From positions 60,415 to 124,414 of the forward strand of contig CALJHX010000003.1 of the NCBI GenBank assembly GCA_937770485.1: DNA of 64,000 nt, given 5' to 3'. The position numbers and the translations under genes were made by a program. The stretch comes from an uncultured Verrucomicrobiae bacterium (lineage in GTDB: Bacteria; Verrucomicrobiota; Verrucomicrobiia; Limisphaerales; UBA1096). Each line of letters opens with the position of its first letter. Positions within the stretch are counted from its first letter, which is position 1. Positions 1 to 64,000 of the stretch are shown here, piece by piece. The notes under the pieces are model-generated. The model was not told the origin of the DNA and searched no databases. It saw only the letters and a list, made by a program, of their open reading frames with translations.

Positions 1-40
1 TAGCTTTCGTTTGAGGTGATCCAGTCATTGAGTGGTTAAA

Positions 41-118
41 GGAGAATTGGTGGCGGGATTAAACCAACTCACTCCACCACTTGAACGCCTTTGGCGTTCT
101 GGTTCCACACCGTGCACA
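41..118 (+). repeat. Relic of the ankyrin-cassette 3' end plus conserved tail
   Basis: GAATTGGTGGCGGGATTAAACCAAC..CCACCACTTGAACGCCTTTGGCGTTC..GTTCCACACCGTGCACA aligns with the stop region and tail of the ankyrin gene at 36060-36131. It contains a GAACGCC/GGCGTTC 7-bp hairpin. Confidence 0.5.
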
Positions 119-394
119 ATTCTGTCGCCAAGCGGCCAACGTAGTTTTAATGTTCCTCCGTTTCCTTGAGTCCCATAACGTGTGCGATGGCGTGGTACGC
201 CTCGTGCAGAAACGTGTCGTGTATTCAGTCGTTATTGGACTGACGGTCAGCTAATCCGATGGACTGGGTTTACTCCGCTGCCTGCGAAGTTGCTGCTCTG
301 GAGTAATTGAAACGTCTGTAGCTCAACTAAAAGTCTTGCGGCAATTTGGCTCTGGTTTTAGTTTTTCAGCCCCCATTAAAGGGTTCCAAAAATA

Positions 395-1708
395 ATGTTT
401 TTCGTGCAAACAAACAAATTGAAATCAGTACTATATGCAGCCGCGTTGATCGTCAGCGCAGTAAGCGTACAGGCAGGTGACTGGACACAATACCGAGGGC
501 CAAATTTTGACGGATCCTCCTCCGAGAAACTGGAAATACACGCTTGGCCAAGCGGTGGAATTAAGGCCGTTTGGAGAACTCCCACCCGGCTTGGATTTGC
601 CTCGTTCGCCGTAGCCAAGGGGCGAGCGTTCACGATCGTTATGGAAGAGGTTGATGGTGTTAACCGCGAAGTCTGCCTCTCGCTTGACGGCAACACCGGC
701 AAAAAACTTTGGAGCCAAGTGCTAAATATCGCCAAGTACGACGGCGGCGGAAACAGTGGCGCTAAAGACAACAAAGGTGGCGACGGACCACGCACCACGC
801 CCTCCAGCGATGGTGATCGTGTTTACATCCTCGACGGACGCCTAACGTTGCACTGTCTAGATGCCCAAAACGGCAGCAACCTCTGGACAGTCAATCTCGT
901 CAAGAAACACAAAGCCAAATCGATTCGCTGGCAGAATGCCGCAGCTCCAATCCTCGACGGTGATTTGGTTTTTGTCTGCGGCGGCGGTGAAAAACAGTCA
1001 TTGTTGGCAATTAACAAGTTATCAGGCGAGACGGTATGGAGCGGAGAAAGCGATCAAATGACTCACGCCAGCCCGATTATAGCGGACATTCACGGTGAGC
1101 GTCAGGTTGTTTTCTTCACGCAAAAAGGCTTGGTCTCCTGCAACAGCAAGAGTGGCAAGGTCCTTTGGCGCGCGGCTCATCCGTTCAAGATTTCCACTGC
1201 TGCTTCGCCAATCGTTGAAGGCGATATCGTTTACTGTTCCGCAGGTTACGGCGTGGGAGCAGCGGCTTTTCGAGTCAGTAAAAATGGTGGCGAATATTCC
1301 ACCAAGCAACTCTGGCGCAAGCCCAACAAGTTGATGAACCACTGGAGCACCCCGGTCTGCATCGAGGGTCATCTTTATGGGATGTTTCAGTTCAAGGAGT
1401 ACGGTGACGGACCCCTCAAATGCGTTGAGTTGGAAACTGGCGAAATCAAGTGGTCGAAGTCAGGTTTTGGGCCGGGGGGGGTTATCCTCGTCGATGGAAA
1501 ACTGATCAGCACCAGCGATGCGGGCGAAGTGGTTGTCTCAAAAGCGATGCCAAAAGCATACAGCGAGATAGGCCGTTTCAAAGCCATCGACGGCAAGTGC
1601 TGGACTCACGCCGCTTACAGTAATGGGCAAGTCTACGTGAGAAGCACGAAAGAAGGAGTTCGCTACGACCTCCAAGGCAGCGTGGCGGTTCGCCGACTCA
1701 ACCGTTAA
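395..1708 (+). CDS. Secreted PQQ-like (BamB-like) beta-propeller repeat protein
   Basis: 437-aa ORF with an N-terminal signal peptide (..SAVSVQAGDW). It has the GDWTQYRGPNFDG opening and repeated ..G..W motifs typical of PQQ-like propeller proteins of PVC bacteria. Confidence 0.7.
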   Translation: MFFVQTNKLKSVLYAAALIVSAVSVQAGDWTQYRGPNFDGSSSEKLEIHAWPSGGIKAVWRTPTRLGFASFAVAKGRAFTIVMEEVDGVNREVCLSLDGNTGKKLWSQVLNIAKYDGGGNSGAKDNKGGDGPRTTPSSDGDRVYILDGRLTLHCLDAQNGSNLWTVNLVKKHKAKSIRWQNAAAPILDGDLVFVCGGGEKQSLLAINKLSGETVWSGESDQMTHASPIIADIHGERQVVFFTQKGLVSCNSKSGKVLWRAAHPFKISTAASPIVEGDIVYCSAGYGVGAAAFRVSKNGGEYSTKQLWRKPNKLMNHWSTPVCIEGHLYGMFQFKEYGDGPLKCVELETGEIKWSKSGFGPGGVILVDGKLISTSDAGEVVVSKAMPKAYSEIGRFKAIDGKCWTHAAYSNGQVYVRSTKEGVRYDLQGSVAVRRLNR

Positions 1709-1860
1709 TTATCTTGTTGCCTGCGAGGCGATTTTTTTCAGAGCGGGTGATGGTCTGGAAAGAGTTCAGTTTCTCGGGTGGGGTGCCTCCCGATGTTACC
1801 TGTAAAGAGCGTGAACTATAACGGCCTGTCGAACACAAAAGTAATCGGGTTGAGGACCTG
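1655..1860 (+). repeat. Left copy of a ~200-nt duplicated segment (3' end of the PQQ-like gene plus downstream spacer)
   Basis: CCGTTAATTATC..GTTGCCTG.GAGG..TTTTTTCAGAG.GGGT.. and ..GGAACTATAACG.C.T.T..AACAC recur at 37447-37650, at about 70-85% identity by eye. A weak hairpin plus T7 follows the stop codon. Confidence 0.6.
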
Positions 1861-1920
1861 ATAGGGATCAACCGCAAGGGTGATTTGGGGGTTATAGGCT
1901 TTGTGCTGAACTACAAACAC

Positions 1921-2213
1921 AGCTACCTGATGGACCTGGTGCTGACGTGGAGCAGTGCAGCCGGGGGGCTGTCAATCTTGTGAATGAGAGGGCTGGAAGT
2001 GTCGTGACTCCTTTGCATGTGGTGGCTGTGTATGGAAGCAGGGAAACAGCCGAACTGTTAATCGCCAAGGGTGCGGATGTGAATGCGAAGATAGAGCCTG
2101 AGTCGAGCACCGCTAGATTTTGTCGAATCTAAAGAACTCAAAGAAATTGCCTGCCTCCTTATAGCAAACACGGCGGCAAGACGGGTGCCGAATTGAAAGC
2201 TGAAGGGGAATAG
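1921..2213 (+). pseudogene. Ankyrin-repeat cassette pseudogene (frameshifted, lacks the signal-peptide end)
   Basis: ..GADV.., VTPLHVVAVYGSRETAELLIAKGADVNAK, then TPLDFVESKELKEIACLLI, then KHGGKTGAELKAEGE* lie in three different frames with an internal stop. Confidence 0.7.
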
Positions 2214-2234
2214 CCCAAACTGTCTCTAGGGAAA

Positions 2235-2257
2235 CAGTTAAAACACCTTGAAAACTG
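2235..2257 (+). promoter_or_regulatory. Conserved 23-nt motif CAGTTAAAACACCTTGAAAACTG, 28 nt upstream of the 2286 start
   Basis: The same motif, with 1-2 differences, occurs at 5180-5202 and 6677-6700, each time oriented toward a downstream start codon. It contains TTGAAA. Function is not established. Confidence 0.35.
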
Positions 2258-2285
2258 CGACAATGGGGATAATTGTTACCTCGCT

Positions 2286-4445
2286 ATGAAAACACCACTT
2301 TCAAATGAGTGCTGTCGGTTGGTGGAGAAGTTTTGTCTTTCGGCTTTGTTCTTTTCTTTCCATTCATCGTTCGCCGAAGATTCAAAACCGGAGTCCTCGA
2401 AAAAAGCGGTGCCCATCATTAAAGACGGGGAAACACGAGTCTCGCCGAGGTTTAAAGACTCCGACATGTGGATCCGCCACGATTTATGGGTTGAAACTGA
2501 TTTTGATTCCGATGGAGACGGCAAGAAGGATCGAATGCACGTGGATGTGACGCGTCCGCGGCAAACTGAAACCGAAGGCTTGAAGGTACCGGTGGTCTAT
2601 AACTCAAGTCCGTATTTCGCTGGCACCGCCAAACCGGTTCATGGTTTCATGTGGGACCCTAGGCAAGAACTAGGTGTGGATCCACTGAAACGGAGGAAGG
2701 CTCCATCGGCTAAACGGAAGGGCGAGCGACCGATCATCTCAAAAGGACACGTCAAGGATTGGGTGCCTCGCGGCTTTGCCGTCGTTCACTCGTCTTCGCC
2801 GGGTACAGGACTGTCGCAAGGGTGTCCGACAGTCGGCGGCGATAATGAATCGCTTGCCCCCAAGGCAGTAATCGACTGGCTAAACGGACGGGCGGCGGGA
2901 TACACGACAGTGGACGGCGATCAACCTGTCACCTCATGTTGGTCAACTGGCAAGGTAGGAATGATCGGTACGTCATATAACGGCACTTTGTGCCTGGCTG
3001 CTGCAACAACCGGCGTCGATGGCTTGGAGGCAATCATCCCGGTCGCGCCAAATACATCCTATTACCATTACTACCGATCCAACGGCTTGGTGCGCTCGCC
3101 CGGCGGTTACATGGGGGAAGACATCGACGTGCTGTACGACTTTATCAATAGTGGAGATCCTAATAAACGCGAATACTGTAACTCTAATGTTCGCGATAAA
3201 GCCATGGCTAGTGGAATCGATCGAGTAACCGGTGACTACAACAAATTTTGGGCTGGTCGAGATTACCTTAACGACTTGGAACCAGTAAAAGCTGCAGTGT
3301 TAATGTCGCATGCTTTTAATGATTGGAATGTGATGCCCGAACATAGCAACCGAATCTATCAAGCGCTCAAAGAAAAAGGCGTCCCACTCCAAGTGTATTA
3401 CCATCAGGGTGGTCACGGGGGACTGCCTCCCTTCAAATTGATGAACCGCTGGTTTACACGATATCTGCACGGCATCGAAAACAACGTCGAAAAAGACGCT
3501 CGAGCTTGGATCGTCCGAGAAGGGGAAGACAGAAATAAACCGAAACCCTACGACGATTACCCGAATCCGGCGGCATCCCCTGTCACCTTTAAACTTATTG
3601 CTGGTGCACCAGAAATGGGCAAGCTGACAATTGCAACGAATTCAAATCAGGGTACCGAAACAGTAGTCGACAACTTTTCATTTAACGGCTCGGCGCTAGC
3701 CCAGGCTGATTGGACAGAGCATCGGCTAATGTATTTAACGGAAAAACTGACCGAAGCCGTACATCTGTCGGGAACACCCCGAATCACGATCAAGTTGGCC
3801 TGTAATAAAACGACCGCAAATCTGTCAATCTGGCTGGTTTCCCTGCCTTGGAACGCCAACAAGAACGCCAAGATTACTGAAAATATTATCACACGCGGCT
3901 GGGCCGATCCGCAAAACCATCGCTCGCTGACTGAAAGCGAGCCGCTAGTGCCGGGGCATTTTTACGACATGACATTCGACCTGCAACCTGATGACCAAGT
4001 GATACCTGTGGGCCAACAGATCGGGTTGATGATCATGTCCAGCGATCGTGAGTTCACATTGCGACCAGATCCTGGTACCGAATTAACAATTGACCTAGAT
4101 GAGACAAGCATTCAGTTGCCTCTAGTCGGGGGCGCCAAAGCGTTTGCAAAGGCTGTCACTAAGAAGACACAAAAAAAGAATAACAAATCCAAGAAGACTG
4201 CCTCCTCTACCGTAAGCAATAGTGTAAGTAGTAGTGTAAGTAGTAGTGTAATTTATGTGGTCAAGGATACAGATAGAGGGGAATTGCATTACAAGAATGC
4301 AAACGGAGAGGCAGTGCTTAAGGTGATAAGTTCAGATGGCAAGGTGGTTTTTGACGGGTTGATCAACACAAAGAAGCAAAAGTCCAAGGTGCCAAGAGAA
4401 GCGATGAAGTGGTACGAGGAAGTGCACAGAAAAATAAAGAAATAA
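2286..4445 (+). CDS. Xaa-Pro dipeptidyl-peptidase (S15 family, PepX/CocE-NonD type) with an unusual ~105-aa C-terminal extension
   Basis: Signal peptide; DSDGDGKKDRMHVDVTRP..LKVPVVY.SSPY; nucleophile box GMIGTSYNGT; C-terminal beta-sandwich region. The tail is a Lys/Ser-rich linker plus a small extra domain. Confidence 0.8.
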   Translation: MKTPLSNECCRLVEKFCLSALFFSFHSSFAEDSKPESSKKAVPIIKDGETRVSPRFKDSDMWIRHDLWVETDFDSDGDGKKDRMHVDVTRPRQTETEGLKVPVVYNSSPYFAGTAKPVHGFMWDPRQELGVDPLKRRKAPSAKRKGERPIISKGHVKDWVPRGFAVVHSSSPGTGLSQGCPTVGGDNESLAPKAVIDWLNGRAAGYTTVDGDQPVTSCWSTGKVGMIGTSYNGTLCLAAATTGVDGLEAIIPVAPNTSYYHYYRSNGLVRSPGGYMGEDIDVLYDFINSGDPNKREYCNSNVRDKAMASGIDRVTGDYNKFWAGRDYLNDLEPVKAAVLMSHAFNDWNVMPEHSNRIYQALKEKGVPLQVYYHQGGHGGLPPFKLMNRWFTRYLHGIENNVEKDARAWIVREGEDRNKPKPYDDYPNPAASPVTFKLIAGAPEMGKLTIATNSNQGTETVVDNFSFNGSALAQADWTEHRLMYLTEKLTEAVHLSGTPRITIKLACNKTTANLSIWLVSLPWNANKNAKITENIITRGWADPQNHRSLTESEPLVPGHFYDMTFDLQPDDQVIPVGQQIGLMIMSSDREFTLRPDPGTELTIDLDETSIQLPLVGGAKAFAKAVTKKTQKKNNKSKKTASSTVSNSVSSSVSSSVIYVVKDTDRGELHYKNANGEAVLKVISSDGKVVFDGLINTKKQKSKVPREAMKWYEEVHRKIKK
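4212..4251 (+). repeat. 12-bp in-frame tandem repeat (GTAAGYARTAGT x3.3) encoding VSNS-VSSS-VSSS
   Basis: Direct reading gives gtaagcaatagt gtaagtagtagt gtaagtagtagt gtaa, inside the C-terminal linker of the peptidase. Confidence 0.85.
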
Positions 4446-4511
4446 AAGCTGAAGGGAAATAAAACACCTTCTACTCACAACAATCCCAGCCGTGCTAATG
4501 GTTGGGTGTGG
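4445..4511 (+). repeat. Decayed cassette junction (..KAEGK stop/start region plus signal peptide) with ATG mutated to ATA
   Basis: AAAGCTGAAGGGAAATAAAACACCTTCTACTCACAACAATCCCAGCCGTGCTAATGGTTGGGTGTGG compares with the intact junction GAAAGCTGAAGGCAAATGAAACACCTCCT(A/G)CTCACAACAATCGCAGCCGTGGTGCTGGTGGGGTGTGG at 34460 and 35405. Confidence 0.75.
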
Positions 4512-4621
4512 AAAACTCAGTAAGGTATCGAAAATATGGTGCGCTCGAAAGGGCTTAAACCTTCACGCCTTTTGGTCACAACCACCTCAAGATTGCATGC
4601 CTACCAATTCCGCCATGAGCG

Positions 4622-4903
4622 TCATTGATTACGATTTTTTATCCTCCAAAGGAATGGCAGATAGGCTGTCAGTAGTCCGAAGATCAAAGTGATCAAGATT
4701 GGTGTGAAATATTCATCAAGTTCTCCAATACGGAGTGATCCAATCAGAAGGATCATTTTGAAATTTTCGACAACCCCTTGCGCGATTTCGGGGTTAGGAA
4801 GGTTTTCCTCAATCAGGTAGGCCACGCAGGCGCAGTAGACGAGGAATCCCAAAAAACTACCCCCAAAAAAACATAGTAAAACGGCTAGTCCCTTAAGCAG
4901 CAT
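4622..4903 (-). CDS. Small hypothetical membrane protein
   Basis: 93-aa ORF with 2-3 hydrophobic helices. It starts 3 nt after the stop of the collapsed cassette ORF. No recognisable family. Confidence 0.35.
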   Translation of the reverse strand: MLLKGLAVLLCFFGGSFLGFLVYCACVAYLIEENLPNPEIAQGVVENFKMILLIGSLRIGELDEYFTPILITLIFGLLTAYLPFLWRIKNRNQ

Positions 4904-4906
4904 TGA

Positions 4907-5151
4907 TCAATATACGTTTATCCTTTGGTTTGCCAGATGAGGCGCGGATGAATAATTTCCGACACGCTGCCGATTCAACGAAAACGGTAGGCAACCCGCC
5001 ATTACTCCGGTTGAGATTGTTGTGAGTAGAAGGTGTTTCATTTCCCTTTAGCTTCCAATTCTTGACCCGTCTTGCCGCCGTGTTCTCGGAGGAGATCGGC
5101 GGTTATGCCCAATAGCGATGTGACTGCGAGTGTCAGGAGTGAGCGTTTCAC
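4907..5151 (-). pseudogene. Two collapsed mini-cassettes (37 aa and 44 aa) joined by an ATGA overlap
   Basis: The minus strand reads GTG..VKRSLLTLAVTSLLGITADLLREHGGKTGQELEAKGK*. This overlaps (ATGA at 5041-5038) MKHLLLTTISTGVMAGCLPFSLNRQ..*. Signal-peptide and tail modules are present and no ankyrin repeats remain. Confidence 0.6.
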
Positions 5152-5179
5152 TGTAAGCCAACAGTCAACCTAATGAGTT

Positions 5180-5202
5180 CAGTTTTCAAGGCGTTTTAAC
5201 TG
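5180..5202 (-). promoter_or_regulatory. Second copy of the 23-nt motif (CAGTTAAAACGCCTTGAAAACTG on the minus strand)
   Basis: Lies 28 nt upstream of the GTG at 5151 on the minus strand. Confidence 0.35.
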
Positions 5203-5212
5203 CTGTCACTAA

Positions 5213-5261
5213 GGCGGGTTGGTTGCTTCCACTCAGTTTTCCATTCTTCATTCGTCTAGCC
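5213..5261 (-). repeat. Degenerate cassette 3' end plus tail relic
   Basis: The minus strand GGCTAGACGAATGAAGAATGGAAAACTGAGTGGAAGCAACCAACCCGCC aligns with GGCAAGACGGGTGCAGAATTGAAAGCCGCTGGCAACTAAACCAACCCCC at 36040-36090. Confidence 0.5.
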
Positions 5262-5332
5262 ACCCCGGTTCGGGGCTTTGATCTTTCGTTTCCAGGAACA
5301 AGCCACTAGGCTATAGGCAAGAGCACAGCTTT

Positions 5333-5914
5333 ATGACGACAGGTGAAAAAGTTGAAAACTGGTTTGTCCCGCTATCGACTACGGACCTCACACTCCAGCA
5401 GGCGCATTCCCAACTCGATGAGTTCGGCCTCGAGCAGGAGGACGTACCACTAATCATTCAACTTGTAGAAAACCCCAAGTACGACCTGCCGGGCTTCGAT
5501 ATCTTCCATGGCGCGACCAACCTAGGTACGCACGACTACATCCATATCCTGCTCGGACGGGGAGTAATGATCAAAGACGAGGCGTTTGTGCTGGGTTTCA
5601 CAATGGGCAGCAGCAATCGAGTCACCACAACCGAAGAGAAAATATTCAGTTTTCTCACCAAATATATCTACCCAAAGAACTACCAGTTTACCGATCAGGA
5701 TCTGGATGTATTCAAGGATGCTGTAAGACTTGGCTTCATCTCAGACTGCCAGTCGCTGGCCAAAGTTGACTACAAAAAGTACATCGAATGGCCAGTGCAA
5801 AAAATCCGCGATGAAATCGGCCTAGAAGTGGATCTGCTCAAGGCCTACTACGCCATCGAGGCAAAGCGATATCCGCATATCAAGGAATGCACCCGCAACC
5901 TCATCGGCTTTTGA
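5333..5914 (+). CDS. Coq4-like protein (HDxxH-x11-E metal-binding signature)
   Basis: 193-aa ORF. THDYIHILLGRGVMIKDE fits the Coq4-family HDxxH-(x)10-13-E motif. There is no other family evidence. Confidence 0.45.
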   Translation: MTTGEKVENWFVPLSTTDLTLQQAHSQLDEFGLEQEDVPLIIQLVENPKYDLPGFDIFHGATNLGTHDYIHILLGRGVMIKDEAFVLGFTMGSSNRVTTTEEKIFSFLTKYIYPKNYQFTDQDLDVFKDAVRLGFISDCQSLAKVDYKKYIEWPVQKIRDEIGLEVDLLKAYYAIEAKRYPHIKECTRNLIGF

Positions 5915-5980
5915 GGCTCTGAATCAAAAAGAAGGATCAAGTTGCGAACGGGACTTGTGGCGGCAGTACCTAGTGATCCG

Positions 5981-6059
5981 GTTATCCAAAAGGACTAAAG
6001 TTTCGTTAGTCTGGAGGGGTTAATTATTTGCTCAATGTTGCTGTGTAAGCCAATGCCAG
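5981..6059 (+). repeat. Copy A of an ~80-nt intergenic element
   Basis: TTATCCAAA..GTTAGTCTGGAGGGGTTAATTATTTGCTCAATGTTGCTGTGTAAGCCAATGCCAG. Copy B at 18305-18386 is about 85% identical by eye. Confidence 0.6.
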
Positions 6060-6120
6060 TTCACAGTCAAGCGGTCAAAAAGGTAATGGTTTAATTATTA
6101 CCGTATAATAAAATCGCTAC

Positions 6121-6165
6121 GGCGTTCAAGTGGTGGAGAGGGTTGGTTTAGTTTCCTTTAACTCG
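6121..6165 (-). repeat. Cassette 3' relic with an internal deletion (..SLLR-VKGN*) plus tail
   Basis: The minus strand reads CTCTTGCGAGTTAAAGGAAACTAAACCAACCCTCTCCACCACTTGAACGCC. The tail matches 36078-36105 and 61-90. Confidence 0.55.
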
Positions 6166-6365
6166 CAAGAGACTCTTAATCAAAAGGTAAATTGTCTGCT
6201 CCAATGAACATGGCAGCGATTCCTCACTTCCCATTAAATTCGGTAACATTGTAAAACGCATCAGTCGTCAATAACCTCTTTCCATCTTTGGTCATCCGAC
6301 TGAAATTAAGCCGTGCGATTCCTTTTTTCGGGGAATCATAAATAACTTCCATTTTATTGACTACA

Positions 6366-6611
6366 CTACGATCCACCGGTCGCTCGCAATTTGGAAAAAT
6401 CGACTAATTGCGGGGACGGTTCGTCCGACCACTCAACTTCAGGACTCATTACACGAACAAAAGGGAAGTGATGGTATTTTTTTAAAACGACTGGTTCACT
6501 ACCGCTAAAACCATCAATAAGCTCGCGGTAAAATCTCATAAACTCTCGCGTGGCAGTGGACTGTTTTTGGCTCGGTGGACTCACTTTTGTGTGACTGCAA
6601 ACGGTAAGCAT
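6366..6611 (-). CDS. Hypothetical protein, possibly disrupted
   Basis: 81-aa ORF preceded by the 23-nt motif. A further 42-aa ORF (MEVIYDSPKKG..) follows at about 6210-6338. No family recognised. Confidence 0.3.
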   Translation of the reverse strand: MLTVCSHTKVSPPSQKQSTATREFMRFYRELIDGFSGSEPVVLKKYHHFPFVRVMSPEVEWSDEPSPQLVDFSKLRATGGS

Positions 6612-6676
6612 ACAACTGATCGTAAAGATTAGGATTAGATTGGGTTTAATAGAGCATTAATTTTCAACCCTTTACA

Positions 6677-6700
6677 CAGTTTTCAAGGCGTTTCTAACTG
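6677..6700 (-). promoter_or_regulatory. Third copy of the 23-nt motif (CAGTTAGAAACGCCTTGAAAACTG on the minus strand)
   Basis: Lies 66 nt upstream of the minus-strand start at 6611. Confidence 0.35.
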
Positions 6701-6818
6701 ATTGCTCAGAACTAGGAGCAAAATTATGGTCTGATAAATCGCCTCTCGAAATTTAGATTAATTTTCTAGTTTATCTTGAATAACGATCACCACAACCGGC
6801 AGTATTTGCGATGTAAAC

Positions 6819-7928
6819 GTGAGGCTCATAAATATTATTTTGTTTTTTGCAGTTGCTACGGTTCCCTTTGGACGAGCGGAAAAATCCGTCATTAAACATG
6901 TTGTCATAGAGCCTGCCACAGCTCAGACGCCTCGAAGCGATACCGCCTCGGTTATCTCGCTGCCTAATGGTCTATTAATGGTGGCATATCATAAATACCA
7001 TCGAGGAAAAGAGGCTGGTAATGATCACGGTTTGTGCACAGTTTGGTCTAAAACCAGTGCAGACAACGGTCTTACATGGCATTCACCTCGCCGTTTGGTC
7101 GATGTGGCCAAGGGCGATATGAATGTGCAGGCTCCGGCTCTCTTGCAGGCCAAATCTGGTGAACTATTTTTGATCGCACTTCGCGCTCATAAAGGCGGAA
7201 ATAGTAGCACAATGAGTCTGTTCGTTTCACGCGATGCTGGCATAACCTTCACTGATATGCCGCCGGTGTGGGAACGTTCAAAAGGGCAGTTTCTTCAAGG
7301 TGGTGCTAGTTGTCTGATCGAATTGGCAGGAGGCCGTTTACTGCTTCCATTTCACGGGGGGATCGGAAACCAGTGGCGACAAAAAAACTCGGCCGGATGT
7401 TTTTTTAGCGATGACAAAGGTGAAACGTGGGAACGCTCGTCTATTATCAAACTACCCAAACGCGGTGCTATGGAAGCCTCTGTTGCCGAACTCACGGATG
7501 GATCGTTGCTGATGTCCCTTAGGACTCAACTCGGTGGCCCGTATATCGCACGATCTAATGATCGTGGCAAAACATGGAGCATGGCGGCTTTCAGCGGTCT
7601 GGAAGGAGGCGAGTCAGGCACTTGTCTGCGGCGAGTTCCAGGGAGCGACCGCGTGGTTTTATTCTGGAACAACAGTCAGTTCAATCCCAAACATCATCAC
7701 TTAGGTGAACGCACTCCGCTGACCGCTGCCATATCAGATGACGATGGCATAAGCTGGCGCAAGCTAGGTAACATTGGAGAAAACCCAAAAGCCGAATATA
7801 CCAACCTCGACTGCTATTTCACGAAGACAGGTGATGCAATTTTAACCTATATGTATGCTGAGCCTGCATGGAACAGGAAAGCTATCCACTTAAAAGCTGC
7901 CCTCATTCCAGAAGATTGGTTCAAGTAA
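6819..7928 (+). CDS. BNR/Asp-box repeat exo-alpha-sialidase-like beta-propeller (GH33-like)
   Basis: GTG start and signal peptide. Five Asp-boxes: SADNGLTW, SRDAGITF, SDDKGETW, SNDRGKTW, SDDDGISW. Confidence 0.8.
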   Translation: MRLINIILFFAVATVPFGRAEKSVIKHVVIEPATAQTPRSDTASVISLPNGLLMVAYHKYHRGKEAGNDHGLCTVWSKTSADNGLTWHSPRRLVDVAKGDMNVQAPALLQAKSGELFLIALRAHKGGNSSTMSLFVSRDAGITFTDMPPVWERSKGQFLQGGASCLIELAGGRLLLPFHGGIGNQWRQKNSAGCFFSDDKGETWERSSIIKLPKRGAMEASVAELTDGSLLMSLRTQLGGPYIARSNDRGKTWSMAAFSGLEGGESGTCLRRVPGSDRVVLFWNNSQFNPKHHHLGERTPLTAAISDDDGISWRKLGNIGENPKAEYTNLDCYFTKTGDAILTYMYAEPAWNRKAIHLKAALIPEDWFK

Positions 7929-7944
7929 ACATCGGATTATGGGT

Positions 7945-7978
7945 CAACTAACCCGTCTTGCTGCCGTGTTTGAGTGGA
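7945..7978 (-). repeat. Cassette 3' relic (..LKHGSKTG*) 43 nt downstream of the S9 peptidase stop
   Basis: The minus strand reads CCACTCAAACACGGCAGCAAGACGGGTTAG. Confidence 0.5.
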
Positions 7979-8021
7979 AACACTGCAACCATGGAGTGAT
8001 CTAGAGTGTTCAGTGAACGTA

Positions 8022-10583
8022 TCATTCCCACCTAGGCTTCATCTTAAGGATGTGCTCTACAAAATAATCCATTTGTCTTCGACGACCGTAGGGGGTTCCT
8101 GCAGCGCCGTGCCCTGCACCCGGAATAAGAAGGTAGTCAAAGTCCTTATCCGCTTTAATTAAAGCATCAACGACCTGTGTCGTGCTTGCTGGATCGACAT
8201 TCCGATCAAGTTCACCCACTATCAATAATAACTTACCTTTTAGTTTGTGGGCGTGAGTGACATTGCTGTTTTGAGAGTATTCCGGGCCGACCGGCCAACC
8301 CATCCATGCCTCATTCCACCAGATTTTATCCATGCGATTGTCATGGCAGCCACAATCTGAAACACCGACCTTATAAAAGTTCCCATGATGCAGCAACCCA
8401 CTCATTGTGTTTTGACCTCCCGCTGAACCACCGTAAATACCAATATTGGACAAATCCATCTCGGGGTGTTTTTTGGCAGCAGCTTTTATCCATGGTATTC
8501 GATCCGGGAAACCGGCATCCTTAATGTTTTTCCAGCAAAAATCGTGAAATTCTTTCGAGCGCCAGTTGGTGCCCATTCCATCAATTTGGACCAGAATGAA
8601 TCCCAACTCAGCCATTCGTTGCTGACCGTAATAATCACGGAATTCTTTTGGTACATAGAAGCTATGTGGCCCAGCATAGATATTTTCTATCACTGGATAC
8701 CGCTTATCCCGGTCGAAATTAGTCGGACGCCAAATTACTCCAAAAATATCAGTTCCTCCATCTCGCCCCTTGGCCACAAAGCGTTCGGGCAACGTCCATC
8801 CGGTTTTATATAGTTTCACACAATCAGCTCGTTCCAATTCACAAATGAATTCCCCATCAGCTGAACGCAGTTCATTCACGGGAGGTTGATCCACTCGTGA
8901 CCATTTATCGATAAAGAACCGTCGGTCAGGAGACCACTGCAGTTCGTGTGTACCATTTCCCTCGGTTAAAACAGTGAAGCCTGTGCCGTCAAGATTAACA
9001 CGGCAGTGATGGATGTAATAGGGGTCCTGTTTCGGGTGAACCCCCATTCCCTGGAACCATATTTGTCGTCCGGATTCGTCAATATGTTCAACCTTTCTAA
9101 CGACCCAATTTCCATGTGTGAGAGCGTTCTTCAGTTTCTTTTTTCGCACGTCAAAAAGGTAGAGATGGTTCCATCCGTTACGTTCACTCATCCAAATCAA
9201 TTCTTCACCATCGCCAAGCCGGTATTCATAGTTTTTTTGCGAATAATCGATAAACGTGTCGCTTGTTTCTTCAACAACAGGCTTGGTTTTTCCATTTCGC
9301 GAGTTTACGGAAATTATTCTAAACACCTGATGTCCTCGCTCGTTATAATTAAAGGTAAACTCCCGTGAATCCTTTGCCCAGCGAATGCCATTGATTCGCC
9401 ACGGATTGTTAAATAATCCCTGTTCGATTTGAATTTCTTGCCTTTTGCCAACATTAAACAACTTGGGGCGTTGTTTTTCCACTCGATCACCCGGTTTCAG
9501 ATAGCTGAAGGAATGCAACTTGGGCTGCAATTGATCCTTTGGTGACGACTCAACAACATTAACAAGATGTTCCTCTTTCTTAAGCGTACGAAAAGCTGCC
9601 AACCGCTTCGAATCGGGTGACCAGTGAATGTCCCCTCTGCGATAAGAATCCTCAACAGTACCATCTTTACTGAGTTGATGATACTGACCGTTCTTGCCCT
9701 GAATCCAAAGGTTATGCTCTTTGAGCAGCACCTCCCACTTGCCATCAGGCGAACGCAAGCCTTGGGGTGGACTGTATTTCTCATGTTCAGGTCGCTTGAA
9801 GTCTTCATCTGACTCGTATGTACTCTTCTTAAATGCCGTAGTTTGGCCATCGATAATCACGGTGGGGTTTCCGGGTTTTGCCTCATAGATGCCAAGACGT
9901 TTTCCTTTTTCAGTTTCAATGAGCCAGACATGGTTTGCATATGTGTGTTGTTTGAATTCCGATTTATCGCCAATCACCTCGTAAAGATGCCGTCCGCCAT
10001 CGCCTGACACCCAAACCAAGCGAATGATCTGATCCGACACATTGCGGAATGTGACATAGGTTTCTGGCCCGCTACTGCCTGACGGACGAATGGACTCGGG
10101 GGGTTCCAGTAACAGAGGTTCATTAGAAGGTAACGTGAACTCACCCAACTCATTGTTTTTTAGGTCCAGTACCCATATATTATTTTTCCCAATCAGGTGT
10201 AGCTGATTCGGGTTATCGGTAAAAGCCAACTCATTGATTGGAAGTTTCTCAGCATCTACAGATTGGCCAAGAGTGTTAGTCAGAGTCTCAGCAACTTTGA
10301 CATGGTCGAATGCCAATTGACGTTCGCCCTTGCTGGCGTTAACCAAGACAAACTCACGTCGGTCGTTCGACAAATCGTTGCGATACCAGAAACGATCTCC
10401 GTCCGCGGACCACTTGGGATTGACATCCTTTTTGAAGACTTTATTTCGAACCTTATCTCGTAATCCCATTGCACGCTCATAATCCGCTTTGGACCCCTGC
10501 GCGAAAAGCTGTGTCATACAATTAAAGCTGACGACAAAAAGCGCGAAGCCAAGACGAATGATATTGTTTGAAAACACAGCCAA
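8022..10583 (-). CDS. S9B family dipeptidyl-peptidase IV-like serine peptidase
   Basis: 853 aa. The N-terminal part is a DPP-IV-type propeller region (repeated W.pDg.. motifs). The C-terminal part is an alpha/beta hydrolase with nucleophile box IYGGSAGGQ and downstream D and H. TTG or GTG start. Confidence 0.85.
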   Translation of the reverse strand: MAVFSNNIIRLGFALFVVSFNCMTQLFAQGSKADYERAMGLRDKVRNKVFKKDVNPKWSADGDRFWYRNDLSNDRREFVLVNASKGERQLAFDHVKVAETLTNTLGQSVDAEKLPINELAFTDNPNQLHLIGKNNIWVLDLKNNELGEFTLPSNEPLLLEPPESIRPSGSSGPETYVTFRNVSDQIIRLVWVSGDGGRHLYEVIGDKSEFKQHTYANHVWLIETEKGKRLGIYEAKPGNPTVIIDGQTTAFKKSTYESDEDFKRPEHEKYSPPQGLRSPDGKWEVLLKEHNLWIQGKNGQYHQLSKDGTVEDSYRRGDIHWSPDSKRLAAFRTLKKEEHLVNVVESSPKDQLQPKLHSFSYLKPGDRVEKQRPKLFNVGKRQEIQIEQGLFNNPWRINGIRWAKDSREFTFNYNERGHQVFRIISVNSRNGKTKPVVEETSDTFIDYSQKNYEYRLGDGEELIWMSERNGWNHLYLFDVRKKKLKNALTHGNWVVRKVEHIDESGRQIWFQGMGVHPKQDPYYIHHCRVNLDGTGFTVLTEGNGTHELQWSPDRRFFIDKWSRVDQPPVNELRSADGEFICELERADCVKLYKTGWTLPERFVAKGRDGGTDIFGVIWRPTNFDRDKRYPVIENIYAGPHSFYVPKEFRDYYGQQRMAELGFILVQIDGMGTNWRSKEFHDFCWKNIKDAGFPDRIPWIKAAAKKHPEMDLSNIGIYGGSAGGQNTMSGLLHHGNFYKVGVSDCGCHDNRMDKIWWNEAWMGWPVGPEYSQNSNVTHAHKLKGKLLLIVGELDRNVDPASTTQVVDALIKADKDFDYLLIPGAGHGAAGTPYGRRRQMDYFVEHILKMKPRWE

Positions 10584-10680
10584 AAGTTTGGTGTGTATTC
10601 AGCAGAATATCAAGCCGTAGATGTTGGGCGAATAAGATTTTAAATGACTGCGAGAAGTTGAAGCCCTAAGGACTTATCTG

Positions 10681-10745
10681 GCTCCTTTGAGCTTTTAATT
10701 CTTCAATCGCTTTGCTGCCGTGTTTGCCGAGGAGGCTGACGGTTT
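10681..10745 (-). repeat. Cassette 3' relic (KTVSLLGKHGSKAIEELKAQRS..) directly after the CotH gene stop
   Basis: The minus strand reads ..CTCCTCGGCAAACACGGCAGCAAAGCGATTGAAGAATTAAAAGCTCAAAGG. Confidence 0.6.
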
Positions 10746-10760
10746 TTCAGATTCTTAGTC

Positions 10761-13700
10761 TCACATCGAGAGGTTTCGGTGTGTCCAGTTGCCGTCAAAA
10801 GTTAGTTGATGTACGGATGTTCCCTCTCCCTGGTAAATATAGTGTCTCGTCCCAACTTTGCCGTCAATCCAGCCTGTTGGATCACCTATTGCATTTGGGG
10901 CATTGGCAAGCTCGGTAGGTTTGGTCATTTCCCATGTTTCACCTCGAAGCACATACTCCCGGATGGTTCCCTGCATGTCTCGGAACGCCAAATAGTGTTT
11001 AGCATTCGAAGAACCACTTAAAAGATGGAAAGTTCCAGCAACTTGATCGGTAGTTCCTTCAATTGACAACAAATCCTTAAACCGCTGTCCGATATCCATA
11101 GCGTAAACCAGCGTGTTGCGCTTGCCTTGATAAGTGCGATAACCCGGCACCCGCTTACGCTCGTTCCAATCGAAGACGAACGGAGCCCGTCTTGGCCAGT
11201 CGCTGGCAGCTAGAAAGACTGCATTGCGCCTGCCATTTACAGTCAGCCCAAACGGTTGGCCAGCTGCGGGCAGTCTATGCACACCCCTCTTTGTTATCCA
11301 TTGTCGTCTATCTTTGGTCGCGGCTCTCAGGTCAAGCGATTGTTCGTAAGATACTCCGTACATGGAGCGATATATCACATGTAATGTGGACCCGTTGAGT
11401 GCCGCCACAGCCCCGCCCTCGGCACGAGGCAAAGCGGGCAGGGGATAGTGCCGCCACAGCCCGTCATACCATAACTCATGAACCCGTCCCTTTTCATCAA
11501 CATAAAAAACGTGTGGCTTGCCGTTTGCAACGACTACCGAAGGATCTGATGCTGCTTTCGGCAAGCCAAGGGTCAAATTATACCCGTTCCACTTGCCGTC
11601 TAGACTAGCGTTCGAGTCACTGGAGTACTCATAAAGGTGACCGTTCGTTACACGATAAACTATCCTTCGTTCATCCTTTGAAAGAGCATACAACGCAGGG
11701 CGCCCAGCGGGTGGAGGTGAAACAGGCAAACTTCTTATTGTCCATTTATCTTCATCGGGTGCAGCAATGAGTTCCTGCCACTTGCCTTCTGAAGATCGGC
11801 GAACAATGTGCCGATACCCCGCTTGATTTTGAAAGCGAGCAAGTCCCAAGTTGGAATTTGGCTTGTTGCGGTATGCAAAATATTCATCTGTGCATTTCTG
11901 GAAAAATGCTCCGCCAATGCTGGCAAACTCCTCAACCTCCTTGATTTTACGTCGCCAATTATCGATATTATAGTTGCGCAATTGGTATGTGTTCTCTACT
12001 TCGGCTGCTATTAAGTCACTCTGCTGACGGATCCGCAGCAGCACGTTTTCCTTAGACAGTGCTCCCCTCAAGTGGCGCCGAACTTCACTCTGATAATACT
12101 TACGATAGTCACGGTTCCCGAGTAGGACGGCAAACATCTTTCTTTGAAGAGCGAAACCATACGCACCTCCGCTATCAATAAATGCGTAAGCGTCTGTGTC
12201 GGGTTTATAAGGTCCGCCGCGTATCCCCCATTCGGCATCCCAGCACATGAAATGCCACTTGCCGTCAGGCCGGCGGCGAGCAGCGTACCAGTTGTTGTGA
12301 GGCCAGTCGTAGTTCTGCCCCCAAAGGTTTACAATCATATAAGAAGTAAAGTCCTCGATATCGACGCGCGCTTTCAACATCTCGTAGTTTTCCGGACGCG
12401 AAAAATCATTTGAAGAGATGAACTCTTCCAACTCATCCCAACCATCGCGCGTGCCGCTAAGTAACGTACGGCCAGTTTTCATAATATCGAACTCCCCCTT
12501 TCCGGTGTGCGACGCCATAAACTCCTCATCCATCCGTTCAACGACGTTGTACACCCCATAATTTACGCCGTTGACGTAAAGGAGGTACCACGTACCGTTT
12601 GAGATGAGGCCTCCCATGTCCTTGTGCAGATCACGCATTAATTGATCTCGAATGTAGGCTCCCCCCGGAGGTCGGTCATTGGCATTGGCCCGCAAGACAA
12701 GTTTGTCGAAATTCTTCACATCAGCCGTGGGGATGATGTTGTATTTCACCTTGGGCGAACCATAGACATCCCGGAAATAGGTACGGTAAGACTTTTTGGT
12801 TTTGAAGTCGCCGCGGCGACCGGCACCACCGTGCAGCCTTAACCCAAAACCTGTCGCAACCTTGCGGTTCCCCTTGGTGTTGAACAGCTCCAGATGTGAC
12901 GCCCGTTCGCTGCCTCGCCCAGTGGCGCTGCTTCGCATGTGCACTTCGTAAAAATCTCCTGGCTTCATCGAGATCGACATCACAGGCAACGTAGGCCGAC
13001 GCCCGACGATATAGGTTGCCGACTCTATCTCCCCCAAGCGCTCCCTGCCGATGAATGCTGCCGCACGAAAAAGCCCTGTTTTATCCAACCGCACCGGACC
13101 ATCCACTCGGGTGCTTTTTACAACCGGCTCCGAGCCGTCCTGCGTGTATCGGATGTCCACTTCGGTCGACGCATTCACTGTGATTTGCACCTCGACATCG
13201 GCATCGTGAAAACCTGGCTTGGGTGTGAACTTTAGTTTGGACTTTAACGGCCCGGTTTGTTGGGGGCCGTCGTTGGCTGCACCCGGGGTGGGCGTCAGGA
13301 AATATCCCCAATCAGCTTCCGCTGTTTGAGCCCTGCCATATGATTGGTCGCTGGCTTGTTGGTCGTATAGAACGCTATCCATGACTCGCCCCTCCGGACC
13401 AATCAGCTGCAATTGACCGCCTTCCTTCAGTAGTCGAAAACTGGCGTGCAAAGTGGTGGGTAAAACCCCCAGCCCCGCTTTCAGACTCATGTCGGAGCTC
13501 CCACGACTTGAGTTTAACCCCGCGATGGCGAGCATGTTATCGCCTCTGCGCAAAAGACTCGCATGTGCCGAAAGGTCGAACCGATCTGCCACTCCGGCCT
13601 CGCGTGCGTTTGTGGCGAGGCTGTCCAACTGTATTTCACCCTTGGCGGCGTTTAACTCAGCAACGCGGATGCCGTTCAGGTAGGCGACGAATCCATCGTC

Positions 13701-14306
13701 AAAATCCACCTCCAACACAATCGACTCCGACATCGGGAGTTCGTCGACCCGAAACTTGTGCCGCAGCAAAACCAGTGTCGTTCCTACCGGGAGTTCGGTT
13801 GCGTCATCCTCGTCCCCAAATCCAAAGCCCGCTTGTCCAAGCTCAAACGTGCTATCATCGAAATCCAATCTCGTCCAATCGGTGGGCACTTCCCCTTTAT
13901 TTGCCGGGGCGAGATACTTCCACTTTGCGTTGGAAGGGATCAATGTTGATTCAAACGGAAGCGTTGCCACCGAGGTTCGCAATGCTTCAGGGGAGAGGGT
14001 TACTCGATCCAGCCCGGACATCCAGATAACGCGAAATCCGCCCGGCGCAATAGCGATATTTGGCAACTGCCACCCATCCGCTGGAGCCTCCGACTTGGCC
14101 AAGCGATACCCACCCAATCGGAGCACTTTGCTGCCGGTGTTGTGGAGTTCAACCCAATCGCTGCTGTTTCCCTCGTCATCCAACAAACCGTGTCGGTTCG
14201 AGGCCTGAAGTTCGTTGATCCGAAGCGAATCAATCGGTGTAAGTGGTTCGGCTGCGGCCCTCACCAGAAGCACAGCTGAGATTATTGAGAGTAGTAGGTA
14301 TTTCAT
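10761..14306 (-). CDS. CotH kinase-family protein with an N-terminal lamin-tail domain and C-terminal lectin-like beta-propeller repeats
   Basis: LTD: LRINELQASN..DWVELHNTG..LGGYRL. CotH: KKSYRTYF..LVLRANANDRP..IRDQLMRDLHKDMGG..YLLYVNGVNYGVYNVVERMDEEF..NWYAARRRPDGKWHFMCWDAEW. The C-terminus has repeated W/Y-rich blades. I prefer the start at MKYLLLSIISAVLL (14306), which overlaps the upstream stop as ATGA. Confidence 0.85.
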   Translation of the reverse strand: MKYLLLSIISAVLLVRAAAEPLTPIDSLRINELQASNRHGLLDDEGNSSDWVELHNTGSKVLRLGGYRLAKSEAPADGWQLPNIAIAPGGFRVIWMSGLDRVTLSPEALRTSVATLPFESTLIPSNAKWKYLAPANKGEVPTDWTRLDFDDSTFELGQAGFGFGDEDDATELPVGTTLVLLRHKFRVDELPMSESIVLEVDFDDGFVAYLNGIRVAELNAAKGEIQLDSLATNAREAGVADRFDLSAHASLLRRGDNMLAIAGLNSSRGSSDMSLKAGLGVLPTTLHASFRLLKEGGQLQLIGPEGRVMDSVLYDQQASDQSYGRAQTAEADWGYFLTPTPGAANDGPQQTGPLKSKLKFTPKPGFHDADVEVQITVNASTEVDIRYTQDGSEPVVKSTRVDGPVRLDKTGLFRAAAFIGRERLGEIESATYIVGRRPTLPVMSISMKPGDFYEVHMRSSATGRGSERASHLELFNTKGNRKVATGFGLRLHGGAGRRGDFKTKKSYRTYFRDVYGSPKVKYNIIPTADVKNFDKLVLRANANDRPPGGAYIRDQLMRDLHKDMGGLISNGTWYLLYVNGVNYGVYNVVERMDEEFMASHTGKGEFDIMKTGRTLLSGTRDGWDELEEFISSNDFSRPENYEMLKARVDIEDFTSYMIVNLWGQNYDWPHNNWYAARRRPDGKWHFMCWDAEWGIRGGPYKPDTDAYAFIDSGGAYGFALQRKMFAVLLGNRDYRKYYQSEVRRHLRGALSKENVLLRIRQQSDLIAAEVENTYQLRNYNIDNWRRKIKEVEEFASIGGAFFQKCTDEYFAYRNKPNSNLGLARFQNQAGYRHIVRRSSEGKWQELIAAPDEDKWTIRSLPVSPPPAGRPALYALSKDERRIVYRVTNGHLYEYSSDSNASLDGKWNGYNLTLGLPKAASDPSVVVANGKPHVFYVDEKGRVHELWYDGLWRHYPLPALPRAEGGAVAALNGSTLHVIYRSMYGVSYEQSLDLRAATKDRRQWITKRGVHRLPAAGQPFGLTVNGRRNAVFLAASDWPRRAPFVFDWNERKRVPGYRTYQGKRNTLVYAMDIGQRFKDLLSIEGTTDQVAGTFHLLSGSSNAKHYLAFRDMQGTIREYVLRGETWEMTKPTELANAPNAIGDPTGWIDGKVGTRHYIYQGEGTSVHQLTFDGNWTHRNLSM

Positions 14307-15151
14307 TTCTTTCGGTTCTGAGAGAACATCCACTCCATAAACCCATCAGTGAAGTAAGCGAAGTCATCAATAACGTGACCTTGTGATTTGTATTCGTGAT
14401 ATCTGACGTCGACGGCACCAGCTTCCTTTAGAGCCTTGAAGCTGATACGTGATCCTTTGACCCCTTTATCGCCATCACCGTTGAAGATCCAAATTGGGAT
14501 TTGCTTGATGGGATTTGCTTCTTCAGCATTTTGCGGGCCGTGGAAGTAGCCAGATAGAGGAGCAGCGGCTGCAAACTTGTTTGGGAATATCCTGATAAAA
14601 TTCCACGTGCCCTGGCCTCCTCTAGAAAAACCGGTCAAGTAGAGTCTATTCACGTCTACATTAGGGGTATTTGGGTTATCATTCAGTTCAGCAACCATGT
14701 CATCAAGGGCATTAATGGTCATCGTTCGATATTTGTCGCTAGACCAGTTGTCCTCTTTCTTCTGATTCCGTGGCACGAAAAGAATGTGAGGATGGGCTTT
14801 TTGAATCTTTGGCAGCGACCACACCCCCTTGGGGAAACCTTTGTGCGTATCGATCGTAAGGTCAGTATAGCCATGAAGAAAAGTCACCACCGGATACTTC
14901 ACACCGGCCTTGAGATGTTTCGGGACATAGAAGTGATAAGGCAGCCCGCTTTTGTGTTTCCGATCTTTGTAAAGTGAATTAAGGTTCTTTATTGATCCAA
15001 TCTTGTCTCTAACCGCCTTAAGTTTTTTGGTTTCTTCTATGTGGATAATTCTAGAAACACCGGTCTTAGCAATGGCTAGTTGCACTACAGTGAAACAGAG
15101 GATTAGCGTAAAATAAGTTTTATTTTGGGTGTATTGTTTCTTGAGATTCAT
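14303..15151 (-). CDS. Secreted alpha/beta-hydrolase (esterase or peptidase-like, GxSxG)
   Basis: 282 aa. YPVVTFLHG, the nucleophile elbow LTGFSRGGQG, and C-terminal ..H.. motifs are typical of carbohydrate-esterase or PHB-depolymerase-like hydrolases. Confidence 0.7.
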   Translation of the reverse strand: MNLKKQYTQNKTYFTLILCFTVVQLAIAKTGVSRIIHIEETKKLKAVRDKIGSIKNLNSLYKDRKHKSGLPYHFYVPKHLKAGVKYPVVTFLHGYTDLTIDTHKGFPKGVWSLPKIQKAHPHILFVPRNQKKEDNWSSDKYRTMTINALDDMVAELNDNPNTPNVDVNRLYLTGFSRGGQGTWNFIRIFPNKFAAAAPLSGYFHGPQNAEEANPIKQIPIWIFNGDGDKGVKGSRISFKALKEAGAVDVRYHEYKSQGHVIDDFAYFTDGFMEWMFSQNRKK

Positions 15152-15250
15152 TTTTCCTGCCTGGGACTGTTTCGGTTTCGGCCAGGGTAGTGGGGTTCAC
15201 GGCGAGTCGTTGCAGGGACGATTGTAGACGGGCGCGAAGCGCTGGGTCAA
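15152..15250 (-). promoter_or_regulatory. Sigma70-like promoter (TTGACC-N18-TACAAT) plus ~60-nt leader, copy A of a duplicated promoter/leader
   Basis: On the minus strand the -35 is at 15250-15245 and the -10 at 15226-15221. About 110 nt align with 26180-26284, which ends at another ATGAATC start. Confidence 0.5.
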
Positions 15251-15397
15251 GATGGGGGCTGGCCCGGGCAGTGATTGAGTACTGGTCGATATCCTCGCCG
15301 AGGGAGTGACCGTGGTTGTTGAACATCCCAAGATTAAAGATGGCTCAGGCGGCCCAAATCGTGTCATGGCCATAGTTTAGCACTTGGCCAAACGGGG

Positions 15398-18124
15398 TTA
15401 GTCAGCTGGAATAAGAGGCTCTTCGACCAGTAATTTTACGAGGGAGGGCTCCATGGCCCTGGCCCAAGCGGCGTAGCCTTGTTGGTTTGGGTGTGAGCCG
15501 TCAGGGATGAGGTTTTGGCGAAGTCTGCGACCGTTGAGAAAGGCTTCGTTGATGTTTAGGTAATGCACCATTCTGCCGTCGCCAATATCTGAGATGAGTT
15601 CATTGACTTTCATGTTGATCTGCCTTGCTCTGTCATCGTCCCCCCCGCCTCGTGGGAAGATTGCTAGGACAAGAACCTTGGTTTGCGGTAGTTTTTTTCG
15701 GAGTTTTTTGACAATTAACCGGATATCGCGGGCGCTGATTTCCGGAGGACTGCTCATGTGGTTGTTGGTGCCGATCATCAGCACTGCCAGCTTGGGTGAG
15801 ATGCCGTCGATATTGCCGTTTTCGATTCGCCATAAAACATGTTCGGTGCGGTCGCCGCTGATCGCTAAATTTACGGCGTTGCGATTGGCGTAGTATTGAT
15901 CCCAGACTTTTTTGCCGGCTTTATCCCACCAGTGGGTGATAGAGTCGCCGATCATGATAAGGTCGACATTTCCTTTCTTGACTCGTTTGTTGATAGAGTT
16001 GTGCCGCTCCAGCCAAGCGGACTTGTGCCAGCGCGGCTCGGGGCGGGCGGTGATGATTCTGTCGCCGTCGCTCATCCGCCAGGTGGGAATGCTGACGTTG
16101 TCGTAAGTGACGGTGGTGGTGACTTTTTTGAGTTGAGAACAGGCGGGTAGCCCGATGTAAAATTTTCGACTCATCGGGATTTCAACAGAACCGAGTTCCT
16201 GCCAATGAAATCCGTCGGGCGACATGTACCCTGTGAACCGGTCCCGGAAACGGATGAGCCGAACCCAGTAAGGGGTGCTTAGTCGGTTCTTTTTGATGAT
16301 ATGTTTTTCGCTCAACTGCCTCTTGCCATGGATGGTTGTTGTGCCTCCACTTTCCATTCGCGTGACCAAGGCCCCGCTCCAATGTGGTAATAGCAAAACG
16401 GATGCGTGTCGTGAATCGGCGTCGAGGCTTTCGCGCATCATGACGCCGGGCTTGGTCCATTGCGAACTCATGGGGCGAATGATACGCGCAGTGATGGTTC
16501 CTTCGCCAATGAAGGGAGCGAAAGCGAAATGTAATTTGTCACTTTCCCCATTAATATCGCTGCCTTCTCCTTCGAGCGTGAAGTTTCTGCCGTTGAATTC
16601 CGTGAAGCCAGAAATTCCAACATTGCCAATGTCCAGACTCAGCCAAGGATCCGGCAAACCCGCACTAGCTCGGAGTTCTGCGGAAGCAGTGCTGGCGCCG
16701 ATTTTATTCGCCGCTTTGACAACGTAAAAATAGAGGCCGCCGCGCTGTAAGTCTGTGTCGTGAAATTCAGGTGCAGAAACTTTGTCGGCGATTACTTGGT
16801 AGGGCCCACCGGATTTGATGGCACGGTGAATCGAATAATTTTCCGCATCAGTATAGCTTACCGGATCGACCGACTTTACCCAAGTAAGCTTGATTCCCTG
16901 ATCGCTTGTGCGCGCAACGAGCCCCGCTGGAATGCCGGGAGCTTGGTTTGCTTTGCCTTGGGTCAGTTGTGGCCGCCAATGTACAAGTGTGCCCAGCCCG
17001 ACATGATCGCGATTGTGGTTTTCCGGCATCTGCATTTCAGCGACCTTCGCTGAATAGGGTGCCGGAATGCCTCGGCGATTTTGATAATGATGGTAGGACC
17101 GTTCGAAGATGGGCCAAAAGCCACCCCGACTGACTGTGGAGATTTTGTTATATTTGTTGTGGCGACCTCCGAACCCATATTTGCCGGTGCGATCGAGGTA
17201 ATGCTGATACGGCACCTCTTCGCCGAGGCCGTATTTTGCGGTATACTCGAAGCCTTTCAGAATGCGATTGTCGCCCCAGCCGTAAAGATCAACACCCTGA
17301 TTCCAAGCAACTTCCGCGGCGCTCCCAAGCAGGCCAAGGCCAAGTTGAGCGTAATGTTGGGCGCGACTTGTCTCCTGACATTGGCCGGTCGGATAGACGA
17401 TCATGTGTGGGATGCTGCCGTTGCCGGCTCCGTTCACGGCGTACCGCACCGTCCTCTCAAATAGTTTGCGATCATTGCAAAACACTGCAATCGCCATGTT
17501 GGTCTGTAGTGCCGCCGTTTCCCAATTTCCGTTTGCGAAATAAGCGTAGTGCTTGATCGTCGGATACCATACCTCCACAAACGATTTCTCGCAGCGCTTG
17601 GCCTCGCTCTCCGTCCAGCCGGAGTCTGTGTAACGCAGAATCTCGGCCGCATTGGCAAACTTGAAACCCTGCAATCCGGACGCGAGTACACCGTCGATAC
17701 CACTCACTTTTTTCAAGGTGCGAGCCCAAGCGTTCACAATTTTGATTGCCTTGTCGGCGTGGGCTTGTTTGCCGGTAATTACCCACATGAGAGAGTTTTG
17801 ATAAGCCGCCTTGGCATCACTTTGGGCGATACCGGTATTGATGTTAGGCGCTCGCCCCCATTCCTCAACCGGCCCCCGCATTTTGTAGTCCGCCTTCGCA
17901 TTGTCACTTTGTTCCAAAACCTTGAACCCTTCGTAAATCGGTCCCTTCTTTTTAGCAACCGCCTCCTTCATCCGAACAATATCCTCCCTGCTATGGAGTA
18001 GCCCGGGATGGATGAACCCATCCGCAGCATATCCCATTAATGATGTGACCAAAAATATTGTTACTAAACTTATTTTGAAAAAAAATTTCACACTAAGATC
18101 ACTTTGGGAAAATCGTCTTTTCAA
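15398..18124 (-). CDS. Multidomain secreted protein: alginate-lyase-like (alpha/alpha) domain, FN3, ConA-like beta-sandwich, SGNH/GDSL hydrolase
   Basis: 908 aa. N-terminus HPGLLHSREDIVRMKEAV..AYQNSLMW..NAWARTL. FN3 segment ..IKLTWVKS..YSIHRA..YFYVVKA. C-terminal SGNH blocks: IMIGDSIT, GTNN, DGSHPN. Confidence 0.7.
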   Translation of the reverse strand: MKRRFSQSDLSVKFFFKISLVTIFLVTSLMGYAADGFIHPGLLHSREDIVRMKEAVAKKKGPIYEGFKVLEQSDNAKADYKMRGPVEEWGRAPNINTGIAQSDAKAAYQNSLMWVITGKQAHADKAIKIVNAWARTLKKVSGIDGVLASGLQGFKFANAAEILRYTDSGWTESEAKRCEKSFVEVWYPTIKHYAYFANGNWETAALQTNMAIAVFCNDRKLFERTVRYAVNGAGNGSIPHMIVYPTGQCQETSRAQHYAQLGLGLLGSAAEVAWNQGVDLYGWGDNRILKGFEYTAKYGLGEEVPYQHYLDRTGKYGFGGRHNKYNKISTVSRGGFWPIFERSYHHYQNRRGIPAPYSAKVAEMQMPENHNRDHVGLGTLVHWRPQLTQGKANQAPGIPAGLVARTSDQGIKLTWVKSVDPVSYTDAENYSIHRAIKSGGPYQVIADKVSAPEFHDTDLQRGGLYFYVVKAANKIGASTASAELRASAGLPDPWLSLDIGNVGISGFTEFNGRNFTLEGEGSDINGESDKLHFAFAPFIGEGTITARIIRPMSSQWTKPGVMMRESLDADSRHASVLLLPHWSGALVTRMESGGTTTIHGKRQLSEKHIIKKNRLSTPYWVRLIRFRDRFTGYMSPDGFHWQELGSVEIPMSRKFYIGLPACSQLKKVTTTVTYDNVSIPTWRMSDGDRIITARPEPRWHKSAWLERHNSINKRVKKGNVDLIMIGDSITHWWDKAGKKVWDQYYANRNAVNLAISGDRTEHVLWRIENGNIDGISPKLAVLMIGTNNHMSSPPEISARDIRLIVKKLRKKLPQTKVLVLAIFPRGGGDDDRARQINMKVNELISDIGDGRMVHYLNINEAFLNGRRLRQNLIPDGSHPNQQGYAAWARAMEPSLVKLLVEEPLIPAD

Positions 18125-18304
18125 GATTTCAACGATGTGGCGGCCTTGTTTTGGATAAACAAAAAAAGTGGGCAGTTTCGCCTGCTGTTCTCTGGATACT
18201 CATTATTCCTTGTAGGTTCCTCTCTACGAGGTGTCGTCCGTTACTTTGAAAATCTACAATGGCAAATGGGGCTGTTTCCACAAGTTCGAGGCTGTGTGTG
18301 GTCA

Positions 18305-18386
18305 ATTTATCCAAACTGGGTCAAAACTTTTGTTAGTCTGGACGGCTTAATTATTTGCTCAATGTTGTTGCGTAAGTCAATCCTAG
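18305..18386 (+). repeat. Copy B of the ~80-nt intergenic element
   Basis: ATTTATCCAAA..GTTAGTCTGGACGGCTTAATTATTTGCTCAATGTTGTTGCGTAAGTCAATCCTAG, in a divergent intergenic region. Confidence 0.6.
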
Positions 18387-18515
18387 GACGCTGTGAGGGG
18401 ATAGCTCGGTCCATGGCCCTGTATTGGCCTTTGAGCCTCTTCTTCAACAAATTTGGACCTTGAAACTCTTTTGGTGCTTGTCTGAGTTAGGCTCATTGCA
18501 TCACATTTCTGTGCG

Positions 18516-20801
18516 TTGAAATTTTTAATTGAAACACTTGCTGTATGCTGTGTTATTTGTGTGGATTTGGTTTATGCAGATTCTCAGCACTTTGAGTTTT
18601 TTGAAAACAAAGTGCGACCTGTTTTGGCGGATAATTGCTATGAATGCCACAGCGGACTGAATGAGAGACATAGGAGCGGACTCCGTTTGGACAGCCGGGA
18701 CGCAATTTTGAAAGGGGGCGAACACGGGCCAGCCATCATTCTTGGAAACCCGGACGATAGTCGAATGATTCGTTACGTCCGGCACCAGGGCAAGAAGATG
18801 CCGGCAATGGGTAAACCTAAGTTGAGCGACCCGGAGATTGCGGCTTTGGCGAAGTGGGTTGAGTTGGGGGCTCCTTGGCCCAGGGCAACGGTCGTGCCAA
18901 CGACGGATAATTACGATTGGCCAAAGGCTCGCGAACATTGGGCATGGCGACCGGTGAAAAAAGTGATCCCTCCGAATGTGCCGGGTGCGCGGGTACGGAA
19001 TCCAATCGACCAATTCGTTGCTGAAGGTTTACGCGAAGCCGGCTTCATGCAGCCGCCGGAAGCCAAGGCGTCTATATTCGTTCGCCGCGTATTTTTGGAT
19101 TTAATGGGACTGCCGCCCACGCCTGATGAGTTGCGCTACTGGACTCAGCGGTTGGGGGGCGACTCCGAGGATGAGCTAAACGATCAGGCTGTGTCTGTAT
19201 TGGTGGATTCGCTGCTCAACCGTCCCCAGTACGGCGAACGCTGGGGGCGTCATTGGCTGGACGTGGCGCGGTATAGTGATGCGGGGGGCTGGACGCAGGA
19301 TAATCGGTCGCATCCCAAGGCGTGGCAGTATCGCGACTGGGTGGTTCGCGCGTTCAATGCAGATCTACCGTTCGACGAGTTCGTTCGAAGCCAGATCATA
19401 GGCGACAAGATGGGGCGCGAGGCAGCGGCCGGTACCGGTTTTTTTGCGCTGGGCCCCACATATTCTTCGGACGGCGGCGACCCGGAGAGCATCGCGCAGG
19501 CAAAGAGTGAAACACTCGACGATCGCGTGGACACTTTTTCGCGTGCGTTTCTCGGGCTGACAGTGGCGTGTGCTCGCTGCCACGATCACAAGTTTGATCC
19601 GATCCCGACTGAGGATTACTACTCGATTGCCGGCGTATTCAAAAATACGCGCGAAGGCGAAACACCGTTGGCTAAGGAGAAGGTTATCAACGCCTACCAC
19701 AACGCCCGAAAACCCATCGATGCCCTGCACGATAAAATCGGAAAATCCAAGAAGCAGCCCCAGTCGGACGAGATCAAGAAACAGATCGCCAACTGGCAAA
19801 TTGAGCTCAAGGAGCTGGAGGCAAAGGCACCGCTGAAATTTGAGTTTGCCCATACACTGCGGGACGCTGGCAGCGAGGATATGAAAGTGGCGCTACGCGG
19901 CAATTCGATGAAGCCGGGCAAGGTGGCGCCGCGCCGGTTTTTGCGCATTGTCGCCGGCAAAGACCGCAAGCATTTTAATCAGGGCAGCGGGCGTGAACAA
20001 TTGGCTAAGGCAGTGGTCGATCCGACCAATCCGCTGACGGCACGAGTTTTTGTGAACCGTGTGTGGCAGCATCACCTTGGTGAAGGGTTGGTGCGTTCGC
20101 CGGATAATTTCGGCGTACTTGGTCAAGAGCCAACACACCCTGAATTGCTCGATTGGCTGTCTGCGACCTTCGTCGAAAGCGGCTGGTCGACTAAGGCGTT
20201 GCATCGACTGATTCTTACCTCCGCGACCTATCGTGGCAGCAGCGCATTTGACGAAACATCCTTTGCGAGCGACGGGGATAACCGCTCGCTCTGGCGCATG
20301 ACACCACGCCGGATGGACGCGGAAACGTGGCGGGATTCTCTGCTCGCAGTCACTGGCGAACTCGACCTTCAGATAGGTGGCGGGCCGGTGCAGGATATCG
20401 TCGCCAGCAACCGCCGCACACTTTACGCAAAGGTCAGCCGTAACGCGCCCTTGGCCTCGGATAAATTTCTTCGCCTGTTCGATTTTCCAATCCCGCGGGC
20501 CAGCGCAGCCAAGCGCACGGCTAACGTCATTCCTCAACAGTTTTTGTTCATGATGAACAGCCGGTTTATGCTCGACCGTGCCAGTGCATTGTCCAAGCGT
20601 TTGGAGAGAGAGTCCGACGATATGGCAACCCGCATTGCACGTGCCTACTCTCTGCTCTATGGTCGGGCCCCTACCGACCGCGAACAGCGCCTAGCCAAAG
20701 GATTCTTGAAGGGTTCGCAGCCGGTCGCCAGCGGACTGACCCGCTGGCAGCAGTATTGTCAGGCCTTGCTCAGCGCAAACGAGTTCATGTATATTCGATA
20801 A
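18516..20801 (+). CDS. PSCyt1/PSCyt2 (DUF1549)/PSD1 (DUF1553) domain protein
   Basis: 761 aa, TTG start, signal peptide. The N-terminal box is CYECHS. Architecture is DUF1549/DUF1553-type. It is followed, as is typical, by a DUF1501 gene. Confidence 0.8.
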   Translation: MKFLIETLAVCCVICVDLVYADSQHFEFFENKVRPVLADNCYECHSGLNERHRSGLRLDSRDAILKGGEHGPAIILGNPDDSRMIRYVRHQGKKMPAMGKPKLSDPEIAALAKWVELGAPWPRATVVPTTDNYDWPKAREHWAWRPVKKVIPPNVPGARVRNPIDQFVAEGLREAGFMQPPEAKASIFVRRVFLDLMGLPPTPDELRYWTQRLGGDSEDELNDQAVSVLVDSLLNRPQYGERWGRHWLDVARYSDAGGWTQDNRSHPKAWQYRDWVVRAFNADLPFDEFVRSQIIGDKMGREAAAGTGFFALGPTYSSDGGDPESIAQAKSETLDDRVDTFSRAFLGLTVACARCHDHKFDPIPTEDYYSIAGVFKNTREGETPLAKEKVINAYHNARKPIDALHDKIGKSKKQPQSDEIKKQIANWQIELKELEAKAPLKFEFAHTLRDAGSEDMKVALRGNSMKPGKVAPRRFLRIVAGKDRKHFNQGSGREQLAKAVVDPTNPLTARVFVNRVWQHHLGEGLVRSPDNFGVLGQEPTHPELLDWLSATFVESGWSTKALHRLILTSATYRGSSAFDETSFASDGDNRSLWRMTPRRMDAETWRDSLLAVTGELDLQIGGGPVQDIVASNRRTLYAKVSRNAPLASDKFLRLFDFPIPRASAAKRTANVIPQQFLFMMNSRFMLDRASALSKRLERESDDMATRIARAYSLLYGRAPTDREQRLAKGFLKGSQPVASGLTRWQQYCQALLSANEFMYIR

Positions 20802-20814
20802 ACCGTTCCAAACA

Positions 20815-22230
20815 ATGCAACTCCACAGAAATCCACTCCCGCCGATTTCCCGACGTGACGCCTTGCACCGGATCGGTGCGGGGCTTGGGAGCGTCGGCCT
20901 CGCCGGGATGTTAAGCCAAAGTGCCAGCGCTGGACAGGCTTCGCCACTAGCCCCCAAGGCGCCTCACTTTGCACCCAAGGCCAAGCATGTGATTCAGCTA
21001 TTCATGCCAGGCGGGCCGTCGCAAGTGGATACATTTGATTACAAACCGAAGATCGCCGAGTTCGCCGGTAAACGACCGAAGATTGTCGATCGAAAGTCGC
21101 TCCGGAACACCAAAAACGGCTTGTTCCCGTCGCCCTTCGGTTTCAATCAATATGGGCAAACAGGCAAATGGGTGAGCGATATTTTTCCTCACACAGCGAA
21201 GTGCTCCGATGACATTTGTTTCATCCACTCAATGCATACGGACATTCCCGAGCATGCGGGCGCGATGATGATGTTTAATCTAGGCCACCTGCAGCCCAGT
21301 CGGCCCAGCCTCGGCTCGTGGTTATGCTATGGTCTCGGCACGGAGAATCAGGAACTGCCCGGTCTTGTTGCCATGAGCCCGCGCGCTAAACCTCGAGGCA
21401 AAGCGGCGCACTGGGGCAACTCGTTTTTGCCAGGAGCCTATGCCGGTGTGTACGCGAATATCGCCGAGATGAAGCCAGACAGCGTTTTGCGTGACCTGAA
21501 AAATCCGCATCTATCCAGGACCGAACAACGTCAACAGGCCAACCTACTCGCTCAGCTCAATAAGTTTGATCTCGAGCGCCAGCAGCAGGATCAGAAACTG
21601 GAGTCAAGCATTCAGGCGATGGAGATGGCCTTCCGCATGCAGTTCGCCGTCCCGGAGGTTTTTGATACGGCCAAGGAAAGCAAACCTACACTTGATCTCT
21701 ACGGCAAAAGCGAATTCGCCAAAGGCTGCCTAATCGCTCGTCGCCTTGTTGAACGAGGCGTGCGCATGGTGCAACTCTCGCACTCCATTAGCGGCTACGA
21801 CATCGCGTGGGACACCGGGCATGGCGATATCAAGGGTGGCCATGCCCATCTCGCCCGCGAATGCGACCAGGGCATCGCAGGTTTGATTCAGGATTTAAAA
21901 CTCCGCGGTTTACTCGATGAAACACTGGTCATCTGGGGTGGCGAGTTCGGTCGTGCTCCGACTTCCGAGGGTCAGAAAGGCCGCGACCATGACCACTACG
22001 GATTCACCGTCTGGATGGCGGGCGGTGGTGTGAAACCCGGCTTCACCTACGGGTCCACAGACGAGTTCGGCTGTTCCGCCGCCGAGAATCCCGTGCACGT
22101 ACACGACCTGCACGCCACCATCCTGCACCTCATGGGGCTAAACCACGAAAAGCTCACGTACCGCTACAGCGGTCGTGACTTCCGCCTGACGGACGTCCAC
22201 GGAAAAGTCGTACACGAAATCATTGCCTGA
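20815..22230 (+). CDS. DUF1501 domain protein (sulfatase-like fold) with a Tat-type signal
   Basis: 471 aa. SRRDALHRIGAGLGSVGLAGML; ..FMPGGPSQVDTFDYKP..; C-terminal WGGEFGR.P...GRDHH. This is the canonical partner of DUF1553 proteins. Confidence 0.85.
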   Translation: MQLHRNPLPPISRRDALHRIGAGLGSVGLAGMLSQSASAGQASPLAPKAPHFAPKAKHVIQLFMPGGPSQVDTFDYKPKIAEFAGKRPKIVDRKSLRNTKNGLFPSPFGFNQYGQTGKWVSDIFPHTAKCSDDICFIHSMHTDIPEHAGAMMMFNLGHLQPSRPSLGSWLCYGLGTENQELPGLVAMSPRAKPRGKAAHWGNSFLPGAYAGVYANIAEMKPDSVLRDLKNPHLSRTEQRQQANLLAQLNKFDLERQQQDQKLESSIQAMEMAFRMQFAVPEVFDTAKESKPTLDLYGKSEFAKGCLIARRLVERGVRMVQLSHSISGYDIAWDTGHGDIKGGHAHLARECDQGIAGLIQDLKLRGLLDETLVIWGGEFGRAPTSEGQKGRDHDHYGFTVWMAGGGVKPGFTYGSTDEFGCSAAENPVHVHDLHATILHLMGLNHEKLTYRYSGRDFRLTDVHGKVVHEIIA

Positions 22231-22369
22231 ACCGCAAAGAATGGAGTCGGGCAGGCTATTGTGATTCGCATCGACCGGCACCTGGCTGTTCAGCTTGCAG
22301 TGATTGAAAATCCAAGATTTCCCTAATTTCTTATGTCAGCATCGTTATCACGAATGCCGGCTGAAGACC

Positions 22370-23710
22370 TCAAACCATCTCCTTGACGGAATAAGGGTTC
22401 ATGTTCTGGCGCTTGGCCAAGCGGTTTGCTGGGTCGCTGTCGATGAACCGCTCCGATCTGGCGTCGTAACGCAGCTTTTGGTTGCCGACCCGGTGCGCGA
22501 TATTACCCATATGCATCACAGAAGTTGTCACCTGCGCGAGCCCAACGTCCGCGTTGGGCAACTCGCGCGAGCGGATACAGTCGACAAAATTCTGCTGATG
22601 CTCCGGGTCCGGATGTCGGCCATACTGCTGCCCCGCTACCCTGCCGTTTGAGGCGAACACCTGCCAACCGCCGCCGTGTCGCCCGAGCATCATCATGTCC
22701 TTAGTGCCGTAAAACTCGATGCGAGTTGCGCACTGTGGCCAGTGCGGAAACTTGTCACTCGAACGGATGCTGCCGTTAATCTTGCTCATTGCACCGGCGA
22801 AATGCGAATGCTCTAAGGTCATAACAAAACCGGGATAGTCATACTGCAGAATCTCCACATCCGGCACCTCGGCGTCGTCACCCCGGTGCTGGATACGACC
22901 GCCCGAGGCGGACACCGCAGCCGGTGCGGCGGGATCGCCCATCACCATCAGCGCAAGGTCGAGTTGGTGAATGCCGCAGTCAGCCAAATCACCTCCGGAG
23001 TAGTCCCAGAAATAATGCCAACCAGCGTGAAAGATGCGGCTGTGATAAGGCCGCGCCTTTGCCGGTCCCAGCCAGGTTTTCCAGGAAAAGCCTTTCGGTG
23101 GACTACCGCTTGCCCCGAGATGAAACGGCCCGCCGCCCTTGAGATTGAATACCTTGACCAGGCGCACATCGCCGAGTCTGCCGGATCGGATGTACTCCCG
23201 TGCCGCTTGGTTGTATGGGGCACTGCGATTCTGTGTGCCAACCTGCACGATGCGCTTGTACTTCCGCGCCGCCTCCACGAGCTTGCGACCCTCCCAAATG
23301 TTGTGGCTGAATGGTTTCTCGACGTAGACATCCTTTCCCGCCTGACAGGCGAGGATGGCAGCCGGCGTATGCCAATGATCCGGCGTAGCCAACACCACGG
23401 CATCGACGTCTTTATTGGCAAAAACCTCCTCCATTCGCCGGGCCAGCAATGGCTTCCGGCCGCTCTGCTGTTCCGCCATGTGGTCGGCAATCCGGACTAG
23501 GCGCTCCTCGTGGATGTCGCACACCTGCGAGCACTCGACATCACTACGCCGGGCCATGCTCGCGGTGACCTGCGTGCCCCGGCCGCCGCATCCAATCAGT
23601 GCCACCTGTACTCTTTCGTTGGCCCCCCGCACTTGGCCAAGCGCCGGGAAACCCAACGCGGAGGCGGCCAATCCACTTTTCAAGAACGTTCTGCGTTTGA
23701 TGGGGTTCAT
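22370..23710 (-). CDS. Gfo/Idh/MocA family oxidoreductase with a Tat signal
   Basis: 446 aa. MNPIKRRTFLKSGLAASALG; Rossmann motif VALIGCGGRG. Confidence 0.85.
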   Translation of the reverse strand: MNPIKRRTFLKSGLAASALGFPALGQVRGANERVQVALIGCGGRGTQVTASMARRSDVECSQVCDIHEERLVRIADHMAEQQSGRKPLLARRMEEVFANKDVDAVVLATPDHWHTPAAILACQAGKDVYVEKPFSHNIWEGRKLVEAARKYKRIVQVGTQNRSAPYNQAAREYIRSGRLGDVRLVKVFNLKGGGPFHLGASGSPPKGFSWKTWLGPAKARPYHSRIFHAGWHYFWDYSGGDLADCGIHQLDLALMVMGDPAAPAAVSASGGRIQHRGDDAEVPDVEILQYDYPGFVMTLEHSHFAGAMSKINGSIRSSDKFPHWPQCATRIEFYGTKDMMMLGRHGGGWQVFASNGRVAGQQYGRHPDPEHQQNFVDCIRSRELPNADVGLAQVTTSVMHMGNIAHRVGNQKLRYDARSERFIDSDPANRLAKRQNMNPYSVKEMV

Positions 23711-23928
23711 ATGAACGGAAGTTTAGCAAGCCAGTCTTTGAACCACACGACTTTATTGATTGCCCATCTTGGCCAAGTGAGGTGAAGCTTCGCTCACGTG
23801 GTGTTCGGATTTCCGGCAACCGTCGGAAGGCAAAGATTCCCAAAGGTTTGTTTTCTTCAACATGGATGGAGATCCTCAGATAGTATTCACCCATCTGTCT
23901 TAAACTCACTGTTGAAGATCAGCTAGAG

Positions 23929-24189
23929 TTGCATGGAAAGCCCTTGTTTTTTTTCAATCAGAAAACGTTCGAAGGCTGCCGTGGGCTGGAGATTAACGCC
24001 GAGATTCGGGTGTCCGTTGCAGCTCAGGCAAGCGTGTTATTGCTACACCGCGAACCGGCCTTCTATTCGACGCTGCGTACTATCCTTGTTTATCCCTGCT
24101 CGCACCTCGCAAAAACAGCACTTACGATGAGAAAAGCTATGTGCATCGACTGGAGGACTGTTGCCTGTATGCAACGGCTCATACAATGA
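23929..24189 (+). pseudogene. N-terminal fragment of an MtfA/M90-like zinc peptidase (truncated, no HExxH region)
   Basis: ..KTFEGCRGLEINAEIRVSVAAQASVLLLHREPAFYSTLRTILVYP.. resembles the conserved N-terminal half of MtfA-family proteins. The ORF stops after 86 aa and I found no continuation in other frames. Confidence 0.35.
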
Positions 24190-24361
24190 CTGCAAGTCTG
24201 GTGAGCAGCGCTTGGACTAAACGCACAAAAAAACTGAGAAGGATTCAGAGGGAGGTCGTGTTACACCTCGCCATGGGCGAATGATCGTACTGCGTCATAC
24301 CTACTGCTAGCACCTTGCCCGGGTTGATGGTTTTGACGGAAATAATAAGATTCTTTCAAAT

Positions 24362-25636
24362 TCAGGCTATCCTATTTGATTTGAAGCTTTTATTTTTTTT
24401 GGGCTCATCAACGTCGAGATTTAACTCAACTATTTTTGAGAATTCTTCTAAATACGGTTTCATTGAACTGATTAAATCTACCGTTGGATGCCCTTTTAGT
24501 ACCATGCCGTCCAAATACATAAGTGAACGGATTATTGGAAATGATTCTTCACCAAATTCGCAGCCAGCTAACACTGCAGTTTTGACAGTCTTCATCATTT
24601 GTTGGGTCAGTGAAATTTCACTTACGCTTTTCCCACTGAATCCGTTATAAAGTTTATGCATGGCTTCAAAGTACTCTTTTTTTGTTTGCTCATCCGGTTC
24701 TTTTTTTGCCATACCTAGAAGAGAGCTGTAGGCGTCTTCCAATTTTCCGTTTGCCAAGAAATAAAAGAACCGGAACAAGCTTTCTCTTACATTCTTTGGA
24801 GACTCACAAATTGCTCCATTATCAATAAAAGTAAACGTGCCATTTTTGTCGAGCATGGAGTTTCCAGGGTGAAGGTCTCCGTGAAATCTTCCCAATCCAA
24901 ACATAAACGCCCCGTGTATACGGAATAGTTCCAGCATATCTTTCCACAAAAAAGTTTTTTGTTCCAAATGTGTCTGGATGGTAGGTGCGTGTATTCTCTC
25001 CATCACCAAAACATTCGCATTGGATAGTTCTGGGTACATCTTAGGGAAATTCAGCTTGGATATGACAAAGCCACTGTCATTCAAAATCTTGAGGGATTTT
25101 TCAAGAAAAGCGCAACCCTTGATTTCGTTTCGTAAATCGAGCTCTCTCATTGTGTAATCCTCAATGTGATCGAGAAGGCCCATTGGATTGCCGACCCTTC
25201 GTAGAGGAGGATAAAGTAATAGCCCAATTTTAATCCATCTCCTCATTCTCCTTAAGTCCCTTTGGAATGTTTTTAAGTAGTCAGTCTTAATTATTTTGAT
25301 TACGACCTTATCGCCATTCTTTAGTTGACCTGCATGAACCTGGCCAATGCTAGCGCTGGCTATCGGGTGCATATCCAGTGATGTGAAATTTTCTTGAAAC
25401 CCTTTTGGAGAGACTTTTTCGAGCAGGTTTTGTGTGTCCTCCGGGGGTAAATGCACTCCATCTTGATAAAGTTTTTGAAGTTGGACGCATTTTTCAGTAG
25501 GAAGAATGTCAGGCCTTAAGGCTAGTAGTTGACAAAGTTTAACTGTCAACAGGCCCATGTCTTGTATGCGCTCTATATCGACTGGAGCGGTTCGAAAAAA
25601 ACTACGAACCAGTAAAATGAAACTAAATAAATTCAT
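24362..25636 (-). CDS. ABC1/UbiB-family atypical protein kinase
   Basis: 424 aa. ..LGLLTVKLCQLLALRPDILP.., ASASIGQVHAGQLKNGDKVVIKI, HGDLHPGN. The gene and its flanks are visibly AT-rich compared with neighbouring genes. Confidence 0.8.
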   Translation of the reverse strand: MNLFSFILLVRSFFRTAPVDIERIQDMGLLTVKLCQLLALRPDILPTEKCVQLQKLYQDGVHLPPEDTQNLLEKVSPKGFQENFTSLDMHPIASASIGQVHAGQLKNGDKVVIKIIKTDYLKTFQRDLRRMRRWIKIGLLLYPPLRRVGNPMGLLDHIEDYTMRELDLRNEIKGCAFLEKSLKILNDSGFVISKLNFPKMYPELSNANVLVMERIHAPTIQTHLEQKTFLWKDMLELFRIHGAFMFGLGRFHGDLHPGNSMLDKNGTFTFIDNGAICESPKNVRESLFRFFYFLANGKLEDAYSSLLGMAKKEPDEQTKKEYFEAMHKLYNGFSGKSVSEISLTQQMMKTVKTAVLAGCEFGEESFPIIRSLMYLDGMVLKGHPTVDLISSMKPYLEEFSKIVELNLDVDEPKKNKSFKSNRIA

Positions 25637-26187
25637 CAGATCGAACTAACATTACAAGAAGATTGACTCATATCAGATTCCTAAACTAGCAATTTAATTT
25701 TTAAATTCAAACTTTATCAAGATTCAACAATTGTGATGATATTATGAATAATGTTAAAAAAGTTAGTTATGGAGAACTTATCTGCCGCATAAGAATCACA
25801 TTTGGCATTATTTTTTTTTGATTTTTCATTGTGCGCCAGTGGTTTTTGTCAGAGCTCGGGACTGATACATGCTAGGCCTAAAGTAAAATGCGAATTCGTT
25901 GTTGCCTCAGAAGACGTTAGCGATACTTTCACCGGTGACGAAGCGGCCAAGTAGTTTTCCATTTGGCGGCACCACTGTCCTGAAGTGCCTCTCGAGGGGA
26001 ACTGCAAGAGCCTCTGCTCTCCGCATCCGCATCTCTGAAACCCTCAAATGGCTTGCCTACCACTTCAAAAGAGAGGCAGGACTAATGGAGCCCTTCGCCC
26101 CCTCAAGCACCAGCTTAGCCTTGACTCCCGGCGCTGGCCTGCACCTGCACATCAAAAGGCCCCAGCCTACCGCCCCCGTCCCGCACC

Positions 26188-26284
26188 TTGACCCCGTGCT
26201 TCGCGCCCGACTAGTATAGGCCATGCACCGACCTTACCTGAAGCCCATCAATCTGGCCAAAACCGAGGCAGCTCGCAAAACGCT
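26188..26284 (+). promoter_or_regulatory. Sigma70-like promoter (TTGACC-N18-TAGTAT) plus leader, copy B
   Basis: -35 at 26188-26193 and -10 at 26212-26217. Aligns with the minus-strand copy at 15152-15260. Confidence 0.5.
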
Positions 26285-28222
26285 ATGAATCATCTACTAC
26301 TCAAAACAATCACAGCCTTTCTCATGGTGGAGATGAACATGTTTATTCCTGGCTCCGCCTGGGCCGTTGAGGATGGCTTGGTTTTCGATGCAAAGCTTGG
26401 ACACTACAAAGATCTTTCTTATGAAGCCTTGTCAGACAAGGGGTTACCTTGGAAGGAGCGCACACAGTTGTTTGGAGGTGAGACGCTTCATTACGGTGGT
26501 TTAACGGGGATGCAGCGCTTGGCCAAACGGAGGGAACTCGAAGTGCTACTGGCTACAATCAAGATGCGCGAAACGAGCAACTGGGCTGATCCGAAGTTGG
26601 CCGAGCGCGTTGAAACAGAAATTCACACTTGGCTTTATGCACAAATCCAAAATATGCCCGAGAAGTATGCTGAAACTAATGTTTACCCACTTAGAACCGG
26701 TGCGGTTGGATTCTTTCGCGCTTACGAAATTTTCGGAGATAAAAAATATCTCGAAGCTGGGTTGAATCGTACGGATGTAATTTTAAAAGCGCAGTGGCCG
26801 AAAGGGCATTGGCCGTGGGGGACAAGGCTTGGGGAAAACTTCGTGCGAATTCAGGATGGTTTCAACAACGAGCCGTTTTGGATCATGCTCTATGCCTACA
26901 AGTTGAGTGGTGATAAAAAGTATTTCGAATCTGCGAGGCGTTGCGCAGATGTGCTGCTTTCGTTGCAGCGCAGAAATGGCGGTTGGCCGGATCAATGGTC
27001 TTTTAACGGTAGTTCATCAGGGCATTCTGGCGTTATGCGAGGTGTGTCATTTAATGACAACGCCACGAATTCCTGCGTGCAAATGATGGTCGCCATGTAT
27101 CATATGACAGCCGACAAGAAGTATATTGCCAGATTATCTGAGCTGGGCAGATTTGTTGCCAAATCTAAAATAGGTGAAGGAATACTTGTTGGCTGGTGTG
27201 AGCAATACAATGACGACGGGAGACCGGTACGGGCTCGTCAATACGAGATCGAATTGCCTTATCCACGTGCTTTGACGCGTGGTGTTGGGCCATTGTTAGT
27301 CTGGCTTTATCTGATGGACAACAATGAGGCGCATATGGATTTGTTGAGGAGAGCCTACGCTTGGCATGAACATGTTCGCCAAGAGGAGATTAAACCGCAG
27401 GTTCTTTCACATTGGAGGGCGATGAGCCGAATGTGGTCGCCTTCACATCATTCGATGACACAAAATTATTTGATGGAATATCGGCCGGGCTGGCCGGATG
27501 CTTATTTGCCGGATGGTTCCAATTGGGGACGAGTGCTGAGCTTTCGTTTGATGCCGTGGAACCGAGTCACGCCGGAGCAAACGACAAAATACGACAGCTT
27601 TATCGACCATGGTTGGCCCCCAGTGGAGGAGTTGGCCAGAATGGCAAGTGCAAATCAGGCTCCGCCGCGCGGGTACAATATGTACGTTCATTGTCATTCA
27701 TCGATCGGTAATTCGTTGAGCGAAATCCGTCGAGCACTGCTTGAACACAAACGCGGAGGACGCGAAGGGATGCTCAAGTATTATTCAAACCCAACCAAGT
27801 ACACAGCGGATCAGTATTTGCAGGCGCGTGTCGATTCAGCTAAGCGTGCGCTCGATTTGAGGAATCGCCGTATGGCTTATCCATTTTCTAATTCTCCAGG
27901 CTATACGGGAATGGCTGCAATGAAAGATTTTAGCTTTCTCGGATCCAAAAGCCGTTGGTATGGCAAGACCGGCACAAAATGGGGTGCTGCATTTCAAAAT
28001 GTTTACCCGTCTCCCAGTGTAACTTGGTATCAATGGCAATTTATTTACGACATGAAGTTGGCGCATGGAGAAATTGATTCAGAAGCGGCCGCACGAGGTG
28101 GGCGTGGCTTTGAAACGGTCGCCAGCCAAACTCATTTGGATTCTTGGGACGTACTTGGTGAATGGGGTATGGGAGTTCTGGAAAGGGAGAACCATTTCGA
28201 CGTTCCGTTGGATAAGGACTAG
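26285..28222 (+). CDS. PL10-like pectate lyase (PelA/Pel-15E-type alpha/alpha barrel) with a cassette-derived N-terminus
   Basis: 645 aa. LQRRNGGWPDQW, VSFNDNATNS, GWCEQYNDDGRPVRARQYE resemble Pel-15E/PL10 boxes. The first 33 nt match the ankyrin-cassette start at 29/33. Confidence 0.55.
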   Translation: MNHLLLKTITAFLMVEMNMFIPGSAWAVEDGLVFDAKLGHYKDLSYEALSDKGLPWKERTQLFGGETLHYGGLTGMQRLAKRRELEVLLATIKMRETSNWADPKLAERVETEIHTWLYAQIQNMPEKYAETNVYPLRTGAVGFFRAYEIFGDKKYLEAGLNRTDVILKAQWPKGHWPWGTRLGENFVRIQDGFNNEPFWIMLYAYKLSGDKKYFESARRCADVLLSLQRRNGGWPDQWSFNGSSSGHSGVMRGVSFNDNATNSCVQMMVAMYHMTADKKYIARLSELGRFVAKSKIGEGILVGWCEQYNDDGRPVRARQYEIELPYPRALTRGVGPLLVWLYLMDNNEAHMDLLRRAYAWHEHVRQEEIKPQVLSHWRAMSRMWSPSHHSMTQNYLMEYRPGWPDAYLPDGSNWGRVLSFRLMPWNRVTPEQTTKYDSFIDHGWPPVEELARMASANQAPPRGYNMYVHCHSSIGNSLSEIRRALLEHKRGGREGMLKYYSNPTKYTADQYLQARVDSAKRALDLRNRRMAYPFSNSPGYTGMAAMKDFSFLGSKSRWYGKTGTKWGAAFQNVYPSPSVTWYQWQFIYDMKLAHGEIDSEAAARGGRGFETVASQTHLDSWDVLGEWGMGVLERENHFDVPLDKD

Positions 28223-28395
28223 TCAATTGTCACAAGGAAGTCGTTGAACTGTTGATTGCCAATGGTGCGGATGTGAGTCCGAAGGATATGAAAGATCAAA
28301 CACCACTAGATATGACCAAGCATCCCGAAACCGCTGGCCTCTTCCGTAAGCACGGCGGCAAGACTGAGAAGGAGCGGGAAGCTGAAGAAAGATGA
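28216..28395 (+). pseudogene. 3' fragment of an ankyrin cassette with no start
   Basis: The open frame reads [59 protein letters not shown]. It overlaps the stop of the previous gene, and its TGA overlaps the next ATG (ATGA at 28392-28395). Confidence 0.75.
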
Positions 28396-28886
28396 AATAT
28401 CTCCTAACTGTAACAATCACAGCTGTACTGTTGGCGGGGTGTGAGCCATTGCAGTCAAATGCAAAGTCATTACATCTTGCTGCCGAAGAAGGGGATATCG
28501 AAGCAGTAAAGGAGCATTTAGCCGCTGGAACGGATAAGAATGTGAGGGCGGGTAAGTGGGGAGACACTCCATTGCACCGTGCAGCTTTTTGGGGTTACAC
28601 AGAGATCGTCGAATTATTGATAAATAATGAAGTAGATGTGAACGCCAAGGATGACTATGGATGCACACCTTTACATGATGCGGCGGAATACTCTCACTTG
28701 GAAATCACTGAAATGCTGATTGGTAGGGGTCCGGACATGAATGCACTGGATAACAACGGTGATACACCCCTGGACTTGGCCAGCGGTAAAATAGCCGACC
28801 TCCTACGCAAACACGGAAGTAAGACAGGTGAAGAATTGAAAGCTGAAGGGAAATTAAAACGAAACAAAGCCGAGGATTTACGCTAA
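28392..28886 (+). CDS. Ankyrin-repeat lipoprotein (cassette family), extended by stop-codon loss
   Basis: [17 protein letters not shown] lipobox, about 3 ANK repeats (TPLH.AA..G..E.V.LL...G.DVNA), then [20 protein letters not shown] followed by 10 extra codons. Confidence 0.85.
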
Positions 28887-29596
28887 TTGAACTGCTGGTA
28901 GTCATCGCCATTATCGCAATCCTTGCGGGCTTGCTGTTGCCCGCATTGGCTAAGGCAAAATTTAAGGCCAAGGTGACCAACTGCACTTCAAACTACCGGC
29001 AGTGGGGAATATCTGCCAACATGTACGCCATGGATTTCGAAGACAAACTGCCTTCGTTCAAAATGCCGCGCACCGGCCTTAACCCATGGGATGTTTCCAT
29101 CGATATGGCCCCCGGCATTGAGCCGTATGGATTAACTGTGCCGATGTGGTTCTGCCCGACCCGCCCCAACGAATTCACTGATGCAGACCAGTGGGCGCGA
29201 AAAAACCTCAAGCGAGCCATCAGTTCCATCGAGGACCTAAACCGCTACTATCGGCGTAGCTATGGCAGTTTTGCCATCATCAAGCACAACTGGTGGGTGC
29301 CTCGGAACGCCGGAGGTTTCATGTTTCCTACACCAAAAATGAACGGCGACGCAAAAGACCCCAACGGATGGCCGGTCTCCCTGTCGGATTCCCGTGCAGC
29401 AGACCGTCCAATCATTTCCGATTTAACTGCTATGAAGGTGGGGGGCAAGCCAACCCCGGCCAAGGCAGGTGGCGGCCATCAATATCAAGGAAGCCTTCAC
29501 TCTGTGAACGTGGCTTTTGGCGACGGCCATAACGAGACGCGGCCCATTGCCAAAATTAAACTAAGGCACACCGGCAACTGGCATGCGTTTTATTGA
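28853..29596 (+). CDS. Prepilin-type N-terminal cleavage/methylation domain protein (pseudopilin-like, DUF1559-like), with ATG replaced by ATT
   Basis: (I)[35 protein letters not shown].. compares with paralog [23 protein letters not shown] at 51939. It has the C-terminal ..NVAFGDGH.. box. The longest ATG/TTG ORF begins only at 28931, inside the pilin helix. Confidence 0.6.
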
Positions 29597-29605
29597 CGGC
29601 ATTAC

Positions 29606-29653
29606 AAACACGGCGGCAAGAGCAAGTATAACCTGGAAGCCGCTGGGAACTAA
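29606..29653 (+). repeat. Cassette 3' relic (KHGGKSKYNLEAAGN*), 10 nt after the pseudopilin stop
   Basis: AAACACGGCGGCAAGAGC..GAAGCCGCTGGGAACTAAACCAC. Confidence 0.6.
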
Positions 29654-29815
29654 ACCACTTTCATGGCGGCACTCGGACTGCAAGGGTTCGCCGTTCACAG
29701 GCATATGAAAGTATCATTGGCAACAATCAGGAAGTTAGTCAGCGACAGGACTGACTTCCTAGAGAAAATCAAAGGCGTTGCTGTGCTGGCCAGCTTCTTG
29801 ATTTGTTGAAAACTG

Positions 29816-30295
29816 TTGCACGAGGATATACTCGCACTGTTTTTTCTGGTATGGGTTTTTATGTTCCTTGCCGTTATGATTAGCGATTTCATCAAATTGA
29901 TTTCCACCTTTGATTCCGACAGTCTTAGGGATCTTCCTGAAATTTACAGTCCAACGATTGAATTCGAAGACCCAATCAACACAGTCCAAGGGTTAGACAA
30001 CTTGTATTTGATGTTTGAAGATCTTCTTAAGGTGTTTTCTGAAATTGAGATTCAAGTCAAAGAAACCTCATCAACGGATCATACGGCCTTCGTTCGTTGG
30101 CTTATGACATATCGGTTTAGAAAAAAGAAATACTCTATCGATGGGGTAACTCATCTGAAATTCGATTCCTCGGGATTAATTTGTAAGCACAAAGATTATT
30201 GGGATGCATCTTTTCCTCTATACGGGACGTTTCCGTTGCTTGGTTCTTTAATGCGAGGCATAAAAAAAATAGCTGCTGTGAAAATCCCCCGATAG
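29816..30295 (+). CDS. NTF2/SnoaL-like fold protein
   Basis: ..IYSPTIEFEDPINTVQGLDNL..FVRWLMTYRF..GVTHLKFDSSGLICKHKDYWD resembles the NTF2-family pattern (..F.DP..G..W......G.s.l.fd..G.I..H.DYwD). The real start may be the internal M (MISDF..). AT-rich. Confidence 0.45.
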   Translation: MHEDILALFFLVWVFMFLAVMISDFIKLISTFDSDSLRDLPEIYSPTIEFEDPINTVQGLDNLYLMFEDLLKVFSEIEIQVKETSSTDHTAFVRWLMTYRFRKKKYSIDGVTHLKFDSSGLICKHKDYWDASFPLYGTFPLLGSLMRGIKKIAAVKIPR

Positions 30296-30324
30296 TTTGT
30301 ACGTTATTTATAAAATCAAGTAGA

Positions 30325-30387
30325 CAAATTGACGGACTCCTCCGCAAACACGGCGCCAAGACGAGTGAAGAATTGAAAGCTGAATAA
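30325..30387 (+). repeat. Cassette 3' relic (QIDGLLRKHGAKTSEELKAE*)
   Basis: CTCCTCCGCAAACACGGCGCCAAGACGAGTGAAGAATTGAAAGCTGAATAA, 30 nt after the previous stop. Confidence 0.65.
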
Positions 30388-30537
30388 AGGGTAGAGCCTT
30401 AAAGATAAATATTTGAGATACATGGGGACATGGTACTTTTAATAGATAAAACTTGTATTTTATTTTACAGAAAAAGTGTTTACACAACCCTTCGCTCAAG
30501 TGATTGTTCTTTACTATTAATTAACTCCAACAGGAAT

Positions 30538-33500
30538 ATGAAAAGAAAAACCATTCAATCATTTTTCAAATATTTGTACATGAGCGCACTTGTCGCGCTG
30601 GTGGCTGTCGTGACGCCGGTGACAGCCCAGACGTTGCTTGAGGAGGACTTTTCCTCCGGTTTTGAGGAGTGGACCGTGGTGCATCCCCCGGGTGCCTTCA
30701 ACGGTTCCACCCGGTGGCAGGTTGGTGCTTCGGGAGAGACGCTTTTTGAAAACAGCAATGTCCGGGCGCCCGGCTCGGCAGGAATGTTGATCAATGAAGC
30801 CAAGACCGGTGAAAACTACACCTACAAGGCGCTCCTGATGAGCGGGGATGACGACGGCATCGGGCTGGTGTTTGGCTACAAGGATGCATCCAACTTTTAC
30901 CGGATCATGTTTGCCTCCCAAGAGGAGCGTAACACGTTTCCCGGTGAGGGTTGGCTGCTGGAGCGGGTTGTGGATGGTAGTGCCATTCATCTGGGTGGGG
31001 ACGATTACAGTGAAGATTGGGAACCTGATTTCATCTATATACAAGGGTATCCGTTTGAAGTGACGATCAAAACCAAAGGAAAGAAATTGACCATTACCGT
31101 GGTAGATGATCCCGAGGAAGACGGGACCGAGTACGAACTGGTCAGCAACCTTACAATCCCCGCGGACGCGGACGGCAACGTGGGGCTTGCGAGTTGGGAA
31201 CAGGCAGGCGGAATTCCCTCCGGGTCTCACTTTAGTGATATTTCGGTGGACGGGAAGGAAGTCGCGATACCCAATCCGCTTGAGGGATGGGAGGAAGTGA
31301 TCCCCCTAAACTATGAGGAAAATGATTTCCTGGAGGGTGGGAACGAAGGCATACCCCTGTGGAGTGTTGGAATCACTACCGATTCTGTAGCTGGGGGGAT
31401 CCTGACCGAGTCGAGCAACAGTGGGTTGGCCGGCATCGAGATTGAGGGAGTGGATGAAGAATTCTACAGCAATCTCGACTGGGTGAGCGGTATGCTTGTC
31501 AAGGGTGATGCGAAGTGGAAGGACTACCGCATTTCCACAAAGCTGCATCCCTATCCCCACTGCGCCTTCACAGGATGCTGGGTCAATGGGCATGGGGTAG
31601 TTTTCCGGTACAAGGATCCGGAGAATTTTTATCGGCTCTCCTTTTCGAGTCGGAATCCTGGCGACGGCTTGCCGCGCCAGGGTGTTTCGATCCAAAAGGT
31701 GGTTAACGGGGAATGGAGCGAGGTGTTTTGGGAGAAGGGGGCGGCGTTTTCCTCCAAGAAATTTGTCCCTAGCGGCAAGGCGGACCAAAGCGAATTTAAC
31801 CTGAACATGTCGATTGTTGGCAATCAGCTGGAGTTTAGCATCGTGAACGACCCGGACGGGATGGCTAAGGTGTTTAACTATGGCCCGATCGAAATCACCG
31901 GGGTTGATTCAGGCAAGGTAGGTTTTTTCAGCTGGTACCAGCACAAGCTGGACATCCATCATATCAAGGTGGAGGAGATTGCCGGAATGCCCTTTGAGGT
32001 GTTCAGCAATTTTGGAAAACCGAGTCCACCGGCCGGTTTGACCAACTTCGAGCCGGGGACAAAGGTGCTTGCGACAGTTCCCAGTCCTATTGTGGATCCT
32101 CCGGGATTTCGCCGTAAGGTGACCGGTTGGAGCGGGACTGGCTCTGCTCCCAAGGGGGGCATCTGGTTTTTGCCGGGAAACCCGAGGCTGTCATTCGTCA
32201 TCAACCAGGCCTCCTCGTTGACTTGGAATTGGAAGACTGAGGTCAAGGTCAACATTACTGCGGATGGAGGAGGGAAGGTAACCGGTGGAAGTTCCAAGTG
32301 GTACAAGGAGGGATCCAAGTTGATCGTCACTGCGGTACCCAGTACTGGCAATATGTTTGATGGCTGGTACGGAGCTGTCGCAAGTAAAGAGCGCAAGCTG
32401 ACTGTGTATACCGACCGTCCGCTGGATTTGATTGCTGCTTTCCGTCCGGACTCGGATCGGGACAAGATGGACGATGATTGGGAGAAGAAATATATTGGCA
32501 ACCTTAACGAACAAGGGAGTGGCGACTTTGACGGGGACGGGGTGAGCAACATGGACGAGTACCGTCGTCGCACCAACCCGGCGGCGGAGGAGGAGCTGGT
32601 GTACGAGGTGCCCTCCAACTGGAAGAATCCAAATGTATCCAATCCCTATACGGTCGGGCGTATGGTCGTGGCGGACTTCGGCAAGGGCTACAGTGGTATC
32701 TGGGAGAACAGCGGAACTGGAATCGCTGCTAGCAGCGACGAATTTGAATTTATTGATTGGCGCGGGCCAAAGGTCGTTCTGAAGGACTCGGTCTGGGAGG
32801 AGGACTGGAAGGATGGCGTTTACGAAGCGACCTTTGTGGTCGGAGATTCCGACACGAGCTGTATTTATTTTCGCTATCAGGATGAGGACAACTGGTACCG
32901 GGCCTCGATTTCAGGGAGAGAAGGAGACGGAATTCAAAAGACTGACAAATGGGGCTCCTATACTGTCAATGGTGTGACTGCGGCGCAGATTGGCTTAACC
33001 ATCCAGAAGAAGGTAAATGGGGTGTATCAGTTAATTGAGGAATACGACGATTATATGATTCCTGATCCGGAGGATGACACGCTGAAGATCATCAAGTTGA
33101 AGGTCTCCGCGAATGGGAATTCCTTCAAGGTGCAGGCTATTCCCTACGACCCGATTAATCTGAAAGACTTTGATGATGATGAAGCCTCCGAGGAAGTGTC
33201 GTTCAATGATGAAGCTCTGGCAACCGGCTGTGTGGGAGTTGGCTTTGCTTATCAGGGTAATGGTTTTAACTGGTGTCGATCATGTCCTGGGGGACCGGCG
33301 GACACGGCGACAGAAAATATCCCAGTTGGTTCTGGTGTTTTGTTAAATGATTTATCCATCCAAGTGAACGAAAAAATCGTCTTTCGTGACTCATGGACCT
33401 TCCACGACACTCCAACAGGTCTGCCCGTTGGTTGGTTCAATCCTTTTGCGAGCCAAGAAGGCTCCATGGCAGGAGAATGGGTGCCTAGCGCTCACGGTGG

Positions 33501-34311
33501 ATTTATCCAGATGTCCCCATTTTTCCTGCCAAGCCTCACGAAAAAAGACATCGCTAAGGCAGACGGCGAGGGTCCTGTACTACTAGCTCCGCTGGTAAAA
33601 GAGCAGGATTTTGTCCTTGAGCTAGGCTTGCTGTCACACAACGCCAATAATTTGCTAACAACAGTCGACGGTCTCGGTTTTGTCTATGATTACATCGATG
33701 AAAACAATTTTGCCCGTGTGCTTTTCGTGAATCCAAAGGCGCTCAACCTCGAAGGCGGGTCAACAATACCTCGGGGCATTAACATAAGTCGCAAGATCCA
33801 GGGACAGTGGCGTGATATCATTGTTGGTGATCTATCCTTCACCTATCAGCGAGGAAGACCTTTCGATGTTGCATTTACGGCTGAAAAAGGGAATTATCAT
33901 TTAGTGATAAAAGAACACGACCCAATGTTCGTTTGGAATAGTTGGGAAAGGGTTTACGTTCCGGCTACACCGAACGAGATCAAAAAAGGTCCAAAGTCCG
34001 CAGAATTGCACTGGAGTGACAAAGAAATCACCAGTGGAACTCGATATGGGCTAACTACCTGGGGTTCAAGATATGCCCATTTTCTTCATGCTAGAGCTTA
34101 CTCACTTGATGGCAAGAATTCACAGCCGTCCAAACCACCCGTTCTTGCCGTTTCACGCAACGGTAACAAAGTGAGCATTACATGGGAGGGCGAAGGCACT
34201 TTGGAAAGTGCGGAGCAGATCGGAGGTCCGTGGTCTGAGGTTCGTGGCGTTTCCAGTCCAACCACTGTTCAACCTGTTGCCAAGCAAGGTTACTACCGTT
34301 TGAAGAGATGA
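30538..34311 (+). CDS. Large secreted protein with four ConA/LamG-like beta-sandwich modules, an InlB-B-type repeat, a TSP3-like Ca-binding linker and a shared C-terminal module
   Basis: I prefer the start MKRKTIQSFF.. with a signal peptide. The signature recurs four times: GIGLVFGYKDASNFYRIMF, HGVVFRYKDPENFYRLSF, SCIYFRYQDEDNWYRASI, LGFVYDYIDENNFARVLF. Also present: GGGKVTGG..GSKLIVTAVPSTGNMFDGWYG and DSDRDKMDDDWE..GDFDGDGVSNMDEY. Confidence 0.7.
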   Translation: MKRKTIQSFFKYLYMSALVALVAVVTPVTAQTLLEEDFSSGFEEWTVVHPPGAFNGSTRWQVGASGETLFENSNVRAPGSAGMLINEAKTGENYTYKALLMSGDDDGIGLVFGYKDASNFYRIMFASQEERNTFPGEGWLLERVVDGSAIHLGGDDYSEDWEPDFIYIQGYPFEVTIKTKGKKLTITVVDDPEEDGTEYELVSNLTIPADADGNVGLASWEQAGGIPSGSHFSDISVDGKEVAIPNPLEGWEEVIPLNYEENDFLEGGNEGIPLWSVGITTDSVAGGILTESSNSGLAGIEIEGVDEEFYSNLDWVSGMLVKGDAKWKDYRISTKLHPYPHCAFTGCWVNGHGVVFRYKDPENFYRLSFSSRNPGDGLPRQGVSIQKVVNGEWSEVFWEKGAAFSSKKFVPSGKADQSEFNLNMSIVGNQLEFSIVNDPDGMAKVFNYGPIEITGVDSGKVGFFSWYQHKLDIHHIKVEEIAGMPFEVFSNFGKPSPPAGLTNFEPGTKVLATVPSPIVDPPGFRRKVTGWSGTGSAPKGGIWFLPGNPRLSFVINQASSLTWNWKTEVKVNITADGGGKVTGGSSKWYKEGSKLIVTAVPSTGNMFDGWYGAVASKERKLTVYTDRPLDLIAAFRPDSDRDKMDDDWEKKYIGNLNEQGSGDFDGDGVSNMDEYRRRTNPAAEEELVYEVPSNWKNPNVSNPYTVGRMVVADFGKGYSGIWENSGTGIAASSDEFEFIDWRGPKVVLKDSVWEEDWKDGVYEATFVVGDSDTSCIYFRYQDEDNWYRASISGREGDGIQKTDKWGSYTVNGVTAAQIGLTIQKKVNGVYQLIEEYDDYMIPDPEDDTLKIIKLKVSANGNSFKVQAIPYDPINLKDFDDDEASEEVSFNDEALATGCVGVGFAYQGNGFNWCRSCPGGPADTATENIPVGSGVLLNDLSIQVNEKIVFRDSWTFHDTPTGLPVGWFNPFASQEGSMAGEWVPSAHGGFIQMSPFFLPSLTKKDIAKADGEGPVLLAPLVKEQDFVLELGLLSHNANNLLTTVDGLGFVYDYIDENNFARVLFVNPKALNLEGGSTIPRGINISRKIQGQWRDIIVGDLSFTYQRGRPFDVAFTAEKGNYHLVIKEHDPMFVWNSWERVYVPATPNEIKKGPKSAELHWSDKEITSGTRYGLTTWGSRYAHFLHARAYSLDGKNSQPSKPPVLAVSRNGNKVSITWEGEGTLESAEQIGGPWSEVRGVSSPTTVQPVAKQGYYRLKR

Positions 34312-34477
34312 TCGAAATGGGCCACTGTTAGTCAAGCATGGGAATTGGGATGGGCCTCTTTGCACAGGCGGTTTATTCAGTTTACAACACCATAAGTGGA
34401 GACGAAATAAATCCGCCGAGCTTTTCCGCAAACAAGGTGGTAAGACGGGTGAAGAATTGAAAGCTGAAGGCAAATGA
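34304..34477 (+). pseudogene. Start-less ankyrin cassette relic overlapping the stop of the large gene and the start of the next ankyrin gene
   Basis: The frame reads ..[41 protein letters not shown]. Its TGA overlaps the ATG at 34474. Confidence 0.65.
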
Positions 34478-35421
34478 ATCACCTCCTACTCACAACAATC
34501 GCAGCCGTGGTGCTGGTGGGGTGTGGGTCGAGTGTGGATATTTGGATAGGTGCGCAAACTGGAAATATCGAAGCAGTCAAACAGCACTTGGCTGATGGGG
34601 TTGATGTAAATTCTAAGAGTGATATTGGTAGGACGCCACTTGATGTAGCAATAGCTTTTAAACAGCCCCTAATCACTGACCTACTCCGTAAACACGGCGG
34701 CAAAACGAGAGATCAACTAAAAGCAGCTGAATCGATTGTAGTGGCTGTTGAATTAGGAAACATTGAAGCTGTTAAACAGCATTTGAATGGTGGAACCGAG
34801 GTGAATGCGAAGGGTGGGACTGGAAGGACTCCTTTGCATTTGGCGGCTATTGAAGGCCACAAGGGAATCGCCGAACTGCTTATCGCCGAAGGTGCGGATG
34901 TGAATGCGAAGACTAAAGATGGCAAATCACCGCTAGATGAGGCCGTCAACCCCTTCTACAACAAAACCGAAATTGCTAATCTCATCCGCAAACACGGTGG
35001 CAAACATGGAACGATTCATAGTGCGGTTGGCGGTGGAGATGTCGAAGCCGCAAAGGAGTTCTTGGCTGCTGGTGCTGATGTGAATGTGAAGGATAAGCGT
35101 GGGTTCACTTCTTTGCATTGGGCGTCTATTTCCGGTCACAAGGAGGCTGTCGAACTGCTAATCGCCAAGGGTGCGGATGTGAATGCGATGAGGGGTGGTG
35201 GAGGGACTCCTTTGTCTTATGCGTCTTCTTGGGGTCACGAGGAAATCGTCGAACTACTTATCGCCAAGGGTGCGGATGTGAATGTGAAGGATGCTTTTAG
35301 CGAAACCCCACTGGATGTTTCTACTCATCCAGATAACCCAAATGCCTCCGCAGAAACCGCCACCCTTCTCCGCAAACACGGGGGCAAGACCAAGAAGGAA
35401 CTGGAAGCCGCAGGCAAATGA
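34474..35421 (+). CDS. Ankyrin-repeat lipoprotein composed of three fused cassette bodies
   Basis: MNHLLLTTIAAVVLVGC lipobox. Internal tail motifs: TDLLRKHGGKTRDQLKAAES and ANLIRKHGGKHGT. Terminal motif: ATLLRKHGGKTKKELEAAGK*. Confidence 0.9.
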   Translation: MNHLLLTTIAAVVLVGCGSSVDIWIGAQTGNIEAVKQHLADGVDVNSKSDIGRTPLDVAIAFKQPLITDLLRKHGGKTRDQLKAAESIVVAVELGNIEAVKQHLNGGTEVNAKGGTGRTPLHLAAIEGHKGIAELLIAEGADVNAKTKDGKSPLDEAVNPFYNKTEIANLIRKHGGKHGTIHSAVGGGDVEAAKEFLAAGADVNVKDKRGFTSLHWASISGHKEAVELLIAKGADVNAMRGGGGTPLSYASSWGHEEIVELLIAKGADVNVKDAFSETPLDVSTHPDNPNASAETATLLRKHGGKTKKELEAAGK

Positions 35422-36077
35422 AACACCTCCTGCTCACAACAATCGCAGCCGTGGTGCTGGTGGGGTGTGGTGAGTCGTCAATTCACAAAGCTGCCGAAGA
35501 AGGAAAGATTGAAGCCGTTAAACTGTATTTGACTGCTGGTTCAGATATTGAATTGAAATGTACTACATGTGGAGGCACAGCGTTAAGTCATGCAGCGCAT
35601 AGAGGTCATAAGGAAATAGTCGAATTACATATATCACAGGGAGCAATAATTAAAGCAAAGGGCAAGCATGGAGAGACTCCTATACATCAGGCAGCTTTAG
35701 CTGGTCACAGAGAAATTGTTGAACTCCAAATCGACAAAGGTGCCTACGTTAATTGGAAGGATAAAGTTGAGGCGACCCCGTTACATCGAGCGGCTCAAAG
35801 AGGTCATAAGGAGGTTGTCGTACTACTTATAAAAAAAGGCGCAGAAGTAAACACGAATGATATTCTTGAACAGACCCCTTTGCACTTTGCATCAAAACTC
35901 GGCACGAAAGAAGTTACTGAACTGCTTATGCAAAAAGGCGCGGATGTAAATGCGACAAAAGATGACGATAGCACGCCACTAGATATGGCCATCAAACACA
36001 AACGCACCGAAATCGCCAACTTCCTCCGCAAACACGGCGGCAAGACGGGTGCAGAATTGAAAGCCGCTGGCAACTAA
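35418..36077 (+). CDS. Ankyrin-repeat lipoprotein (cassette family)
   Basis: MKHLLLTTIAAVVLVGC lipobox, about 5 ANK repeats, ANFLRKHGGKTGAELKAAGN*. The start overlaps the upstream stop (ATGA). Confidence 0.9.
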   Translation: MKHLLLTTIAAVVLVGCGESSIHKAAEEGKIEAVKLYLTAGSDIELKCTTCGGTALSHAAHRGHKEIVELHISQGAIIKAKGKHGETPIHQAALAGHREIVELQIDKGAYVNWKDKVEATPLHRAAQRGHKEVVVLLIKKGAEVNTNDILEQTPLHFASKLGTKEVTELLMQKGADVNATKDDDSTPLDMAIKHKRTEIANFLRKHGGKTGAELKAAGN

Positions 36078-36131
36078 ACCAACCCCCTCCACCACTTGAA
36101 CGCAGCAGGGCTGTTGTTCCAGACCGTGCAC
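36078..36131 (+). repeat. Conserved cassette tail (ACCAACCCCCTCCACCACTTGAACGC..GTTCCAGACCGTGCACA)
   Basis: Matches 61-118 on the plus strand and 6121-6150 on the minus strand. Confidence 0.6.
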
Positions 36132-36166
36132 AGCCCCGTCAGGCTGATAGCTTTTTGCGGCAACAG

Positions 36167-36838
36167 TTAATCAGCCGAATTAACGTCTGCAGCCAAAATT
36201 GATTGCAATTCTTCACCAGGAGGGCCTTTGCGATATTTCCAACGATCAGCAACCTCAATTTGACCCCAATTTGCAGGAAATGAATCCACGCTAAAATTGA
36301 TCAGACTGTTCATAAGCCATTTCCCTTTCTCTTTGTTGAATACAAGATTGTATGCAAAGCACATTGTTTTTCTGGGCGTTTGATTCGGTGTTGTATGAAA
36401 AACATCAATCAAACTCAGTAGAACAGAATCTTTGGAAACTGGCTGGTAGGCCAGCTTGTATATTTTGAGGCTTTGAAATTCAAATGGACTGCTGATAGCT
36501 GGGTAAATTTTATTACGAACGGAGTTGTAGAAGGCAGTAGTTTCACTGATGTTCGAAAAGGAGACTGTTGGATTTCCGACGAAGCAAAACTGTTCACTAA
36601 ATAGACCGCTCATAACTTCTTTGGATAATTCGTTTTGATTCAGTTTTTCCCAGTATCTATAGAAGGTTTCTAGAGCTCCCTTGTAGCGGGGTTCGATGTC
36701 TACAGCGTGGGACGTATTAGCAAACCACGAAAAACCGAGAAATAAACAAGCGCGTAGAATTAAACCGTAATTAGACCAGAGCATAAAAAAAATACATGGG
36801 CATTTTGAGAACTTCAAGAGGTTTTTTGCGTTATTCAC
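36167..36838 (-). CDS. Hypothetical secreted protein
   Basis: 223-aa ORF. The likely start is the internal MLWSNYGLILRACLFLGFSWFANTSHA signal. AT-rich, with no family recognised. Confidence 0.4.
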   Translation of the reverse strand: MNNAKNLLKFSKCPCIFFMLWSNYGLILRACLFLGFSWFANTSHAVDIEPRYKGALETFYRYWEKLNQNELSKEVMSGLFSEQFCFVGNPTVSFSNISETTAFYNSVRNKIYPAISSPFEFQSLKIYKLAYQPVSKDSVLLSLIDVFHTTPNQTPRKTMCFAYNLVFNKEKGKWLMNSLINFSVDSFPANWGQIEVADRWKYRKGPPGEELQSILAADVNSAD

Positions 36839-36994
36839 CTCTTAGTCCGATTGCGTCTCAGGAGCAGTGACGTTGGGACGGAAGGCGGCCCCTGTGGAGA
36901 GTTGCGGCGGATCCGGGTCTAAAGCTGGTTGACTCACGGCACACTTGGCAGACCTCTTGACGGTGAACTGGCAGTGGCGTCTCATTGGGTTGTT

Positions 36995-37402
36995 ATGATC
37001 AAGCTCGACCATATTGCCGTTGGGGTGTCGAACCTTGACGCTGCCATCGACTTTTATGAGCAGAAAATCGGGCTGAAATTTCTGTTCAAAAAAGTGGACG
37101 AGGCCCACGGTGAAGCCTTCGCCTATCTCGAGATGAAGGGGGCGCGCCTCGAGTTGCTCCAGTCGCTGCGTTTGCCTAAGAGCCGCGCCGCCGATGATCA
37201 TTCGTTTTGCCCTCACATGGCATTTGCGTCTAATGACATTCACGCCACCGAGCAGGATCTGCGTGAAAAAAAAGTGATCATCCTGAAGGGGCCGATGGAG
37301 ATCCCCGGCATGGTTCGCTGGCTGTACGCCGCAGACCCGGACGGCAACGTGCTGGAGTTTGTGCAGTGGCTAAAACAGGAGAAGCCGATCAATCAGACTT
37401 GA
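36995..37402 (+). CDS. VOC-family (glyoxalase I / dioxygenase fold) protein
   Basis: MIKLDHIAVGVSNLDAAIDFYEQKIGLKF..LELLQ..HMAF..DPDGNVLEFVQ. The start is chosen at the ATG at 36995 rather than the longest ORF. Confidence 0.8.
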   Translation: MIKLDHIAVGVSNLDAAIDFYEQKIGLKFLFKKVDEAHGEAFAYLEMKGARLELLQSLRLPKSRAADDHSFCPHMAFASNDIHATEQDLREKKVIILKGPMEIPGMVRWLYAADPDGNVLEFVQWLKQEKPINQT

Positions 37403-37446
37403 GTTGATTTAGCTGCAGGATGCCGTGGTCTGGCCAGTGACTTGTC

Positions 37447-37650
37447 TTCGCTTTGATTCTCCAACCCAACATTCTCGTTTCGTTGACGTTGGCCGTTAAT
37501 TATCCAGTTGCCTGAGAGGTCGTTTTTTCAGAGAGGGTCATAGTTTCTGGAGCAATCTGTTTCAGGGGGGGGCTCCTTTTCTCCAATGTAGAATAATAAC
37601 ATATGGAACTATAACGACTTCTGAAACACTAATAAATACCCCTGACATAA
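37447..37650 (+). repeat. Right copy of the ~200-nt duplicated segment, ending 66 nt from tRNA-Ser
   Basis: Aligns with 1655-1860. This includes a decayed copy of the last codons of the PQQ-like gene (..LRFDSPTQHSRFVDVGR* against ..VRYDLQGSVAVRRLNR*). Confidence 0.6.
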
Positions 37651-37715
37651 ATGAACATCAGTGAAAACGGTGTAACTGTGACCCACAGAAGTCGTAAGTC
37701 GTTGATAGAGAAAAA

Positions 37716-37805
37716 TGGCGGAAGGGGAGGGATTCGAACCCCCGGAACGATTGCTCGCTCAGTGCTTTTCGAGAGCACCCCGTTCGACCACTCCGGCACC
37801 CTTCC
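37716..37805 (-). tRNA. tRNA-Ser (anticodon CGA), class II with a long variable arm and encoded CCA
   Basis: The minus strand reads GGAAGGGTGCCGGAGTGGTCGAACGGGGTGCTCTCGAAAAGCACTGAGCGAGCAATCGTTCCGGGGGTTCGAATCCCTCCCCTTCCGCCA. It has a 7-bp acceptor stem, anticodon stem GTGCT/AGCAC with loop CT-CGA-AA, and T-loop TTCGAAT. Confidence 0.9.
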
Positions 37806-38171
37806 TTTGGGGCACACATCTTGGCCAAATCCAATGATCATTCAAGCCAATTGATAAAAACGCATGGTATTGTCGTGAAACAGTTTTCGTTGATACTGCG
37901 CTAAGCGATTGGAGACGATTTCCTTTAAGTTCTTGGTTTCACGAGACTCCTCAAATTGCGGATAAATATCCAACGGGGTCATTAGCGGAAGCATTTTTCC
38001 CGATCAGCTAGGTGGCCCCAAATGGAACGGTTCGCATGCCGTGTCTTGACGGAGGTGCTTTTTACGACGGGAGGTTAAGGAATAGTCTCAGAATTCCCAG
38101 CAAGATTTGTCCTATAATTTAGCATGGAAAATTGATTTGGCCCAACCGCTTCGCCAAGCGACCATCTGGCC

Positions 38172-38618
38172 GTGGAGATTCGTTCCCCTAAGTCGAAGTC
38201 AGAGTTTGTGGCGTATTACGAGTTGCGCTGGCGCGTGCTGCGCAAGCCTTGGGGTCAACCGTCTGGCAGTGAACGCGACGAACTCGACGCTGCCGCGACG
38301 CACGTCGCTGGATTCGACGAGGCCAAGCGGCTGGTTTGCGTGGGCCGCCTGCATGCTGTCGAAACCGGCGTTGGCCAGGTGCGTTACATGGCGGTGGAGG
38401 AGTCGCTGCGCGGTCGGGGGCTTGGCCAAGCGGTGCTGGATGAACTTGAGCGACTGGCCCAGCGGCAGGGCATGTCGGTGATCGTTCTGGATGCGCGCGA
38501 GGCGGCGGTTGGGTTCTACCGCCGGAACGGTTACGAGGCTGTGGGCGAGGGCCCCGTGCTGTTTGGAGAGGTTCGGCACAGCAAGATGCAAAAGAAGTTT
38601 TCAGTTTCCATGCCCTGA
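38172..38618 (+). CDS. GNAT-family N-acetyltransferase
   Basis: 148 aa, GTG start. Acetyl-CoA box: MAVEESLRGRGLGQAVLDELERLAQRQG..FYRRNGY. Confidence 0.85.
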   Translation: MEIRSPKSKSEFVAYYELRWRVLRKPWGQPSGSERDELDAAATHVAGFDEAKRLVCVGRLHAVETGVGQVRYMAVEESLRGRGLGQAVLDELERLAQRQGMSVIVLDAREAAVGFYRRNGYEAVGEGPVLFGEVRHSKMQKKFSVSMP

Positions 38619-38647
38619 TCAAGAATGTAAGTTCGCTTTTCAATCAA

Positions 38648-40039
38648 ATGGCAGCCGATCAATCTTCATTTTTTGGGACACTGCTTCGCCGGCTGATCCG
38701 CCGGCTAATCCGGTTTTACTACCCGGTCATTCGCGTGACAAACGCCGACCGACTGCCGAGCGAAGGGGCCACCCTTTACATCGCGAATCATCCCAATTCG
38801 CTGATTGACCCGGTGCTGATCGGCATTGCGACCCAGCGCCCGGTGCGGTTCATGGCCAAGGCGCCTCTGTTCGAGGGCAGGGTGCTGGGGGCGCTGTTGC
38901 GCTCGGTGGGGATGATCCCCGCGTATCGTGCGTCGGACGACAAGTCGTCGGTACGGCGCAACGTCGAGTCGCTCAGCGTGGCGGCGGAGAACTTGGCCAA
39001 GGGACTCCCGATGGGGATTTTCCCCGAGGGCAAAAGCCATGACTTGTCGCATGTCGAGCAGGTTAAGACTGGCGCGGCGCGTATCGCGCAGCAGGCGGTG
39101 GTACTCGCCAAGGGCAAGCCGGTATGGGTGGTGCCTCTGGGGATCAATTACGAGGAGAAACCGCGGTTCCGCAGTCGAGTGTGGGTGGCGGTGGGCGAAA
39201 CAGTGGATGCGACCGATTGGTTTGCTGAACACGTGGGGAACGAAAAACAGGCCATGCGTCAGTTGACCATCGCACTCGACGAACGGTTGAAGGCGGTCGT
39301 CGTGCATCTGGACGATCCCCGGTGGGGGCCGCTCCTGGATGACCTGGAGTGGCTTGCCCCTGTGTACGCCAGCGCCGATAAGGTGCGAGCCGTCTCGCGC
39401 GTGCAACGGCGAAAAAACATCGCCGAAGCGGTCAATTATTTTGAATTGAAAGACCCGGAGCGAGCCGAAGTGATTACGGCCAGGGTGGCGGCGCATGAGG
39501 AGGCACTTGGCCAAGCGGGGGTGCGGATCAACTCGCCGGTGTTTCAGTATACCGGCGCGGCTTTGTTTTGGCGCTTCGCATTCAAGGCTTACCGCGTTGC
39601 GTTTGCCCTGCCGGCGTTGATTGGGACGCTGCTTCACCTGATCCCGTTCATCCTGGTTCGGGTGATTTCGCCGAGGCTCGAGGGCATCGGTAAAACGACC
39701 ACGTCGCTCTACCGCATTTTGGTTGGCTTGCCGTTTTATGGGATATGGTACGTGGCCTCTTGGTTTGCATTGCACCGATACACGGACGCAACAATAGCCA
39801 CGACGGCGGTTGCGGCCATGCCGTTGATTGGTATTTTTGCATTCCATTACTGGATCAACGCCGGTGTCGTTTGGCGATCGTTGCGAGAGGAGGCTAAGCT
39901 GTTGTTCAATGCCGAGTTGCTGGCCGAGTTGCGCGCGGAGAACCTCGCCGTCAAAGAACAGATTGCTGAACTGGGCGATGAGTATCGGGAAGCCTTTCCT
40001 GACAAGTTCGCCGATCCCAAATCTACGGCTTCAGTCTGA
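38648..40039 (+). CDS. Lysophospholipid/glycerol-phosphate acyltransferase (PlsC-like) with a C-terminal membrane domain
   Basis: IANHPNSLIDP (H..D catalytic box), MGIFPEGKSHD, and C-terminal hydrophobic helices. Confidence 0.8.
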   Translation: MAADQSSFFGTLLRRLIRRLIRFYYPVIRVTNADRLPSEGATLYIANHPNSLIDPVLIGIATQRPVRFMAKAPLFEGRVLGALLRSVGMIPAYRASDDKSSVRRNVESLSVAAENLAKGLPMGIFPEGKSHDLSHVEQVKTGAARIAQQAVVLAKGKPVWVVPLGINYEEKPRFRSRVWVAVGETVDATDWFAEHVGNEKQAMRQLTIALDERLKAVVVHLDDPRWGPLLDDLEWLAPVYASADKVRAVSRVQRRKNIAEAVNYFELKDPERAEVITARVAAHEEALGQAGVRINSPVFQYTGAALFWRFAFKAYRVAFALPALIGTLLHLIPFILVRVISPRLEGIGKTTTSLYRILVGLPFYGIWYVASWFALHRYTDATIATTAVAAMPLIGIFAFHYWINAGVVWRSLREEAKLLFNAELLAELRAENLAVKEQIAELGDEYREAFPDKFADPKSTASV

Positions 40040-40324
40040 GCGGGGAAAATTATCTTGGTCATTGGGTGTCACGGTCAAGAGGCGTTTATCATTCTACCAC
40101 ATGTCGTTTGGCGTGGTAGCTGTTTGCTGAGTCCCCTATAAATTTGATCACAATTCCGTCTGCACTGGCAATGCCGACGGTGGTCGGTGCTTTCTTCTTA
40201 TTTGGCTTGGGGAGCCAAGTTGCCTATTCGCCGAAGTCGGTTATGGTTTTTCGATCCACTTCCTGTTGACAGTCGACTGCAGGCTTAAGCCGGTGCCGTG
40301 AATCATAGCAAACAACACCACACT

Positions 40325-41884
40325 TTATCGACCGAGTGAGGGGAAGGCAGCAAGCAACTTTTGGCTGAAAGTATTGGGGTGGCCTTCGTTGGATTGAATT
40401 GGGCCGGGGGTAGTGCGACCGTTTTTGATCGCTCTAGCCAAGGTGGCAACGAGATCTTGCACCAGTTTGGGGTGCTTGGCCTGTAGGTTGTTTTGCTCGG
40501 TTGGATCCGCGGCGAGGTCGTACAACTGCACAGGTGGCAGTGACTTGTTTTTCTTGGCGGTAGTTGGCTTGGGGTCGCTCCATCCGCCGGAACCGGGGCA
40601 GAGGGCGAGTTTCCATTTGCCGCGGCGGATGGCGAACGAGCCGTTGATTGAGTGGTGGATGGTGAACGGGCGCCGCTTGGCCTGCGCTTGGCCAAGCAGG
40701 CCAGGGAGGAATGAAAATGAATCCTCGGCGGCGTTGGCCGGGATGGTTTCACTCTTGCCGAGTATATCGGCGACCGTGGCGAAGAGATCCGCCGTGCATA
40801 TGGTTTGGCCAGATGTGGAACTGACTGCAACCTTGCCTGGCCATCGGACGAGAAACGGTACGCGGTGGCCGCCTTCGAAAATGTCGGCTTTGTGCCCGCG
40901 CCAGTCGGCGTTGGGCTTGTGGCTCTTGGCCACGAGCGCCGGGATTTTTGCCGCTGGTGAGCAGCCGTTGTCTGTCGCGAAAATGACGATGGTGTCTTTG
41001 GCCAGGCGATGGCGGTCGAGCGCTTGCAGCACTTGGCCAACGACCCAGTCGGTTTCCATCAGGAAATCGCCGTACTTGCCGATGTCGGATTTGCCCTGCC
41101 ACGGTTTCGACGGAACGATCGGCGTGTGAGGGCTACTCAGCGGCAGGTAGAGGAAAAACGGCTTGTCCCGCTCCTTGGCCCGGGCGTCGATGAACGTGCC
41201 GGCCTCGCGGGCAAAGTCGCGCAGACAATTTATCGCCTCGAAATCCTCCGCGCACGGGCCGGGCCGGTGGAACGCCTTGGTCACCGTTGCCCAGGCGGTC
41301 GGCTTGTCGTTCTGCAAGTAAACATATGGAAACATGTCGAGCGACGCGGGGATGATGAACGATTCGTCAAAGCCGATGGCCAACGGGCCGCCGTTGACTT
41401 TTTTGCCGTAGTCAATTTGCCAGCCGTCGCCCTTGGTCGGGCCGCTCTTGGCTTGGCGTTTTTCGCCGTTGGGCAGCATCTGCCAGCCAAGACCGAGGTG
41501 CCACTTGCCAACGACGCCGGTGTGATAGCCGTTCTCTTGCAGAAACTTTGGCGTGGTGAGTCGATCGGTGGCGACGAGCGGCTCAGACAACCCCCAAAGG
41601 ACGCCTTTCTTCAACGTGCTCCGCCAATTGTAGCGGCCTGTGATGATGCCGTAGCGGGTTGGCGTGCAGACCGACGACGTCGTGTGTGCGTCGGTGAAGC
41701 GCATTCCTTCGTGTGCCAAGCGGTCACAGTGCGGCGTCCGCGCCTTCCCTCCAGCGTGAGAGAGATCGCCATAACCAAGATCGTCGGCAAGAATGAAAAT
41801 AACATTCGGCTTGTCGGCTGCATGTGCCAAGGAAAGAAAAAACAGCGAGAAAACAGTGAGAAACAACAATTTAATGGAAAGCAT
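40325..41884 (-). CDS. Arylsulfatase (formylglycine-dependent sulfatase family)
   Basis: PNVIFILADDLGYGDL, SVCTPTRYGIITGRY (C-x-P-x-R), GKWHLG, ..LYDLAADPTEQNNL. Confidence 0.9.
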   Translation of the reverse strand: MLSIKLLFLTVFSLFFLSLAHAADKPNVIFILADDLGYGDLSHAGGKARTPHCDRLAHEGMRFTDAHTTSSVCTPTRYGIITGRYNWRSTLKKGVLWGLSEPLVATDRLTTPKFLQENGYHTGVVGKWHLGLGWQMLPNGEKRQAKSGPTKGDGWQIDYGKKVNGGPLAIGFDESFIIPASLDMFPYVYLQNDKPTAWATVTKAFHRPGPCAEDFEAINCLRDFAREAGTFIDARAKERDKPFFLYLPLSSPHTPIVPSKPWQGKSDIGKYGDFLMETDWVVGQVLQALDRHRLAKDTIVIFATDNGCSPAAKIPALVAKSHKPNADWRGHKADIFEGGHRVPFLVRWPGKVAVSSTSGQTICTADLFATVADILGKSETIPANAAEDSFSFLPGLLGQAQAKRRPFTIHHSINGSFAIRRGKWKLALCPGSGGWSDPKPTTAKKNKSLPPVQLYDLAADPTEQNNLQAKHPKLVQDLVATLARAIKNGRTTPGPIQSNEGHPNTFSQKLLAAFPSLGR

Positions 41885-42095
41885 CAGACTTTATTAGCTT
41901 ATTAAATCGTTTCATGCAAGGTAAGTTCAAGAACACATAAGCCCATTTATGAAAAGTCAGTCTCTTCGAAATTAACAAAAGAAAACAGTTCTTTAAATAT
42001 TATTATTTTGGTGAAAATCCCTTGACAGGAACCCAGTAAATTATGAATGTCCGGCCGTTGTTTTTGATTTATTACCATCAGGATCTATTTTTATT

Positions 42096-45000
42096 ATGAC
42101 TAAACAAGCTAGTTTAAACGGAGTTATCGCCTTTATTATTGCATTGGCGGTAGGAATGCCTTCCTTGAAGGCGCAGGAATTGTCTCTGAGCGCCGAGGAC
42201 ATGCAGTACGACGCAAATGGAGCAAGCATTACACTTGATGGAGATGCCTCTGATTGGGCGGACGCCGAGTTCAAGAGCCAGATCCCGTTCGAGAAGGGTG
42301 GAGAGCTGGTATTATTTGAGGAGTACGGCGGCGGAACCTGGAGTGGTGTGGAGGATCACTCAAGCGCAGTGGCGTTTGCGTGGGATGCATCCAACTTATA
42401 TATCGGAGTTGTTGTGACAGATGACACGCACCAGAACGGTGGCAGTGGCTGGAACGGTGATTCGATCCAGATGGTATTTGCCAATGCAGCACAGGACACA
42501 GTGACTCACCTGTACAACTACGGTCTGAGCGACGGTGGTGATGTGGTGATCATGAATGAGAAGGGTCCAGGCGGTTCAGAGGCTTCGATCACACGTGATG
42601 AAGATTCAACGACTACGTTGTACGAGTTTTGTTTCCCAGCAGCCTCACTTGGTTTGGATGGCTACGAGAGTGGCATGCAGATCGGAGTGGGAGTATGCGT
42701 GAACGACGGTGATACACAGGATGGTCAGGGTGGCCAGAAGGGTTGGAGTGGTTGGGGTCCGTACGCAGCAGTGTACGGCAAGACAGCCAGTGCAACAGGA
42801 CTTGTGAGCCTTGTCGGTAACGCACCGGCTGCTGATCTAACGTTGAGCGCCGAGGACATGCAGTATGACGCAAATGGAGCAACCATTACACTTGATGGAG
42901 ATGCATCTGATTGGGCGGACGCCGAGTTCAAGAGCCAGATCCCGTTCGAGAAGGGTGGAGAGCTGGTATTATTTGAGGAGTACGGCGGCGGGACCTGGAG
43001 TGGTGCGGAGGATCACTCAAGCGCAGTGGCGTTTGCGTGGGATGCATCCAACTTATATATCGGAGTTGTTGTGACAGATGACACGCACCAGAACGGTGGC
43101 AGTGGCTGGAACGGTGATTCGATCCAGATGGTATTTGCCAATGCAGCACAGGACACAGTGACTCACCTGTACAACTACGGTCTGAGCGACGGTGGTGATG
43201 TGGTGATCATGAATGAGAAGGGTCCAGGCGGTTCAGAGGCTTCGATCACACGTGATGAAGATTTTACGACTACGTTGTACGAGTTTAGTTTCCCAGCGGC
43301 CTCACTTGGTTTGGATGGCTACGAGAGCGGCATGCAGATCGGAGTGGGAATATGCGTGAACGACGGTGACACACAGGATGGTCAGGGTGGCCAGAAGGGT
43401 TGGAGTGGTTGGGGTCCGTACGCAGCAGTGTACGGCAAGACAGCCAGTGCAACAGGACTTGTGAGCCTTGTTGGAGATGCACCGGCTGCTGATCTAACGT
43501 TGAGCGCCGAGGACATGCAGTACGACGCAAATGGAGCAAGCATTACACTTGATGGAGATGCCTCTGATTGGGCGGACGCCGAGTTCAAGAGCCAGATCCC
43601 GTTCGAGAAGGGTGGAGAGCTGGTATTATTTGAGGAGTACGGCGGCGGGACCTGGAGTGGTCCGGCTGATCACTCAAGCGCAGTGGCGTTTGCGTGGGAT
43701 GCATCCAACTTATATATCGGAGTTGTTGTGACAGATGACACGCACCAGAACGGTGGCAGTGGCTGGAACGGTGATTCGATCCAGATGGTATTTGCCAATG
43801 CAGCACAGGACACAGTGACTCACCTGTACAACTACGGTCTGAGCGACGGTGGTGATGTGGTGATCATGAATGAGAAGGGTCCAGGCGGTTCAGAGGCTTC
43901 GATCACACGTGATGAAGATTCAACGACTACGTTGTACGAGTTCAGTTTCCCAGCGGCTTCACTTGGTTTGGATGGCTACGAGAGTGGCATGCAGATCGGA
44001 GTGGGAATATGCGTGAACGACGGTGACACACAGGATGGTCAGGGTGGCCAGAAGGGTTGGAGTGGTTGGGGTCCGTACGCAGCAGTGTACGGCAAGACAG
44101 CCAGTGCAACAGGACTTGTGAGCCTTGTTGGAGATGCACCGGCTGCTGATCTAACGTTGAGCGCCGAGGACATGCAGTACGACGCAAATGGAGCAAGCAT
44201 TACACTTGATGGAGATGCCTCTGATTGGGCGGACGCCGAGTTCAAGAGCCAGATCCCGTTCGAGAAGGGTGGAGAGCTGGTATTATTTGAGGAGTACGGC
44301 GGCGGGACCTGGAGTGGTCCGGCTGATCACTCAAGCGCAGTGGCGTTTGCGTGGGATGCATCCAACTTATATATCGGAGTTGTTGTGACAGATGACACGC
44401 ACCAGAACGGTGGCAGTGGCTGGAACGGTGATTCGATCCAGATGGTATTTGCCAATGCAGCACAGGACACAGTGACTCACCTGTACAACTACGGTCTGAG
44501 CGACGGTGGTGATGTGGTGATCATGAATGAGAAGGGTCCAGGCGGTTCAGAGGCTTCGATCACACGTGATGAAGATTCAACGACTACGTTGTACGAGTTC
44601 AGTTTCCCAGCGGCTTCACTTGGTTTGGATGGCTACGAGAGTGGCATGCAGATCGGAGTGGGAATATGCGTGAACGACGGTGACACACAGGATGGTCAGG
44701 GTGGCCAGAAGGGTTGGAGTGGTTGGGGTCCGTACGCAGCAGTGTACGGCAAGACAGCCAGTGCAACAGGACTTGTGAGCCTTGTTGGAGATGCACCGGC
44801 TGCTGATCTAACGTTGAGCGCCGAGGACATGCAGTACGACGCAAATGGAGCAAGCATTACACTTGATGGAGATGCCTCTGATTGGGCGGACGCCGAGTTC
44901 AAGAGCCAGATCCCGTTCGAGAAGGGTGGAGAGCTGGTATTATTTGAGGAGTACGGCGGCGGGACCTGGAGTGGTCCGGCTGATCACTCAAGCGCAGTGG

Positions 45001-46289
45001 CGTTTGCGTGGGATGCATCCAACTTATATATCGGAGTTGTTGTGACAGATGACACGCACCAGAACGGTGGCAGTGGCTGGAACGGTGATTCGATCCAGAT
45101 GGTATTCGCCAATGCAGCACAGGACACAGTGACTCACCTGTACAACTACGGTCTGAGCGACGGTGGTGATGTGGTGATCATGAATGAGAAGGGTCCAGGC
45201 GGTTCAGAGGCTTCGATCACACGTGATGAAGATTCAATGACTACGTTGTACGAGTTCAGTTTCCCAGCGGCTTCACTTGGTTTGGATGGCTACGAGAGTG
45301 GCATGCAGATCGGAGTGGGAATATGCGTGAACGACGGTGACACACAGGATGGTCAGGGTGGCCAGAAGGGTTGGAGTGGTTGGGGTCCGTACGCAGCAGT
45401 GTACGGCAAGACAGCCAGTGCAACAGGACTTGTGAGCCTTGTCGGAGACGCACCTAGCGTTGATCTAACGTTGAGCGCTGAGGACATGCAGTACGACGCA
45501 AATGGAGCAACCATTACACTTGATGGAGATGCCTCTGATTGGGCGGACGCCGAGTTCAAGAGCCAGATCCCGTTCGAGAAGGGTGGAGAGCTGGTATTAT
45601 TTGAGGAGTACGGCGGCGGGACCTGGAGTGGTCCGGCTGATCACTCAAGCGCAGTGGCGTTTGCGTGGGATGCATCCAACTTATATATCGGAGTTGTTGT
45701 GACAGATGACACGCACCAGAACGGTGGCAGTGGCTGGAACGGTGATTCGATCCAGATGGTATTTGCCAATGCAGCACAGGACACAGTGACTCACCTGTAT
45801 AACTACGGTCTGAGCGACGGTGGTGATGTGGTGATCATGAATGAGAAGGGTCCAGGCGGTTCAGAGGCTTCGATCACACGTGACGACGATACGATGACTA
45901 CGTTGTACGAGTTTAGTTTCCCAGCGGCTTCACTTGGTTTGGATGGCTACGAGAGTGGCATGGCAATCGGAGTGGGAATATGCGTGAATGACGGTGACAC
46001 ACAGGATGGTCAGGGTGGCCAGAAGGGTTGGAGTGGTTGGGGTCCGTACGCAGCAGTGTACGGCAAGACAGCCAGCGCGACCGGTTTGGTTAATCTAGTG
46101 GGAGAGTCCACATCTGATGGTCCTGCTCTAAGCGTTGTGAGCAACGGAGATGGCACGGTAACGATGACCTTTGAAGGTACGCTACAGTCAGCTCCGACAG
46201 TGAATGGTCCATGGTCGGACGTGGACGCAGCGAGTCCGTTGACGGTTCCGGCCGACCAGGCAGCGCAGTTTGGCCGAGCAAAGAATTAA
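42096..46289 (+). CDS. Giant secreted protein: six tandem 219-aa CBM9/DOMON-like modules plus the shared C-terminal module
   Basis: Signal peptide, then 6 x (LSAEDMQYDANGA.ITLDGDASDWADAEF..AFAWDASNLYIGVVVTDDTHQNGGSGWNGDSIQMVFA..GVCVNDGDTQDGQGGQKGWSGWGPY..). The domain-family call is tentative. Confidence 0.75.
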   Translation: MTKQASLNGVIAFIIALAVGMPSLKAQELSLSAEDMQYDANGASITLDGDASDWADAEFKSQIPFEKGGELVLFEEYGGGTWSGVEDHSSAVAFAWDASNLYIGVVVTDDTHQNGGSGWNGDSIQMVFANAAQDTVTHLYNYGLSDGGDVVIMNEKGPGGSEASITRDEDSTTTLYEFCFPAASLGLDGYESGMQIGVGVCVNDGDTQDGQGGQKGWSGWGPYAAVYGKTASATGLVSLVGNAPAADLTLSAEDMQYDANGATITLDGDASDWADAEFKSQIPFEKGGELVLFEEYGGGTWSGAEDHSSAVAFAWDASNLYIGVVVTDDTHQNGGSGWNGDSIQMVFANAAQDTVTHLYNYGLSDGGDVVIMNEKGPGGSEASITRDEDFTTTLYEFSFPAASLGLDGYESGMQIGVGICVNDGDTQDGQGGQKGWSGWGPYAAVYGKTASATGLVSLVGDAPAADLTLSAEDMQYDANGASITLDGDASDWADAEFKSQIPFEKGGELVLFEEYGGGTWSGPADHSSAVAFAWDASNLYIGVVVTDDTHQNGGSGWNGDSIQMVFANAAQDTVTHLYNYGLSDGGDVVIMNEKGPGGSEASITRDEDSTTTLYEFSFPAASLGLDGYESGMQIGVGICVNDGDTQDGQGGQKGWSGWGPYAAVYGKTASATGLVSLVGDAPAADLTLSAEDMQYDANGASITLDGDASDWADAEFKSQIPFEKGGELVLFEEYGGGTWSGPADHSSAVAFAWDASNLYIGVVVTDDTHQNGGSGWNGDSIQMVFANAAQDTVTHLYNYGLSDGGDVVIMNEKGPGGSEASITRDEDSTTTLYEFSFPAASLGLDGYESGMQIGVGICVNDGDTQDGQGGQKGWSGWGPYAAVYGKTASATGLVSLVGDAPAADLTLSAEDMQYDANGASITLDGDASDWADAEFKSQIPFEKGGELVLFEEYGGGTWSGPADHSSAVAFAWDASNLYIGVVVTDDTHQNGGSGWNGDSIQMVFANAAQDTVTHLYNYGLSDGGDVVIMNEKGPGGSEASITRDEDSMTTLYEFSFPAASLGLDGYESGMQIGVGICVNDGDTQDGQGGQKGWSGWGPYAAVYGKTASATGLVSLVGDAPSVDLTLSAEDMQYDANGATITLDGDASDWADAEFKSQIPFEKGGELVLFEEYGGGTWSGPADHSSAVAFAWDASNLYIGVVVTDDTHQNGGSGWNGDSIQMVFANAAQDTVTHLYNYGLSDGGDVVIMNEKGPGGSEASITRDDDTMTTLYEFSFPAASLGLDGYESGMAIGVGICVNDGDTQDGQGGQKGWSGWGPYAAVYGKTASATGLVNLVGESTSDGPALSVVSNGDGTVTMTFEGTLQSAPTVNGPWSDVDAASPLTVPADQAAQFGRAKN
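42177..46118 (+). repeat. Six tandem direct repeats of exactly 657 bp
   Basis: Units start at 42177, 42834, 43491, 44148, 44805 and 45462. Units 3 and 4 are identical over the 657-nt comparison frame 43501-44157 vs 44158-44814 (compared line by line). Unit 5 differs at a handful of positions, and units 1, 2 and 6 differ slightly more. Confidence 0.95.
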
Positions 46290-46323
46290 TTCGGTTAATT
46301 AAACCAAAAAAAACACTCATCTA

Positions 46324-46356
46324 GAGACCGGGCTTAATGCCCGGTCTCTTTTTTTT
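46324..46356 (+). terminator. Rho-independent terminator
   Basis: GAGACCGGGC-TTAAT-GCCCGGTCTC (perfect 10-bp stem) followed by T8. Confidence 0.85.
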
Positions 46357-47085
46357 AAAAGCAACGCAAAAGCGAAACTCGAAAGTATTATGAATAACTG
46401 TAATATTAATCATTTTACACATAACTCAAAAGCATGCCTCGGTAAGAGACCACGCTGAGTGGTGTTCCCTTTGTATGGAGGGAAAGAAGATTGAGAAAGA
46501 ATTGTCAGCTAGAATTAAAAACATTCAATTATTTAAACGCCATAGGATAGTGGTAGAGTGGTGAAAGGGGTAATTGGTGGAAATTGATTTTCATATGACA
46601 CCTAGGATGACTGTCGTAGCCAACTGATGCAGCAAGTTATTGAGTGTATGATAAGTGGTTTTACCATGTGCCCTGGATGACACTATTTTATCCTGATTCA
46701 CAATGGTTAGTTCCTCTCAGGAAGTAACCAGTAATAATAAAATTAGGATGAAAGACGTTAATCTAACTATATGAGTCCTAAATGCTTTTCGCCTGTTTAA
46801 GAATAAAATCGCTGAGTTTATAGGGAAGTACCTCGGTCTTTTGAGACTCGGATTCTTTCGGTTTTAATTGCCGATGGCTATGTTTTGGGTTGTCTCTTAC
46901 ATTATTAATCAATCATATCAGATAACAATGCTATTATGTAAAGGTTCTTCATTTTAAAAGCTGCCTCAATGCATTTGCAGAATGAAGTAAATACCTGTTT
47001 TTTTCATTGAGATTGACTCGCCCTATCACGACTGACACTTTTCTCGCCTTATTTGGTGAGTGCTTAGTATAAGTTTACAGGAATT

Positions 47086-48117
47086 ATGTTTAACAAATCT
47101 AACATTAATAAAAGTCGAATTTCATCTGTTCTTTTTTTAGTGGTTTCTTGTGTGACTATTTTGGGAGAACAGAACGACATGCCTGTTCTTTTTGTCGAAA
47201 AGGAAACGTTCGATTTTGGCAAGGTAATCATCGGCGAGGATGTCGCGGTTCGTTTTGAAATACAAAACAAGGGGAAGCGTGACTTGCTTCTATATAATGT
47301 TTCCCCGTCTTGCGCCATTTGTACGGACGGTCTCTCTTGGCCAGATAAATTGGGGCCCGATGAAAAGGGCTTTATTGGTGCAAGATTACAAACTGGCGAA
47401 CTATATGGTTCGGTAGATCGAACACTATCAATTTACTCAAACCATAAAGAAAAAAGAAAAATCCTGCATGTAACGGGCCAAGTTTGGTCGCCTCTGGAAC
47501 TTAAGCCTTCCTATGCCTATTTTCCCATCTTGAATTCAATTGAGTCCAACACAAATTTGAGAGTTGGGATTCTAAGCAAGGTAGCGGAGGAAGTAATCCT
47601 TTCTCGCCCACGTTGCGACAACCCAAAATTTCAACCCAAACTTGTCACTGAGAAAAAGGGGAGGAAGTATACCCTAATTGTCCAGACAGTTCCCCCAATG
47701 GAGTTTGGCACTAACAGCGGACTGATCAGAATCGACACCAGTTATCCAGGATTGCCTAACATTCTAATCAGAGCAACCGCGAAAGTTACCCCACCTTTGG
47801 AATTTAGTCCTTCCATGATTTTCCTTAAGGCTGGTGACCTTAAGAATCCCATCAGAAAAACCGTCAGGCTTTCAGTCAACTCTACGGAGCCTGTTGAGTT
47901 TTTGGGGTATAGCCTAAACATTGAGGGTCCCACGGTTGAGGTCATGGAAAAGCAACCTAGTAAGTATATTAGATTCGCCATAGAGTTTCCTAAGGGTTTT
48001 CACGTTGATCCAAATTTAGAGGCATCATTATTGGTGAAGACGTCTCACAAGCAATTCAGCGAGTTGAAACTGCCCATCAAAGCCTACACCAATGTTTTCA
48101 GAAGCAAAAAAGATTAA
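47086..48117 (+). CDS. DUF1573 domain protein (ASH/Ig-like fold)
   Basis: FDFGKVIIGEDVAVRFEIQNKGKRDLLLYNVSPSCAIC fits the DUF1573 signature (.FDFG.v..G......f...N.G...L.i..v..sC.C). Confidence 0.7.
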   Translation: MFNKSNINKSRISSVLFLVVSCVTILGEQNDMPVLFVEKETFDFGKVIIGEDVAVRFEIQNKGKRDLLLYNVSPSCAICTDGLSWPDKLGPDEKGFIGARLQTGELYGSVDRTLSIYSNHKEKRKILHVTGQVWSPLELKPSYAYFPILNSIESNTNLRVGILSKVAEEVILSRPRCDNPKFQPKLVTEKKGRKYTLIVQTVPPMEFGTNSGLIRIDTSYPGLPNILIRATAKVTPPLEFSPSMIFLKAGDLKNPIRKTVRLSVNSTEPVEFLGYSLNIEGPTVEVMEKQPSKYIRFAIEFPKGFHVDPNLEASLLVKTSHKQFSELKLPIKAYTNVFRSKKD

Positions 48118-48156
48118 AGAGCCACTTTTCTTGGTTGCGTATATGAGTATTAGACG

Positions 48157-51100
48157 GTGAATTGCTTTCCCTACAATAATTATTGCGCCGGAAATTTCGT
48201 TAGGCTGATTTTTTCTGTTTTCTTTCTAAGTTTCGAAAGCCCAGGAGTTCCTGCCAACTCACCAGATAATAATTTACAAAAGGGATATTCTTCCAGAGAA
48301 CTGAATATCCAATCTCGTGGGACTTCCAATACTTTCTACAGAATACCTCACGAGAAAACTGGGGTTCAATTTGTGAACCAAGTGGATGAATGGGAGGCAT
48401 CCCAAAACAGGGTTCTCTACAACGGTGCAGGTATTGCCGTGGGAGATTATAACAAGGATGGATGGCCGGACATTTTCCTTTGTGCCATCGATGGCAATTC
48501 AGTCTTGTACAAGAACAACGGCAACTGGACCTTTGCGGACACCACCTCCTCGTCCGGCTTGCAAGAACTGGGACACCGTCACCGGGGAGCGGTATTTGCT
48601 GATTTAAATGGGGATGACTGGTTGGATTTGCTCGTAGGGACAGTGGATCGTGGGATCAGGACGTTCATTAATCAGCGTGGTGTATATCAGGAAATGTCCC
48701 AGGCTTCAGGGCTGGCTGGAGTGTATGCACCCATGACCATGGCTTTGGCAGATGTTGACAGTAATGGGACCCTGGACCTGTATGTCACCAATAACCGGCC
48801 CTCAGATATTAGGGATGAGGGCTCAATTACATTGAGGCGTGTTGGAGGCAAATTGGTAATCCCAGCGAAGTACAGAAACCGGCTGATTGTATCCGGTGGT
48901 ATCGTTAAGGAATACGGGTCGGCTGATTTCCTGTTTCTAAATGACGGGAAAGCTATTTTCAGGAAATCTAGTTGGACAGAGGGGAGATTCCTCACTCCCC
49001 AAGGTGAACCGTTAAGTGATGCACCTTTGGATTGGGGGCTGTCTGCGGCGTTTCATGACATCAATCACGATGGCCTTCCGGATTTGTACGTATGCAATGA
49101 TTTTTGGACTCCAGACAGGTTCTGGATAAACCAAGGAGACGCTTTCAAATTATTAGACCCGGAAAAATTTGGCAAGACATCTGCAAGTTCAATGGGCGTG
49201 GATTTTTCCGATTATGACAGGGATGGGGATGTGGACCTTTTTGTGGTGGATATGTTGAGCAGGGATTTGGAGATGCGCAAGCGACAGGCTCCCGCTCAGG
49301 ACTTGTCGGATCGTCTGGTGAACCAAGGTAAATACGCAGACCAAGTCATGAGGAACACCCTGTTGAATAATCGCGGCGACGGTTCCTTTGCAGAATTGGC
49401 AAACATGGCTGGATTGTCTGCATCAGACTGGTCTTGGTCGCCTTTTTTTCTGGATGTGGATCTGGATGGCTATGAGGATTTGATCATCACTGCTGGCCAC
49501 TACAAGGACACACAGGACTTGGACGTCAACGCACTGATTCAGACCAGGCAGAAGCCAAGAGACAGATCGCTTACCGCACAACAAAGAAAGTTGCAGTTTT
49601 CAAAAGAGATGATGGAAAACAACCGTCTCTACCCCAGTTTGGATTTACCCATCATCACATTTCGGAATGAGGGCAATGGTGTGTTTGAGGAGAAGACCTT
49701 ACAGTGGGGGACGAGTGACAATGGGATTCATCATGGGATGGCTTTGGCTGATTTTGACTTGGACGGCGACATGGATTTGATCGTAAACAACATGAATCAG
49801 GAAGCGGGGCTTTATGAAAACAGGTTTATGGCACCACGCCTTGCCGTAATATTGCACGGTGAGTCTCCTAATACTAGTGGCATAGGTAGCAAGGTTTCGC
49901 TGACTGGTGGCGCTGTGGAGGTACAAACCAAGGAAATAGTTTCCGGAGGGCGATTCCTTTCCGGTTCGGAAACAAAAGTTGTCTTTGGCACCGGAAGCGG
50001 GTCAAACAAAATGAGCCTCGTCGTGGAGTGGCGAAGCGGAAAAACGAGTGTAATTGATCAAGTTAAACAGAATTGTCTCTACCATGTTTACGAAAAGGGT
50101 TCATCCGAAGACAAAAAAGATAAAAAACTATTGCCGACTTCTCCTTTATTCGAGAAGTTGAGTGAGAGCATATATCATGTACATGTGGAGAATGTGTTCG
50201 ATGATTTTGCCAATCAACCGCTTTTGCCATTCAAACTGAGCCAAGCAGGCCCGGCAGTCTGTGTGTACGATATTAATGCAGACCATTGGGATGACTTGAT
50301 CGTTGGTTGCAGCGCGGGTGGCCGGCTTCATGTGTTTCTTAACGATCAAAACGGCGGTTTTAGGCAATTGTCGGTCAGCCAGGTTTCTCAAGATGATGTG
50401 GCTTCCATTTTTTCCCTTGGCACAGGCAAAGAAAATGAGTTTTTCACCATCAACTGCGGCTATGAAGGCGGCAGTGGTGTCATTTTGAGCCGCCATCAGT
50501 TGGTGGAAGAAAAAATTCTTTCCAATAGCGTTATGAGTATCCCCATTAAATCGGTGGGTGCCGTTGCCCAGGCGGATATAGATGGCGATGGTGACCTTGA
50601 TTTGTTTCTTGGAGGAGGGGTTTACCCGGGGAAATATCCTGAATCATCAAAGTCTGCAATTTATCTTCAGAATGGACCCCAGTTTGTACCTGATAGTTCC
50701 AACGCAAAAACCCTTTTGGGGTTGGGGGTCGTGAATGGTGCCGTCTGGTCTGATTTGGATGCGGATGGATATCCCGAATTGATCACAGCAGGGCACTGGC
50801 AGCCTGTTCGTATCTTTAAAAATGTGAAAGGCATCCTGAAGAATGTGACCAAAGAGATGGGGTTGGAGGGATTCACTGGTTTATGGAATTCCGTTCAAGT
50901 TGGAGATATCAATGGAGATGGCAGAATGGACTTGGTAGCTGGGAACTGGGGTTTGAACAGTCCCTACAAGTTGCCCCCCGAGAAGCCCTTGAACCTTGTT
51001 TTCGGTGATATTAATCAGGACGGAACCAACGAGCTCATCGAAAGTGATTATAATGCGGGAGTGCTTGTTCCAGTTCGGACATTCAAGGATTTGGCCGGGC

Positions 51101-51846
51101 CCATGCCGTTCCTGTATTCACAATTCAAGAGTTTCAGGCAGTTCAGTCGAGCAAGTGTCGCCCAAGTGCTTGGTGACACCCAAGCAAAGGCGAGGTTGCT
51201 TTCTGTACAAACATTGCATTCCTGCGTGTTCATCAATGAAGGGAATCGCTTTAGAATGGCAAACTTACCGGATGCAGTCCAGAGGGCTCCCACTCATGGC
51301 ATTGTTGTTGACGATTTTGACGGGGACGGTATTGAGGATTTGTTCCTCGCGCAGAACTTCTTCCCGACACGAACCCAGAGTGAGCGGTTGGATGCATCGA
51401 GGGGCGTTCTCCTGAAGGGGCAAGGGACGGGAAACTTCACGGTCCTGGAATCTAAGCAAAGTGGAATTAATCTTGTCGGTGACCAAAGAGCCGCAGTTTC
51501 AGGAGATTTCGACCGCGATGGAATGAGTGATCTTGTCGTGACACGGAACAGTGGAGAGACCGGTCTATTTCTTAATAAATCGAAAAAAATCGGATTGCGT
51601 GTGGTGGTTCAGGGGGCTGCGGGGAATACCCATGGAATAGGATCTGTTTTGAGGTTGAAATATCATGACGGGATGGGCCCGGCTCGCCAAATCACTGGGA
51701 GCAGCGGTTACCGTTCACAGGGTAGTTCCGTTCAAGTGTTACACGCAATTCGGCCGGTTGAATCCGTTTGGATACAGAAACCCGACGGCAAGATTCTGAC
51801 CCATGAAATAAAGAAGGGCACGCGTGAGGTGAGGATCAACTATTAA
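48157..51846 (+). CDS. FG-GAP/VCBS repeat protein with ASPIC/UnbV domains (CRTAC1-like)
   Basis: Many ..D.DGDG..DL.v.. FG-GAP-type repeats. Two UnbV/ASPIC-like segments: GIGSKVSLTGGAVEVQTKEIVSGGRFLSGSE and GIGSVLRLKYHDG..ITGSSGYRSQGS. GTG start, so the exact start is uncertain. Confidence 0.8.
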   Translation: MNCFPYNNYCAGNFVRLIFSVFFLSFESPGVPANSPDNNLQKGYSSRELNIQSRGTSNTFYRIPHEKTGVQFVNQVDEWEASQNRVLYNGAGIAVGDYNKDGWPDIFLCAIDGNSVLYKNNGNWTFADTTSSSGLQELGHRHRGAVFADLNGDDWLDLLVGTVDRGIRTFINQRGVYQEMSQASGLAGVYAPMTMALADVDSNGTLDLYVTNNRPSDIRDEGSITLRRVGGKLVIPAKYRNRLIVSGGIVKEYGSADFLFLNDGKAIFRKSSWTEGRFLTPQGEPLSDAPLDWGLSAAFHDINHDGLPDLYVCNDFWTPDRFWINQGDAFKLLDPEKFGKTSASSMGVDFSDYDRDGDVDLFVVDMLSRDLEMRKRQAPAQDLSDRLVNQGKYADQVMRNTLLNNRGDGSFAELANMAGLSASDWSWSPFFLDVDLDGYEDLIITAGHYKDTQDLDVNALIQTRQKPRDRSLTAQQRKLQFSKEMMENNRLYPSLDLPIITFRNEGNGVFEEKTLQWGTSDNGIHHGMALADFDLDGDMDLIVNNMNQEAGLYENRFMAPRLAVILHGESPNTSGIGSKVSLTGGAVEVQTKEIVSGGRFLSGSETKVVFGTGSGSNKMSLVVEWRSGKTSVIDQVKQNCLYHVYEKGSSEDKKDKKLLPTSPLFEKLSESIYHVHVENVFDDFANQPLLPFKLSQAGPAVCVYDINADHWDDLIVGCSAGGRLHVFLNDQNGGFRQLSVSQVSQDDVASIFSLGTGKENEFFTINCGYEGGSGVILSRHQLVEEKILSNSVMSIPIKSVGAVAQADIDGDGDLDLFLGGGVYPGKYPESSKSAIYLQNGPQFVPDSSNAKTLLGLGVVNGAVWSDLDADGYPELITAGHWQPVRIFKNVKGILKNVTKEMGLEGFTGLWNSVQVGDINGDGRMDLVAGNWGLNSPYKLPPEKPLNLVFGDINQDGTNELIESDYNAGVLVPVRTFKDLAGPMPFLYSQFKSFRQFSRASVAQVLGDTQAKARLLSVQTLHSCVFINEGNRFRMANLPDAVQRAPTHGIVVDDFDGDGIEDLFLAQNFFPTRTQSERLDASRGVLLKGQGTGNFTVLESKQSGINLVGDQRAAVSGDFDRDGMSDLVVTRNSGETGLFLNKSKKIGLRVVVQGAAGNTHGIGSVLRLKYHDGMGPARQITGSSGYRSQGSSVQVLHAIRPVESVWIQKPDGKILTHEIKKGTREVRINY

Positions 51847-51938
51847 ACATGAACCCCTTTCTTGTTTAAGTCCTTGACTGGCGTAACCCTCCAATCACTA
51901 ATTACGTCTTTTCAGTCAACACATCGAACGTTAGTGCT

Positions 51939-52670
51939 ATGAAAACGAAGCAAACTGGATTCACCCTCATCGAACTGTTGGTTGTCATCGCCATCATTGC
52001 CATCCTGGCCAGCCTACTGCTTCCCGCCCTGGGCAGGGCCAAGAGCAAAGCCCGACAAACGGTCTGCATGAGCAACCAAAAACAACTTGGCCTGACTATG
52101 GCAATGTATGCAGAGGATTTTGAAGGAAAGTTCCCTCTCTCATTAGCTGGTTCTACACAGCAGCACGCCAACTGGTTGGTTATTATGCACGAGGTGGGCT
52201 ATCTCAGTACCATGGATTTGTTCAGCGATCCCGCCGATGTCGAAGGATCCCACAATTCGTTCGACTTCCGGAAAAGAACCATCAAGATCGGAAACAAGAG
52301 CCGGGACATTGTTTTTTCATATGGTGCCAGTGAGCAACTGGTTGGCCCGGCCAACATCAAGTACAAGAAAATCAGTCAAGTACCGGTGCCGGACAAGATC
52401 CTTTTATTTGCGTGTGCCAATTACATGGTCGTACCATTCTGGGATCACGAGCGGGTCTACAATGCCAGTGGCCCACACCCAGCAGGGCAAACGACTAATC
52501 CTCCAAATGAACGCTATGCCCGCCACAACTCGGGAAAAAACAACAGGCCGAACAAGCAAAGTAAAGGTGGCAACAACATAACTTTTGCCGATCTTCACTA
52601 TGAGTACAAAAACCAGTACTACATCGACAGAAACCTCTCGTGGTATGAGAATCATAAACCAATGCAATAA
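51939..52670 (+). CDS. Prepilin-type N-terminal cleavage/methylation domain protein (pseudopilin-like)
   Basis: [38 protein letters not shown]. It is a paralog of the gene at 28853. Confidence 0.85.
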
Positions 52671-52728
52671 AATTTGATCGGTGTTTCTTTTATAAAGGTT
52701 TTAGAAGCACCTCTTTTATTCTCATTAT

Positions 52729-52837
52729 TTATTAATTGAAGCACTTGACTGTGCTTCATTTACACATTTTAGGTGGTTTTTCTTTTTTTCATCTCTTTAT
52801 TCTTCTTTTTTTATTAATTAAAGCACTTGACTGAGCT
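52729..52837 (+). promoter_or_regulatory. Duplicated TTATTAATT(G/A)AAGCACTTGACTG(T/A)GCT box; the first copy contains a perfect palindrome
   Basis: Copies lie at 52729-52755 and 52811-52837. GAAGCAC-TTGACT-GTGCTTC at 52738-52757 is a 7-bp inverted repeat around a TTGACT (-35-like) hexamer. The gene start is at 52903. Confidence 0.4.
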
Positions 52838-52902
52838 ATATCATGCTGCAAAGTAAGAACTTCTTTGCCAACTGAGTAGTTATTTTATTAATTAATAATA
52901 GC

Positions 52903-55900
52903 ATGAAACGTCTATTACAAACCGTATTGGTGAGCAGCTTTTTGGCTGCCAGTTCTGTCACCTACGCTCAGAGCGTAGCCCAACCGGGAGATCCGGTTAT
53001 TGCCTCTTCTGCAAACAGTCCCGGATCCGAGGGTGTAGCGAATGCAATTGATGGAAAACCCACAAAATACCTGAATTTTGACGGTAAAGATGGAAACCCC
53101 TCTGGGTTTATCGTTTCCCCTTCTTTGGGCAAAACACTTGTTACTGGCCTTTCGATGCAGACGGCGAATGATGGGCCGGATCGTGATGTCAAGGTGGTTA
53201 CACTCGAAGGGTCTAATGATGCAGAGGCAACCGCATGGGATGCAGGTAACTGGGAGTTGATCGTTCAGTTAGATGATATCCCTGCAATTGAGGATCGTTT
53301 TACAACTCAGACGTTTAGTTTTGAGAATAAAAAAGGTTTCATGCACTACCGCTGGACGGTGGTCGATACTCAGGGCCCAAGTACTTGTTGTATGCAAATC
53401 GCAGAGGTTGGCTTTTTGGGAGGTGTTTACTCTGGGCCGACTGATGTAACGCAGCCAGGTGATGCTATCATAGCATCTTCGGCAAATAGTCCGGGTTCTG
53501 AAGGGGTTGCCAATGCAATTGATGGGCAACCGACCAAGTATTTGAATTTTGATGGTAAAGACAGTCAACCATCAGGATTTGTTGTTACACCTTCACTGGG
53601 TATGACCTATGTGACAGGAATGGCCTTGCAGTCAGCAAATGATGGCCCAGATCGGGACCCGAAGTCGATTACACTTGAAGGGTCCAATGACGATGAGATA
53701 ACAGCATATGATGAGGGTAATTGGCAGTTAATCACTCAAATAGATGATATCCCTGCATGGACAGGTCGTTTTCAAACAAAAGAATTGTTTTTTGAAAATG
53801 ATCGAGCATTTAAACACTACCGTTGGGTTGTATTGGATACACAAGGACCTAGTACTTGCTGCTTGCAGATCGCTGAGGTCGAACTACTTGGGGCGGTTCC
53901 TCCGTCTGATGTCACAAGCCCTGGAGATGCCTTGATTGCATCTTCTGCCAATAGTCCGGGTTCTGAAGGCGTAGCTAATGCGATCGATGGACAGCCGACG
54001 AAGTATTTGAATTTTGACGGTAAAAACAGTGTGCCATCCGGTTTCGTAGTGACCCCTTCGATTGGCAAGACTGTTATTACTGGTGTGCATATGCAATCAG
54101 CAAACGATGGCCCGGATCGTGATGTGAAAGTTGTTAGGATTGAGGGATCCAATGATAACGAAATTGCAGACTACGATTCTGGGAATTGGCAATTGATCAC
54201 AGAGATGAATGTTCCTGCTTACACGGGTCGTTTTCAGTCTCAAGTGCTCATGTTTGATAATGTTTGGGCTTTCAAGCATTACAGGTGGATAGCGGTTGAC
54301 ACGCAGGGGCCGAGTACCTGCTGTATGCAGATCGCAGAAGTAGAACTGCTGGGTGGAGCTGCTCCAAAGGATGTTACATCACCAGGTGATGCAGTATTCG
54401 CAAGTTCAGCTAACAGCCCCGGTTCTGAGGGTGTTGCTAACGCAATCGATGGCCAACCCACAAAATACTTGAACTTTGATGGGAAGAATAGTGTTCCCTC
54501 AGGTTTTGTGGTTACTCCAGGAATTGGCGCTACGACAATTACAGGAGTATCTATGCAGACCGCAAATGATGGTCCTGACAGAGATGTAAAGGTCCTTTTA
54601 ATTGAGGGAACAAATGATGTTGTTTCTGGTTGGGATGACGGCGCTAGCTGGACACAGATTATCCAGATTGATGACATTCCAGCAATTGAAGATCGTTTCA
54701 CAAACCAAGAATTTTATTTTGCAAACGACAAATCTTACACCAGTTACAGGTGGACTGCAGTAGATACGCAAGGGCCGAGCACTTGCTGTATGCAGATTGC
54801 TGAAGTGGAGTTTTTAGCCGCCACAACATCAGTTGACTGTGACTTGGCCGCATTCAAGCGGCAGCCTGTCGACGCGGTTGTGCTGGATGGGGAACCGGCC
54901 ACGTTCCTGGTGGAGGTGAACGGTCCCTGGCCACTGCAGTGGCACAAAAATGGAGAGCCGATTTCGGGAGCGGTTTCAACCAGCTACACAACTGAAGCGG
55001 TTAACGCAGGAAATATATCTGACAAGTATTCCGTTCAGATAGTGGGATGTGAAATGAGTGCCGAGGTAGTTGCGAGCATCCATGATCCGAGCGCGCACCC
55101 GGTTAGCATCGGTCTTAACTTTAATGGTGGAGGTGCCAATGGTGCTCCAACTGCCTCACTTCCGACAGATATAGCTGGAGTTCAGCTTCAGGCATATTGG
55201 AATAATATTGCGAACAATACCGGAAATAATGAGGAGGTGCTGCTGGATAGTCTTGGTAAAGATGCCTTGGGAGTTGAAGACTATGAAATTACAGTCGATT
55301 TTGCTTCTGCGGGCAATTGGGGTGCGGGAACAGGTGATGCAAATCCGACTCAGAGATTACTTAATGGAACACTGGTAGGGCGGGGAGGCGATTCGCATAT
55401 AGAATTCCAGGAGATTCCAGATGGAAATCACACCCTGATCGTCTATACGGTCGGAATTCCACTTCAGTTTCAAAACCAATACTACAAGGTTGTAGGGGAA
55501 GAGGAGGACTCAGATCGCGTAATTTACACCGATCAGATGAATGCGGATCAATATAATCCCATTCAGCGGTTTTTCCGTGGCTCGAGTGAAGATTCAAACA
55601 ATAGGACACTATCAAACTATGTGAGATTTGATAATGTAAAACCAGTTGAAGGTTATGTTCGGCTTGAGTGGGGCACAACAACAACTGGTTTTGATAGGGG
55701 TGTTGCTGTCAATGCTGTTCAGTTGATCTTGAATAATCCGGCATTGTCAATCGATCCCCCCTCAGTCACGTCTAATCCGACACCAACTATCGCTCAGGAG
55801 GGAAGTGCAGCTTCGATCTCAGTTGCAGCAACTGGCGAGGGGTTGACCTACCAGTGGCTTAAGAACGGTGCTGCCATCCCTGATGGCGGAAAAATTAGTG

Positions 55901-57009
55901 GCGCAACGACAGGGACTATAGTTGTCAATGGTCTATCGGAAGCCGAAGAGGGCTTTTATAGTTTGGCTATTTTTAATGAAGCAGGGAGCGTTATCACATC
56001 AAAAGCTAAACTTTCGATGGTTTCCAGTGGAGCCACGATGTCAGATGACTTGGTTGTTCACCTGAAGTTCGACGAAACCAGTGGAACAACGAGTTCAAAC
56101 TCTGGTTCGGGTACTGATACAGCAACTATTTATGATGATTACGGTGACCCGAACGAGGAGCCAATTGGTGCGGAAGGACTTGTCGGGAACGGAATACTGA
56201 TTAATGGCGCTGAAAGTGAGACTTACGCTTTCGGAGTTTTGGATAATTATCCCAAGATCAATGACAACGGAACGGTTTCTCTTTGGTTAAATACTCCGGG
56301 AATAGATGGTGAATCGGCCGTTGTTGTGAGAAATGGATCAGCCGTTAGTATTGTAACTGAAAACCAGTTTCAAATTACAATAACGAACAATCTCGATGGA
56401 GAGCCGGTTTTGGGCTGTGCCATTTCAGCAGGACCCAATGTGATGAACATAGTCGACACCGAAGCGCTAGCTCTAGACGAGTGGGTTCATGTTGCACTGA
56501 CTGTAGATGGAGGTCAGCTAAGGTTATACAAGAATGGCAAATTAATCGGAGTGGCCGATTATTTGGATAGAATTAATGGATCAACGGAGGACTGGTTGGC
56601 TATCGGGGCGAACCTCACTTTGGTTCAGGAGGAAGGTGAAGATCCTTACTTTGCAATGGATGAAGCAAACCCTCAGGCATTCTCTGGAACTCTTGATGAT
56701 TTAGCCTTGTGGCACACCTCAAGAAGTGCTGAGGAGATCGAGTCGATTTATGCTAAAGGTGTTGCAGGATCGGATGCCACAAGTGCAACTGTTACAATTC
56801 CGGATTTCGTGGAACCCGGAGAGGTCAGTGGCACGGAACCGACTATTAGTTTGGCGCGCAATAATGATGGAACGGTCACAGTAACGTATAATGGTACATT
56901 ACAGTCTGCTCCTTCAGCAAACGGCCCGTGGGAGGATGTAGCAGGAGCGACAAGTCCGCTTACTATTGAGGCAGATGCTCCAGTAACATTTGCACGAAGC
57001 CGTAATTGA
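52903..57009 (+). CDS. Giant secreted protein: four F5/8 type C (discoidin)-like modules, two Ig-like modules, a LamG-like module and the shared C-terminal module
   Basis: 4 x (SSANSPGSEGVANAIDG.PTKYLNFDGK..NDGPDRD.K..EGSND..HYRW...DTQGPSTCC.QIAEVE.LG). Ig-like segments: ..LQWHKNGEPISGA and ..LTYQWLKNGAAIPDG. LamG segment: DEWVHVALTVDGGQLRLYKNGKLIG..FSGTLDDLALW. Confidence 0.7.
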   Translation: MKRLLQTVLVSSFLAASSVTYAQSVAQPGDPVIASSANSPGSEGVANAIDGKPTKYLNFDGKDGNPSGFIVSPSLGKTLVTGLSMQTANDGPDRDVKVVTLEGSNDAEATAWDAGNWELIVQLDDIPAIEDRFTTQTFSFENKKGFMHYRWTVVDTQGPSTCCMQIAEVGFLGGVYSGPTDVTQPGDAIIASSANSPGSEGVANAIDGQPTKYLNFDGKDSQPSGFVVTPSLGMTYVTGMALQSANDGPDRDPKSITLEGSNDDEITAYDEGNWQLITQIDDIPAWTGRFQTKELFFENDRAFKHYRWVVLDTQGPSTCCLQIAEVELLGAVPPSDVTSPGDALIASSANSPGSEGVANAIDGQPTKYLNFDGKNSVPSGFVVTPSIGKTVITGVHMQSANDGPDRDVKVVRIEGSNDNEIADYDSGNWQLITEMNVPAYTGRFQSQVLMFDNVWAFKHYRWIAVDTQGPSTCCMQIAEVELLGGAAPKDVTSPGDAVFASSANSPGSEGVANAIDGQPTKYLNFDGKNSVPSGFVVTPGIGATTITGVSMQTANDGPDRDVKVLLIEGTNDVVSGWDDGASWTQIIQIDDIPAIEDRFTNQEFYFANDKSYTSYRWTAVDTQGPSTCCMQIAEVEFLAATTSVDCDLAAFKRQPVDAVVLDGEPATFLVEVNGPWPLQWHKNGEPISGAVSTSYTTEAVNAGNISDKYSVQIVGCEMSAEVVASIHDPSAHPVSIGLNFNGGGANGAPTASLPTDIAGVQLQAYWNNIANNTGNNEEVLLDSLGKDALGVEDYEITVDFASAGNWGAGTGDANPTQRLLNGTLVGRGGDSHIEFQEIPDGNHTLIVYTVGIPLQFQNQYYKVVGEEEDSDRVIYTDQMNADQYNPIQRFFRGSSEDSNNRTLSNYVRFDNVKPVEGYVRLEWGTTTTGFDRGVAVNAVQLILNNPALSIDPPSVTSNPTPTIAQEGSAASISVAATGEGLTYQWLKNGAAIPDGGKISGATTGTIVVNGLSEAEEGFYSLAIFNEAGSVITSKAKLSMVSSGATMSDDLVVHLKFDETSGTTSSNSGSGTDTATIYDDYGDPNEEPIGAEGLVGNGILINGAESETYAFGVLDNYPKINDNGTVSLWLNTPGIDGESAVVVRNGSAVSIVTENQFQITITNNLDGEPVLGCAISAGPNVMNIVDTEALALDEWVHVALTVDGGQLRLYKNGKLIGVADYLDRINGSTEDWLAIGANLTLVQEEGEDPYFAMDEANPQAFSGTLDDLALWHTSRSAEEIESIYAKGVAGSDATSATVTIPDFVEPGEVSGTEPTISLARNNDGTVTVTYNGTLQSAPSANGPWEDVAGATSPLTIEADAPVTFARSRN

Positions 57010-57044
57010 TTTAGTTAGATTAACTAAAACGAGAACACACACCA

Positions 57045-57076
57045 GAGGCCGGGCTTTATGCCCGGCTTCTTTTTTT
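57045..57076 (+). terminator. Rho-independent terminator, homologous to the one at 46324
   Basis: GAGGCCGGGC-TTTAT-GCCCGGCTTC (10-bp stem with one G-U pair) followed by T7. Confidence 0.8.
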
Positions 57077-57197
57077 GTTTAGAGTGCTTTGGTAGAGCGA
57101 AGTGTCGACACCGGACTAGGAGATTCAATTTTCCCCTTCGGCTGCGATGGAAACTTCCGACCAAAAGCCTTTACCCGCTATCCAAGCATCTTAACTT

Positions 57198-57953
57198 TTG
57201 CCTGTTAGGTTTATCCTGATATTTGCATTGGCCATACGTTTGGAAAAGACGCTGGGTGCTGAGAAGTCCAGCGTGTTTAATATCGGCCTGAATGACTGGG
57301 GCTGTGAAGATGCGAGATTACGAAGTACCAATTTTTTCGAGACGCCCAATATCGACCGGTTGGCCGGCAGGGGATTCGGTTTAGCCAAGCCTTCGTCGGA
57401 GCGGCGATCTGCTCGCCGCCGCGTGCAGCTATCCTAACCGGAAAAATCACCCGCGCGCCTTTACATGATAATTTGGTACGAGGGTGCCGTGAGTGACGGG
57501 AAAGACAACAGGCGACTGCTGGAGGCCAAGGCCTAGCCCAATCTTCCGCGCAAGAGGTGACGCTGACTGTGACATTCAAGTACCGCGGTTATTCCACCGC
57601 GCATATCGGCAGATGGCACCTCGGGGAGTCCTCATTTTTTTCTGAAATCCGGGGATGCAAAGTGAACTTCGTTGATGCCTGCAGGGGCGAGTCGGCGACT
57701 TTCTTTTTGCGTTACGGGGGCCGTAGTCGAGGAGTGACCTTAAACTGCGCTACCTGCCGGTATGGCAGAAGCACCTAGGCGATTATCTCAGCGACCACAC
57801 TCATATTTCATTGGGCAGGAGCGGGTGCAGTGGTTTTTTTATCTTTATTTCTCTACCGTGCACACGCAAATCGAGGGGAGTTTTAAATTTGAGGATGACC
57901 CCGGCAAAACAAATAACCTTTTTTCGGAACAACCCGTTCGGGGAAAGGCTTGA
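57198..57953 (+). pseudogene. Degraded sulfatase pseudogene (frameshifts and large deletions)
   Basis: Sulfatase landmarks are scattered over three frames within about 750 nt: ..ETPNIDRLAGRGF.., AICSPPRAAILTGK (C-x-P-x-R), GYSTAHIGRWHLGE, ..DDPGKTNNLFSEQP. Confidence 0.75.
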
Positions 57954-58053
57954 GAAGGAATATTGACGACTGAGGCGATCTGTTGATGCCAAGGAGTTGG
58001 CTCGAAAATCAAACTGGGTTCTCCCTGGAAGTAACCTGCATCTCTCCAGCTTA

Positions 58054-59700
58054 TTAGTCCGTGATGAGTCGGGCTTTTTCTTGTATCAGGCTGTCCATTT
58101 GTTGCAATTGCGGAACAATGGACTGCACCTCCTCAGGGAACCAGCGGTGGGCGGAGTCGTTGTGGTCGCGGCTGCTGGGCTGAGTCTGGCGGTTGCCGTA
58201 GAGGAATGCCCAGTTTGTTGGTAGCCAGAATTGTCGCCACAACATGTTTTTTTGCAGAATGGTTTGTCGCAATTCTTCGGCGGGAATAGGAATCAATTCG
58301 CCGGTCAGAGAGGCGCGGATAGCAGACGTGGGGTCGGTCAGGCTAAGTTGTGTGGAGATGGTGCGAGCGACGAGCCATTGACCTTTGCGCGATAGCGTGG
58401 CGCCGTCGCGGGTAATCGCTTGGCCAAGCAGGGAGTAAGTCAGATCAACAACTGGCAGTTTTCGCGCCTGGCCAAGGCGGAGAATGGCCGAGGTGTAATG
58501 TTTGAGATTAGCGTTTCGTTTTTTGATATCTAGGCCAAGGCCAAGAGGATCCTCGAACGGCACTGGTGTGATCAAAACCAATCGGCTAGTACGAGAGGAA
58601 AGTTGCTCGAGGATTTGTTCGTAACACTTAGTGAAGTCATCCAACTTTGCAAAGCCCTCGAGTGACTCCGCTTGGCCTAGCCACACAAATACCATGTTTG
58701 CGGCGAGTGGCTTGCGGCGATCTGCCTCTCCGTAGCTTGGCTTGGTAGTGCCAAAAAAATTGCGAGGCCGCTGCTGTTGGTAGACGGTGTCCGCAGGCCA
58801 GGCCATGTTGCGAATGCTCAATCTCTGTTTTGGATGTGCAGCAGTCATCAGCGTCTCGAGATAACCGTGCCCCTGGCTCTCGGCGGCGTTGGTAGAGCCG
58901 ACGATCACAATGTTGGTGTCGCCGGTGATTTGGAATCCGTTACGGAATCCCGGAGACGCCTTGGCCGCCTTGGCCAAGGGCCGTGTCAATACAGGGATTG
59001 AAGGTGTGACCGCCACTGCTTTTTTCGGCAATTCAGCGAGCAGTTGTTTTTCAGTGAAGTCGTCCAGCGCGAGCTTGGGATTGTGGATAAGCTTAACGGG
59101 GCGATAGAGTACCGTCTGCGCCGGGCCGGCATGGAGTTGAAAAGCGATGTCACCGGCCAGCTCGCCTTTGGGATCGTCGATGGCCACGCAGAGTGTGCCG
59201 TTGATGGCGCTCCAAATACGGTGGCCGACGGCGAGGATTTCGTAGCGGTTCCATTCACCTCGCTTCACGGCCTTGTCGGCGCGATTGTTCCAGTCAAGTT
59301 TACCGCGGCCGTGTTCGTGGTAGAGTTTACCCCATACGCCCGCGCCCACATCAGCCTGATAACCAAGCGCTTGCCCGGCGGCATTGGTTTTCTTTGAGCG
59401 AAATTGTATCCCCGCGTTACGGTTGTCCGGTGTGAGCTTCACGTCCACCGATAAATAAAAATCCTTCACCGTCACGTCCGACCAAAGGAATTCATTCTTC
59501 GGCACTTTTTCTGTCGAGTGCCCGACAATCGTTCCGCCCTTCACCGACCAATATTTGGGCTGTGAAGTCGACCAAGCATCTAGGTCATTGCCGGTGAAAA
59601 ATGTGTCATCTACACGCGGCGTTGTGGATTGTCCCGTGGAGGTGGTTGCGAGGGCAAATAGGCAGAGGGTGAGGGTGAATCGTTTTTTCATTTTTGCCAT
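58054..59700 (-). CDS. DUF1080 (ConA-like) domain plus SGNH-like hydrolase-fold protein
   Basis: I prefer the start MAKMKKRFTLTLCLFALA, downstream of the sulfatase stop. ..WSVKGGTIVGHS..EFLWSDV.VKDFYLSVDVKL....NAGIQFRS..GYQADV..WNRYEILAVGHRIW is DUF1080-like. The C-terminal half has a flavodoxin-like SGNH-type pattern. Confidence 0.65.
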   Translation of the reverse strand: MAKMKKRFTLTLCLFALATTSTGQSTTPRVDDTFFTGNDLDAWSTSQPKYWSVKGGTIVGHSTEKVPKNEFLWSDVTVKDFYLSVDVKLTPDNRNAGIQFRSKKTNAAGQALGYQADVGAGVWGKLYHEHGRGKLDWNNRADKAVKRGEWNRYEILAVGHRIWSAINGTLCVAIDDPKGELAGDIAFQLHAGPAQTVLYRPVKLIHNPKLALDDFTEKQLLAELPKKAVAVTPSIPVLTRPLAKAAKASPGFRNGFQITGDTNIVIVGSTNAAESQGHGYLETLMTAAHPKQRLSIRNMAWPADTVYQQQRPRNFFGTTKPSYGEADRRKPLAANMVFVWLGQAESLEGFAKLDDFTKCYEQILEQLSSRTSRLVLITPVPFEDPLGLGLDIKKRNANLKHYTSAILRLGQARKLPVVDLTYSLLGQAITRDGATLSRKGQWLVARTISTQLSLTDPTSAIRASLTGELIPIPAEELRQTILQKNMLWRQFWLPTNWAFLYGNRQTQPSSRDHNDSAHRWFPEEVQSIVPQLQQMDSLIQEKARLITD

Positions 59701-59722
59701 GGTCAAAAACTTGAACCAACAA

Positions 59723-61273
59723 TTATCGTTTCGGAGCGCTGCGACCGTTTTTTTTGAACTCATTCAGCTTCTCTTTTAGTTCCCCAACAATCTCGGGATA
59801 CTTGAAGTAAAGATTGTTGGTTTCGCCCGGATCATTTGCCAGATCATACAATTGGCCGGGGGCATTCGGAGATTTCTCGGGTAATGCGTACTGTTTCATG
59901 CCCCATCTGCCTTCGCGGCCATAGTTGTTGCCGCCGGAGCCTTTGTGATCAAGGTACTTCCATTGGCCGCGCCTGATGGCCATGGCGAGGCTGATAGTTT
60001 GGTGCAAGGTATAGTTACGAATGGGTTTGGTGTCTTTGCCAAGAAGCGCAGATAAAATATTGTAGCTGTCTTCGGCGGCATTATTGGGAATTTTCGCGCC
60101 GGTGATTGCGGCGGCTGTGGCCATGATGTCCGTGAGGCAAATAGTCTGGTCAGATGTGCTGTCGGGTTTGATCTTGCCGGGCCAACGGGCGATAAAAGGA
60201 ACGCGGTGACCGCCTTCCCACTGATCGCGCTTTACGCCACGCCATGGGTGGGCACCGTTGTGGTTGTGATCATGCCGCATGGAAATGGAGGTGGGCACTT
60301 CAGGGCCGTTATCACTCGTGAAGATGACCAGTGTGTTGTCTGCCATACCATGGTTATTAAGCTTCTTCATTAGTTCACCCACTACAAAGTCCATTTCGAA
60401 AATAAAATCACCGTGTGGTCCGGCCTTGGTTTTGCCTTTGAAGGCATCGCCGGGGAATGAGGGCAGATGCACAGCCTGCATGGAGTGAAAGAGGAAGAAC
60501 GGTTTCTTGGGCGATTGCTTGGCGTGGTTATCCAGAAACTTCAGGCTCCGCTCCAGGAAAACCATGTCCACTTCCTCCAGATCAAAGCCCGGCGCAATCA
60601 TGCCCGGGCGATTGTCGTTTGAGTAAGGATGCTTCGGGAGTGGCGTGCGATCGACAATGTGAGTGGGAGGTACAGGTATACGATCTCCATCAACAAAGGC
60701 GTAGAGCCAGTCGGTGGTGGGACAGCACACGGTCCCGAAGAAATAATCGAAGCCTCGGTGGATTGGTGCATCGGGAATGGCCCGGCTGTAATCGATCCGT
60801 TTCACTGCGGGCAGGCCGTTTTGGTTGATGGGTTTGCCCGCCTTGTCAAAGAAGGTCATGCCCACATGCCATTTACCGAACATCGCCGTCGCGTAACCTT
60901 TGCTGCGCAACAAGGAGGGCAGCGTCAGGCGCGTTTTTTCAATCATGCATGGGCCGCCCGCACCGGTGAAAACACCGCGCATCCCCGTACGAAACGCCAT
61001 CCGGCCGGTAAGCAGGCTGTAACGCGTGGGCGTGCAAACCGTCGACGGACTGTGCGCGTCGGTGAACCTCATTCCCTGCTTGGCCAAGAGATCCAAATTC
61101 GGTGTGGGCACTTTGGATTCCGGGTTGTAGCAACCGACGTCGCCGTAACCCAAATCATCGGCCAGAATCACGATGATGTTCGGAGTGCCAGTTCCTTCTC
61201 CTGCGAACGCGAGACTGGCCGTGAAGAGCATCGAGATACTGACGGCCCATGTGGTTAATAGTTTCCTAAACAT
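59723..61273 (-). CDS. Arylsulfatase (formylglycine-dependent)
   Basis: PNIIVILADDLGYGDVGCY, STVCTPTRYSLLTGR, GKWHVG, LYDLANDPGETNNL. Confidence 0.9.
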   Translation of the reverse strand: MFRKLLTTWAVSISMLFTASLAFAGEGTGTPNIIVILADDLGYGDVGCYNPESKVPTPNLDLLAKQGMRFTDAHSPSTVCTPTRYSLLTGRMAFRTGMRGVFTGAGGPCMIEKTRLTLPSLLRSKGYATAMFGKWHVGMTFFDKAGKPINQNGLPAVKRIDYSRAIPDAPIHRGFDYFFGTVCCPTTDWLYAFVDGDRIPVPPTHIVDRTPLPKHPYSNDNRPGMIAPGFDLEEVDMVFLERSLKFLDNHAKQSPKKPFFLFHSMQAVHLPSFPGDAFKGKTKAGPHGDFIFEMDFVVGELMKKLNNHGMADNTLVIFTSDNGPEVPTSISMRHDHNHNGAHPWRGVKRDQWEGGHRVPFIARWPGKIKPDSTSDQTICLTDIMATAAAITGAKIPNNAAEDSYNILSALLGKDTKPIRNYTLHQTISLAMAIRRGQWKYLDHKGSGGNNYGREGRWGMKQYALPEKSPNAPGQLYDLANDPGETNNLYFKYPEIVGELKEKLNEFKKNGRSAPKR

Positions 61274-61274
61274 T

Positions 61275-62462
61275 TTAAGCTCCGATTTTCAAACGGCCCA
61301 AGCGCACGCGGTTCTCGCCGGTCCAAGTGACCCATAAATAACCACCGCTGACGACGGCGCGTGGCATGCCGCTGGAGCGGTTGCTGTCGATGCGTGCGAG
61401 CGTTGTTCGGCGCTCGATTTTTCCGACTGGAGAAACCTGTGCCATTTGCAGCGCGGTTTGCTTTCCTTCGCGGCCAATCCACACAGTGAACACCGCATCC
61501 TTGGTGAAGACGGTGGCGCAGCGTCCGACGGGGCTGTCTTGGTCGAGAATGATTTCTTTTCCGAATTTCATTTTGCCGGTTTTCGATAACCGGAGAATCA
61601 CCTGCGCCTTGTTGTTAGAGACGGTGAAGCGGCTGACGGCGACGAGATCCCCGTGAGAGGCGATACTCGGACCGTTGACTGGGCAGCCGGGAAAGAACCA
61701 ATTGTCCGTGTGAACGGTTGAGGGCTTGCTCCATCCTTTATCATTCCTGTGCGTGAAGCCGATGTCGCGTATTTCCTTGGGCGAGCGATCGCGATAAACG
61801 ACCATCGGGCCGGTGGCCATTTGCGCGGCCGAGGTGGGGCAGCAGGTGCAGACGTCGTCATCGAGAACGCGCTCGTCCTTGATTTTTTCGCCGTCGAGGA
61901 TGGCGGTGCGCAGCATCATCTTGCCGCCCTCTTTCGCCATCGCACGGCCGTCCAGCCAGAAGGCGCGCACCCGTTTGCCTTCAGGGATGAAGGAAACAAA
62001 ACCGTGCTCTGTCGGGCTGGTATCGTTGTGCAGCCAGCCCATCGGGTTCCAGCTTTTGCCGCGGTCAGTCGAGCGCACGATGCGGATGCCGTAGGCGTAG
62101 GTTTCGCCGCTGATGCGATCGAGCCAGTGCGCATAGAGAGCGCCCGACGGTGCCTCGATGACCGACGGAATGTCAGCCCAGTTGGCAAACATCTGCTTGG
62201 ATGTCGCGACCGTGCTCGTTTCGCCAAAGGCGTTGCCGTTCCAACCGGCAACGCGCACGCTCGCCACGCCTTTGCTTTTGCGATCAATCCAACTCAGAGC
62301 AAAGTGATCGCCAAACGAACACAGATTGGGTGCCATTGATCCTTGTGTAGCGGGGATCTTCAGCAGCTCGAAAGGCAACTCATTCGCACGAGGCAGAGTC
62401 GTTGTGTTCAGGGCCAACAGTGTTGCAATCAATCCGAAGGTAAAAGGACTTCTGTCTTTCAT
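61275..62462 (-). CDS. BNR/Asp-box-containing beta-propeller (sialidase-like) protein
   Basis: 395 aa with a signal peptide and one clear Asp-box (STDRGKSW). The repetitive beta-strand pattern is propeller-like. Its stop lies 1 nt from the sulfatase start. Confidence 0.5.
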   Translation of the reverse strand: MKDRSPFTFGLIATLLALNTTTLPRANELPFELLKIPATQGSMAPNLCSFGDHFALSWIDRKSKGVASVRVAGWNGNAFGETSTVATSKQMFANWADIPSVIEAPSGALYAHWLDRISGETYAYGIRIVRSTDRGKSWNPMGWLHNDTSPTEHGFVSFIPEGKRVRAFWLDGRAMAKEGGKMMLRTAILDGEKIKDERVLDDDVCTCCPTSAAQMATGPMVVYRDRSPKEIRDIGFTHRNDKGWSKPSTVHTDNWFFPGCPVNGPSIASHGDLVAVSRFTVSNNKAQVILRLSKTGKMKFGKEIILDQDSPVGRCATVFTKDAVFTVWIGREGKQTALQMAQVSPVGKIERRTTLARIDSNRSSGMPRAVVSGGYLWVTWTGENRVRLGRLKIGA

Positions 62463-62495
62463 TTCTTTTTTATTAGCAAAGTTTTCAGTCAGGCG

Positions 62496-64000
62496 TCACT
62501 TCAGCTCGCCGGTGGTTTTCAGGGTGGACAAATATTTAATGAGGTCGCGCAGTTCAGCGCGTGTGAGGCTGGCGGTAAGGCCCGGCGGCATCACGGTGCC
62601 GTTGCGGGTGCGTTGCTTGATGTTGGCGGTTTGGACGGGGGCGATTTTGCCGGTGGCCAGGTCGCGAACGCGCAGCACGGTTTTGTCTTCGCTGTGGGCG
62701 AAGCCGCTCAGCACGCGGCCGTCTTTCGTGATCACCGTGGTGGCGGCGTAACCTTCCTTGATTTGCCGTGCGGGCCACAGCACGCTTTCCACCAAAAGAT
62801 CCATCGGCAACCCCGCCGCCACTGCCGAGAGGTTCGGGCCTTTCACCGAAGTCACCGCGCCGCGCACGCCGTCCACCGCGTGGCACGCCGTGCAACTGGC
62901 CAGCGGCAGTTGGAAAACCTTTTTGCCATTCACCGCATCACCCTTCGCCAGTGCTTCCTTGGCCAACGCGCCCACAAAGTCCGCACTGTAAACCGGCGCG
63001 ACCGATTGCACGCCGATGAGTTTATTTAAAACTAAGTTTAATTTTTGCTCCACCCGCCCCGCCGCGTTGAGCCAGCGCAGTATCAACTTGGCGGTATCCG
63101 CCGAAACCTCCGCTTGGCCAAGCGCGCCAGCCATCGCATCCGCGCCGGCGTTGCGTTGCAACAACGCGGCCAAGACCGGCCCCAATTCATCCGGCTTCAC
63201 TTGGCCTGACAGCCGCGCCGTCAATTGCGCCGCGCGAGCCACGTCGTGCTTGGCCAAGCTGCCCAAGGCCGCCACGCGCAAATCCGCTGCGCCATTCACC
63301 GTCACCAACGACGCCAGCGTTTCCACCGCCTGCGGGATGTTCAACTGCCCCAACGCCACCGCAGCGGCCACCCGCACGGCGCGCGGTTCCGTTTGGCCGG
63401 TGGCCAAGGCGCGGATGGTCTCCGCATGCGCGTTAAGTTTCCACGCGCCAATTAATTGGACCGCTCCGGCGCGCGTCGCGGTGGTCTTCAATGGCACGTT
63501 GAGTAATTCCGCCGCATTGGCGGGTGCTTGCAAATTGCGTTCGCGGGCGGCGTTCACCAACGCGTGCAGGATGGTTGGATGGATTGAAGCCAACTCCAGC
63601 GCCAGCGCGGCATCGGCGCTGTTGCCGATCTGGGCGAGCAATTCCGCGAGAACAAGTTTGCGCGCGGTGGACAGCGCGGGGTCGGCCAGTTTTTGGCGCA
63701 CCACGCTGGCGACTTCGTTGCCGCCGCCTTCGCGCACGACGCTTAACAGATGCGCCGGTTTGGCAAAATCCAGTTTGCCCGCCAATAACGCGGGCTTCCA
63801 TTCGCTGGCGAGGGCGTGGACGGCGTTTTTGAAGGCGAAGGTGATAAAGCGATCCGCCGAGCCATCGGCGGCTTGCGCGGCGATGGCGATGGATTCCGCC
63901 TCGCGCACATCGCTCGCGGCCACGATGGCTTCCAGCCGCACGCGCGAATGTTCATCGGTCGCGCTGCGGCGCAAAAGTGCAAGCGGGTTTTTCAAACGGT
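62496..64000 (-). CDS. HEAT-repeat / PVC-type heme-binding (CxxCH) domain protein, with the N-terminus outside the window
   Basis: The frame is open to the window edge. Ala/Leu-rich HEAT-like repeats are followed by SCTACHAVDG..GPNLS..LLVESVLWP..TKDGRVLSG..GTVMPPGL...LTRAELRDLIKYL. Confidence 0.8.
   Translation of the reverse strand, partial: RLKNPLALLRRSATDEHSRVRLEAIVAASDVREAESIAIAAQAADGSADRFITFAFKNAVHALASEWKPALLAGKLDFAKPAHLLSVVREGGGNEVASVVRQKLADPALSTARKLVLAELLAQIGNSADAALALELASIHPTILHALVNAARERNLQAPANAAELLNVPLKTTATRAGAVQLIGAWKLNAHAETIRALATGQTEPRAVRVAAAVALGQLNIPQAVETLASLVTVNGAADLRVAALGSLAKHDVARAAQLTARLSGQVKPDELGPVLAALLQRNAGADAMAGALGQAEVSADTAKLILRWLNAAGRVEQKLNLVLNKLIGVQSVAPVYSADFVGALAKEALAKGDAVNGKKVFQLPLASCTACHAVDGVRGAVTSVKGPNLSAVAAGLPMDLLVESVLWPARQIKEGYAATTVITKDGRVLSGFAHSEDKTVLRVRDLATGKIAPVQTANIKQRTRNGTVMPPGLTASLTRAELRDLIKYLSTLKTTGELK

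Follow-up and report, generated by a model that had tools for sequence, protein, structure and literature searches.

Three genes for ankyrin-repeat proteins lie on the plus strand of a 64,000-nucleotide stretch of DNA from an uncultured Verrucomicrobiae bacterium, here called the window. Their interiors differ, and the start codon of each overlaps the stop codon of a preceding ankyrin 3′ end. What keeps the ends of such genes alike while their interiors vary? The first-pass annotation had suggested concerted evolution or cassette shuffling. In the reading preferred here, to which I give a probability of roughly 0.6, recombination homogenises the ends of a hypervariable family of binders, and the functional copies are in addition under constraint at the nucleotide level.

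Three lipoprotein genes and their end modules

Gene 1 (28392-28886), gene 2 (34474-35421), and gene 3 (35418-36077) encode proteins of 164, 315, and 219 amino acids. The three intact ORFs are present as annotated, and Pfam Ank/Ank_2 matches (E-values 1e-24 to 1e-48) confirm their nature; the Ank_2 scores are 86.7, 146.2, and 161.3 bits, where the Pfam gathering cut-off is 27.3. In each protein, an N-terminal positive residue and a hydrophobic stretch precede the lipobox pattern [LVI][ASTVI][GAS]C at about residue 15-35, and the signal peptide terminates in the lipobox cysteine (..LVGC or ..LAGC; MKHLLLTTIAAVVLVGC and MNHLLLTTIAAVVLVGC are among the sequences read directly from the ORFs). The three genes are thus predicted to encode bacterial lipoproteins, putative substrates of Lgt and signal peptidase II.

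The three are members of a very large, hypervariable ankyrin-repeat lipoprotein family with thousands of members, whose host is a pelagic marine lineage of Verrucomicrobiota (Pedosphaera-like relatives of SCGC AAA164-E04). Two stretches are nearly identical in the family genes, namely the first 50 bases or so (M5), which code for the signal peptide MKHLLLTTIAAVVLVG(C), and the last 70 bases or so (M3). The M5 modules of gene 2 (34474-34525) and gene 3 (35418-35469) match the consensus at 52 of 53 bases, and an exact 38-base core occurs at 34489 and 35433 only. The 5′ module was said to be shared by all three genes, but that of gene 1 (28392-28443) is diverged (39/53). The M3 modules of gene 1 (28791-28855), gene 2 (35355-35420), and gene 3 (36010-36075) are all recognisable, although less uniform than had been claimed (54, 45, and 51 of 60 consensus bases, respectively). 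The protein of gene 2 ends in ..KTKKELEAAGK and that of gene 3 in ..AELKAAGN with a TAA stop codon; the exact 3′ peptide of the first-pass annotation is coded only by a non-coding remnant at 34418-34477. In gene 1, a G-to-T change at 28855, found in six of six strains, converts TGA to TTA and the ATG of the next gene to ATT. Since the stop codon is removed, the ORF extends ten more codons to a TAA. The next gene (28853-29596, plus strand) is of the prepilin type, with an N-methylation motif (Pfam N_methyl, TIGR02532) and a DUF1559-like assignment. Its start reads ATT, whereas relatives have the ATG of an ATGA junction; L014 and L068 carry ATGAAAACGAAACAAAGCCGAGG there.

A family protein consists of one to three units. 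In each unit the ankyrin framework is constant, the binding surface varies, and a fixed cap closes the C terminus. Gene 2 is three units fused, and M3-like sequences mark the inner ends of units at 34672-34729 and 34970-35003. Among the 290 distinct canonical-pattern 33-residue repeats recovered (the TPLH and GADVN motifs being the family criterion), entropy peaks at positions 13, 10, 3, 14, 2, 5, and 1. These most variable positions are the canonical ankyrin binding surface. The proteins may be periplasmic or surface binders, as far as their sequences tell.

Other roles were considered. The best matches to ankyrin effectors of type IV secretion (Legionella/Coxiella) scored 51-102 bits against NCBIfam equivalog cut-offs of 450-1400; such scores reflect generic repeat matches only, and this identity was rejected. 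The Sec/lipobox signal argues for envelope localisation. A polymorphic toxin/immunity cassette with ankyrin immunity proteins would have a toxin domain or a secretion-system gene beside it, and this identity was rejected too: the products of the neighbouring genes are hydrolases, a SnoaL protein, a prepilin-like protein, and secreted proteins of large size, with no toxin domain among them. A PADLOC defence scan returned only generic ankyrin matches (PDC-M72A, Ankyrin, and the MzaA N-terminus), and three scanned neighbours had no match. The link to a eukaryotic host that is often drawn for ankyrin proteins did not emerge from this sequence analysis.

ATGA junctions and module remnants

The overlaps of TGA and ATG are present at all three sites (28392-28395, 34474-34477, and 35418-35421), but the ends that precede genes 1 and 2 are pseudogene remnants rather than genes. 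The first of these (28229-28395, plus strand; ..KEVVELLIANGADV..TPLD..) has a diverged M3 at its end, detected by nhmmer at 28328-28365 and matching the consensus at 44 of 60 bases. It follows the gene of a pectate-lyase-like secreted protein (26285-28222, plus strand; 645 aa; Pfam Pec_lyase), which itself starts with a diverged M5 of 49 bases (26285-26333; E=1.4e-6) encoding MNHLLLKTITAFL. The second (34370-34477, plus strand) is what remains of the 3′ end of an ankyrin gene, an orphan whose M3 is well kept (34411-34476; E=5e-18; 53/60), located 3′ of the gene of a 1257-residue secreted protein (30538-34311). Between the two, a short M3 fragment lies directly 3′ of the prepilin-type gene (29605-29643, plus strand; blastn; nhmmer E=0.018), in a region that matches L002 at 78% (29605-29777). 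Another orphan M3 remnant (30300-30387, plus strand; ending in ..IDGLLRKHGAKTSEELKAE before the stop codon; nhmmer 30327-30384, E=4e-17) lies directly 3′ of a SnoaL-like gene (29816-30295) and has no coupled gene. The region behind gene 3 (36078-36156, plus strand) starts with a conserved post-stop module (AACCAACCCNCTCCACCACTTGAACGC), of which there are 28 copies in the loci and the window. After it comes a terminator-like hairpin with a T-run at 36131-36146, 3′ of the last gene, where the co-directional gene run ends.

Is this arrangement confined to 28392-36131, as annotated? The feature is there, but that interval is only a part of it. A profile search with nhmmer found 14 M3 and 7 M5 copies on both strands between positions 1 and 36100, most of them decayed remnants 3′ of unrelated secreted-enzyme genes. 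On the plus strand, a frameshifted ankyrin pseudogene with an M3 end (1960-2211; ..KHGGKTGAELKAEGE before the stop codon; nhmmer 2145-2211, E=2e-16) is located 3′ of a PQQ/BamB-like gene, and at the end of an S15 peptidase gene there is a decayed junction (4443-4510) of an M3 tail and an M5 (nhmmer 4462-4510, E=2e-12) whose ATG has become ATA. On the minus strand, nhmmer detected a complete M3-ATGA-M5 junction at 4992-5104 with only a short decayed ORF (MKHLLLTTISTGVMAGC...) behind it, and a decayed M3 remnant at 5228-5269 (E=0.005). An M3 fragment at 7951-7984 (minus strand; E=1.6e-5) is directly 3′ of a DPP-IV peptidase gene (8022-10583, minus strand); the orthologous locus L052 has a fuller M3-ATGA-M5 remnant in its place. 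Between the CotH and DPP-IV genes, a decayed M3 remnant (10684-10743, minus strand; E=9e-9) corresponds in L052 to an ankyrin and M5 remnant that has decayed differently. An M5-like signal-peptide module (MKYLLLSIISAVLL; 14258-14306, minus strand; E=1.7e-8), with an ATGA overlap with the upstream esterase gene, likely marks the true start of the CotH gene.

M5 and M3 also recur in many marine Verrucomicrobiota MAGs, as the first-pass annotation led one to look for. The module matches are not due to chance, since shuffled sequence gave none. The modules are ankyrin-cassette ends in the three genes, but not in general: M5 is also the 5′ module of sulfatases, PSCyt proteins, and a pectate-lyase-like protein, and among M3 copies orphan remnants outnumber gene ends. 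An ATGA overlap terminates M3 in 70 of 121 copies, in a sample that was gathered with an exact 20-base pattern and is biased to well-kept copies. The two modules occur independently in about half of the cases. About half of the M5 copies have no upstream M3, and some of these are preceded by a conserved leader of about 75 bases, found at 13 places.

The junction RNA is unstructured (z = 0.25 and 1.18 for folding against shuffled sequence; inverted repeats were inspected by eye only), and the sequence around the start codon is purine-rich. A simple consensus scan of the plus strand found no promoter-like site at any junction and a terminator-like match near one junction only (28914-28928, early in the prepilin-type gene); the counts of both kinds of site are at chance level. 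Translational coupling at the ATGA junctions may be suggested by this arrangement.

How the ends are kept alike

At fourfold-degenerate third codon positions, identity is 0.876 in M5 and 0.769 in M3 but 0.42 in the ankyrin interior, where codon usage alone would give 0.30. The leader of the prepilin-type proteins, which adjoins the same junctions and is invariant as protein, served as a control and also gave 0.42. Thus, synonymous sites are far better conserved in the ends than in the interiors, as the first-pass annotation implied. The conserved span begins about 57 bases ahead of the start codon and extends about 50 bases past it, and the M3 conservation has an abrupt 5′ boundary. The gene ends are apparently homogenised by copying between gene copies.

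Traces of recombination came from related sequences. Strain L112 is 99.7% identical to the window overall, with 35 mismatches in 13.3 kb. Of these, six fall in a 24-base patch of the M3 of gene 1 (28805-28828), and five of the six bring it closer to the family consensus. I take the patch to be a gene-conversion tract; it is the sole clean case found, and no donor copy was found for it. The window and locus L083 have in common an orthologue at 93% identity with a different neighbour on either side. On each side of it, homology stops at the ATG(A), and in the M5 and M3 patches the two sequences are about 25% different. The L083 orthologue of the pectate-lyase-like gene has a perfect M5 and is ATGA-coupled behind an ankyrin gene. 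Gene 2 is a mosaic, since its N-terminal 120 residues are 80-100% identical to those of P0078 and its C-terminal part only 37-67%; P0078 is a mosaic as well, with an N half like that of gene 2 and a C half like that of P0018.

On the other hand, the variation in copy number or order among strains that shuffling would lead one to expect was not seen. Sixteen contigs of the same population (98.8-99.8% identity), from different samples and assemblers, are collinear with the window, without gain or loss of a cassette; among them are contigs of 170 kb and 565 kb. Rearrangement is therefore slow on strain timescales. Neighbour differences appear only at about 93% identity, and synteny does not always break at modules, an exception being the break found 5′ of the gene at 15398-18124. 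Of the marks of concerted evolution in a multigene family, synonymous homogenisation was found, and a conversion tract in the one clean case, but identity is not higher within than between genomes. Module identity is 0.773 within and 0.765 between MAGs, a difference that 82 of 300 permutations reach, in a comparison whose MAG labels (binning) are unreliable for short repeat contigs. Since the two values are alike, genome-specific homogenisation was not seen. In essence the first-pass reading thus stands, with its conserved ends, variable interiors, concerted evolution, and shuffling, and neither of its two refuting conditions overturned it; changes in cassette number or order within a population were not seen.

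How would this state arise? Ectopic homologous recombination and short-patch gene conversion among dispersed copies would overwrite single copies toward the family consensus. Recombination at the modules and within the ankyrin framework would yield unit fusion, mosaic genes, changed neighbours, and truncated remnants, with fast birth and death of genes as the outcome. The M5 consensus is the same in eight MAGs and the M3 consensus in seven of the eight, while true orthologues of the window and its relatives have only 0.54-0.85 of fourfold sites in common. Conversion alone does not explain an identical consensus in diverged genomes, and under neutral concerted evolution the consensus would be expected to drift; for this reason, an additional nucleotide-level constraint on functional copies is assumed. 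Its most likely basis would lie in translation: M3 and M5 together would be the region, unstructured and rich in purines, from which translation of the downstream gene starts by termination-reinitiation at AUGA. Both the recombination pathway and the constraint are proposed here as the probable causes.

Might constraint suffice, so that the modules are kept only as RNA or DNA elements and recombination is inessential? They could be a standard translation-initiation and secretion leader, or the secretome could be co-regulated through them, as the shared target of a small RNA or an RNA-binding protein. The constancy of M5 in eight MAGs, some with orthologues that are 30-46% different from the window at fourfold sites, fits this alternative, as do its presence on unrelated secreted proteins, the M5 copies that follow no M3 and in some cases the 75-base leader instead, and the open, purine-rich start region. 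However, orphan M5 copies on decayed ORFs resemble the consensus as closely as those on intact genes, and M3 remnants without a coupled gene are well kept, such as that at 30327-30384. Mismatches in M3 by codon position are 0.052, 0.040, and 0.119 in intact copies but nearly flat in remnants (0.075, 0.083, and 0.106). The clustered shifts toward the consensus in L112 also speak against it, the conserved span far exceeds a usual initiation region, and there was no Rfam match. I consider this alternative unlikely.

Unlikelier again is a dedicated mobile-cassette system, in which M3-ATGA-M5 would be the attachment site of a site-specific recombinase, as in integrons, or a small non-autonomous mobile element. 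The sharp module boundaries, the neighbour changes at the ATG(A), the copies scattered behind many unrelated genes with plentiful solo remnants, and the fragmentation of short-read assemblies by the repeat (many matches come from contigs no longer than about 1 kb or from the ends of contigs) are what such a system would produce. But no integrase, transposase, or reverse transcriptase was found in about 48 kb around the locus, among called genes with a Pfam match (several small ORFs have none). Moreover, the junction has no special fold, M5 and M3 are often found apart, the arrays are static in the 16 strains, and viral contigs gave only two matches.

It is very improbable that the genes are young duplicates whose interiors were diversified by positive selection after recent copying. 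The M5 modules of the tandem pair at 34474 and 35418 are the same at 51 of 53 bases, and the variability is focused on binding-surface positions. However, the interior synonymous sites are near saturation while the ends are not, and loss of identity at synonymous sites is not an effect of positive selection. The closest homologue of gene 3 among more than 7000 matches is only 52-54% identical, and non-homologous proteins carry the same modules. Finally, chimeric joins through a repeat that does break assemblies, with many module copies on tiny contigs binned into implausible phyla, could mimic cassettes, but this artefact was rejected because the 16 independent contigs contradict it.

Comparison with known systems

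Integron arrays resemble the present family in their co-oriented short genes, recurring junction sequence, and neighbours that vary between relatives. In contrast, the junction here is coding sequence and not a folded attC. Membership was rejected, as no integrase was found among the scanned window genes and the Pfam-matched genes of the flanking contigs, and an attC-type fold was no better than in shuffled sequence.

Neisseria pilE/pilS, Borrelia vlsE, and Anaplasma msp2 have conserved flanks around a hypervariable core and short-patch conversion between copies, and the present family is like them in its flanks and core. They use a single expression site with silent, truncated donor cassettes, whereas each intact copy examined here comes with a start codon and a signal peptide of its own and stands in a row with other genes. 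In the Borrelia Erp/Mlp "upstream homology box" and Mycoplasma vlp/vsp/vsa, a near-identical 5′ region and signal-peptide sequence is attributed to recombination, and the 75-base leader before some M5 copies fits this pattern. Those families belong to host-associated pathogens, are plasmid-borne or confined to a single locus, and in some cases use dedicated site-specific inversion. In contrast, the host here is free-living and pelagic, the module is also found on enzymes such as sulfatases, and there is a second module at the 3′ end.

DARPins are designed consensus ankyrins; here too the framework is constant, and most of the variability falls on repeat positions 2, 3, 5, 13, and 14. Rickettsia RARP-1 is reported as a periplasmic bacterial ankyrin protein (bioRxiv 10.1101/2022.02.23.481736) and likewise has an ankyrin domain behind a Sec-type signal. 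In contrast to these, the present family has thousands of members with a lipobox and without a known ligand.

In the tandem lipoprotein cluster lpl of S. aureus, a highly conserved nucleotide segment of the paralogues is a homologous recombination site that shuffles the variable parts (Tsuru and Kobayashi 2008, PMC2568036). Both families consist of lipoprotein paralogues that evolve in units other than the ORF. In contrast to lpl, no rearrangement between strains was seen in the 16 collinear contigs, the conserved segments here are the ORF ends and the ATGA junction with the interior as the variable unit, and the copies, mostly remnants, are scattered over the genome and over different species. 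Comparable behaviour is thus known in other bacterial lipoprotein families, and the present case is unusually widespread.

Terminal modules of the ankyrin lipoprotein genes in the window

The three ankyrin ORFs on the + strand, gene 1 (28392-28886, 164 aa), gene 2 (34474-35421, 315 aa), and gene 3 (35418-36077, 219 aa), were confirmed as intact genes at the coordinates proposed in the first-pass annotation. They encode ankyrin-repeat proteins with scores far over the Pfam thresholds, each with a signal peptide and a terminal lipobox Cys, and every ATG overlaps a TGA. The claim that they share a 5′ module (M5, about 50 bases of signal-peptide coding sequence) holds for genes 2 and 3, which match 52 of 53 consensus bases, but not for gene 1 (39 of 53); the window has only two copies of the exact 38-base 5′ core. 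The 3′ module (M3, about 70 bases) is shared imperfectly, with 54, 45, and 51 matches to a 60-base consensus in genes 1, 2, and 3, respectively. Gene 2 consists of three joined units, and a profile search revealed two internal M3-like unit ends. The sequences taken for preceding cassette ends (28229-28395 and 34370-34477) are pseudogene remnants rather than genes. Gene 1 also lacks the intact end ascribed to it, since its stop was lost by a G-to-T change at 28855 (TGA to TTA). In the gene that follows, which is prepilin-type and DUF1559-like, the same change makes the ATG an ATT. Because the change is fixed in all six sequenced strains, it cannot be put down to sequencing error. It follows that the prepilin-like gene is a pseudogene, unless it uses the rare ATT start (28853-28856).

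The feature is real, but the coordinates first assigned to it were too narrow. Using profiles made from related loci, I found 14 copies of M3 and seven of M5, spread over both strands of the window's first 36 kb. The majority are orphans lying directly 3′ of unrelated genes. These genes encode an S15 peptidase, a DPP-IV peptidase, PQQ/BamB-like, CotH, and pectate-lyase-like proteins, a 1257-aa secreted protein, a prepilin-like protein, and a SnoaL protein.

The CotH gene has a probable start ATG at 14306 (- strand) and an M5-like signal peptide, and this start forms an ATGA overlap with the TGA of the esterase gene upstream (14303-14306, - strand). Thus, the same junction grammar connects non-ankyrin genes. 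The S15 peptidase (2286-4445) varies between 703 and 715 aa among strains, apparently within a serine-rich C-terminal stretch. A 1397-aa protein (42096-46289) contains six tandem repeats of 657 bases that are nearly identical and encode one CBM9 carbohydrate-binding domain each; a short-read Tara contig shows this array collapsed.

Distribution and nucleotide-level conservation of the modules

Species-representative genomes were scanned with a 23-base M3 pattern (20 bases specified), which was found in at least 106 stretches. Nearly all of the matches listed come from marine Verrucomicrobiota MAGs; their record titles include Pedosphaera-like, Verrucomicrobiales, and SCGC AAA164-E04, and their samples ETNP, the Arabian Sea, ALOHA, and Saanich. 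Many matches are at the edge of a contig or on contigs 0.5-1 kb long that were assigned to implausible phyla, which is the signature of an assembly-breaking repeat. The repeat fragments short-read assemblies and scatters the pieces into wrong bins, and the many remnants are mis-annotated by gene callers. Phage carriage was rejected, as only two short viral contigs have the pattern.

Conservation rises sharply about 33 bases 5′ of the M3 pattern and drops past the ATGA. The 121 M3 copies among the matches listed include 60 remnants, 29 intact-looking ankyrin ORF ends, and 28 copies at sequence edges. Seventy of them end with ATGA, followed by an M5 start (27), a prepilin leader (14), or another gene (29). 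M5 is a separate module: in 469 kb of related loci, 46 of 96 full copies stand behind M3 and 50 do not. The M5 copies in these loci head 30 ankyrin ORFs, 30 decayed short ORFs, and 28 non-ankyrin ORFs, the last including those of sulfatases, PSCyt proteins, and a pectate-lyase-like protein.

The ends are conserved as DNA. At fourfold-degenerate third codon positions, counted only in amino-acid-identical columns, identity is 0.876 for M5 and 0.769 for M3 outside the forced pattern, versus 0.42 for the ankyrin interiors and 0.30 expected from codon usage alone. True orthologues between the window and its relatives give 0.54-0.85. The prepilin leader, which is protein-invariant and stands beside the same junctions, gives 0.42, while M5a recomputed on the same scheme gives 0.84. 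Thus, the idea of conserved ends survives the comparison at synonymous sites. M3 mismatches at the first, second, and third codon positions are 0.052, 0.040, and 0.119 in intact copies, highest at the third, and nearly even in remnants (0.075, 0.083, and 0.106). Orphan M5 copies match the consensus as closely as those on intact genes do.

Several roles for the modules were rejected. An RNA-structure role was dropped because neither the junction (M3-ATGA-M5) nor M3 by itself folds better than shuffled sequence, and no Rfam match was obtained in the window. Two tRNA genes, tRNA-Leu(GAG) (4537-4622, - strand) and tRNA-Ser(CGA) (37716-37805, - strand), were found by ARAGORN and are absent from the Rfam gathering-threshold listing. 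An upstream-ORF (leader-peptide) role for orphan M3 was dropped because an in-frame ATG occurs in about 12 of about 45 copies, not above expectation. A promoter or terminator role of the junctions was also rejected: a simple consensus scan gave chance-level counts and, on the + strand, no promoter-like site at the junctions and a single terminator-like match near one of them (28914-28928). A terminator-like hairpin lies 3′ of the last ankyrin gene (36131-36146). This pattern would be compatible with a long co-directional transcript on which termination-reinitiation may take place at AUGA.

Further repeated elements were observed around the modules. A conserved leader of about 75 bases, TTGCGGCAACAGTTAAAACGCCTTGAAAACTGCG..CAACGGGRTGACAGT..CTCGCT, lies immediately 5′ of the ATG AAA TCA starts of M5-type signal peptides. 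It is present at 2234-2290 (+ strand) and about 5150-5215 (- strand), with 11 more copies in the related loci, e.g., L068, L024, L086, and L091. It resembles a shared promoter or 5′ UTR module, and a simple sigma-70 scan of it found nothing. Another module, AACCAACCCNCTCCACCACTTGAACGCC, recurs immediately 3′ of the TAA stop of ..AAGN-type ankyrin ends, at 60-100 and 36068-36105 (+ strand) and about 6100-6140 (- strand); 28 copies exist in the loci and the window. The stretch AUGAAACACCUCCUACUCACAACAAUCGCAGCCGUG may be a putative pairing stretch for a candidate regulatory RNA.

Probable recombination among strains and relatives

Is the family reshuffled among strains, as had been suggested? In other samples, exact-protein look-ups yielded 16 contigs with 98.8-99.8% identity to the window, and the names of these same-population samples and records include Fram Strait long contigs and Tara. 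The predicted variation in copy number or order was absent, as all 16 contigs are collinear. Thus, cassettes were neither gained, lost, nor reordered on the strain timescale. In one strain (L112), six of the 35 mismatches in 13.3 kb lie in a 24-base span of gene 1's M3, and five of the six restore the family consensus (CTA to CTC, GGAAGT to GGCGGC, and ACA to ACG). This patch has the appearance of a short gene-conversion tract; its donor was not found among 124 loci. Three of 10 same-population strains carry a haplotype made up of six SNPs and one indel in a 130-base part of an ankyrin pseudogene (1965-2093), a density more than 10 times the background. This is suggestive of a second conversion tract, although ordinary linked polymorphism is also possible.

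The MAG ETNP1_MAG_26 (locus L083) contains an orthologue of the pectate-lyase-like gene at 93% identity; this orthologue has a perfect M5 and is ATGA-coupled behind an ankyrin gene. On the 5′ side, the upstream sequences of the window and L083 are unrelated, and M5 differs at about one quarter of its positions. On the 3′ side, the homology runs past the stop codon into an ankyrin remnant, degrades over M3, and stops at the ATGA; the genes beyond are unrelated. The place of the L083 ankyrin gene is occupied in the window by another dispersed non-coding repeat (25963-26271, upstream of the pectate-lyase-like gene), with 78-82% matches to L087, L027, and L102. The DPP-IV gene has junction remnants on both flanks in the window and in the related locus L052, which have decayed differently; the two lineages therefore lost their ancestral ankyrin genes separately. 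Family proteins consist of one to three units, each with a ..LLRKHGGK.. end. One of them, P0078, is a mosaic of a gene-2-like N half (80-100% identical) and a C half like that of another, P0018 (93-100%). Gene 3 has more than 7000 homologues, the best being only 52-54% identical, and the exact sequence of its 219-aa protein is not on record.

Homogenization specific to each genome was rejected, as module identity is alike within MAGs (0.773) and between MAGs (0.765). The M3 consensus is identical in seven of eight MAGs. For M5, whose consensus does not depend on the scan pattern for its ascertainment, all eight MAGs agree over 36 bases, among them SP274 and Arabian9_MAG_18, with orthologues that have only 0.54 and 0.70 of fourfold sites in common with the window. 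Neutral concerted evolution is expected to let the consensus drift. The constancy therefore points to nucleotide-level selection or to module exchange between lineages. The mixed mismatch patterns of intact, remnant, and orphan copies are read as selection and conversion together: selection would act on the functional copies, while conversion would pull all copies, functional or not, to the majority sequence. I consider this combination of gene conversion and nucleotide-level constraint the best explanation for the homogenized ends, with a probability of roughly 0.6.

A repertoire of predicted binders and its known counterparts

The ankyrin repeat framework is nearly fixed (GHKEIAELLIAKGADVNAK), and entropy exceeds 3 bits only at positions 13, 10, 3, 14, 2, 5, and 1, which are the canonical target-binding face. 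Thus, the family resembles a repertoire of predicted envelope-anchored binders. Membership in the Legionella Ank effectors or in defence systems was rejected, as the matches are generic ankyrin matches far under the cut-offs. No toxin domain, secretion-system gene, or recombinase was recognized among the nearby genes with Pfam hits. The MAG titles and sample names mention Fram Strait, Tara, ETNP, the Arabian Sea, and ALOHA. M5, the 3′ cap, and the junction may represent how an abundant, uncultured group of ocean bacteria builds and turns over a huge repertoire of such binders. If the modules were shown to contain signals for expression or export, they would serve as a natural standard part for the secreted proteins of this phylum.

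A bolder and rather unlikely view is that of a plug-in interface for secreted-protein genes. The nucleotide-standardized adaptors (the leader of about 75 bases, M5, and the M3-ATGA coupler) would carry expression and export signals and double as portable homology arms. No dedicated recombinase would then be needed to exchange, fuse, or relocate ankyrin binder units and unrelated enzymes, whether inside one species or between related ones. Such an adaptor system would be a homology-based counterpart of the integron.

The observation is real, larger than first described, and represents a variant of an evolutionary mode already known. Signal peptides usually rank with the most poorly conserved segments of a protein. 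In the present case, unrelated secreted proteins carry a single signal-peptide coding sequence that is the same even at silent sites, and its consensus is shared by genomes in which ordinary genes diverge at as many as 46% of silent sites. This nucleotide-standardized module, common to unrelated proteins and across species, is unusual, as are the conserved 3′ cap with its ATGA coupler and the excess of well-kept orphan modules. The lipoprotein families of Borrelia and Mycoplasma, with a shared upstream region and leader peptide, are an analogue, and antigenic-variation systems based on gene conversion are another. A description of this ankyrin lipoprotein family was not found in the literature, and the nearest precedent found is the tandem lipoprotein (lpl) cluster of Staphylococcus aureus (PMC2568036). 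In lpl, a conserved nucleotide segment within each ORF is the recombination site (PMC2568036), whereas the present family has the opposite layout, its conserved segments lying at the two ends of the ORF.

Follow-up and report, generated by a model that had tools for sequence, protein, structure and literature searches.

A probable flexible genomic island that lacks the signature palindrome of its host, an uncultured marine Verrucomicrobiota bacterium

In Synechococcus elongatus PCC 7942 a scarcity of the HIP1 palindrome (GCGATCGC) marks xenologous genes and genomic islands (Delaye et al. 2011, PMC3025956), and in Neisseria the DUS follows a core-over-accessory pattern (Treangen et al. 2008, PMC2397512, for the DUS/USS of Neisseria and Pasteurellaceae). 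Flexible genomic islands of the additive and the replacement type, including islands for giant proteins, have been described in Alteromonas macleodii (Lopez-Perez et al. 2013, PMC3698932). Here we analyzed a stretch of 64,000 nucleotides (the window) from the genome of an uncultured marine Verrucomicrobiota (G000), in which one block is devoid of the palindrome TTGGCCAA. This block appears comparable to the HIP1-poor islands as well as to the DUS-poor accessory genome.

As in the HIP1 system, the word is a hyper-abundant octameric palindrome formed in situ, genes that are word-poor and show atypical codon usage cluster in variable regions, and ribosomal-protein and other highly expressed or constrained genes are word-poor here too, with 0.22 sites/kb in the tuf-rpoBC-rps/rpl cluster despite a GC3 of about 0.68. 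The block itself shows what Delaye et al. used to recognize HIP-scarce genes, namely too few palindromes for its length and a codon usage that is atypical but unlike that of highly expressed genes. Xenologous genes of that kind have their nearest neighbours outside the group of the host; our search within the genus returned ASPIC orthologues with 52–89% amino-acid identity that co-diverge with the flank. The systems differ in the word and the phylum and also in that the residence-time assumption can be tested at our locus, where it fails for most of the island (module M2).

Similar to DUS and USS, TTGGCCAA is over-represented in the core but scarce in accessory DNA, it is less frequent in the most constrained genes, and its sites are far more conserved than their surroundings: 64% of the G000 sites are common to the relative G010 at 80% identity, compared with a neutral expectation of about 17%. 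In contrast, the DUS is non-palindromic with a demonstrated role in DNA uptake, and the mismatch spectrum of lineage-specific TTGGCCAA sites is near the expectation for point mutations. With the Alteromonas islands the block shares an equivalent location between conserved flanks and a cassette content that varies in close genomes, two of the properties by which flexible genomic islands are defined (PMC3698932), together with a lower GC, predicted cell-surface and giant glycan-binding proteins and a cassette number that varies over short divergence as in the additive type. Unlike that study, we compared metagenome-assembled genomes (MAGs) and metagenome contigs of several species and not isolates of one, and our island is also marked by the missing genome-signature palindrome.

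Distribution of the palindrome

The window contains 21 TTGGCCAA sites compared with 1.9 expected from shuffles. Six of them lie at 37821–41040 and six at 58420–63257, none is found in the 17.4 kb between (41041–58419), and the stretch 23777–37820 has a single one at 26519. These positions are identical to those of the original prediction, which had also described the dense flanking segments as G+C-rich (measured GC 0.57–0.59) and the block as lower in G+C; the latter holds for 46–57 kb (0.42–0.48) but not for the CBM9 gene of module M1, whose GC of 0.54 is near the genome mean of 0.564 and which has no palindrome either. TTGGCCAA is the core of a longer word, CGCTTGGCCAAGCG, and occurs 2074 times in the 3.30 Mb of the genome (0.63/kb). 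At this density a gap of such length has a Poisson probability of 1.8e-5, or of about 1.4e-4 for an effective length of about 14 kb, in which the repeat copies of the CBM9 gene are discounted (about 3.3 kb are not independent, as this gene consists of six tandem 657-nt units with 98% identity). Genome-wide, eight gaps of at least 17.3 kb were observed where 0.04 are expected, and the 26 gaps above 10 kb (3.9 expected) sum up to 416 kb.

Local Markov models give 0.3–0.8 expected sites in the block, no lower than in its flanks, which agrees with the earlier claim that the word should not be lost through base composition alone. The block is at random expectation, so that the enrichment is missing and there is no avoidance. 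It contains 16 one-mismatch neighbours of TTGGCCAA and no perfect site (P about 0.002, based on the genome-wide share of 33% perfect sites among perfect and one-mismatch sites together).

The second palindrome-sparse stretch (23777–37820) encodes an ABC1 kinase, a pectate-lyase-like protein, three ankyrin-repeat cassettes, a SnoaL protein, a 1293-aa repeat protein and a glyoxalase. Among five relatives its conservation extends to about 25.6 kb in G007 and to about 24.15 kb in the other four, and past these points only fragments and matches to multi-copy cassettes were found. A synteny comparison of 24–37 kb, proposed together with the original prediction, thus finds this stretch poorly conserved.

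Gene content and states of the island

The block at about 41885–57160 is probably an additive flexible genomic island located in the divergent intergenic region, formerly a shared promoter, of two sulfatase genes, and we are reasonably confident in this as the best explanation overall. Five ORFs fill 13.8 of its 15.3 kb, with no other ORF of at least 100 aa, and they are arranged in the modules M1, M2 and M3 (Table 1). The gene content agrees with the list given earlier (giant repeat proteins, DUF1573, ASPIC, pseudopilin and a sulfatase remnant). M3 has four older repeats of about 465 nt each, a GC3 of 0.40 and no palindrome, and a C-terminal domain of about 50 aa is common to M1 and M3. Signal peptides, a prepilin-type N-terminus and CBM9, F5/8C, LamG, Ig and FG-GAP domains, all predicted from sequence, suggest that the island proteins are probably secreted, located at the cell surface and glycan-binding.

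Table 1: Features of the island, its flanks and the second palindrome-sparse stretch (positions in the window).
Feature	Position	Strand	Remarks
Second sparse stretch	23777..37820	.	1 site
tRNA-Ser(cga), right edge of second sparse stretch	37716-37805	-	
Left palindrome-dense core flank	37821..41884	.	6 TTGGCCAA sites, GC 0.575
Acyltransferase, left flank	38648-40039	+	
Sulfatase L, left flank	40325-41884	-	
Left junction, AT-rich intergenic, upstream of both sulfatase L and CBM9 gene	41885..42095	.	
M1, 1397-aa secreted giant protein, six CBM9 domains	42096..46289	+	Pfam, predicted signal peptide
M1 tandem units, six x 657 nt, 98% identity	42187-46128		
AT-rich spacer M1/M2	46290..47085	.	GC 0.36, no palindrome, no ORF of at least 100 aa
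M2 (module)	47086..52670	+	GC 0.47, GC3 0.44-0.59, 0 palindromes
M2 DUF1573 protein	47086-48117	+	Pfam, NCBIfam
M2 FG-GAP/ASPIC protein	48157-51846	+	Pfam, NCBIfam
M2 DUF1559 pseudopilin	51939-52670	+	Pfam, NCBIfam
M3, 1368-aa secreted giant protein, F5/8 type C, Ig and LamG domains	52903..57009	+	
Terminator-like hairpin then T-run, just downstream of M3	57046..57079	+	Read from sequence
Sulfatase R, degraded remnant	57165..57965	+	tblastn with G009 protein
Right palindrome-dense core flank	58054..63257	.	6 sites
3-keto-disaccharide hydrolase/GDSL gene, right flank	58054-59763	-	
Sulfatase, right flank (further genes beyond)	59723-61273	-	

On the left side the alignment with the empty-site allele of G009 ends at 41822 within the N-terminus of sulfatase L, and on the right side a terminator-like hairpin (stem GCCGGGC / GCCCGGC, followed by TTCTTTTTTTGTT) marks the end of the island. 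The sulfatase R remnant is broken into pieces in three frames, is interrupted by in-frame stops and has lost an internal part, roughly residues 296–484; in the empty-site allele (G009 contig C5) this gene is intact, encoding 534 aa, and divergent from sulfatase L. The left flank is 49–94% covered in five relatives (mean 78%), and the right flank is 92–94.5% identical to G007 contig C237, where it is joined to M3. The block does not show the hallmarks of classical integrative genomic islands (an integrase, or a tRNA with direct repeats): there is no integrase or recombinase among the five island ORFs, no direct repeat pairing the left and right junctions was found, and no tRNA is present at the insertion site, the nearest being tRNA-Ser(cga) 4.1 kb to the left past two core genes.

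Among the relatives we distinguished three states of the junction, with M1 beside the sulfatase (A), with M2 beside the sulfatase and no M1 (B), and empty (C). State A occurs only in G000, G007 and nine metagenome contigs, which all break within the M1 repeats, state B in G010 and ten metagenome contigs, and state C in three to four metagenome contigs and G009, where about 250 bp separate the two flanks. Sulfatase L is thereby the neighbour of the island in 19 metagenome contigs as well as in G000, G007 and G010. The flanking-gene tree requires at least six state changes; between the sisters L160 (empty) and L161 (island) the flank differs by about 2%, and states A and B are separated by flank differences of 2–3%. 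All genomes are incomplete MAGs (59–93% complete) and absence refers to searches at the DNA level, which miss fast-evolving genes. With such searches M1 had no match in 20 relatives except for its first 225 nt in G007, and it is polymorphic among relatives whose flanks are 92–97% identical at the protein level. M2 orthologues were found in G007, G009 (relocated), G010, G025, G022 and ten metagenome contigs and are essentially palindrome-free, with a single site in G025; ASPIC orthologues are present in about five of 25 other species of the genus. M3 has palindrome-free orthologues in G007 and G010 with 96% and 82% amino-acid identity, respectively (pS 0.73 for G010). The idea that the block is fast-turnover accessory DNA was therefore borne out by the empty site in G009, the at least three alternative states with at least six changes, the restricted occurrence of ASPIC and the poor coverage of palindrome deserts (see below), and 42–57 kb is not conserved in synteny across the family.

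A low-GC3 compartment and the age of the modules

Throughout the genome the palindrome density is 0.03–0.2/kb in genes with GC3 below 0.55 and 0.6–0.9/kb above 0.65, and G009 shows the same pattern. The low-GC3 compartment makes up about 12% of the coding DNA, is mostly accessory and includes the island (GC3 0.40–0.59 compared with a genome median of 0.72, no site in 13.8 kb of coding DNA), and TTGGCCAA is at random expectation there. In the core the word is enriched by an order of magnitude, strongly conserved and even reshapes protein sequences: amino-acid-changing substitutions create TTGGCCAA in core genes (forward-to-expected ratio 2.5–2.9), and the ratio of palindrome-encoding tripeptides to reversed controls increases from 1.1 to 3.2 with rising GC3 when the composition expectation is almost flat. 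Paralogues of one family (FG-GAP/ASPIC) carry 2–6 sites at GC 0.54–0.65 and 0–1 in low-GC copies. Four randomly drawn palindrome deserts were covered to 0–14% in five relatives, compared with 70–86% for typical windows, and a desert of normal GC on contig C10 was also poorly covered (about 26% by a tally of the matches listed). GC content as the sole cause of the missing sites was ruled out by the Markov expectation, the flat tripeptide supply and this palindrome-free C10 desert.

Conditional on GC3 alone, about 1.4–2.3 sites are expected in the block with a probability of about 0.1–0.25 for none, so that its emptiness is unremarkable for its GC3 and goes little beyond what the compartment explains. 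Within GC3 strata, genes absent from a relative compared with those present have 0.20 vs 0.38, 0.57 vs 0.66 and 0.62 vs 0.79 sites/kb, a modest effect. As the block proteins contain only one forward and one reversed host tripeptide compared with 7.2 expected from their composition, part of the emptiness is protein-specific. A measure of synonymous opportunity, giving one slot in the 13.8 kb, was replaced by the reversed-tripeptide and composition controls, since the palindrome inflates LAK and GQ peptides genome-wide and the measure is circular.

Between G000 and G009, 265 sites are shared and 264 and 220 are lineage-specific; for G000 and G010 the numbers are 95 shared and 124 and 53 lineage-specific. 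At 55–65% of the lineage-specific sites the other genome differs by one base, at 21–28% by two and at 15–17% by at least three. These shares nearly match those expected from a binomial at 15% divergence, except that four or more differences are slightly too frequent. Bounded indels relative to G009 are unpolarized without an outgroup and were used descriptively only, and as sampling the largest contigs of G009 is biased for the presence of low-GC3 genes, we used the reverse test and whole-genome searches instead. One 19.5-kb segment specific to G000 relative to G009 has a normal palindrome density and was probably deleted from G009 or falls into a gap of its assembly.

Regarding age, the DUF1573-ASPIC module lies beside the same sulfatase across the clade, and across the clade the ASPIC and sulfatase distances correlate (Spearman 0.77) with nearly equal magnitudes. 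Synonymous sites of the block are saturated relative to G010 (pS 0.73–0.76 compared with a core median of 0.46, using best-score orthologues and a genome-wide background), and still its GC3 is 0.40–0.57 in both lineages compared with 0.72–0.84 for core genes. In all relatives the module has a GC of 0.45–0.50 next to flanks of 0.58–0.62, and polarized substitutions in the block show no AT-to-GC excess (145 S>W vs 96 W>S, and 263 vs 195). Island DNA from 19 contigs contains no perfect and 20 one-mismatch sites in 40.4 kb, whereas in 145 kb on the core side of these contigs 109 perfect and 211 one-mismatch sites were counted; for empty-site DNA the count is 16 perfect sites over 25.5 kb, and the 1.56-kb sulfatase L gene alone shows eight palindrome columns with at least 17 gains or losses among 33 relatives on the same tree. 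M2 has thus been tied to the locus since the ancestor of the clade, and in no lineage did it gain palindromes or GC. M3 has probably been linked to the locus for a similarly long time, as judged from two independent lineages (G000/G007 and G010). Only M1 looks comparatively recent, as it is confined to one subclade, is polymorphic among very close relatives and has repeats that are 98% identical.

Since M2 is old and never gained palindromes or GC, the absence of the palindrome is a sign of membership in the flexible compartment and not of the date of arrival. The earlier suggestion that it tracks residence time is contradicted by M2, which co-diverges with its flank and is saturated without a single site in 40.4 kb, and the related suggestion of a recent acquisition of the block remains for M1 and not for most of the block, where M2 is long-resident. 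A recent transfer of the right half of the block between G000 and G007 (96% identity compared with 84–87% in the left flank) was also considered and rejected, as G007 has a mean identity of 89.8% with HSPs of 82–97%, making 95.7% high but no outlier. In the comparison with G007 the pseudopilin gene is the sole standout (pS 0.006).

Competing explanations and possible mechanism

The whole block might have arrived recently from a palindrome-free donor of lower GC, with too little time for palindromes or amelioration. Its atypical composition and missing palindromes, the empty site in G009 and the precedent of Synechococcus elongatus, where low numbers of HIP1 served to recognize recent xenologues (PMC3025956), would fit, as would M1 with its nearly identical repeats, its polymorphism between closely similar flanks and no match in 20 relatives beyond the first 225 nt in G007. 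For M2, however, such a clock is already contradicted by the co-divergence with the flank over the clade, by the synonymous saturation relative to G010 without a rise in GC3, by the lack of an AT-to-GC excess, by 40 kb of island DNA without palindromes next to a gene with at least 17 events and by its closest ASPIC relatives in the search of the genus, which lie inside it, so that we regard this explanation as unlikely. An old locus whose cassettes are repeatedly swapped by recombination in the flanks from a palindrome-free external pool, keeping the DNA always young, would account for the at least six state changes, some at about 2% flank divergence, and for the different context of M2 in G009, and islands of the replacement type are known in Alteromonas (PMC3698932). 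Block genes are also less diverged than the genome median relative to G007 (pS 0.006–0.10 vs 0.25) and G009 (0.28 vs 0.38), yet more diverged relative to G010, and a 2.6-kb segment in another desert is 97% identical in G007 and G011. We nevertheless consider such perpetual exchange rather unlikely, as M2 distances follow the flank pair by pair with similar magnitude as predicted by vertical co-inheritance, the only donors seen belong to the same palindrome-bearing clade, and 95.7% identity to G007 is inside the genome-wide spread of 82–97%.

Repeat-rich and beta-rich surface proteins could be unable to host TTGGCCAA, or be selected against it, whatever the history of their DNA. The scarcity of host tripeptides in the block and the low density in the constrained tuf-rpoBC-rps/rpl cluster, paralleled by HIP1 (PMC3025956), point in this direction. 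But FG-GAP/ASPIC paralogues with normal GC carry 2–6 sites, the non-coding parts (the 796-nt spacer and 57.0–58.4 kb) are empty as well, near-sites occur at 0.49/kb compared with roughly 0.37/kb at random for 24 octamers and give no sign of avoidance, and in core genes the word even arises through amino-acid-changing substitutions, which makes such a constraint very unlikely as the main explanation. Finally, as the MAG is 83% complete with 4.3% contamination and 3.3 kb of the gap are a tandem repeat, the gap might have arisen by chance, from base composition or through a chimeric contig. This reading is refuted by the Poisson probabilities with and without the repeat copies, by a Markov expectation that is not below that of the flanks, by the genome-wide statistics and by independent assemblies, in which both junctions were recovered (contigs C215 and C237 of G007, C171 of G010 and 19 metagenome contigs).

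Returning to the flexible island, it is possible, and we propose it tentatively, that the core enrichment and the high GC3 are upheld by a force acting only where allelic homologous recombination is frequent or selection is efficient. Such a force might be a molecular drive similar to DUS or to biased conversion. An island that is polymorphic for presence or absence and allelically divergent would rarely meet a homologous partner, and would then sit at an AT-biased mutational equilibrium where the drive does not act. GC3 and palindrome density climb together across the lineages, from G000 as the lowest to G007, G009 and G010, the G000 core is losing GC (74 S>W vs 21 W>S), and lineage-specific sites are fewer in G000 than in each relative, which was taken in support of the drive, as was the matching core-over-accessory pattern of the DUS in Neisseria (PMC2397512). 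The mismatch spectrum of the lineage-specific sites is close to the prediction for point mutations, so that an origin of the sites by recombination is hypothetical. That TTGGCCAA enrichment and high core GC3 are two read-outs of one force depending on recombination or gene conversion seems somewhat doubtful at present. If true, palindrome density would be a built-in map of long-term homologous recombination and no residence clock, and islands would stay palindrome-free and drift towards AT as long as they are polymorphic, whatever their age. It would also argue against a uniform mutational origin in situ of HIP-like palindromes, e.g. by methylase/Vsr-type repair.

In summary, the flexible genome in this Verrucomicrobiota clade can be reliably recognized by the missing palindrome even in fragmentary MAGs; it is a portion of about 12% of the coding DNA that is rich in genes for giant surface proteins. 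Since a core gene and island genes are adjacent and co-inherited throughout the clade, and the core gene gains and loses palindromes where the island shows neither gains nor amelioration, the island is a clean natural experiment on the unexplained HIP phenomenon. It contradicts the widely shared view that words of this kind build up in all DNA as residence time increases, and narrows the mechanisms to those that discriminate between the core and the flexible genome, i.e. a recombination-coupled drive or selection that is effective on the core only.

The palindrome and its absence from the block

As the original prediction had it, the palindrome TTGGCCAA is unevenly distributed in the window, with 21 sites against 1.9 expected from dinucleotide-preserving shuffles. 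Six of them fall in 37821-41040 and another six in 58420-63257; 41041-58419 is free of the word, and 23777-37820 has a single copy (26519). No other octamer family is as over-represented in the genome as this word, which has 2074 copies in 3.30 Mb (0.63/kb), against 462 for the runner-up palindrome by frequency, and which forms the centre of a longer palindrome, (C)(G)CTTGGCCAAG(C)(G). It is present in all tested relatives, with 766-3286 copies of the 10-mer per genome against 6-19 of a reversed-word control. The Poisson probability of a 17.4-kb gap is 1.8e-5, about 3.3 kb of this gap being non-independent sequence because the CBM9 gene consists of six tandem 657-nt units of 98% identity. Genome-wide, 26 gaps exceed 10 kb (3.9 expected; 416 kb in total, mostly of low GC) and eight are at least 17.3 kb long (0.04 expected).

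The palindrome-free block at about 41885-57160 had also been described as lower in G+C, which holds for 46-57 kb (0.42-0.48) but not for the CBM9 gene (0.54; genome mean 0.564). That base composition alone should not remove the word was borne out by local Markov models of order 0 to 3, which expect 0.3-0.8 sites in the block, and by the near-sites found there. Zero sites is therefore the plain random expectation: the enrichment is missing and there is no avoidance. In the block, words one mismatch away number 16 and perfect copies none, whereas genome-wide 33% of the perfect and one-mismatch words together are perfect (P ~0.002).

An additive island beside a sulfatase gene

The block carries three modules, M1 to M3, whose features are collected in the table. 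M1 and M3 have signal peptides and have in common a domain of some 50 residues at the C-terminus (...GTLQSAP..NGPW.DV...), and a terminator-like hairpin can be read 3' of M3. The same domain occurs in at least two further giant genes on contig C10 of this genome (77% even at DNA level) and may serve to sort or anchor the giant secreted proteins of the clade. A search of the island with Pfam/NCBIfam and by ORFs revealed no recombinase gene, no repeat pairs its left and right junctions, and no tRNA lies closer to it than 4.1 kb.

Features of the island, its neighbours and the shared C-terminal domain (window positions unless a contig is named)
Feature	Position	Basis
Left-flank sulfatase gene (minus strand)	40325-41884	
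M1, giant secreted protein, 1397 aa, six CBM9 domains	42096-46289	Pfam/NCBIfam
M2, DUF1573 protein	47086-48117	Pfam/NCBIfam
M2, FG-GAP/ASPIC-UnbV protein, 1229 aa	48157-51846	Pfam/NCBIfam
M2, DUF1559 prepilin-type protein	51939-52670	Pfam/NCBIfam
M3, secreted protein, 1368 aa, F5/8 type C, Ig and LamG domains	52903-57009	Pfam/NCBIfam
Sulfatase remnant, frameshifted, with stops in frame and an internal deletion	57165-57965	
Shared C-terminal domain, window copies	46116-46354, 56860-57009	
Shared C-terminal domain, copies on contig C10 of the same genome (G000)	C10:88069-88309, C10:66320-66560	

In the relative G009 (contig C5) the two flanks are only about 250 bp apart and an intact 534-aa sulfatase stands divergent from the orthologue of the left-flank sulfatase, so that the island occupies the promoter region that two sulfatase genes once shared, and the right-hand one of them has decayed in the genome of the window (G000). 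G007 possesses both junctions, as one contig (C215) extends 225 nt into M1 and another (C237) links M2 and M3 to the right flank. In G010, M2 directly follows the sulfatase without M1, and M3 lies beside DNA that in G000 is 8 kb further right; in G009, M2 was found in a different context. Orthologues of the ASPIC protein (52-89% identity at protein level) were detected in only five of the 25 other species of the genus (G009, G007, G025, G010 and G022), the remaining matches being paralogues of at most 45% identity, members of a family that each genome carries in 3-12 copies.

Using 80 metagenome contigs that encode relatives of the left-flank sulfatase, we scored what lies upstream of this gene. 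M1 adjoins it in nine contigs (state A), every one of which ends within the tandem repeats; DUF1573-ASPIC(-pseudopilin) adjoins without M1 in ten (state B); a second sulfatase or a 3-keto hydrolase marks the empty site in four (state C); and another four show other, core-like DNA (state D). The maximum-likelihood sulfatase tree (33 rows) requires at least six state changes, with a possible minimum of 3 and a shuffled mean of 14.7. An empty locus (L160) and an island-bearing one (L161) are starred sisters about 2% apart, and contigs of states A and B differ by 2-3%. By the terms applied to Alteromonas (PMC3698932), the block is a flexible genomic island of the additive type.

The DUF1559 pseudopilin gene behaves differently from its neighbours: between G000 and G007 (contig C237, L009) it is near-identical, with a synonymous divergence (pS) of 0.006 and 99.2% amino-acid identity, against a pS of 0.10 for M3, about 0.25-0.30 for the end of ASPIC and a genome median of 0.25. 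Many paralogues of this gene are present in every genome. Judged from these sequences, that single gene seems to have been converted or transferred very recently.

Palindrome deserts, GC3 and protein sequence

When 20-kb windows drawn at random (fixed seed) were searched as DNA in five relatives, four palindrome deserts with at most one site each showed an average coverage of 10%, 0%, 5% and 14%, whereas four typical windows with 10-20 sites each reached 70%, 86%, 81% and 70%. The block itself is covered to 27% and its left flank to 78% in the five relatives (Mann-Whitney P 0.01 for the coverage comparison). In the reverse test, G000 was found to contain 36-38% of the low-GC3 genes of G009 and 64-78% of its high-GC3 genes. 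The deserts are therefore accessory DNA, one of the two readings the original prediction had offered. This extends to the second sparse stretch at 23.8-37.8 kb, where conservation is lost at about 24.15 kb in four of the five relatives and which encodes an ABC1 kinase, ankyrin cassettes and a giant repeat protein. Three ankyrin-repeat genes in it (34474-36077 and 28392-28886) are members of a cassette family present in many copies: dozens of DNA matches of 70-90% are spread across many contigs in all relatives. Inside another desert, a segment of 2.6-2.7 kb (G000 contig C4:14427-17114, L116) is 97% identical in G007 and G011, against a typical identity of 80-90% to these genomes and with the rest of the desert absent from both; this segment was probably mobile recently.

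Palindrome density follows the GC3 of the genes, being 0.03-0.08/kb at GC3 <0.45, 0.15-0.20 at 0.45-0.55, 0.28 at 0.55-0.60 and 0.62-0.89 at >0.65. The genome median of GC3 is 0.72 and the block genes range from 0.40 to 0.59; genes with GC3 <0.55 number 235 and comprise 348 kb or 12% of coding DNA. Given its GC3, the block is expected to hold only about 1.4-2.3 sites, and thus its emptiness is typical for the low-GC3 compartment. A desert of 17.4 kb on contig C10 (84846-102290, L121) breaks this rule: its GC is normal (0.568), its giant genes and an FG-GAP paralogue have a GC3 of 0.62-0.78 and carry no site, and about 26% of it is covered in the five relatives, suggesting that flexible status matters beyond composition.

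The enrichment also reshapes the protein sequences of G000. At GC3 >0.55, LA[KN] and [FLIV]GQ, the tripeptides in which the word can be accommodated, outnumber their reversed controls by a factor of 2.5-3.2, and at <0.45 by a factor of 1.1, while their composition-based expectation shifts merely from 0.51 to 0.43/kb across GC3. About half of the LA[KN] tripeptides of the proteome are encoded as TTGGCCAA. Palindrome scarcity is not unique to flexible DNA and is also seen in strongly constrained or highly expressed genes: the tuf-secE-nusG-rplKAJL-rpoBC-rpsLG-fusA-rpsJ-rplCDW cluster (G000 contig C45:27680-45963; GC3 ~0.68) has four sites in about 18 kb (0.22/kb). For such genes Delaye et al. 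likewise reported a scarcity of HIP1 (PMC3025956).

Residence time of the modules

In core DNA the palindrome has a fast turnover: its sites are conserved far above neutrality and are still being gained. G000 shares 265 sites with G009 (264 G009-only, 220 G000-only; 624 kb aligned, ~85% identity), 95 with G010 (124 and 53; 200 kb, 80%) and 78 with G007 (40 and 27; 142 kb, 90%), and 64% of its sites are shared with G010 compared to 0.8^8 = 17% under neutrality. Eight palindrome columns of the 1.56-kb sulfatase gene beside the island account for 17 or more gains or losses on the tree of 33 rows. Against this turnover, 40.4 kb of island DNA on 19 contigs hold no perfect and 20 one-mismatch sites, the core side of the same contigs (145 kb) 109 and 211, and 25.5 kb of empty-site DNA 16 perfect sites.

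That the whole block arrived recently, as had been considered possible, is contradicted for M2. Pair by pair, the divergence of M2 follows that of the sulfatase (Spearman 0.77; e.g. 0.097/0.094, 0.207/0.195, 0.31/0.23), its pS to G010 is 0.73-0.76 (core median 0.46), and its GC is 0.45-0.50 in every relative against 0.58-0.62 in the flanks, with a GC3 of 0.40-0.57 in both the G000 and the G010 lineage against 0.72-0.84 in core genes. Outgroup-polarised substitutions in M2 show no AT-to-GC excess (145 GC-to-AT vs 96 AT-to-GC; 263 vs 195). From co-divergence, saturated pS, stable GC and zero palindromes it follows that M2 is an old resident of the locus whose composition is stationary and which the palindrome process does not affect, and the same probably applies to M3. 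Recency is left to M1, the only module that looks recent: it occurs in a single part of the tree, its presence varies between the closest relatives, and its repeat units share 98% identity. A perpetual replacement of cassettes from an outside pool would fit the rapid state changes and the block genes being less diverged than the median towards G007 and G009, but conflicts with the way in which M2 and its flank diverge in parallel, pair by pair. Sequence constraint of the island proteins accounts for part of the emptiness, since they are poor in host tripeptides in both orientations (one forward and one reversed vs 7.2 expected), yet it leaves the empty spacers, the random level of near-sites and the palindrome-bearing paralogues unexplained. 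Indeed, the FG-GAP/ASPIC family as such is not refractory to the word: in relatives, paralogues with a GC of 0.54-0.65 have 2-6 sites each, the normal-GC paralogues of G000 have nine sites in 17.7 kb, and copies of GC 0.32-0.50 have 0-1. Chance, composition and assembly artefact were excluded by gap statistics, Markov models and independent assemblies.

The island belongs to a flexible low-GC3 compartment with the word at random frequency, a state that is stable over the life of the clade. Tentatively, the force enriching the core would be other than a uniform mutational bias and would tell core from flexible DNA; its simplest candidate might, with similar reservation, be a drive that depends on recombination, or else selection that takes effect only where DNA recombines regularly. 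New sites have a mismatch spectrum near to that expected of point mutation. GC3 and palindrome density climb together from G000 through G007 and G009 to G010. With a core GC3 of 0.72 and 0.63 sites/kb, G000 is the lowest of the four; its core is losing GC (74 GC-to-AT vs 21 AT-to-GC polarised substitutions), and it has fewer lineage-specific sites than each relative (27/40, 220/264 and 53/124 for G007, G009 and G010). The lineage thus appears to be losing both GC and palindromes, and these joint trends are consistent with a common force.

Among the Verrucomicrobiota, this palindrome-free island corresponds to two known cases, the HIP1-poor cyanobacterial islands (PMC3025956) and the accessory genome poor in DUS (PMC2397512), and it is a typical marine flexible island, whose giant proteins are probably surface-located (PMC3698932). 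What it adds is a clean demonstration that a missing palindrome is no residence-time clock, as M2 stayed free of it while the adjoining sulfatase gene went through its many gains and losses.

Follow-up and report, generated by a model that had tools for sequence, protein, structure and literature searches.

Periscope proteins are defined by long repeats in tandem whose DNA is highly identical (PMC8201768, PMC9704523). Repeats of this kind, long (>50 aa), folded and near-identical, are found in SasG/Aap, Rib/alpha C, Sgo_0707 SHIRT, Esp and the BIg inverse autotransporters. A second related group is formed by the CBM9 modules, which xylanases carry in tandem (PMC8280721). CBM9 proteins hold two or three diverged copies, and the modules are typically appended to a catalytic module (GH10 xylanase). 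With respect to mechanism, the closest parallels are rDNA, satellites and repeat-containing surface antigens, which undergo concerted evolution through unequal crossing-over and gene conversion, their edge units being less homogenised.

The gene described here lies within a 64,000-nt stretch of DNA (the window) and combines features of all three groups. Its product carries six CBM9-like copies that are 93-100% identical at the nt level, in contrast to the few diverged copies of other CBM9 proteins, and has no glycoside hydrolase or esterase. It shares with the periscope proteins an identity of adjacent domains far over the usual limit for multidomain proteins and, probably, copy-number change by homologous recombination, and with concerted tandem arrays an identical centre, diverged edges, conversion patches and a lineage-specific copy number. 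Our preferred reading, to which we assign a probability of about 0.65, is that the gene encodes a Sec-exported, multivalent glycan-binding protein with six CBM9 modules, whose array arose by tandem duplication and has been homogenised by recombination. The protein is an addition to known kinds, namely high-identity tandem-repeat surface proteins and tandem CBMs, and nothing in the findings overturns current understanding. For Verrucomicrobia, a literature search turned up no specific account of CBM9 arrays.

Organisation of the array gene

The ORF at 42096-46289 (+) encodes 1397 aa, comprising a signal peptide, six in-frame 657-nt units and a 56-aa tail. The start codon and a Sec-type signal peptide, read from the translation, occupy 42096-42173 (+; aa 1-26, MTKQASLNGVIAFIIALAVGMPSLKA, followed by QE). 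The predicted peptide has a basic n-region, a hydrophobic core and LKA preceding the putative cleavage site; its translation contains no lipobox cysteine. The CBM9-like units, all on the same strand, follow at 42177-42833 (unit 1, aa 28-246), 42834-43490 (unit 2, aa 247-465), 43491-44147 (unit 3, aa 466-684), 44148-44804 (unit 4, aa 685-903), 44805-45461 (unit 5, aa 904-1122) and 45462-46118 (unit 6, aa 1123-1341), the repeat homology stopping near 46087. A repeat search placed the whole array at 42177-46118 with a start-to-start step of exactly 657 nt (219 aa), and self-comparison at a lag of 657 gave a match over 42181-46087 with 98.2% identity. TRF did not report the array, since the longest period it handles is 500.

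Repeats of 657 nt with the pairwise identity seen across this array cannot have arisen by chance. Units 3 and 4, compared as 43501-44157 and 44158-44814, showed 0 differences over 657 nt, and the longest exact self-match at the same lag reached 1121 nt (43329-44449 versus 43986-45106). Unit 5 differs from this pair by 9 nt, among them 45107 T>C (unit position 293) and 45238 C>T (unit position 424; ACG>ATG, Thr>Met). The distance from units 3/4 is 11 nt for unit 2, 15 nt for unit 1 in the frame starting at 42187 (21 nt in the codon-aligned frame) and 37 nt for unit 6, whose differences (31-37 nt) fall mostly in the final ~55 nt, at the junction with the unique tail. An earlier note had described the 657-bp period, the six units of a 1397-aa protein, the identity of units 3 and 4, the two substitutions in unit 5 and the greater divergence of units 1, 2 and 6, and all of this was borne out by the repeat search and the comparisons above. 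The antisense ORFs that it had seen recurring at 657-nt steps were also found, with minus-strand starts at 42271, 42928, 43585, 44242, 44899 and 45556. This recurrence is a trivial consequence of the repetition of the underlying DNA; the antisense ORFs were rejected as genuine genes and, together with the out-of-frame ORFs, are shadows of the repeat.

Fold and family of the repeated module

Pfam CBM9_1 (PF06452) matched the 1397-aa protein in six stretches (E 2e-49; 168.3 bits versus a cut-off of 23.4); there was no further Pfam or NCBIfam match in the protein, and no catalytic module is attached. An AlphaFold2 model of unit 3 (pLDDT 92.3, pTM 0.91) was compared with the PDB using Foldseek, and the best matches were 1I82, 7NWN and 7NWO, all of them CBM9 (E ~3e-9, TM 0.67-0.76). 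The same beta-sandwich fold is thereby shared with TmCBM9-2 of Thermotoga maritima Xyn10A (1I82/1I8A/1I8U) and CkCBM9.3 (7NWN/7NWO). Pfam, the AlphaFold model and Foldseek agree, and each unit is, as modelled, a CBM9-fold beta-sandwich. The tentative CBM9/DOMON-like assignment made from the letters was supported when one unit was modelled and its fold searched, a check that had been named with it; DOMON-type haem subunits came next among the matches.

The kinship with characterised CBM9s is remote in sequence, amounting to only 14-15% identity, and the unit is longer (219 aa versus ~190 aa). The PDB CBM9 structures were reached by subfamily profile and fold search only: the profile picked up the 1I82 sequence at E 1.5e-4, and single-sequence phmmer of one unit against PDB sequences gave no match even at E 10. 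The subfamily itself is PVC-specific, with 159 representatives at E<=1e-30, and is without a characterised member. In the profile alignment, Trp92 and Gln98, both family-invariant, fall on the residues at positions 72 and 78 of the 1I82 chain; Trp92 pairs with the PWEQD tryptophan with high posterior probability and is the counterpart of Trp71, which in TmCBM9-2 forms an aromatic clamp with Trp175, assisted by polar ligands such as Gln96 and Asn172 (PMC8280721). The alignment ends before Trp175, the second clamp tryptophan; the subfamily-invariant Trp190, 14 residues past a conserved VNDGD, is only a candidate for its counterpart. It should be noted that CBM9.1 is a true CBM9 without any binding (PMC8280721).

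Haem-binding members exist in the CBM9_1/DOMON superfamily, and the units might instead be DOMON-type cofactor domains that bind haem b or another ligand and serve extracellular electron transfer or sensing rather than glycan binding. We regard this as quite improbable. Foldseek also matched the ethylbenzene dehydrogenase gamma subunit (2IVF_C, E 4e-5) and NxrC (7B04), which, like the cytochrome domain of cellobiose dehydrogenase (1PL3), have a related beta-sandwich topology, and His85 is invariant among 30 subfamily sequences. However, the DOMON matches are far poorer, with TM 0.47-0.54 against 0.67-0.76 for CBM9. In known DOMON cytochromes the haem is held by a pair made up of Met and either His or Lys, whereas Met is absent from the invariant and nearly invariant columns of the 30 subfamily sequences. 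Redox partner genes do not adjoin the array gene, and the partner domains of the homologues are lectin-like, not redox, the CBM9-like module being joined to PA14, GLEYA, Laminin_G_3 and F5/8C domains.

In the preferred, glycan-binding reading, the protein would take hold of algal or particle polysaccharide through the avidity of its six equivalent sites; should the modules indeed bind algal glycans, such multivalency may help marine Verrucomicrobiota to capture polysaccharide. Only two matches came from GTDB representative genomes, one to a contig of 795 nt (86%) and one to the single unit (71-76%) of a Verrucomicrobiales MAG. One further homologue (L022), taken from its match length for an array of seven or more units, proved to have little more than one unit and to be built differently.

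Copy number and exchange between units

The earlier note had cautioned that six might be the wrong number if the assembly came from short reads. The same six-unit, 1397-aa gene, identical or near-identical, was found in four other conspecific assemblies (L003, L004, L005 and L006), so the six copies are not an artefact of one assembly. L005, from the FRAM RAS series, is based on PacBio HiFi reads with a mean length of 5.4 kb; for the other three, long-read status was judged from contig names only. All five assemblies share the unit-specific markers and yet differ by small strain variants, which indicates that they are independent. The general caution about short reads proved apt: in the same 90% protein cluster, JGI metagenome contigs (judged short-read by their names and sizes) hold fragments and chimeric 1-unit (302 aa) and 2-unit (521 aa) ORFs, and short-read contigs terminate within the array. 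These ORFs may be collapses or real deletions. A scan of metagenome contigs gave no more complete arrays, only contigs breaking within them.

That the assembler itself produced the six copies, or the identity of the central units, and that the true copy number is otherwise, is the least probable of the alternatives considered here. Near-identical 657-nt units are a typical source of trouble for short-read assemblers, as the chimeric and broken ORFs of the cluster illustrate, but the five separate assemblies agree, the longest exact repeat is much shorter than the average HiFi read from the FRAM series, and unique markers in units 1, 2, 5 and 6 anchor the array. Short-read metagenomes systematically break or, probably, collapse the gene, and the copy number of this and similar genes is therefore unreliable in most public MAGs.

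Six units were present in 5/5 conspecific consensus assemblies (the window and L003-L006), so that, by the refuting condition given in the earlier note, nothing points to rapid changes of copy number within the species. At the level of these consensus sequences, the suggested length variation between cells was not seen, although minority variants may exist, and length-changing recombination is probably rare on a within-species time scale. In a sister lineage at ~92% nt identity, two assemblies have seven units. Units 1-5 are 0-23 nt apart within the species and 45-55 nt from any unit of the sister lineage, and unit distances and clustering across the two lineages group the units by lineage, not by position. 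In both lineages the first unit and the last one, which adjoins the tail, each stand apart, and the seven-unit lineage has identical units in its interior. In most homologues with 2-4 units, adjacent units are 75-95% identical and positional orthology is weak.

Among the conspecific strains, the pattern over the six units differs at 17 sites, and the differences form short patches matching a neighbouring unit. At positions 455-527 of unit 2, the window strain has unit-3-like bases, whereas three of the four others have unit-1-like bases, the fourth (L003) being unit-1-like at positions 455 and 507 only. Sites 629/635 are altered together in units 2-4 of L003, and the site 293 variant sits in different units in different strains. 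Taken together, the grouping by lineage and the unit-to-unit patches support concerted evolution by intragenic recombination, in agreement with the unequal recombination or gene conversion that had been proposed from the gradient of identity and now also with the seven-unit sister lineage.

Grouping by lineage would also be expected if, once the lineages had split, each had built up its own array from one unit, through independent recent duplications and with no ongoing exchange, and the identical interior units of the seven-unit lineage fit such a history. We hold it to be improbable, since the two lineages have a common architecture at both ends of the array, and the variants at 293, 455-527 and 629/635, lying in different or several units at once in six-unit strains, call for exchange between existing units. 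Under concerted evolution, a recent, lineage-specific tandem duplication of the 657-nt unit would have created the array, and recombination between misaligned units (unequal crossing-over, gene conversion) would keep it homogeneous, most strongly in the interior units and most weakly at the edges, with an occasional copy-number change giving six units in the window species and seven in its sister lineage. The codon differences between the lineages comprise 31 synonymous and 9 non-synonymous ones; at the sequence level, the units are shown to be under purifying selection. The mechanism is that of known concerted arrays, but it acts here on a protein-coding, large in-frame unit under purifying selection. 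As a clean, assembly-verified case, the gene shows concerted evolution acting on a large repeat that codes for protein, in an abundant uncultivated marine polysaccharide degrader.

Export, possible surface location and the C-terminal module

That the Sec-exported array protein sits at the surface is our guess, because no known anchor or sorting signal accompanies its signal peptide: motif and family libraries gave no match to LPXTG, a beta-barrel or any other anchor model. It would be either released or held at the cell surface. Glycan binding, the nature of the ligand, a position at the surface and the function of the tail are our inferences.

The 56-aa C-terminal module, with the stop codon, occupies 46119-46289 (+; DGPALSVVSNGDGTVTMTFEGTLQSAPTVNGPWSDVDAASPLTVPADQAAQFGRAKN). 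It had no Pfam or NCBIfam match at E<=10, and was positioned 36-39 residues from the C-terminus in 30/134 retrieved proteins. AlphaFold2 predicted five strands (pLDDT 88.5), and the fold matches were weak and FN3/Ig-like (E>=0.16), with no likeness to the T9SS C-terminal domain or another known sorting domain. The module, described in none of the libraries searched, is a candidate signal for sorting or anchoring. The array protein ends in this small beta module, which the organism also adds to other large lectin-domain proteins.

A periscope-type stalk, in which the repeats are chiefly a spacer of variable length that determines how far a functional tip stands out from the cell, and length varies within the population, appears unlikely. 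The high DNA-level identity of the long repeats and the presence of six versus seven copies in sister lineages are as in that class. However, there is nothing to project, as unit 1 begins one residue past the signal peptide and the tail is the only other part; each 219-aa repeat has a lectin-type fold of its own, where periscope repeats are stalk domains. Moreover, the five conspecific assemblies show no length variation, and the protein is without a separate adhesin tip and without the LPXTG motif or beta-barrel anchor. Periscope hosts are host-associated pathogens, in contrast to the uncultivated free-living marine bacterium considered here.

Equally doubtful is the reading of the array as a contingency locus of this bacterium, in which recombination among the 657-nt units would yield subpopulations that differ in their number of glycan-binding modules and the C-terminal module would attach the protein to the surface. 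The 1- and 2-unit ORFs of short-read assemblies could then be real deletion variants, and the C-terminal beta module could act as the sorting signal for a surface-attachment route, so far uncharacterised, of marine Verrucomicrobiota, by a logic like that of the T9SS C-terminal domain. If this were true, cells would adjust avidity or reach towards algal polysaccharide or particles through their number of modules.

The host is most likely a marine PVC (Verrucomicrobiota-like) polysaccharide degrader. Its placement in PVC, probably Verrucomicrobiota, was drawn from the names carried by relatives of neighbouring genes at >=90% and from the hallmark families DUF1559, PSCyt1/2, PSD1 and DUF1501. The window also encodes sulfatase, alginate lyase, BNR, pectate lyase, FG-GAP/ASPIC, DUF1559 pseudopilin, PSCyt1/2, PSD1 and DUF1501 proteins and a Laminin_G/F5_F8C giant protein. 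The gap upstream of the array gene is AT-rich and 211 nt long, and contains a possible sigma-70-like promoter at 41972-42001 (+; TTAACA-18-AATATT, 9/12 matches, a weak consensus match), which is only a candidate because shuffles yield at least as many such sites as the region. Downstream, 34 nt past the stop codon, the gene has an intrinsic terminator of its own at 46323-46357 (+), made up of an 11-bp GC-rich hairpin and a T run behind it. The C-terminal module is common to three large secreted proteins of the window, the other two copies being located at 56839-57006 and 34138-34308.

The repeat gene and its copy number

The region contains one long ORF (42096..46289, + strand; 1397 aa), within which a repeat search of the window detected six copies with a start-to-start distance of exactly 657 nt. 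Self-comparison at a lag of 657 nt revealed homology from 42181 to 46087, with 98.2% identity (the array was not reported by TRF solely because periods above 500 lie outside its range). In the frame used by the earlier note, unit 3 (43501-44157) and unit 4 (44158-44814) do not differ at any position, and the longest exact self-match spans 1121 nt (43329-44449 vs 43986-45106). Compared with units 3/4, nine positions are changed in unit 5, among them 45107 (T>C) and 45238 (C>T; ACG to ATG), and 11, 15 and 37 nt in units 2, 1 and 6, respectively. The differences in unit 6 cluster at the junction of the array with the unique 3' end. The earlier note had described the 657-bp period with six tandem units, the identity of units 3 and 4, both of these changes in unit 5, the greater divergence of outer units 1, 2 and 6, and the antisense shadow ORFs at 657-nt steps, and its observation of the array was confirmed in full. 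The shadow ORFs, of which one set per 657 nt occurs in the other frames, are a simple reflection of the repeat.

The same note had questioned the copy number, which might have been distorted by short-read assembly. The window protein is present in the protein database as P0456, encoded on a 318-kb NCBI contig, and variants with one or two substitutions are encoded on four other contigs: L004 (ERZ25069326, 1.02 Mb, ctg78714_8x_l), L005 (ERZ24888605, 565 kb, FRAM_RAS_F4_07_1819), L006 (ERZ8136131, 153 kb, contig_1781) and L003 (ERZ8136210, 35 kb, contig_2450). All four carry six units with identical unit-specific markers. Their arrays differ from that of the window and among themselves at a few sites, and they therefore represent independent assemblies of closely related strains; the flanks of L003 show about 98% nucleotide identity to the window. 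The FRAM RAS metagenomes consist of PacBio HiFi reads with a mean length of 5.4 kb (PMC12254263), far exceeding the 1121-nt longest exact repeat. A long-read origin of L003, L004 and L006 is presumed from contig names and, for L003 and L006, also from a frameshifted neighbor gene. A 1229-aa FG-GAP/ASPIC protein is encoded 3' of the repeat gene (48157-51846). Its gene is uninterrupted in the window and on L004 and L005, and in L003 (16060-19750) and L006 (9062 onward) it is split or shortened, probably owing to the frameshift errors to which noisier long-read assemblies are prone.

With five concordant assemblies, the possibility that the six-copy array is an assembly artefact is essentially excluded. 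The presence of six units in the window species is well supported, and all five conspecific arrays have this number; the doubt about it was misplaced. The caution regarding short reads was justified: the 90% protein cluster of the repeat protein contains many fragments from JGI metagenome assemblies (taken as short-read from contig names and sizes), as well as two complete chimeric ORFs of 302 aa (one unit) and 521 aa (two units), and short-read contigs end within the array.

Exchange between units

A sister lineage with about 92% nucleotide identity and the same gene neighborhood carries seven units. In L001, one of its two representatives, these form a 1617-aa ORF in which units 2-5 show no differences and unit 6 has a single changed nt. 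The same seven-unit array is found in the other, L002, except that unit 1 (L002 1902-2557) lacks 1 nt. This deletion (GGTGG-AGTGG vs GGTGGCAGTGG) lies outside a homopolymer and splits the gene into two ORFs in this one HiFi assembly; it is a consensus error or else reflects a genuine pseudogene or frameshift allele.

Units 1-5 of the window species are 0-23 nt apart, compared to 45-55 nt from any unit of the sister lineage, and average-linkage clustering groups the units by lineage and not by position. The last unit is 37 nt from the interior units of its own lineage, compared to 63 nt from its terminal counterpart in the sister lineage. Comparison of the five conspecific arrays showed 17 sites at which the six-unit pattern varies between strains. 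At unit positions 455, 507 and 527, unit 2 of the window strain carries unit-3-like bases, while in three of the four other strains it carries unit-1-like bases at all of them, and in L003 at 455 and 507 only. Units 2-4 of L003 have C at sites 629 and 635, where the other strains have T. Site 293 is also variable: depending on the strain, C is confined to unit 5, shared by units 3 and 5 or by units 5 and 6, or absent from all units.

These patterns require exchange between units. Independent expansion in each lineage without conversion cannot explain the variants common to different units among the six-unit strains. The exchange is seen among conspecific six-unit arrays, and gene conversion has therefore been recent, despite the unchanged copy number. 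The recombination or gene conversion proposed in the earlier note was thus largely correct, given the clustering of units by lineage and the variants swapped between them. An identical center with diverged edges is the standard outcome of unequal exchange, as the edge units are reached least often. RecA-type recombination between 657-nt units paired out of register would maintain the array. The module itself is under purifying selection, since 31 of the 40 codons that differ between the lineages do so synonymously.

The CBM9-like unit and its family

The Pfam model CBM9_1 (PF06452) matched the repeat protein six times (168 bits vs a cut-off of 23.4). An alignment of 30 homologous units taken from database matches (41-82% identity to the window unit) was used in AlphaFold2, which gave a confident all-beta model (pLDDT 92.3, pTM 0.91). 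In a Foldseek search against the PDB, the three top-ranked matches (E ∼3e-9, TM 0.67-0.76) were experimentally solved CBM9 modules, namely 1I82 (Thermotoga maritima Xyn10A) and the Caldicellulosiruptor structures 7NWN and 7NWO. They were followed by a putative carbohydrate-binding protein of Bacteroides and, at poorer scores, by DOMON-type subunits that bind haem, from ethylbenzene dehydrogenase and nitrite oxidoreductase. A single unit sequence gave no match to PDB sequences, while a profile of the subfamily matched 1I82 (E 1.5e-4). In the profile alignment, two invariant residues of the unit, Trp92 and Gln98, are matched at high posterior probability to Trp and Glu within the 1I82 sequence PWEQDSVE. 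The 1I82 tryptophan is Trp71 in the numbering of PMC8280721 and contributes one side of the sugar-holding aromatic clamp; its partner in the clamp, Trp175, is located beyond the aligned stretch.

The Pfam match, the confident model, the CBM9 structures at the top of the ranking and the profile match to 1I82 bear out the CBM9/DOMON-like beta-sandwich tentatively proposed in the earlier note, and the predicted structure indicates that CBM9, and not DOMON, is the nearer relative. A haem-binding DOMON function of the units is disfavored both by this structural ranking and by the lack of a conserved methionine.

The subfamily is restricted and its members mostly lack names: among 1.84 billion cluster representatives, 4677 were retrieved at E<=1e-3, of which 159 passed E<=1e-30. 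The 149 listed matches stronger than E 1e-34 have one to three matched stretches, save P0234 with four; P0268 (E 9e-35), with six, is an exception to the overall pattern. Proteins found in the first homologue search carry one to four units with 40-48% identity to the window unit. The units are mostly located at the N-terminus, ahead of PA14, GLEYA, Laminin_G_3 or F5/8 type C domains, and those homologues with taxon names belong mostly to Verrucomicrobiota. Single units with 71-93% identity to the window unit occur in quite different architectures.

Within most homologues with two to four units (P0005-P0083), neighboring units share 75-95% identity, and units of related proteins are in most homologues no more alike when they occupy the same position than when they occupy different ones; a minority, of the P0010/P0013 type, displays clear positional orthology. 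The family therefore seems to homogenize its tandem CBM9-like units habitually, with the window gene as the extreme case, and the comparison suggests family-wide concerted evolution. Outside the window, P0004 (ENA, 13-kb contig) carries a CBM9-like module 85% identical to the window unit. It forms part of a block of ∼394 aa (one unit plus ∼175 aa with two other domains) present in three near-identical copies; high-identity repetition in the clade thus extends beyond the 657-nt unit.

Export, the C-terminal module and gene context

The repeat protein starts with a Sec-type signal peptide (+ strand; read by eye from the translation), MTKQASLNGVIAFIIALAVGMPSLKA followed by QE after the predicted cleavage site, in which no lipobox cysteine was seen. 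Unit 1 begins one residue past this peptide, and the six 219-aa units, with no other domain, are followed by a 56-aa tail. The gene looks monocistronic, since it has its own terminator-like hairpin (11 bp, GC-rich, with a T run) 34 nt 3' of the stop codon, while on the 5' side a 211-nt AT-rich gap separates it from a divergently oriented sulfatase gene.

The tail belongs to a C-terminal module of ∼55 aa found in three large secreted proteins within 27 kb (46119-46286 in the repeat gene, 56839-57006 and 34138-34308). It is 57% identical to the end of the 52903-57009 protein and 40% identical to that of the 30430-34311 protein, with the consensus ...DGTVTVTFEGTLQSAPTVNGPW.DV.A.SPLT......F.RAKN. 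Among 134 fetched proteins, 30, which differ in architecture, carry the module, in each case 36-39 residues from the end; in a 62-residue alignment query (the tail extended by the preceding six residues), the invariant positions are G26, L28, A31, G36-P37-W38 and R59. A profile search added 267 further proteins, nearly all C-terminal fragments without names. Many tail-bearing proteins originate from marine Verrucomicrobiota-like bacteria, and the module is always at the extreme C-terminus. It was matched by no Pfam or NCBIfam model. AlphaFold2 predicted a confident five-strand module (pLDDT 88.5), for which PDB folds gave no clear match and only weak FN3/Ig-like ones. The C-terminal position and distribution suggest that this undescribed module is a candidate sorting or anchoring signal.

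A Periscope-type stalk shares with the repeat protein the defining high-identity repeats (PMC8201768, PMC9704523). This reading fails, as the protein has no domain to project and no known anchor, and shows no length variation among the five conspecific assemblies. The best-supported reading is that of an exported, multivalent glycan-binding protein, which we infer from its export, the lack of a catalytic domain, the six equivalent CBM9-type sites and the lectin-type partners in homologues; avidity would arise from repetition of these sites. The gene belongs to the well-known kind encoding surface or secreted proteins with high-identity tandem repeats, and it falls within two other well-known phenomena, tandem CBMs and concerted evolution. 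The parts most worthy of attention are the undescribed C-terminal module and the family-wide homogenization.

The neighboring genes encode a sulfatase, an alginate-lyase/GDSL protein, a BNR protein, a pectate-lyase-like protein, the FG-GAP/ASPIC protein, a DUF1559 pseudopilin-like protein, a PSCyt1/PSCyt2/PSD1 and DUF1501 pair, and a 1368-aa F5_F8C/Ig/Laminin_G protein, a neighborhood typical of polysaccharide degraders among marine PVC bacteria. An AT-rich intergenic region of ∼800 nt (46290-47085; GC ∼0.42) with no ORF of 100 aa separates the repeat gene from a DUF1573 gene; its counterpart in the sister lineage (L002 7092-7524) contains small ankyrin-repeat ORFs on the opposite strand. Two adjoining ankyrin-repeat proteins of 315 and 219 aa, whose stop and start codons overlap, are encoded at 34474-36077, which is unusual cargo for a free-living bacterium. 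A low-GC patch (24001-26000; 0.41 vs the window mean of 0.51) surrounds an ORF at 24362-25636 (- strand). The PSCyt1/PSCyt2/PSD1 gene, followed by the DUF1501 gene, occupies 18516-22230, and such a pair, which helps to place the source organism, is characteristic of Planctomycetota and Verrucomicrobiota.
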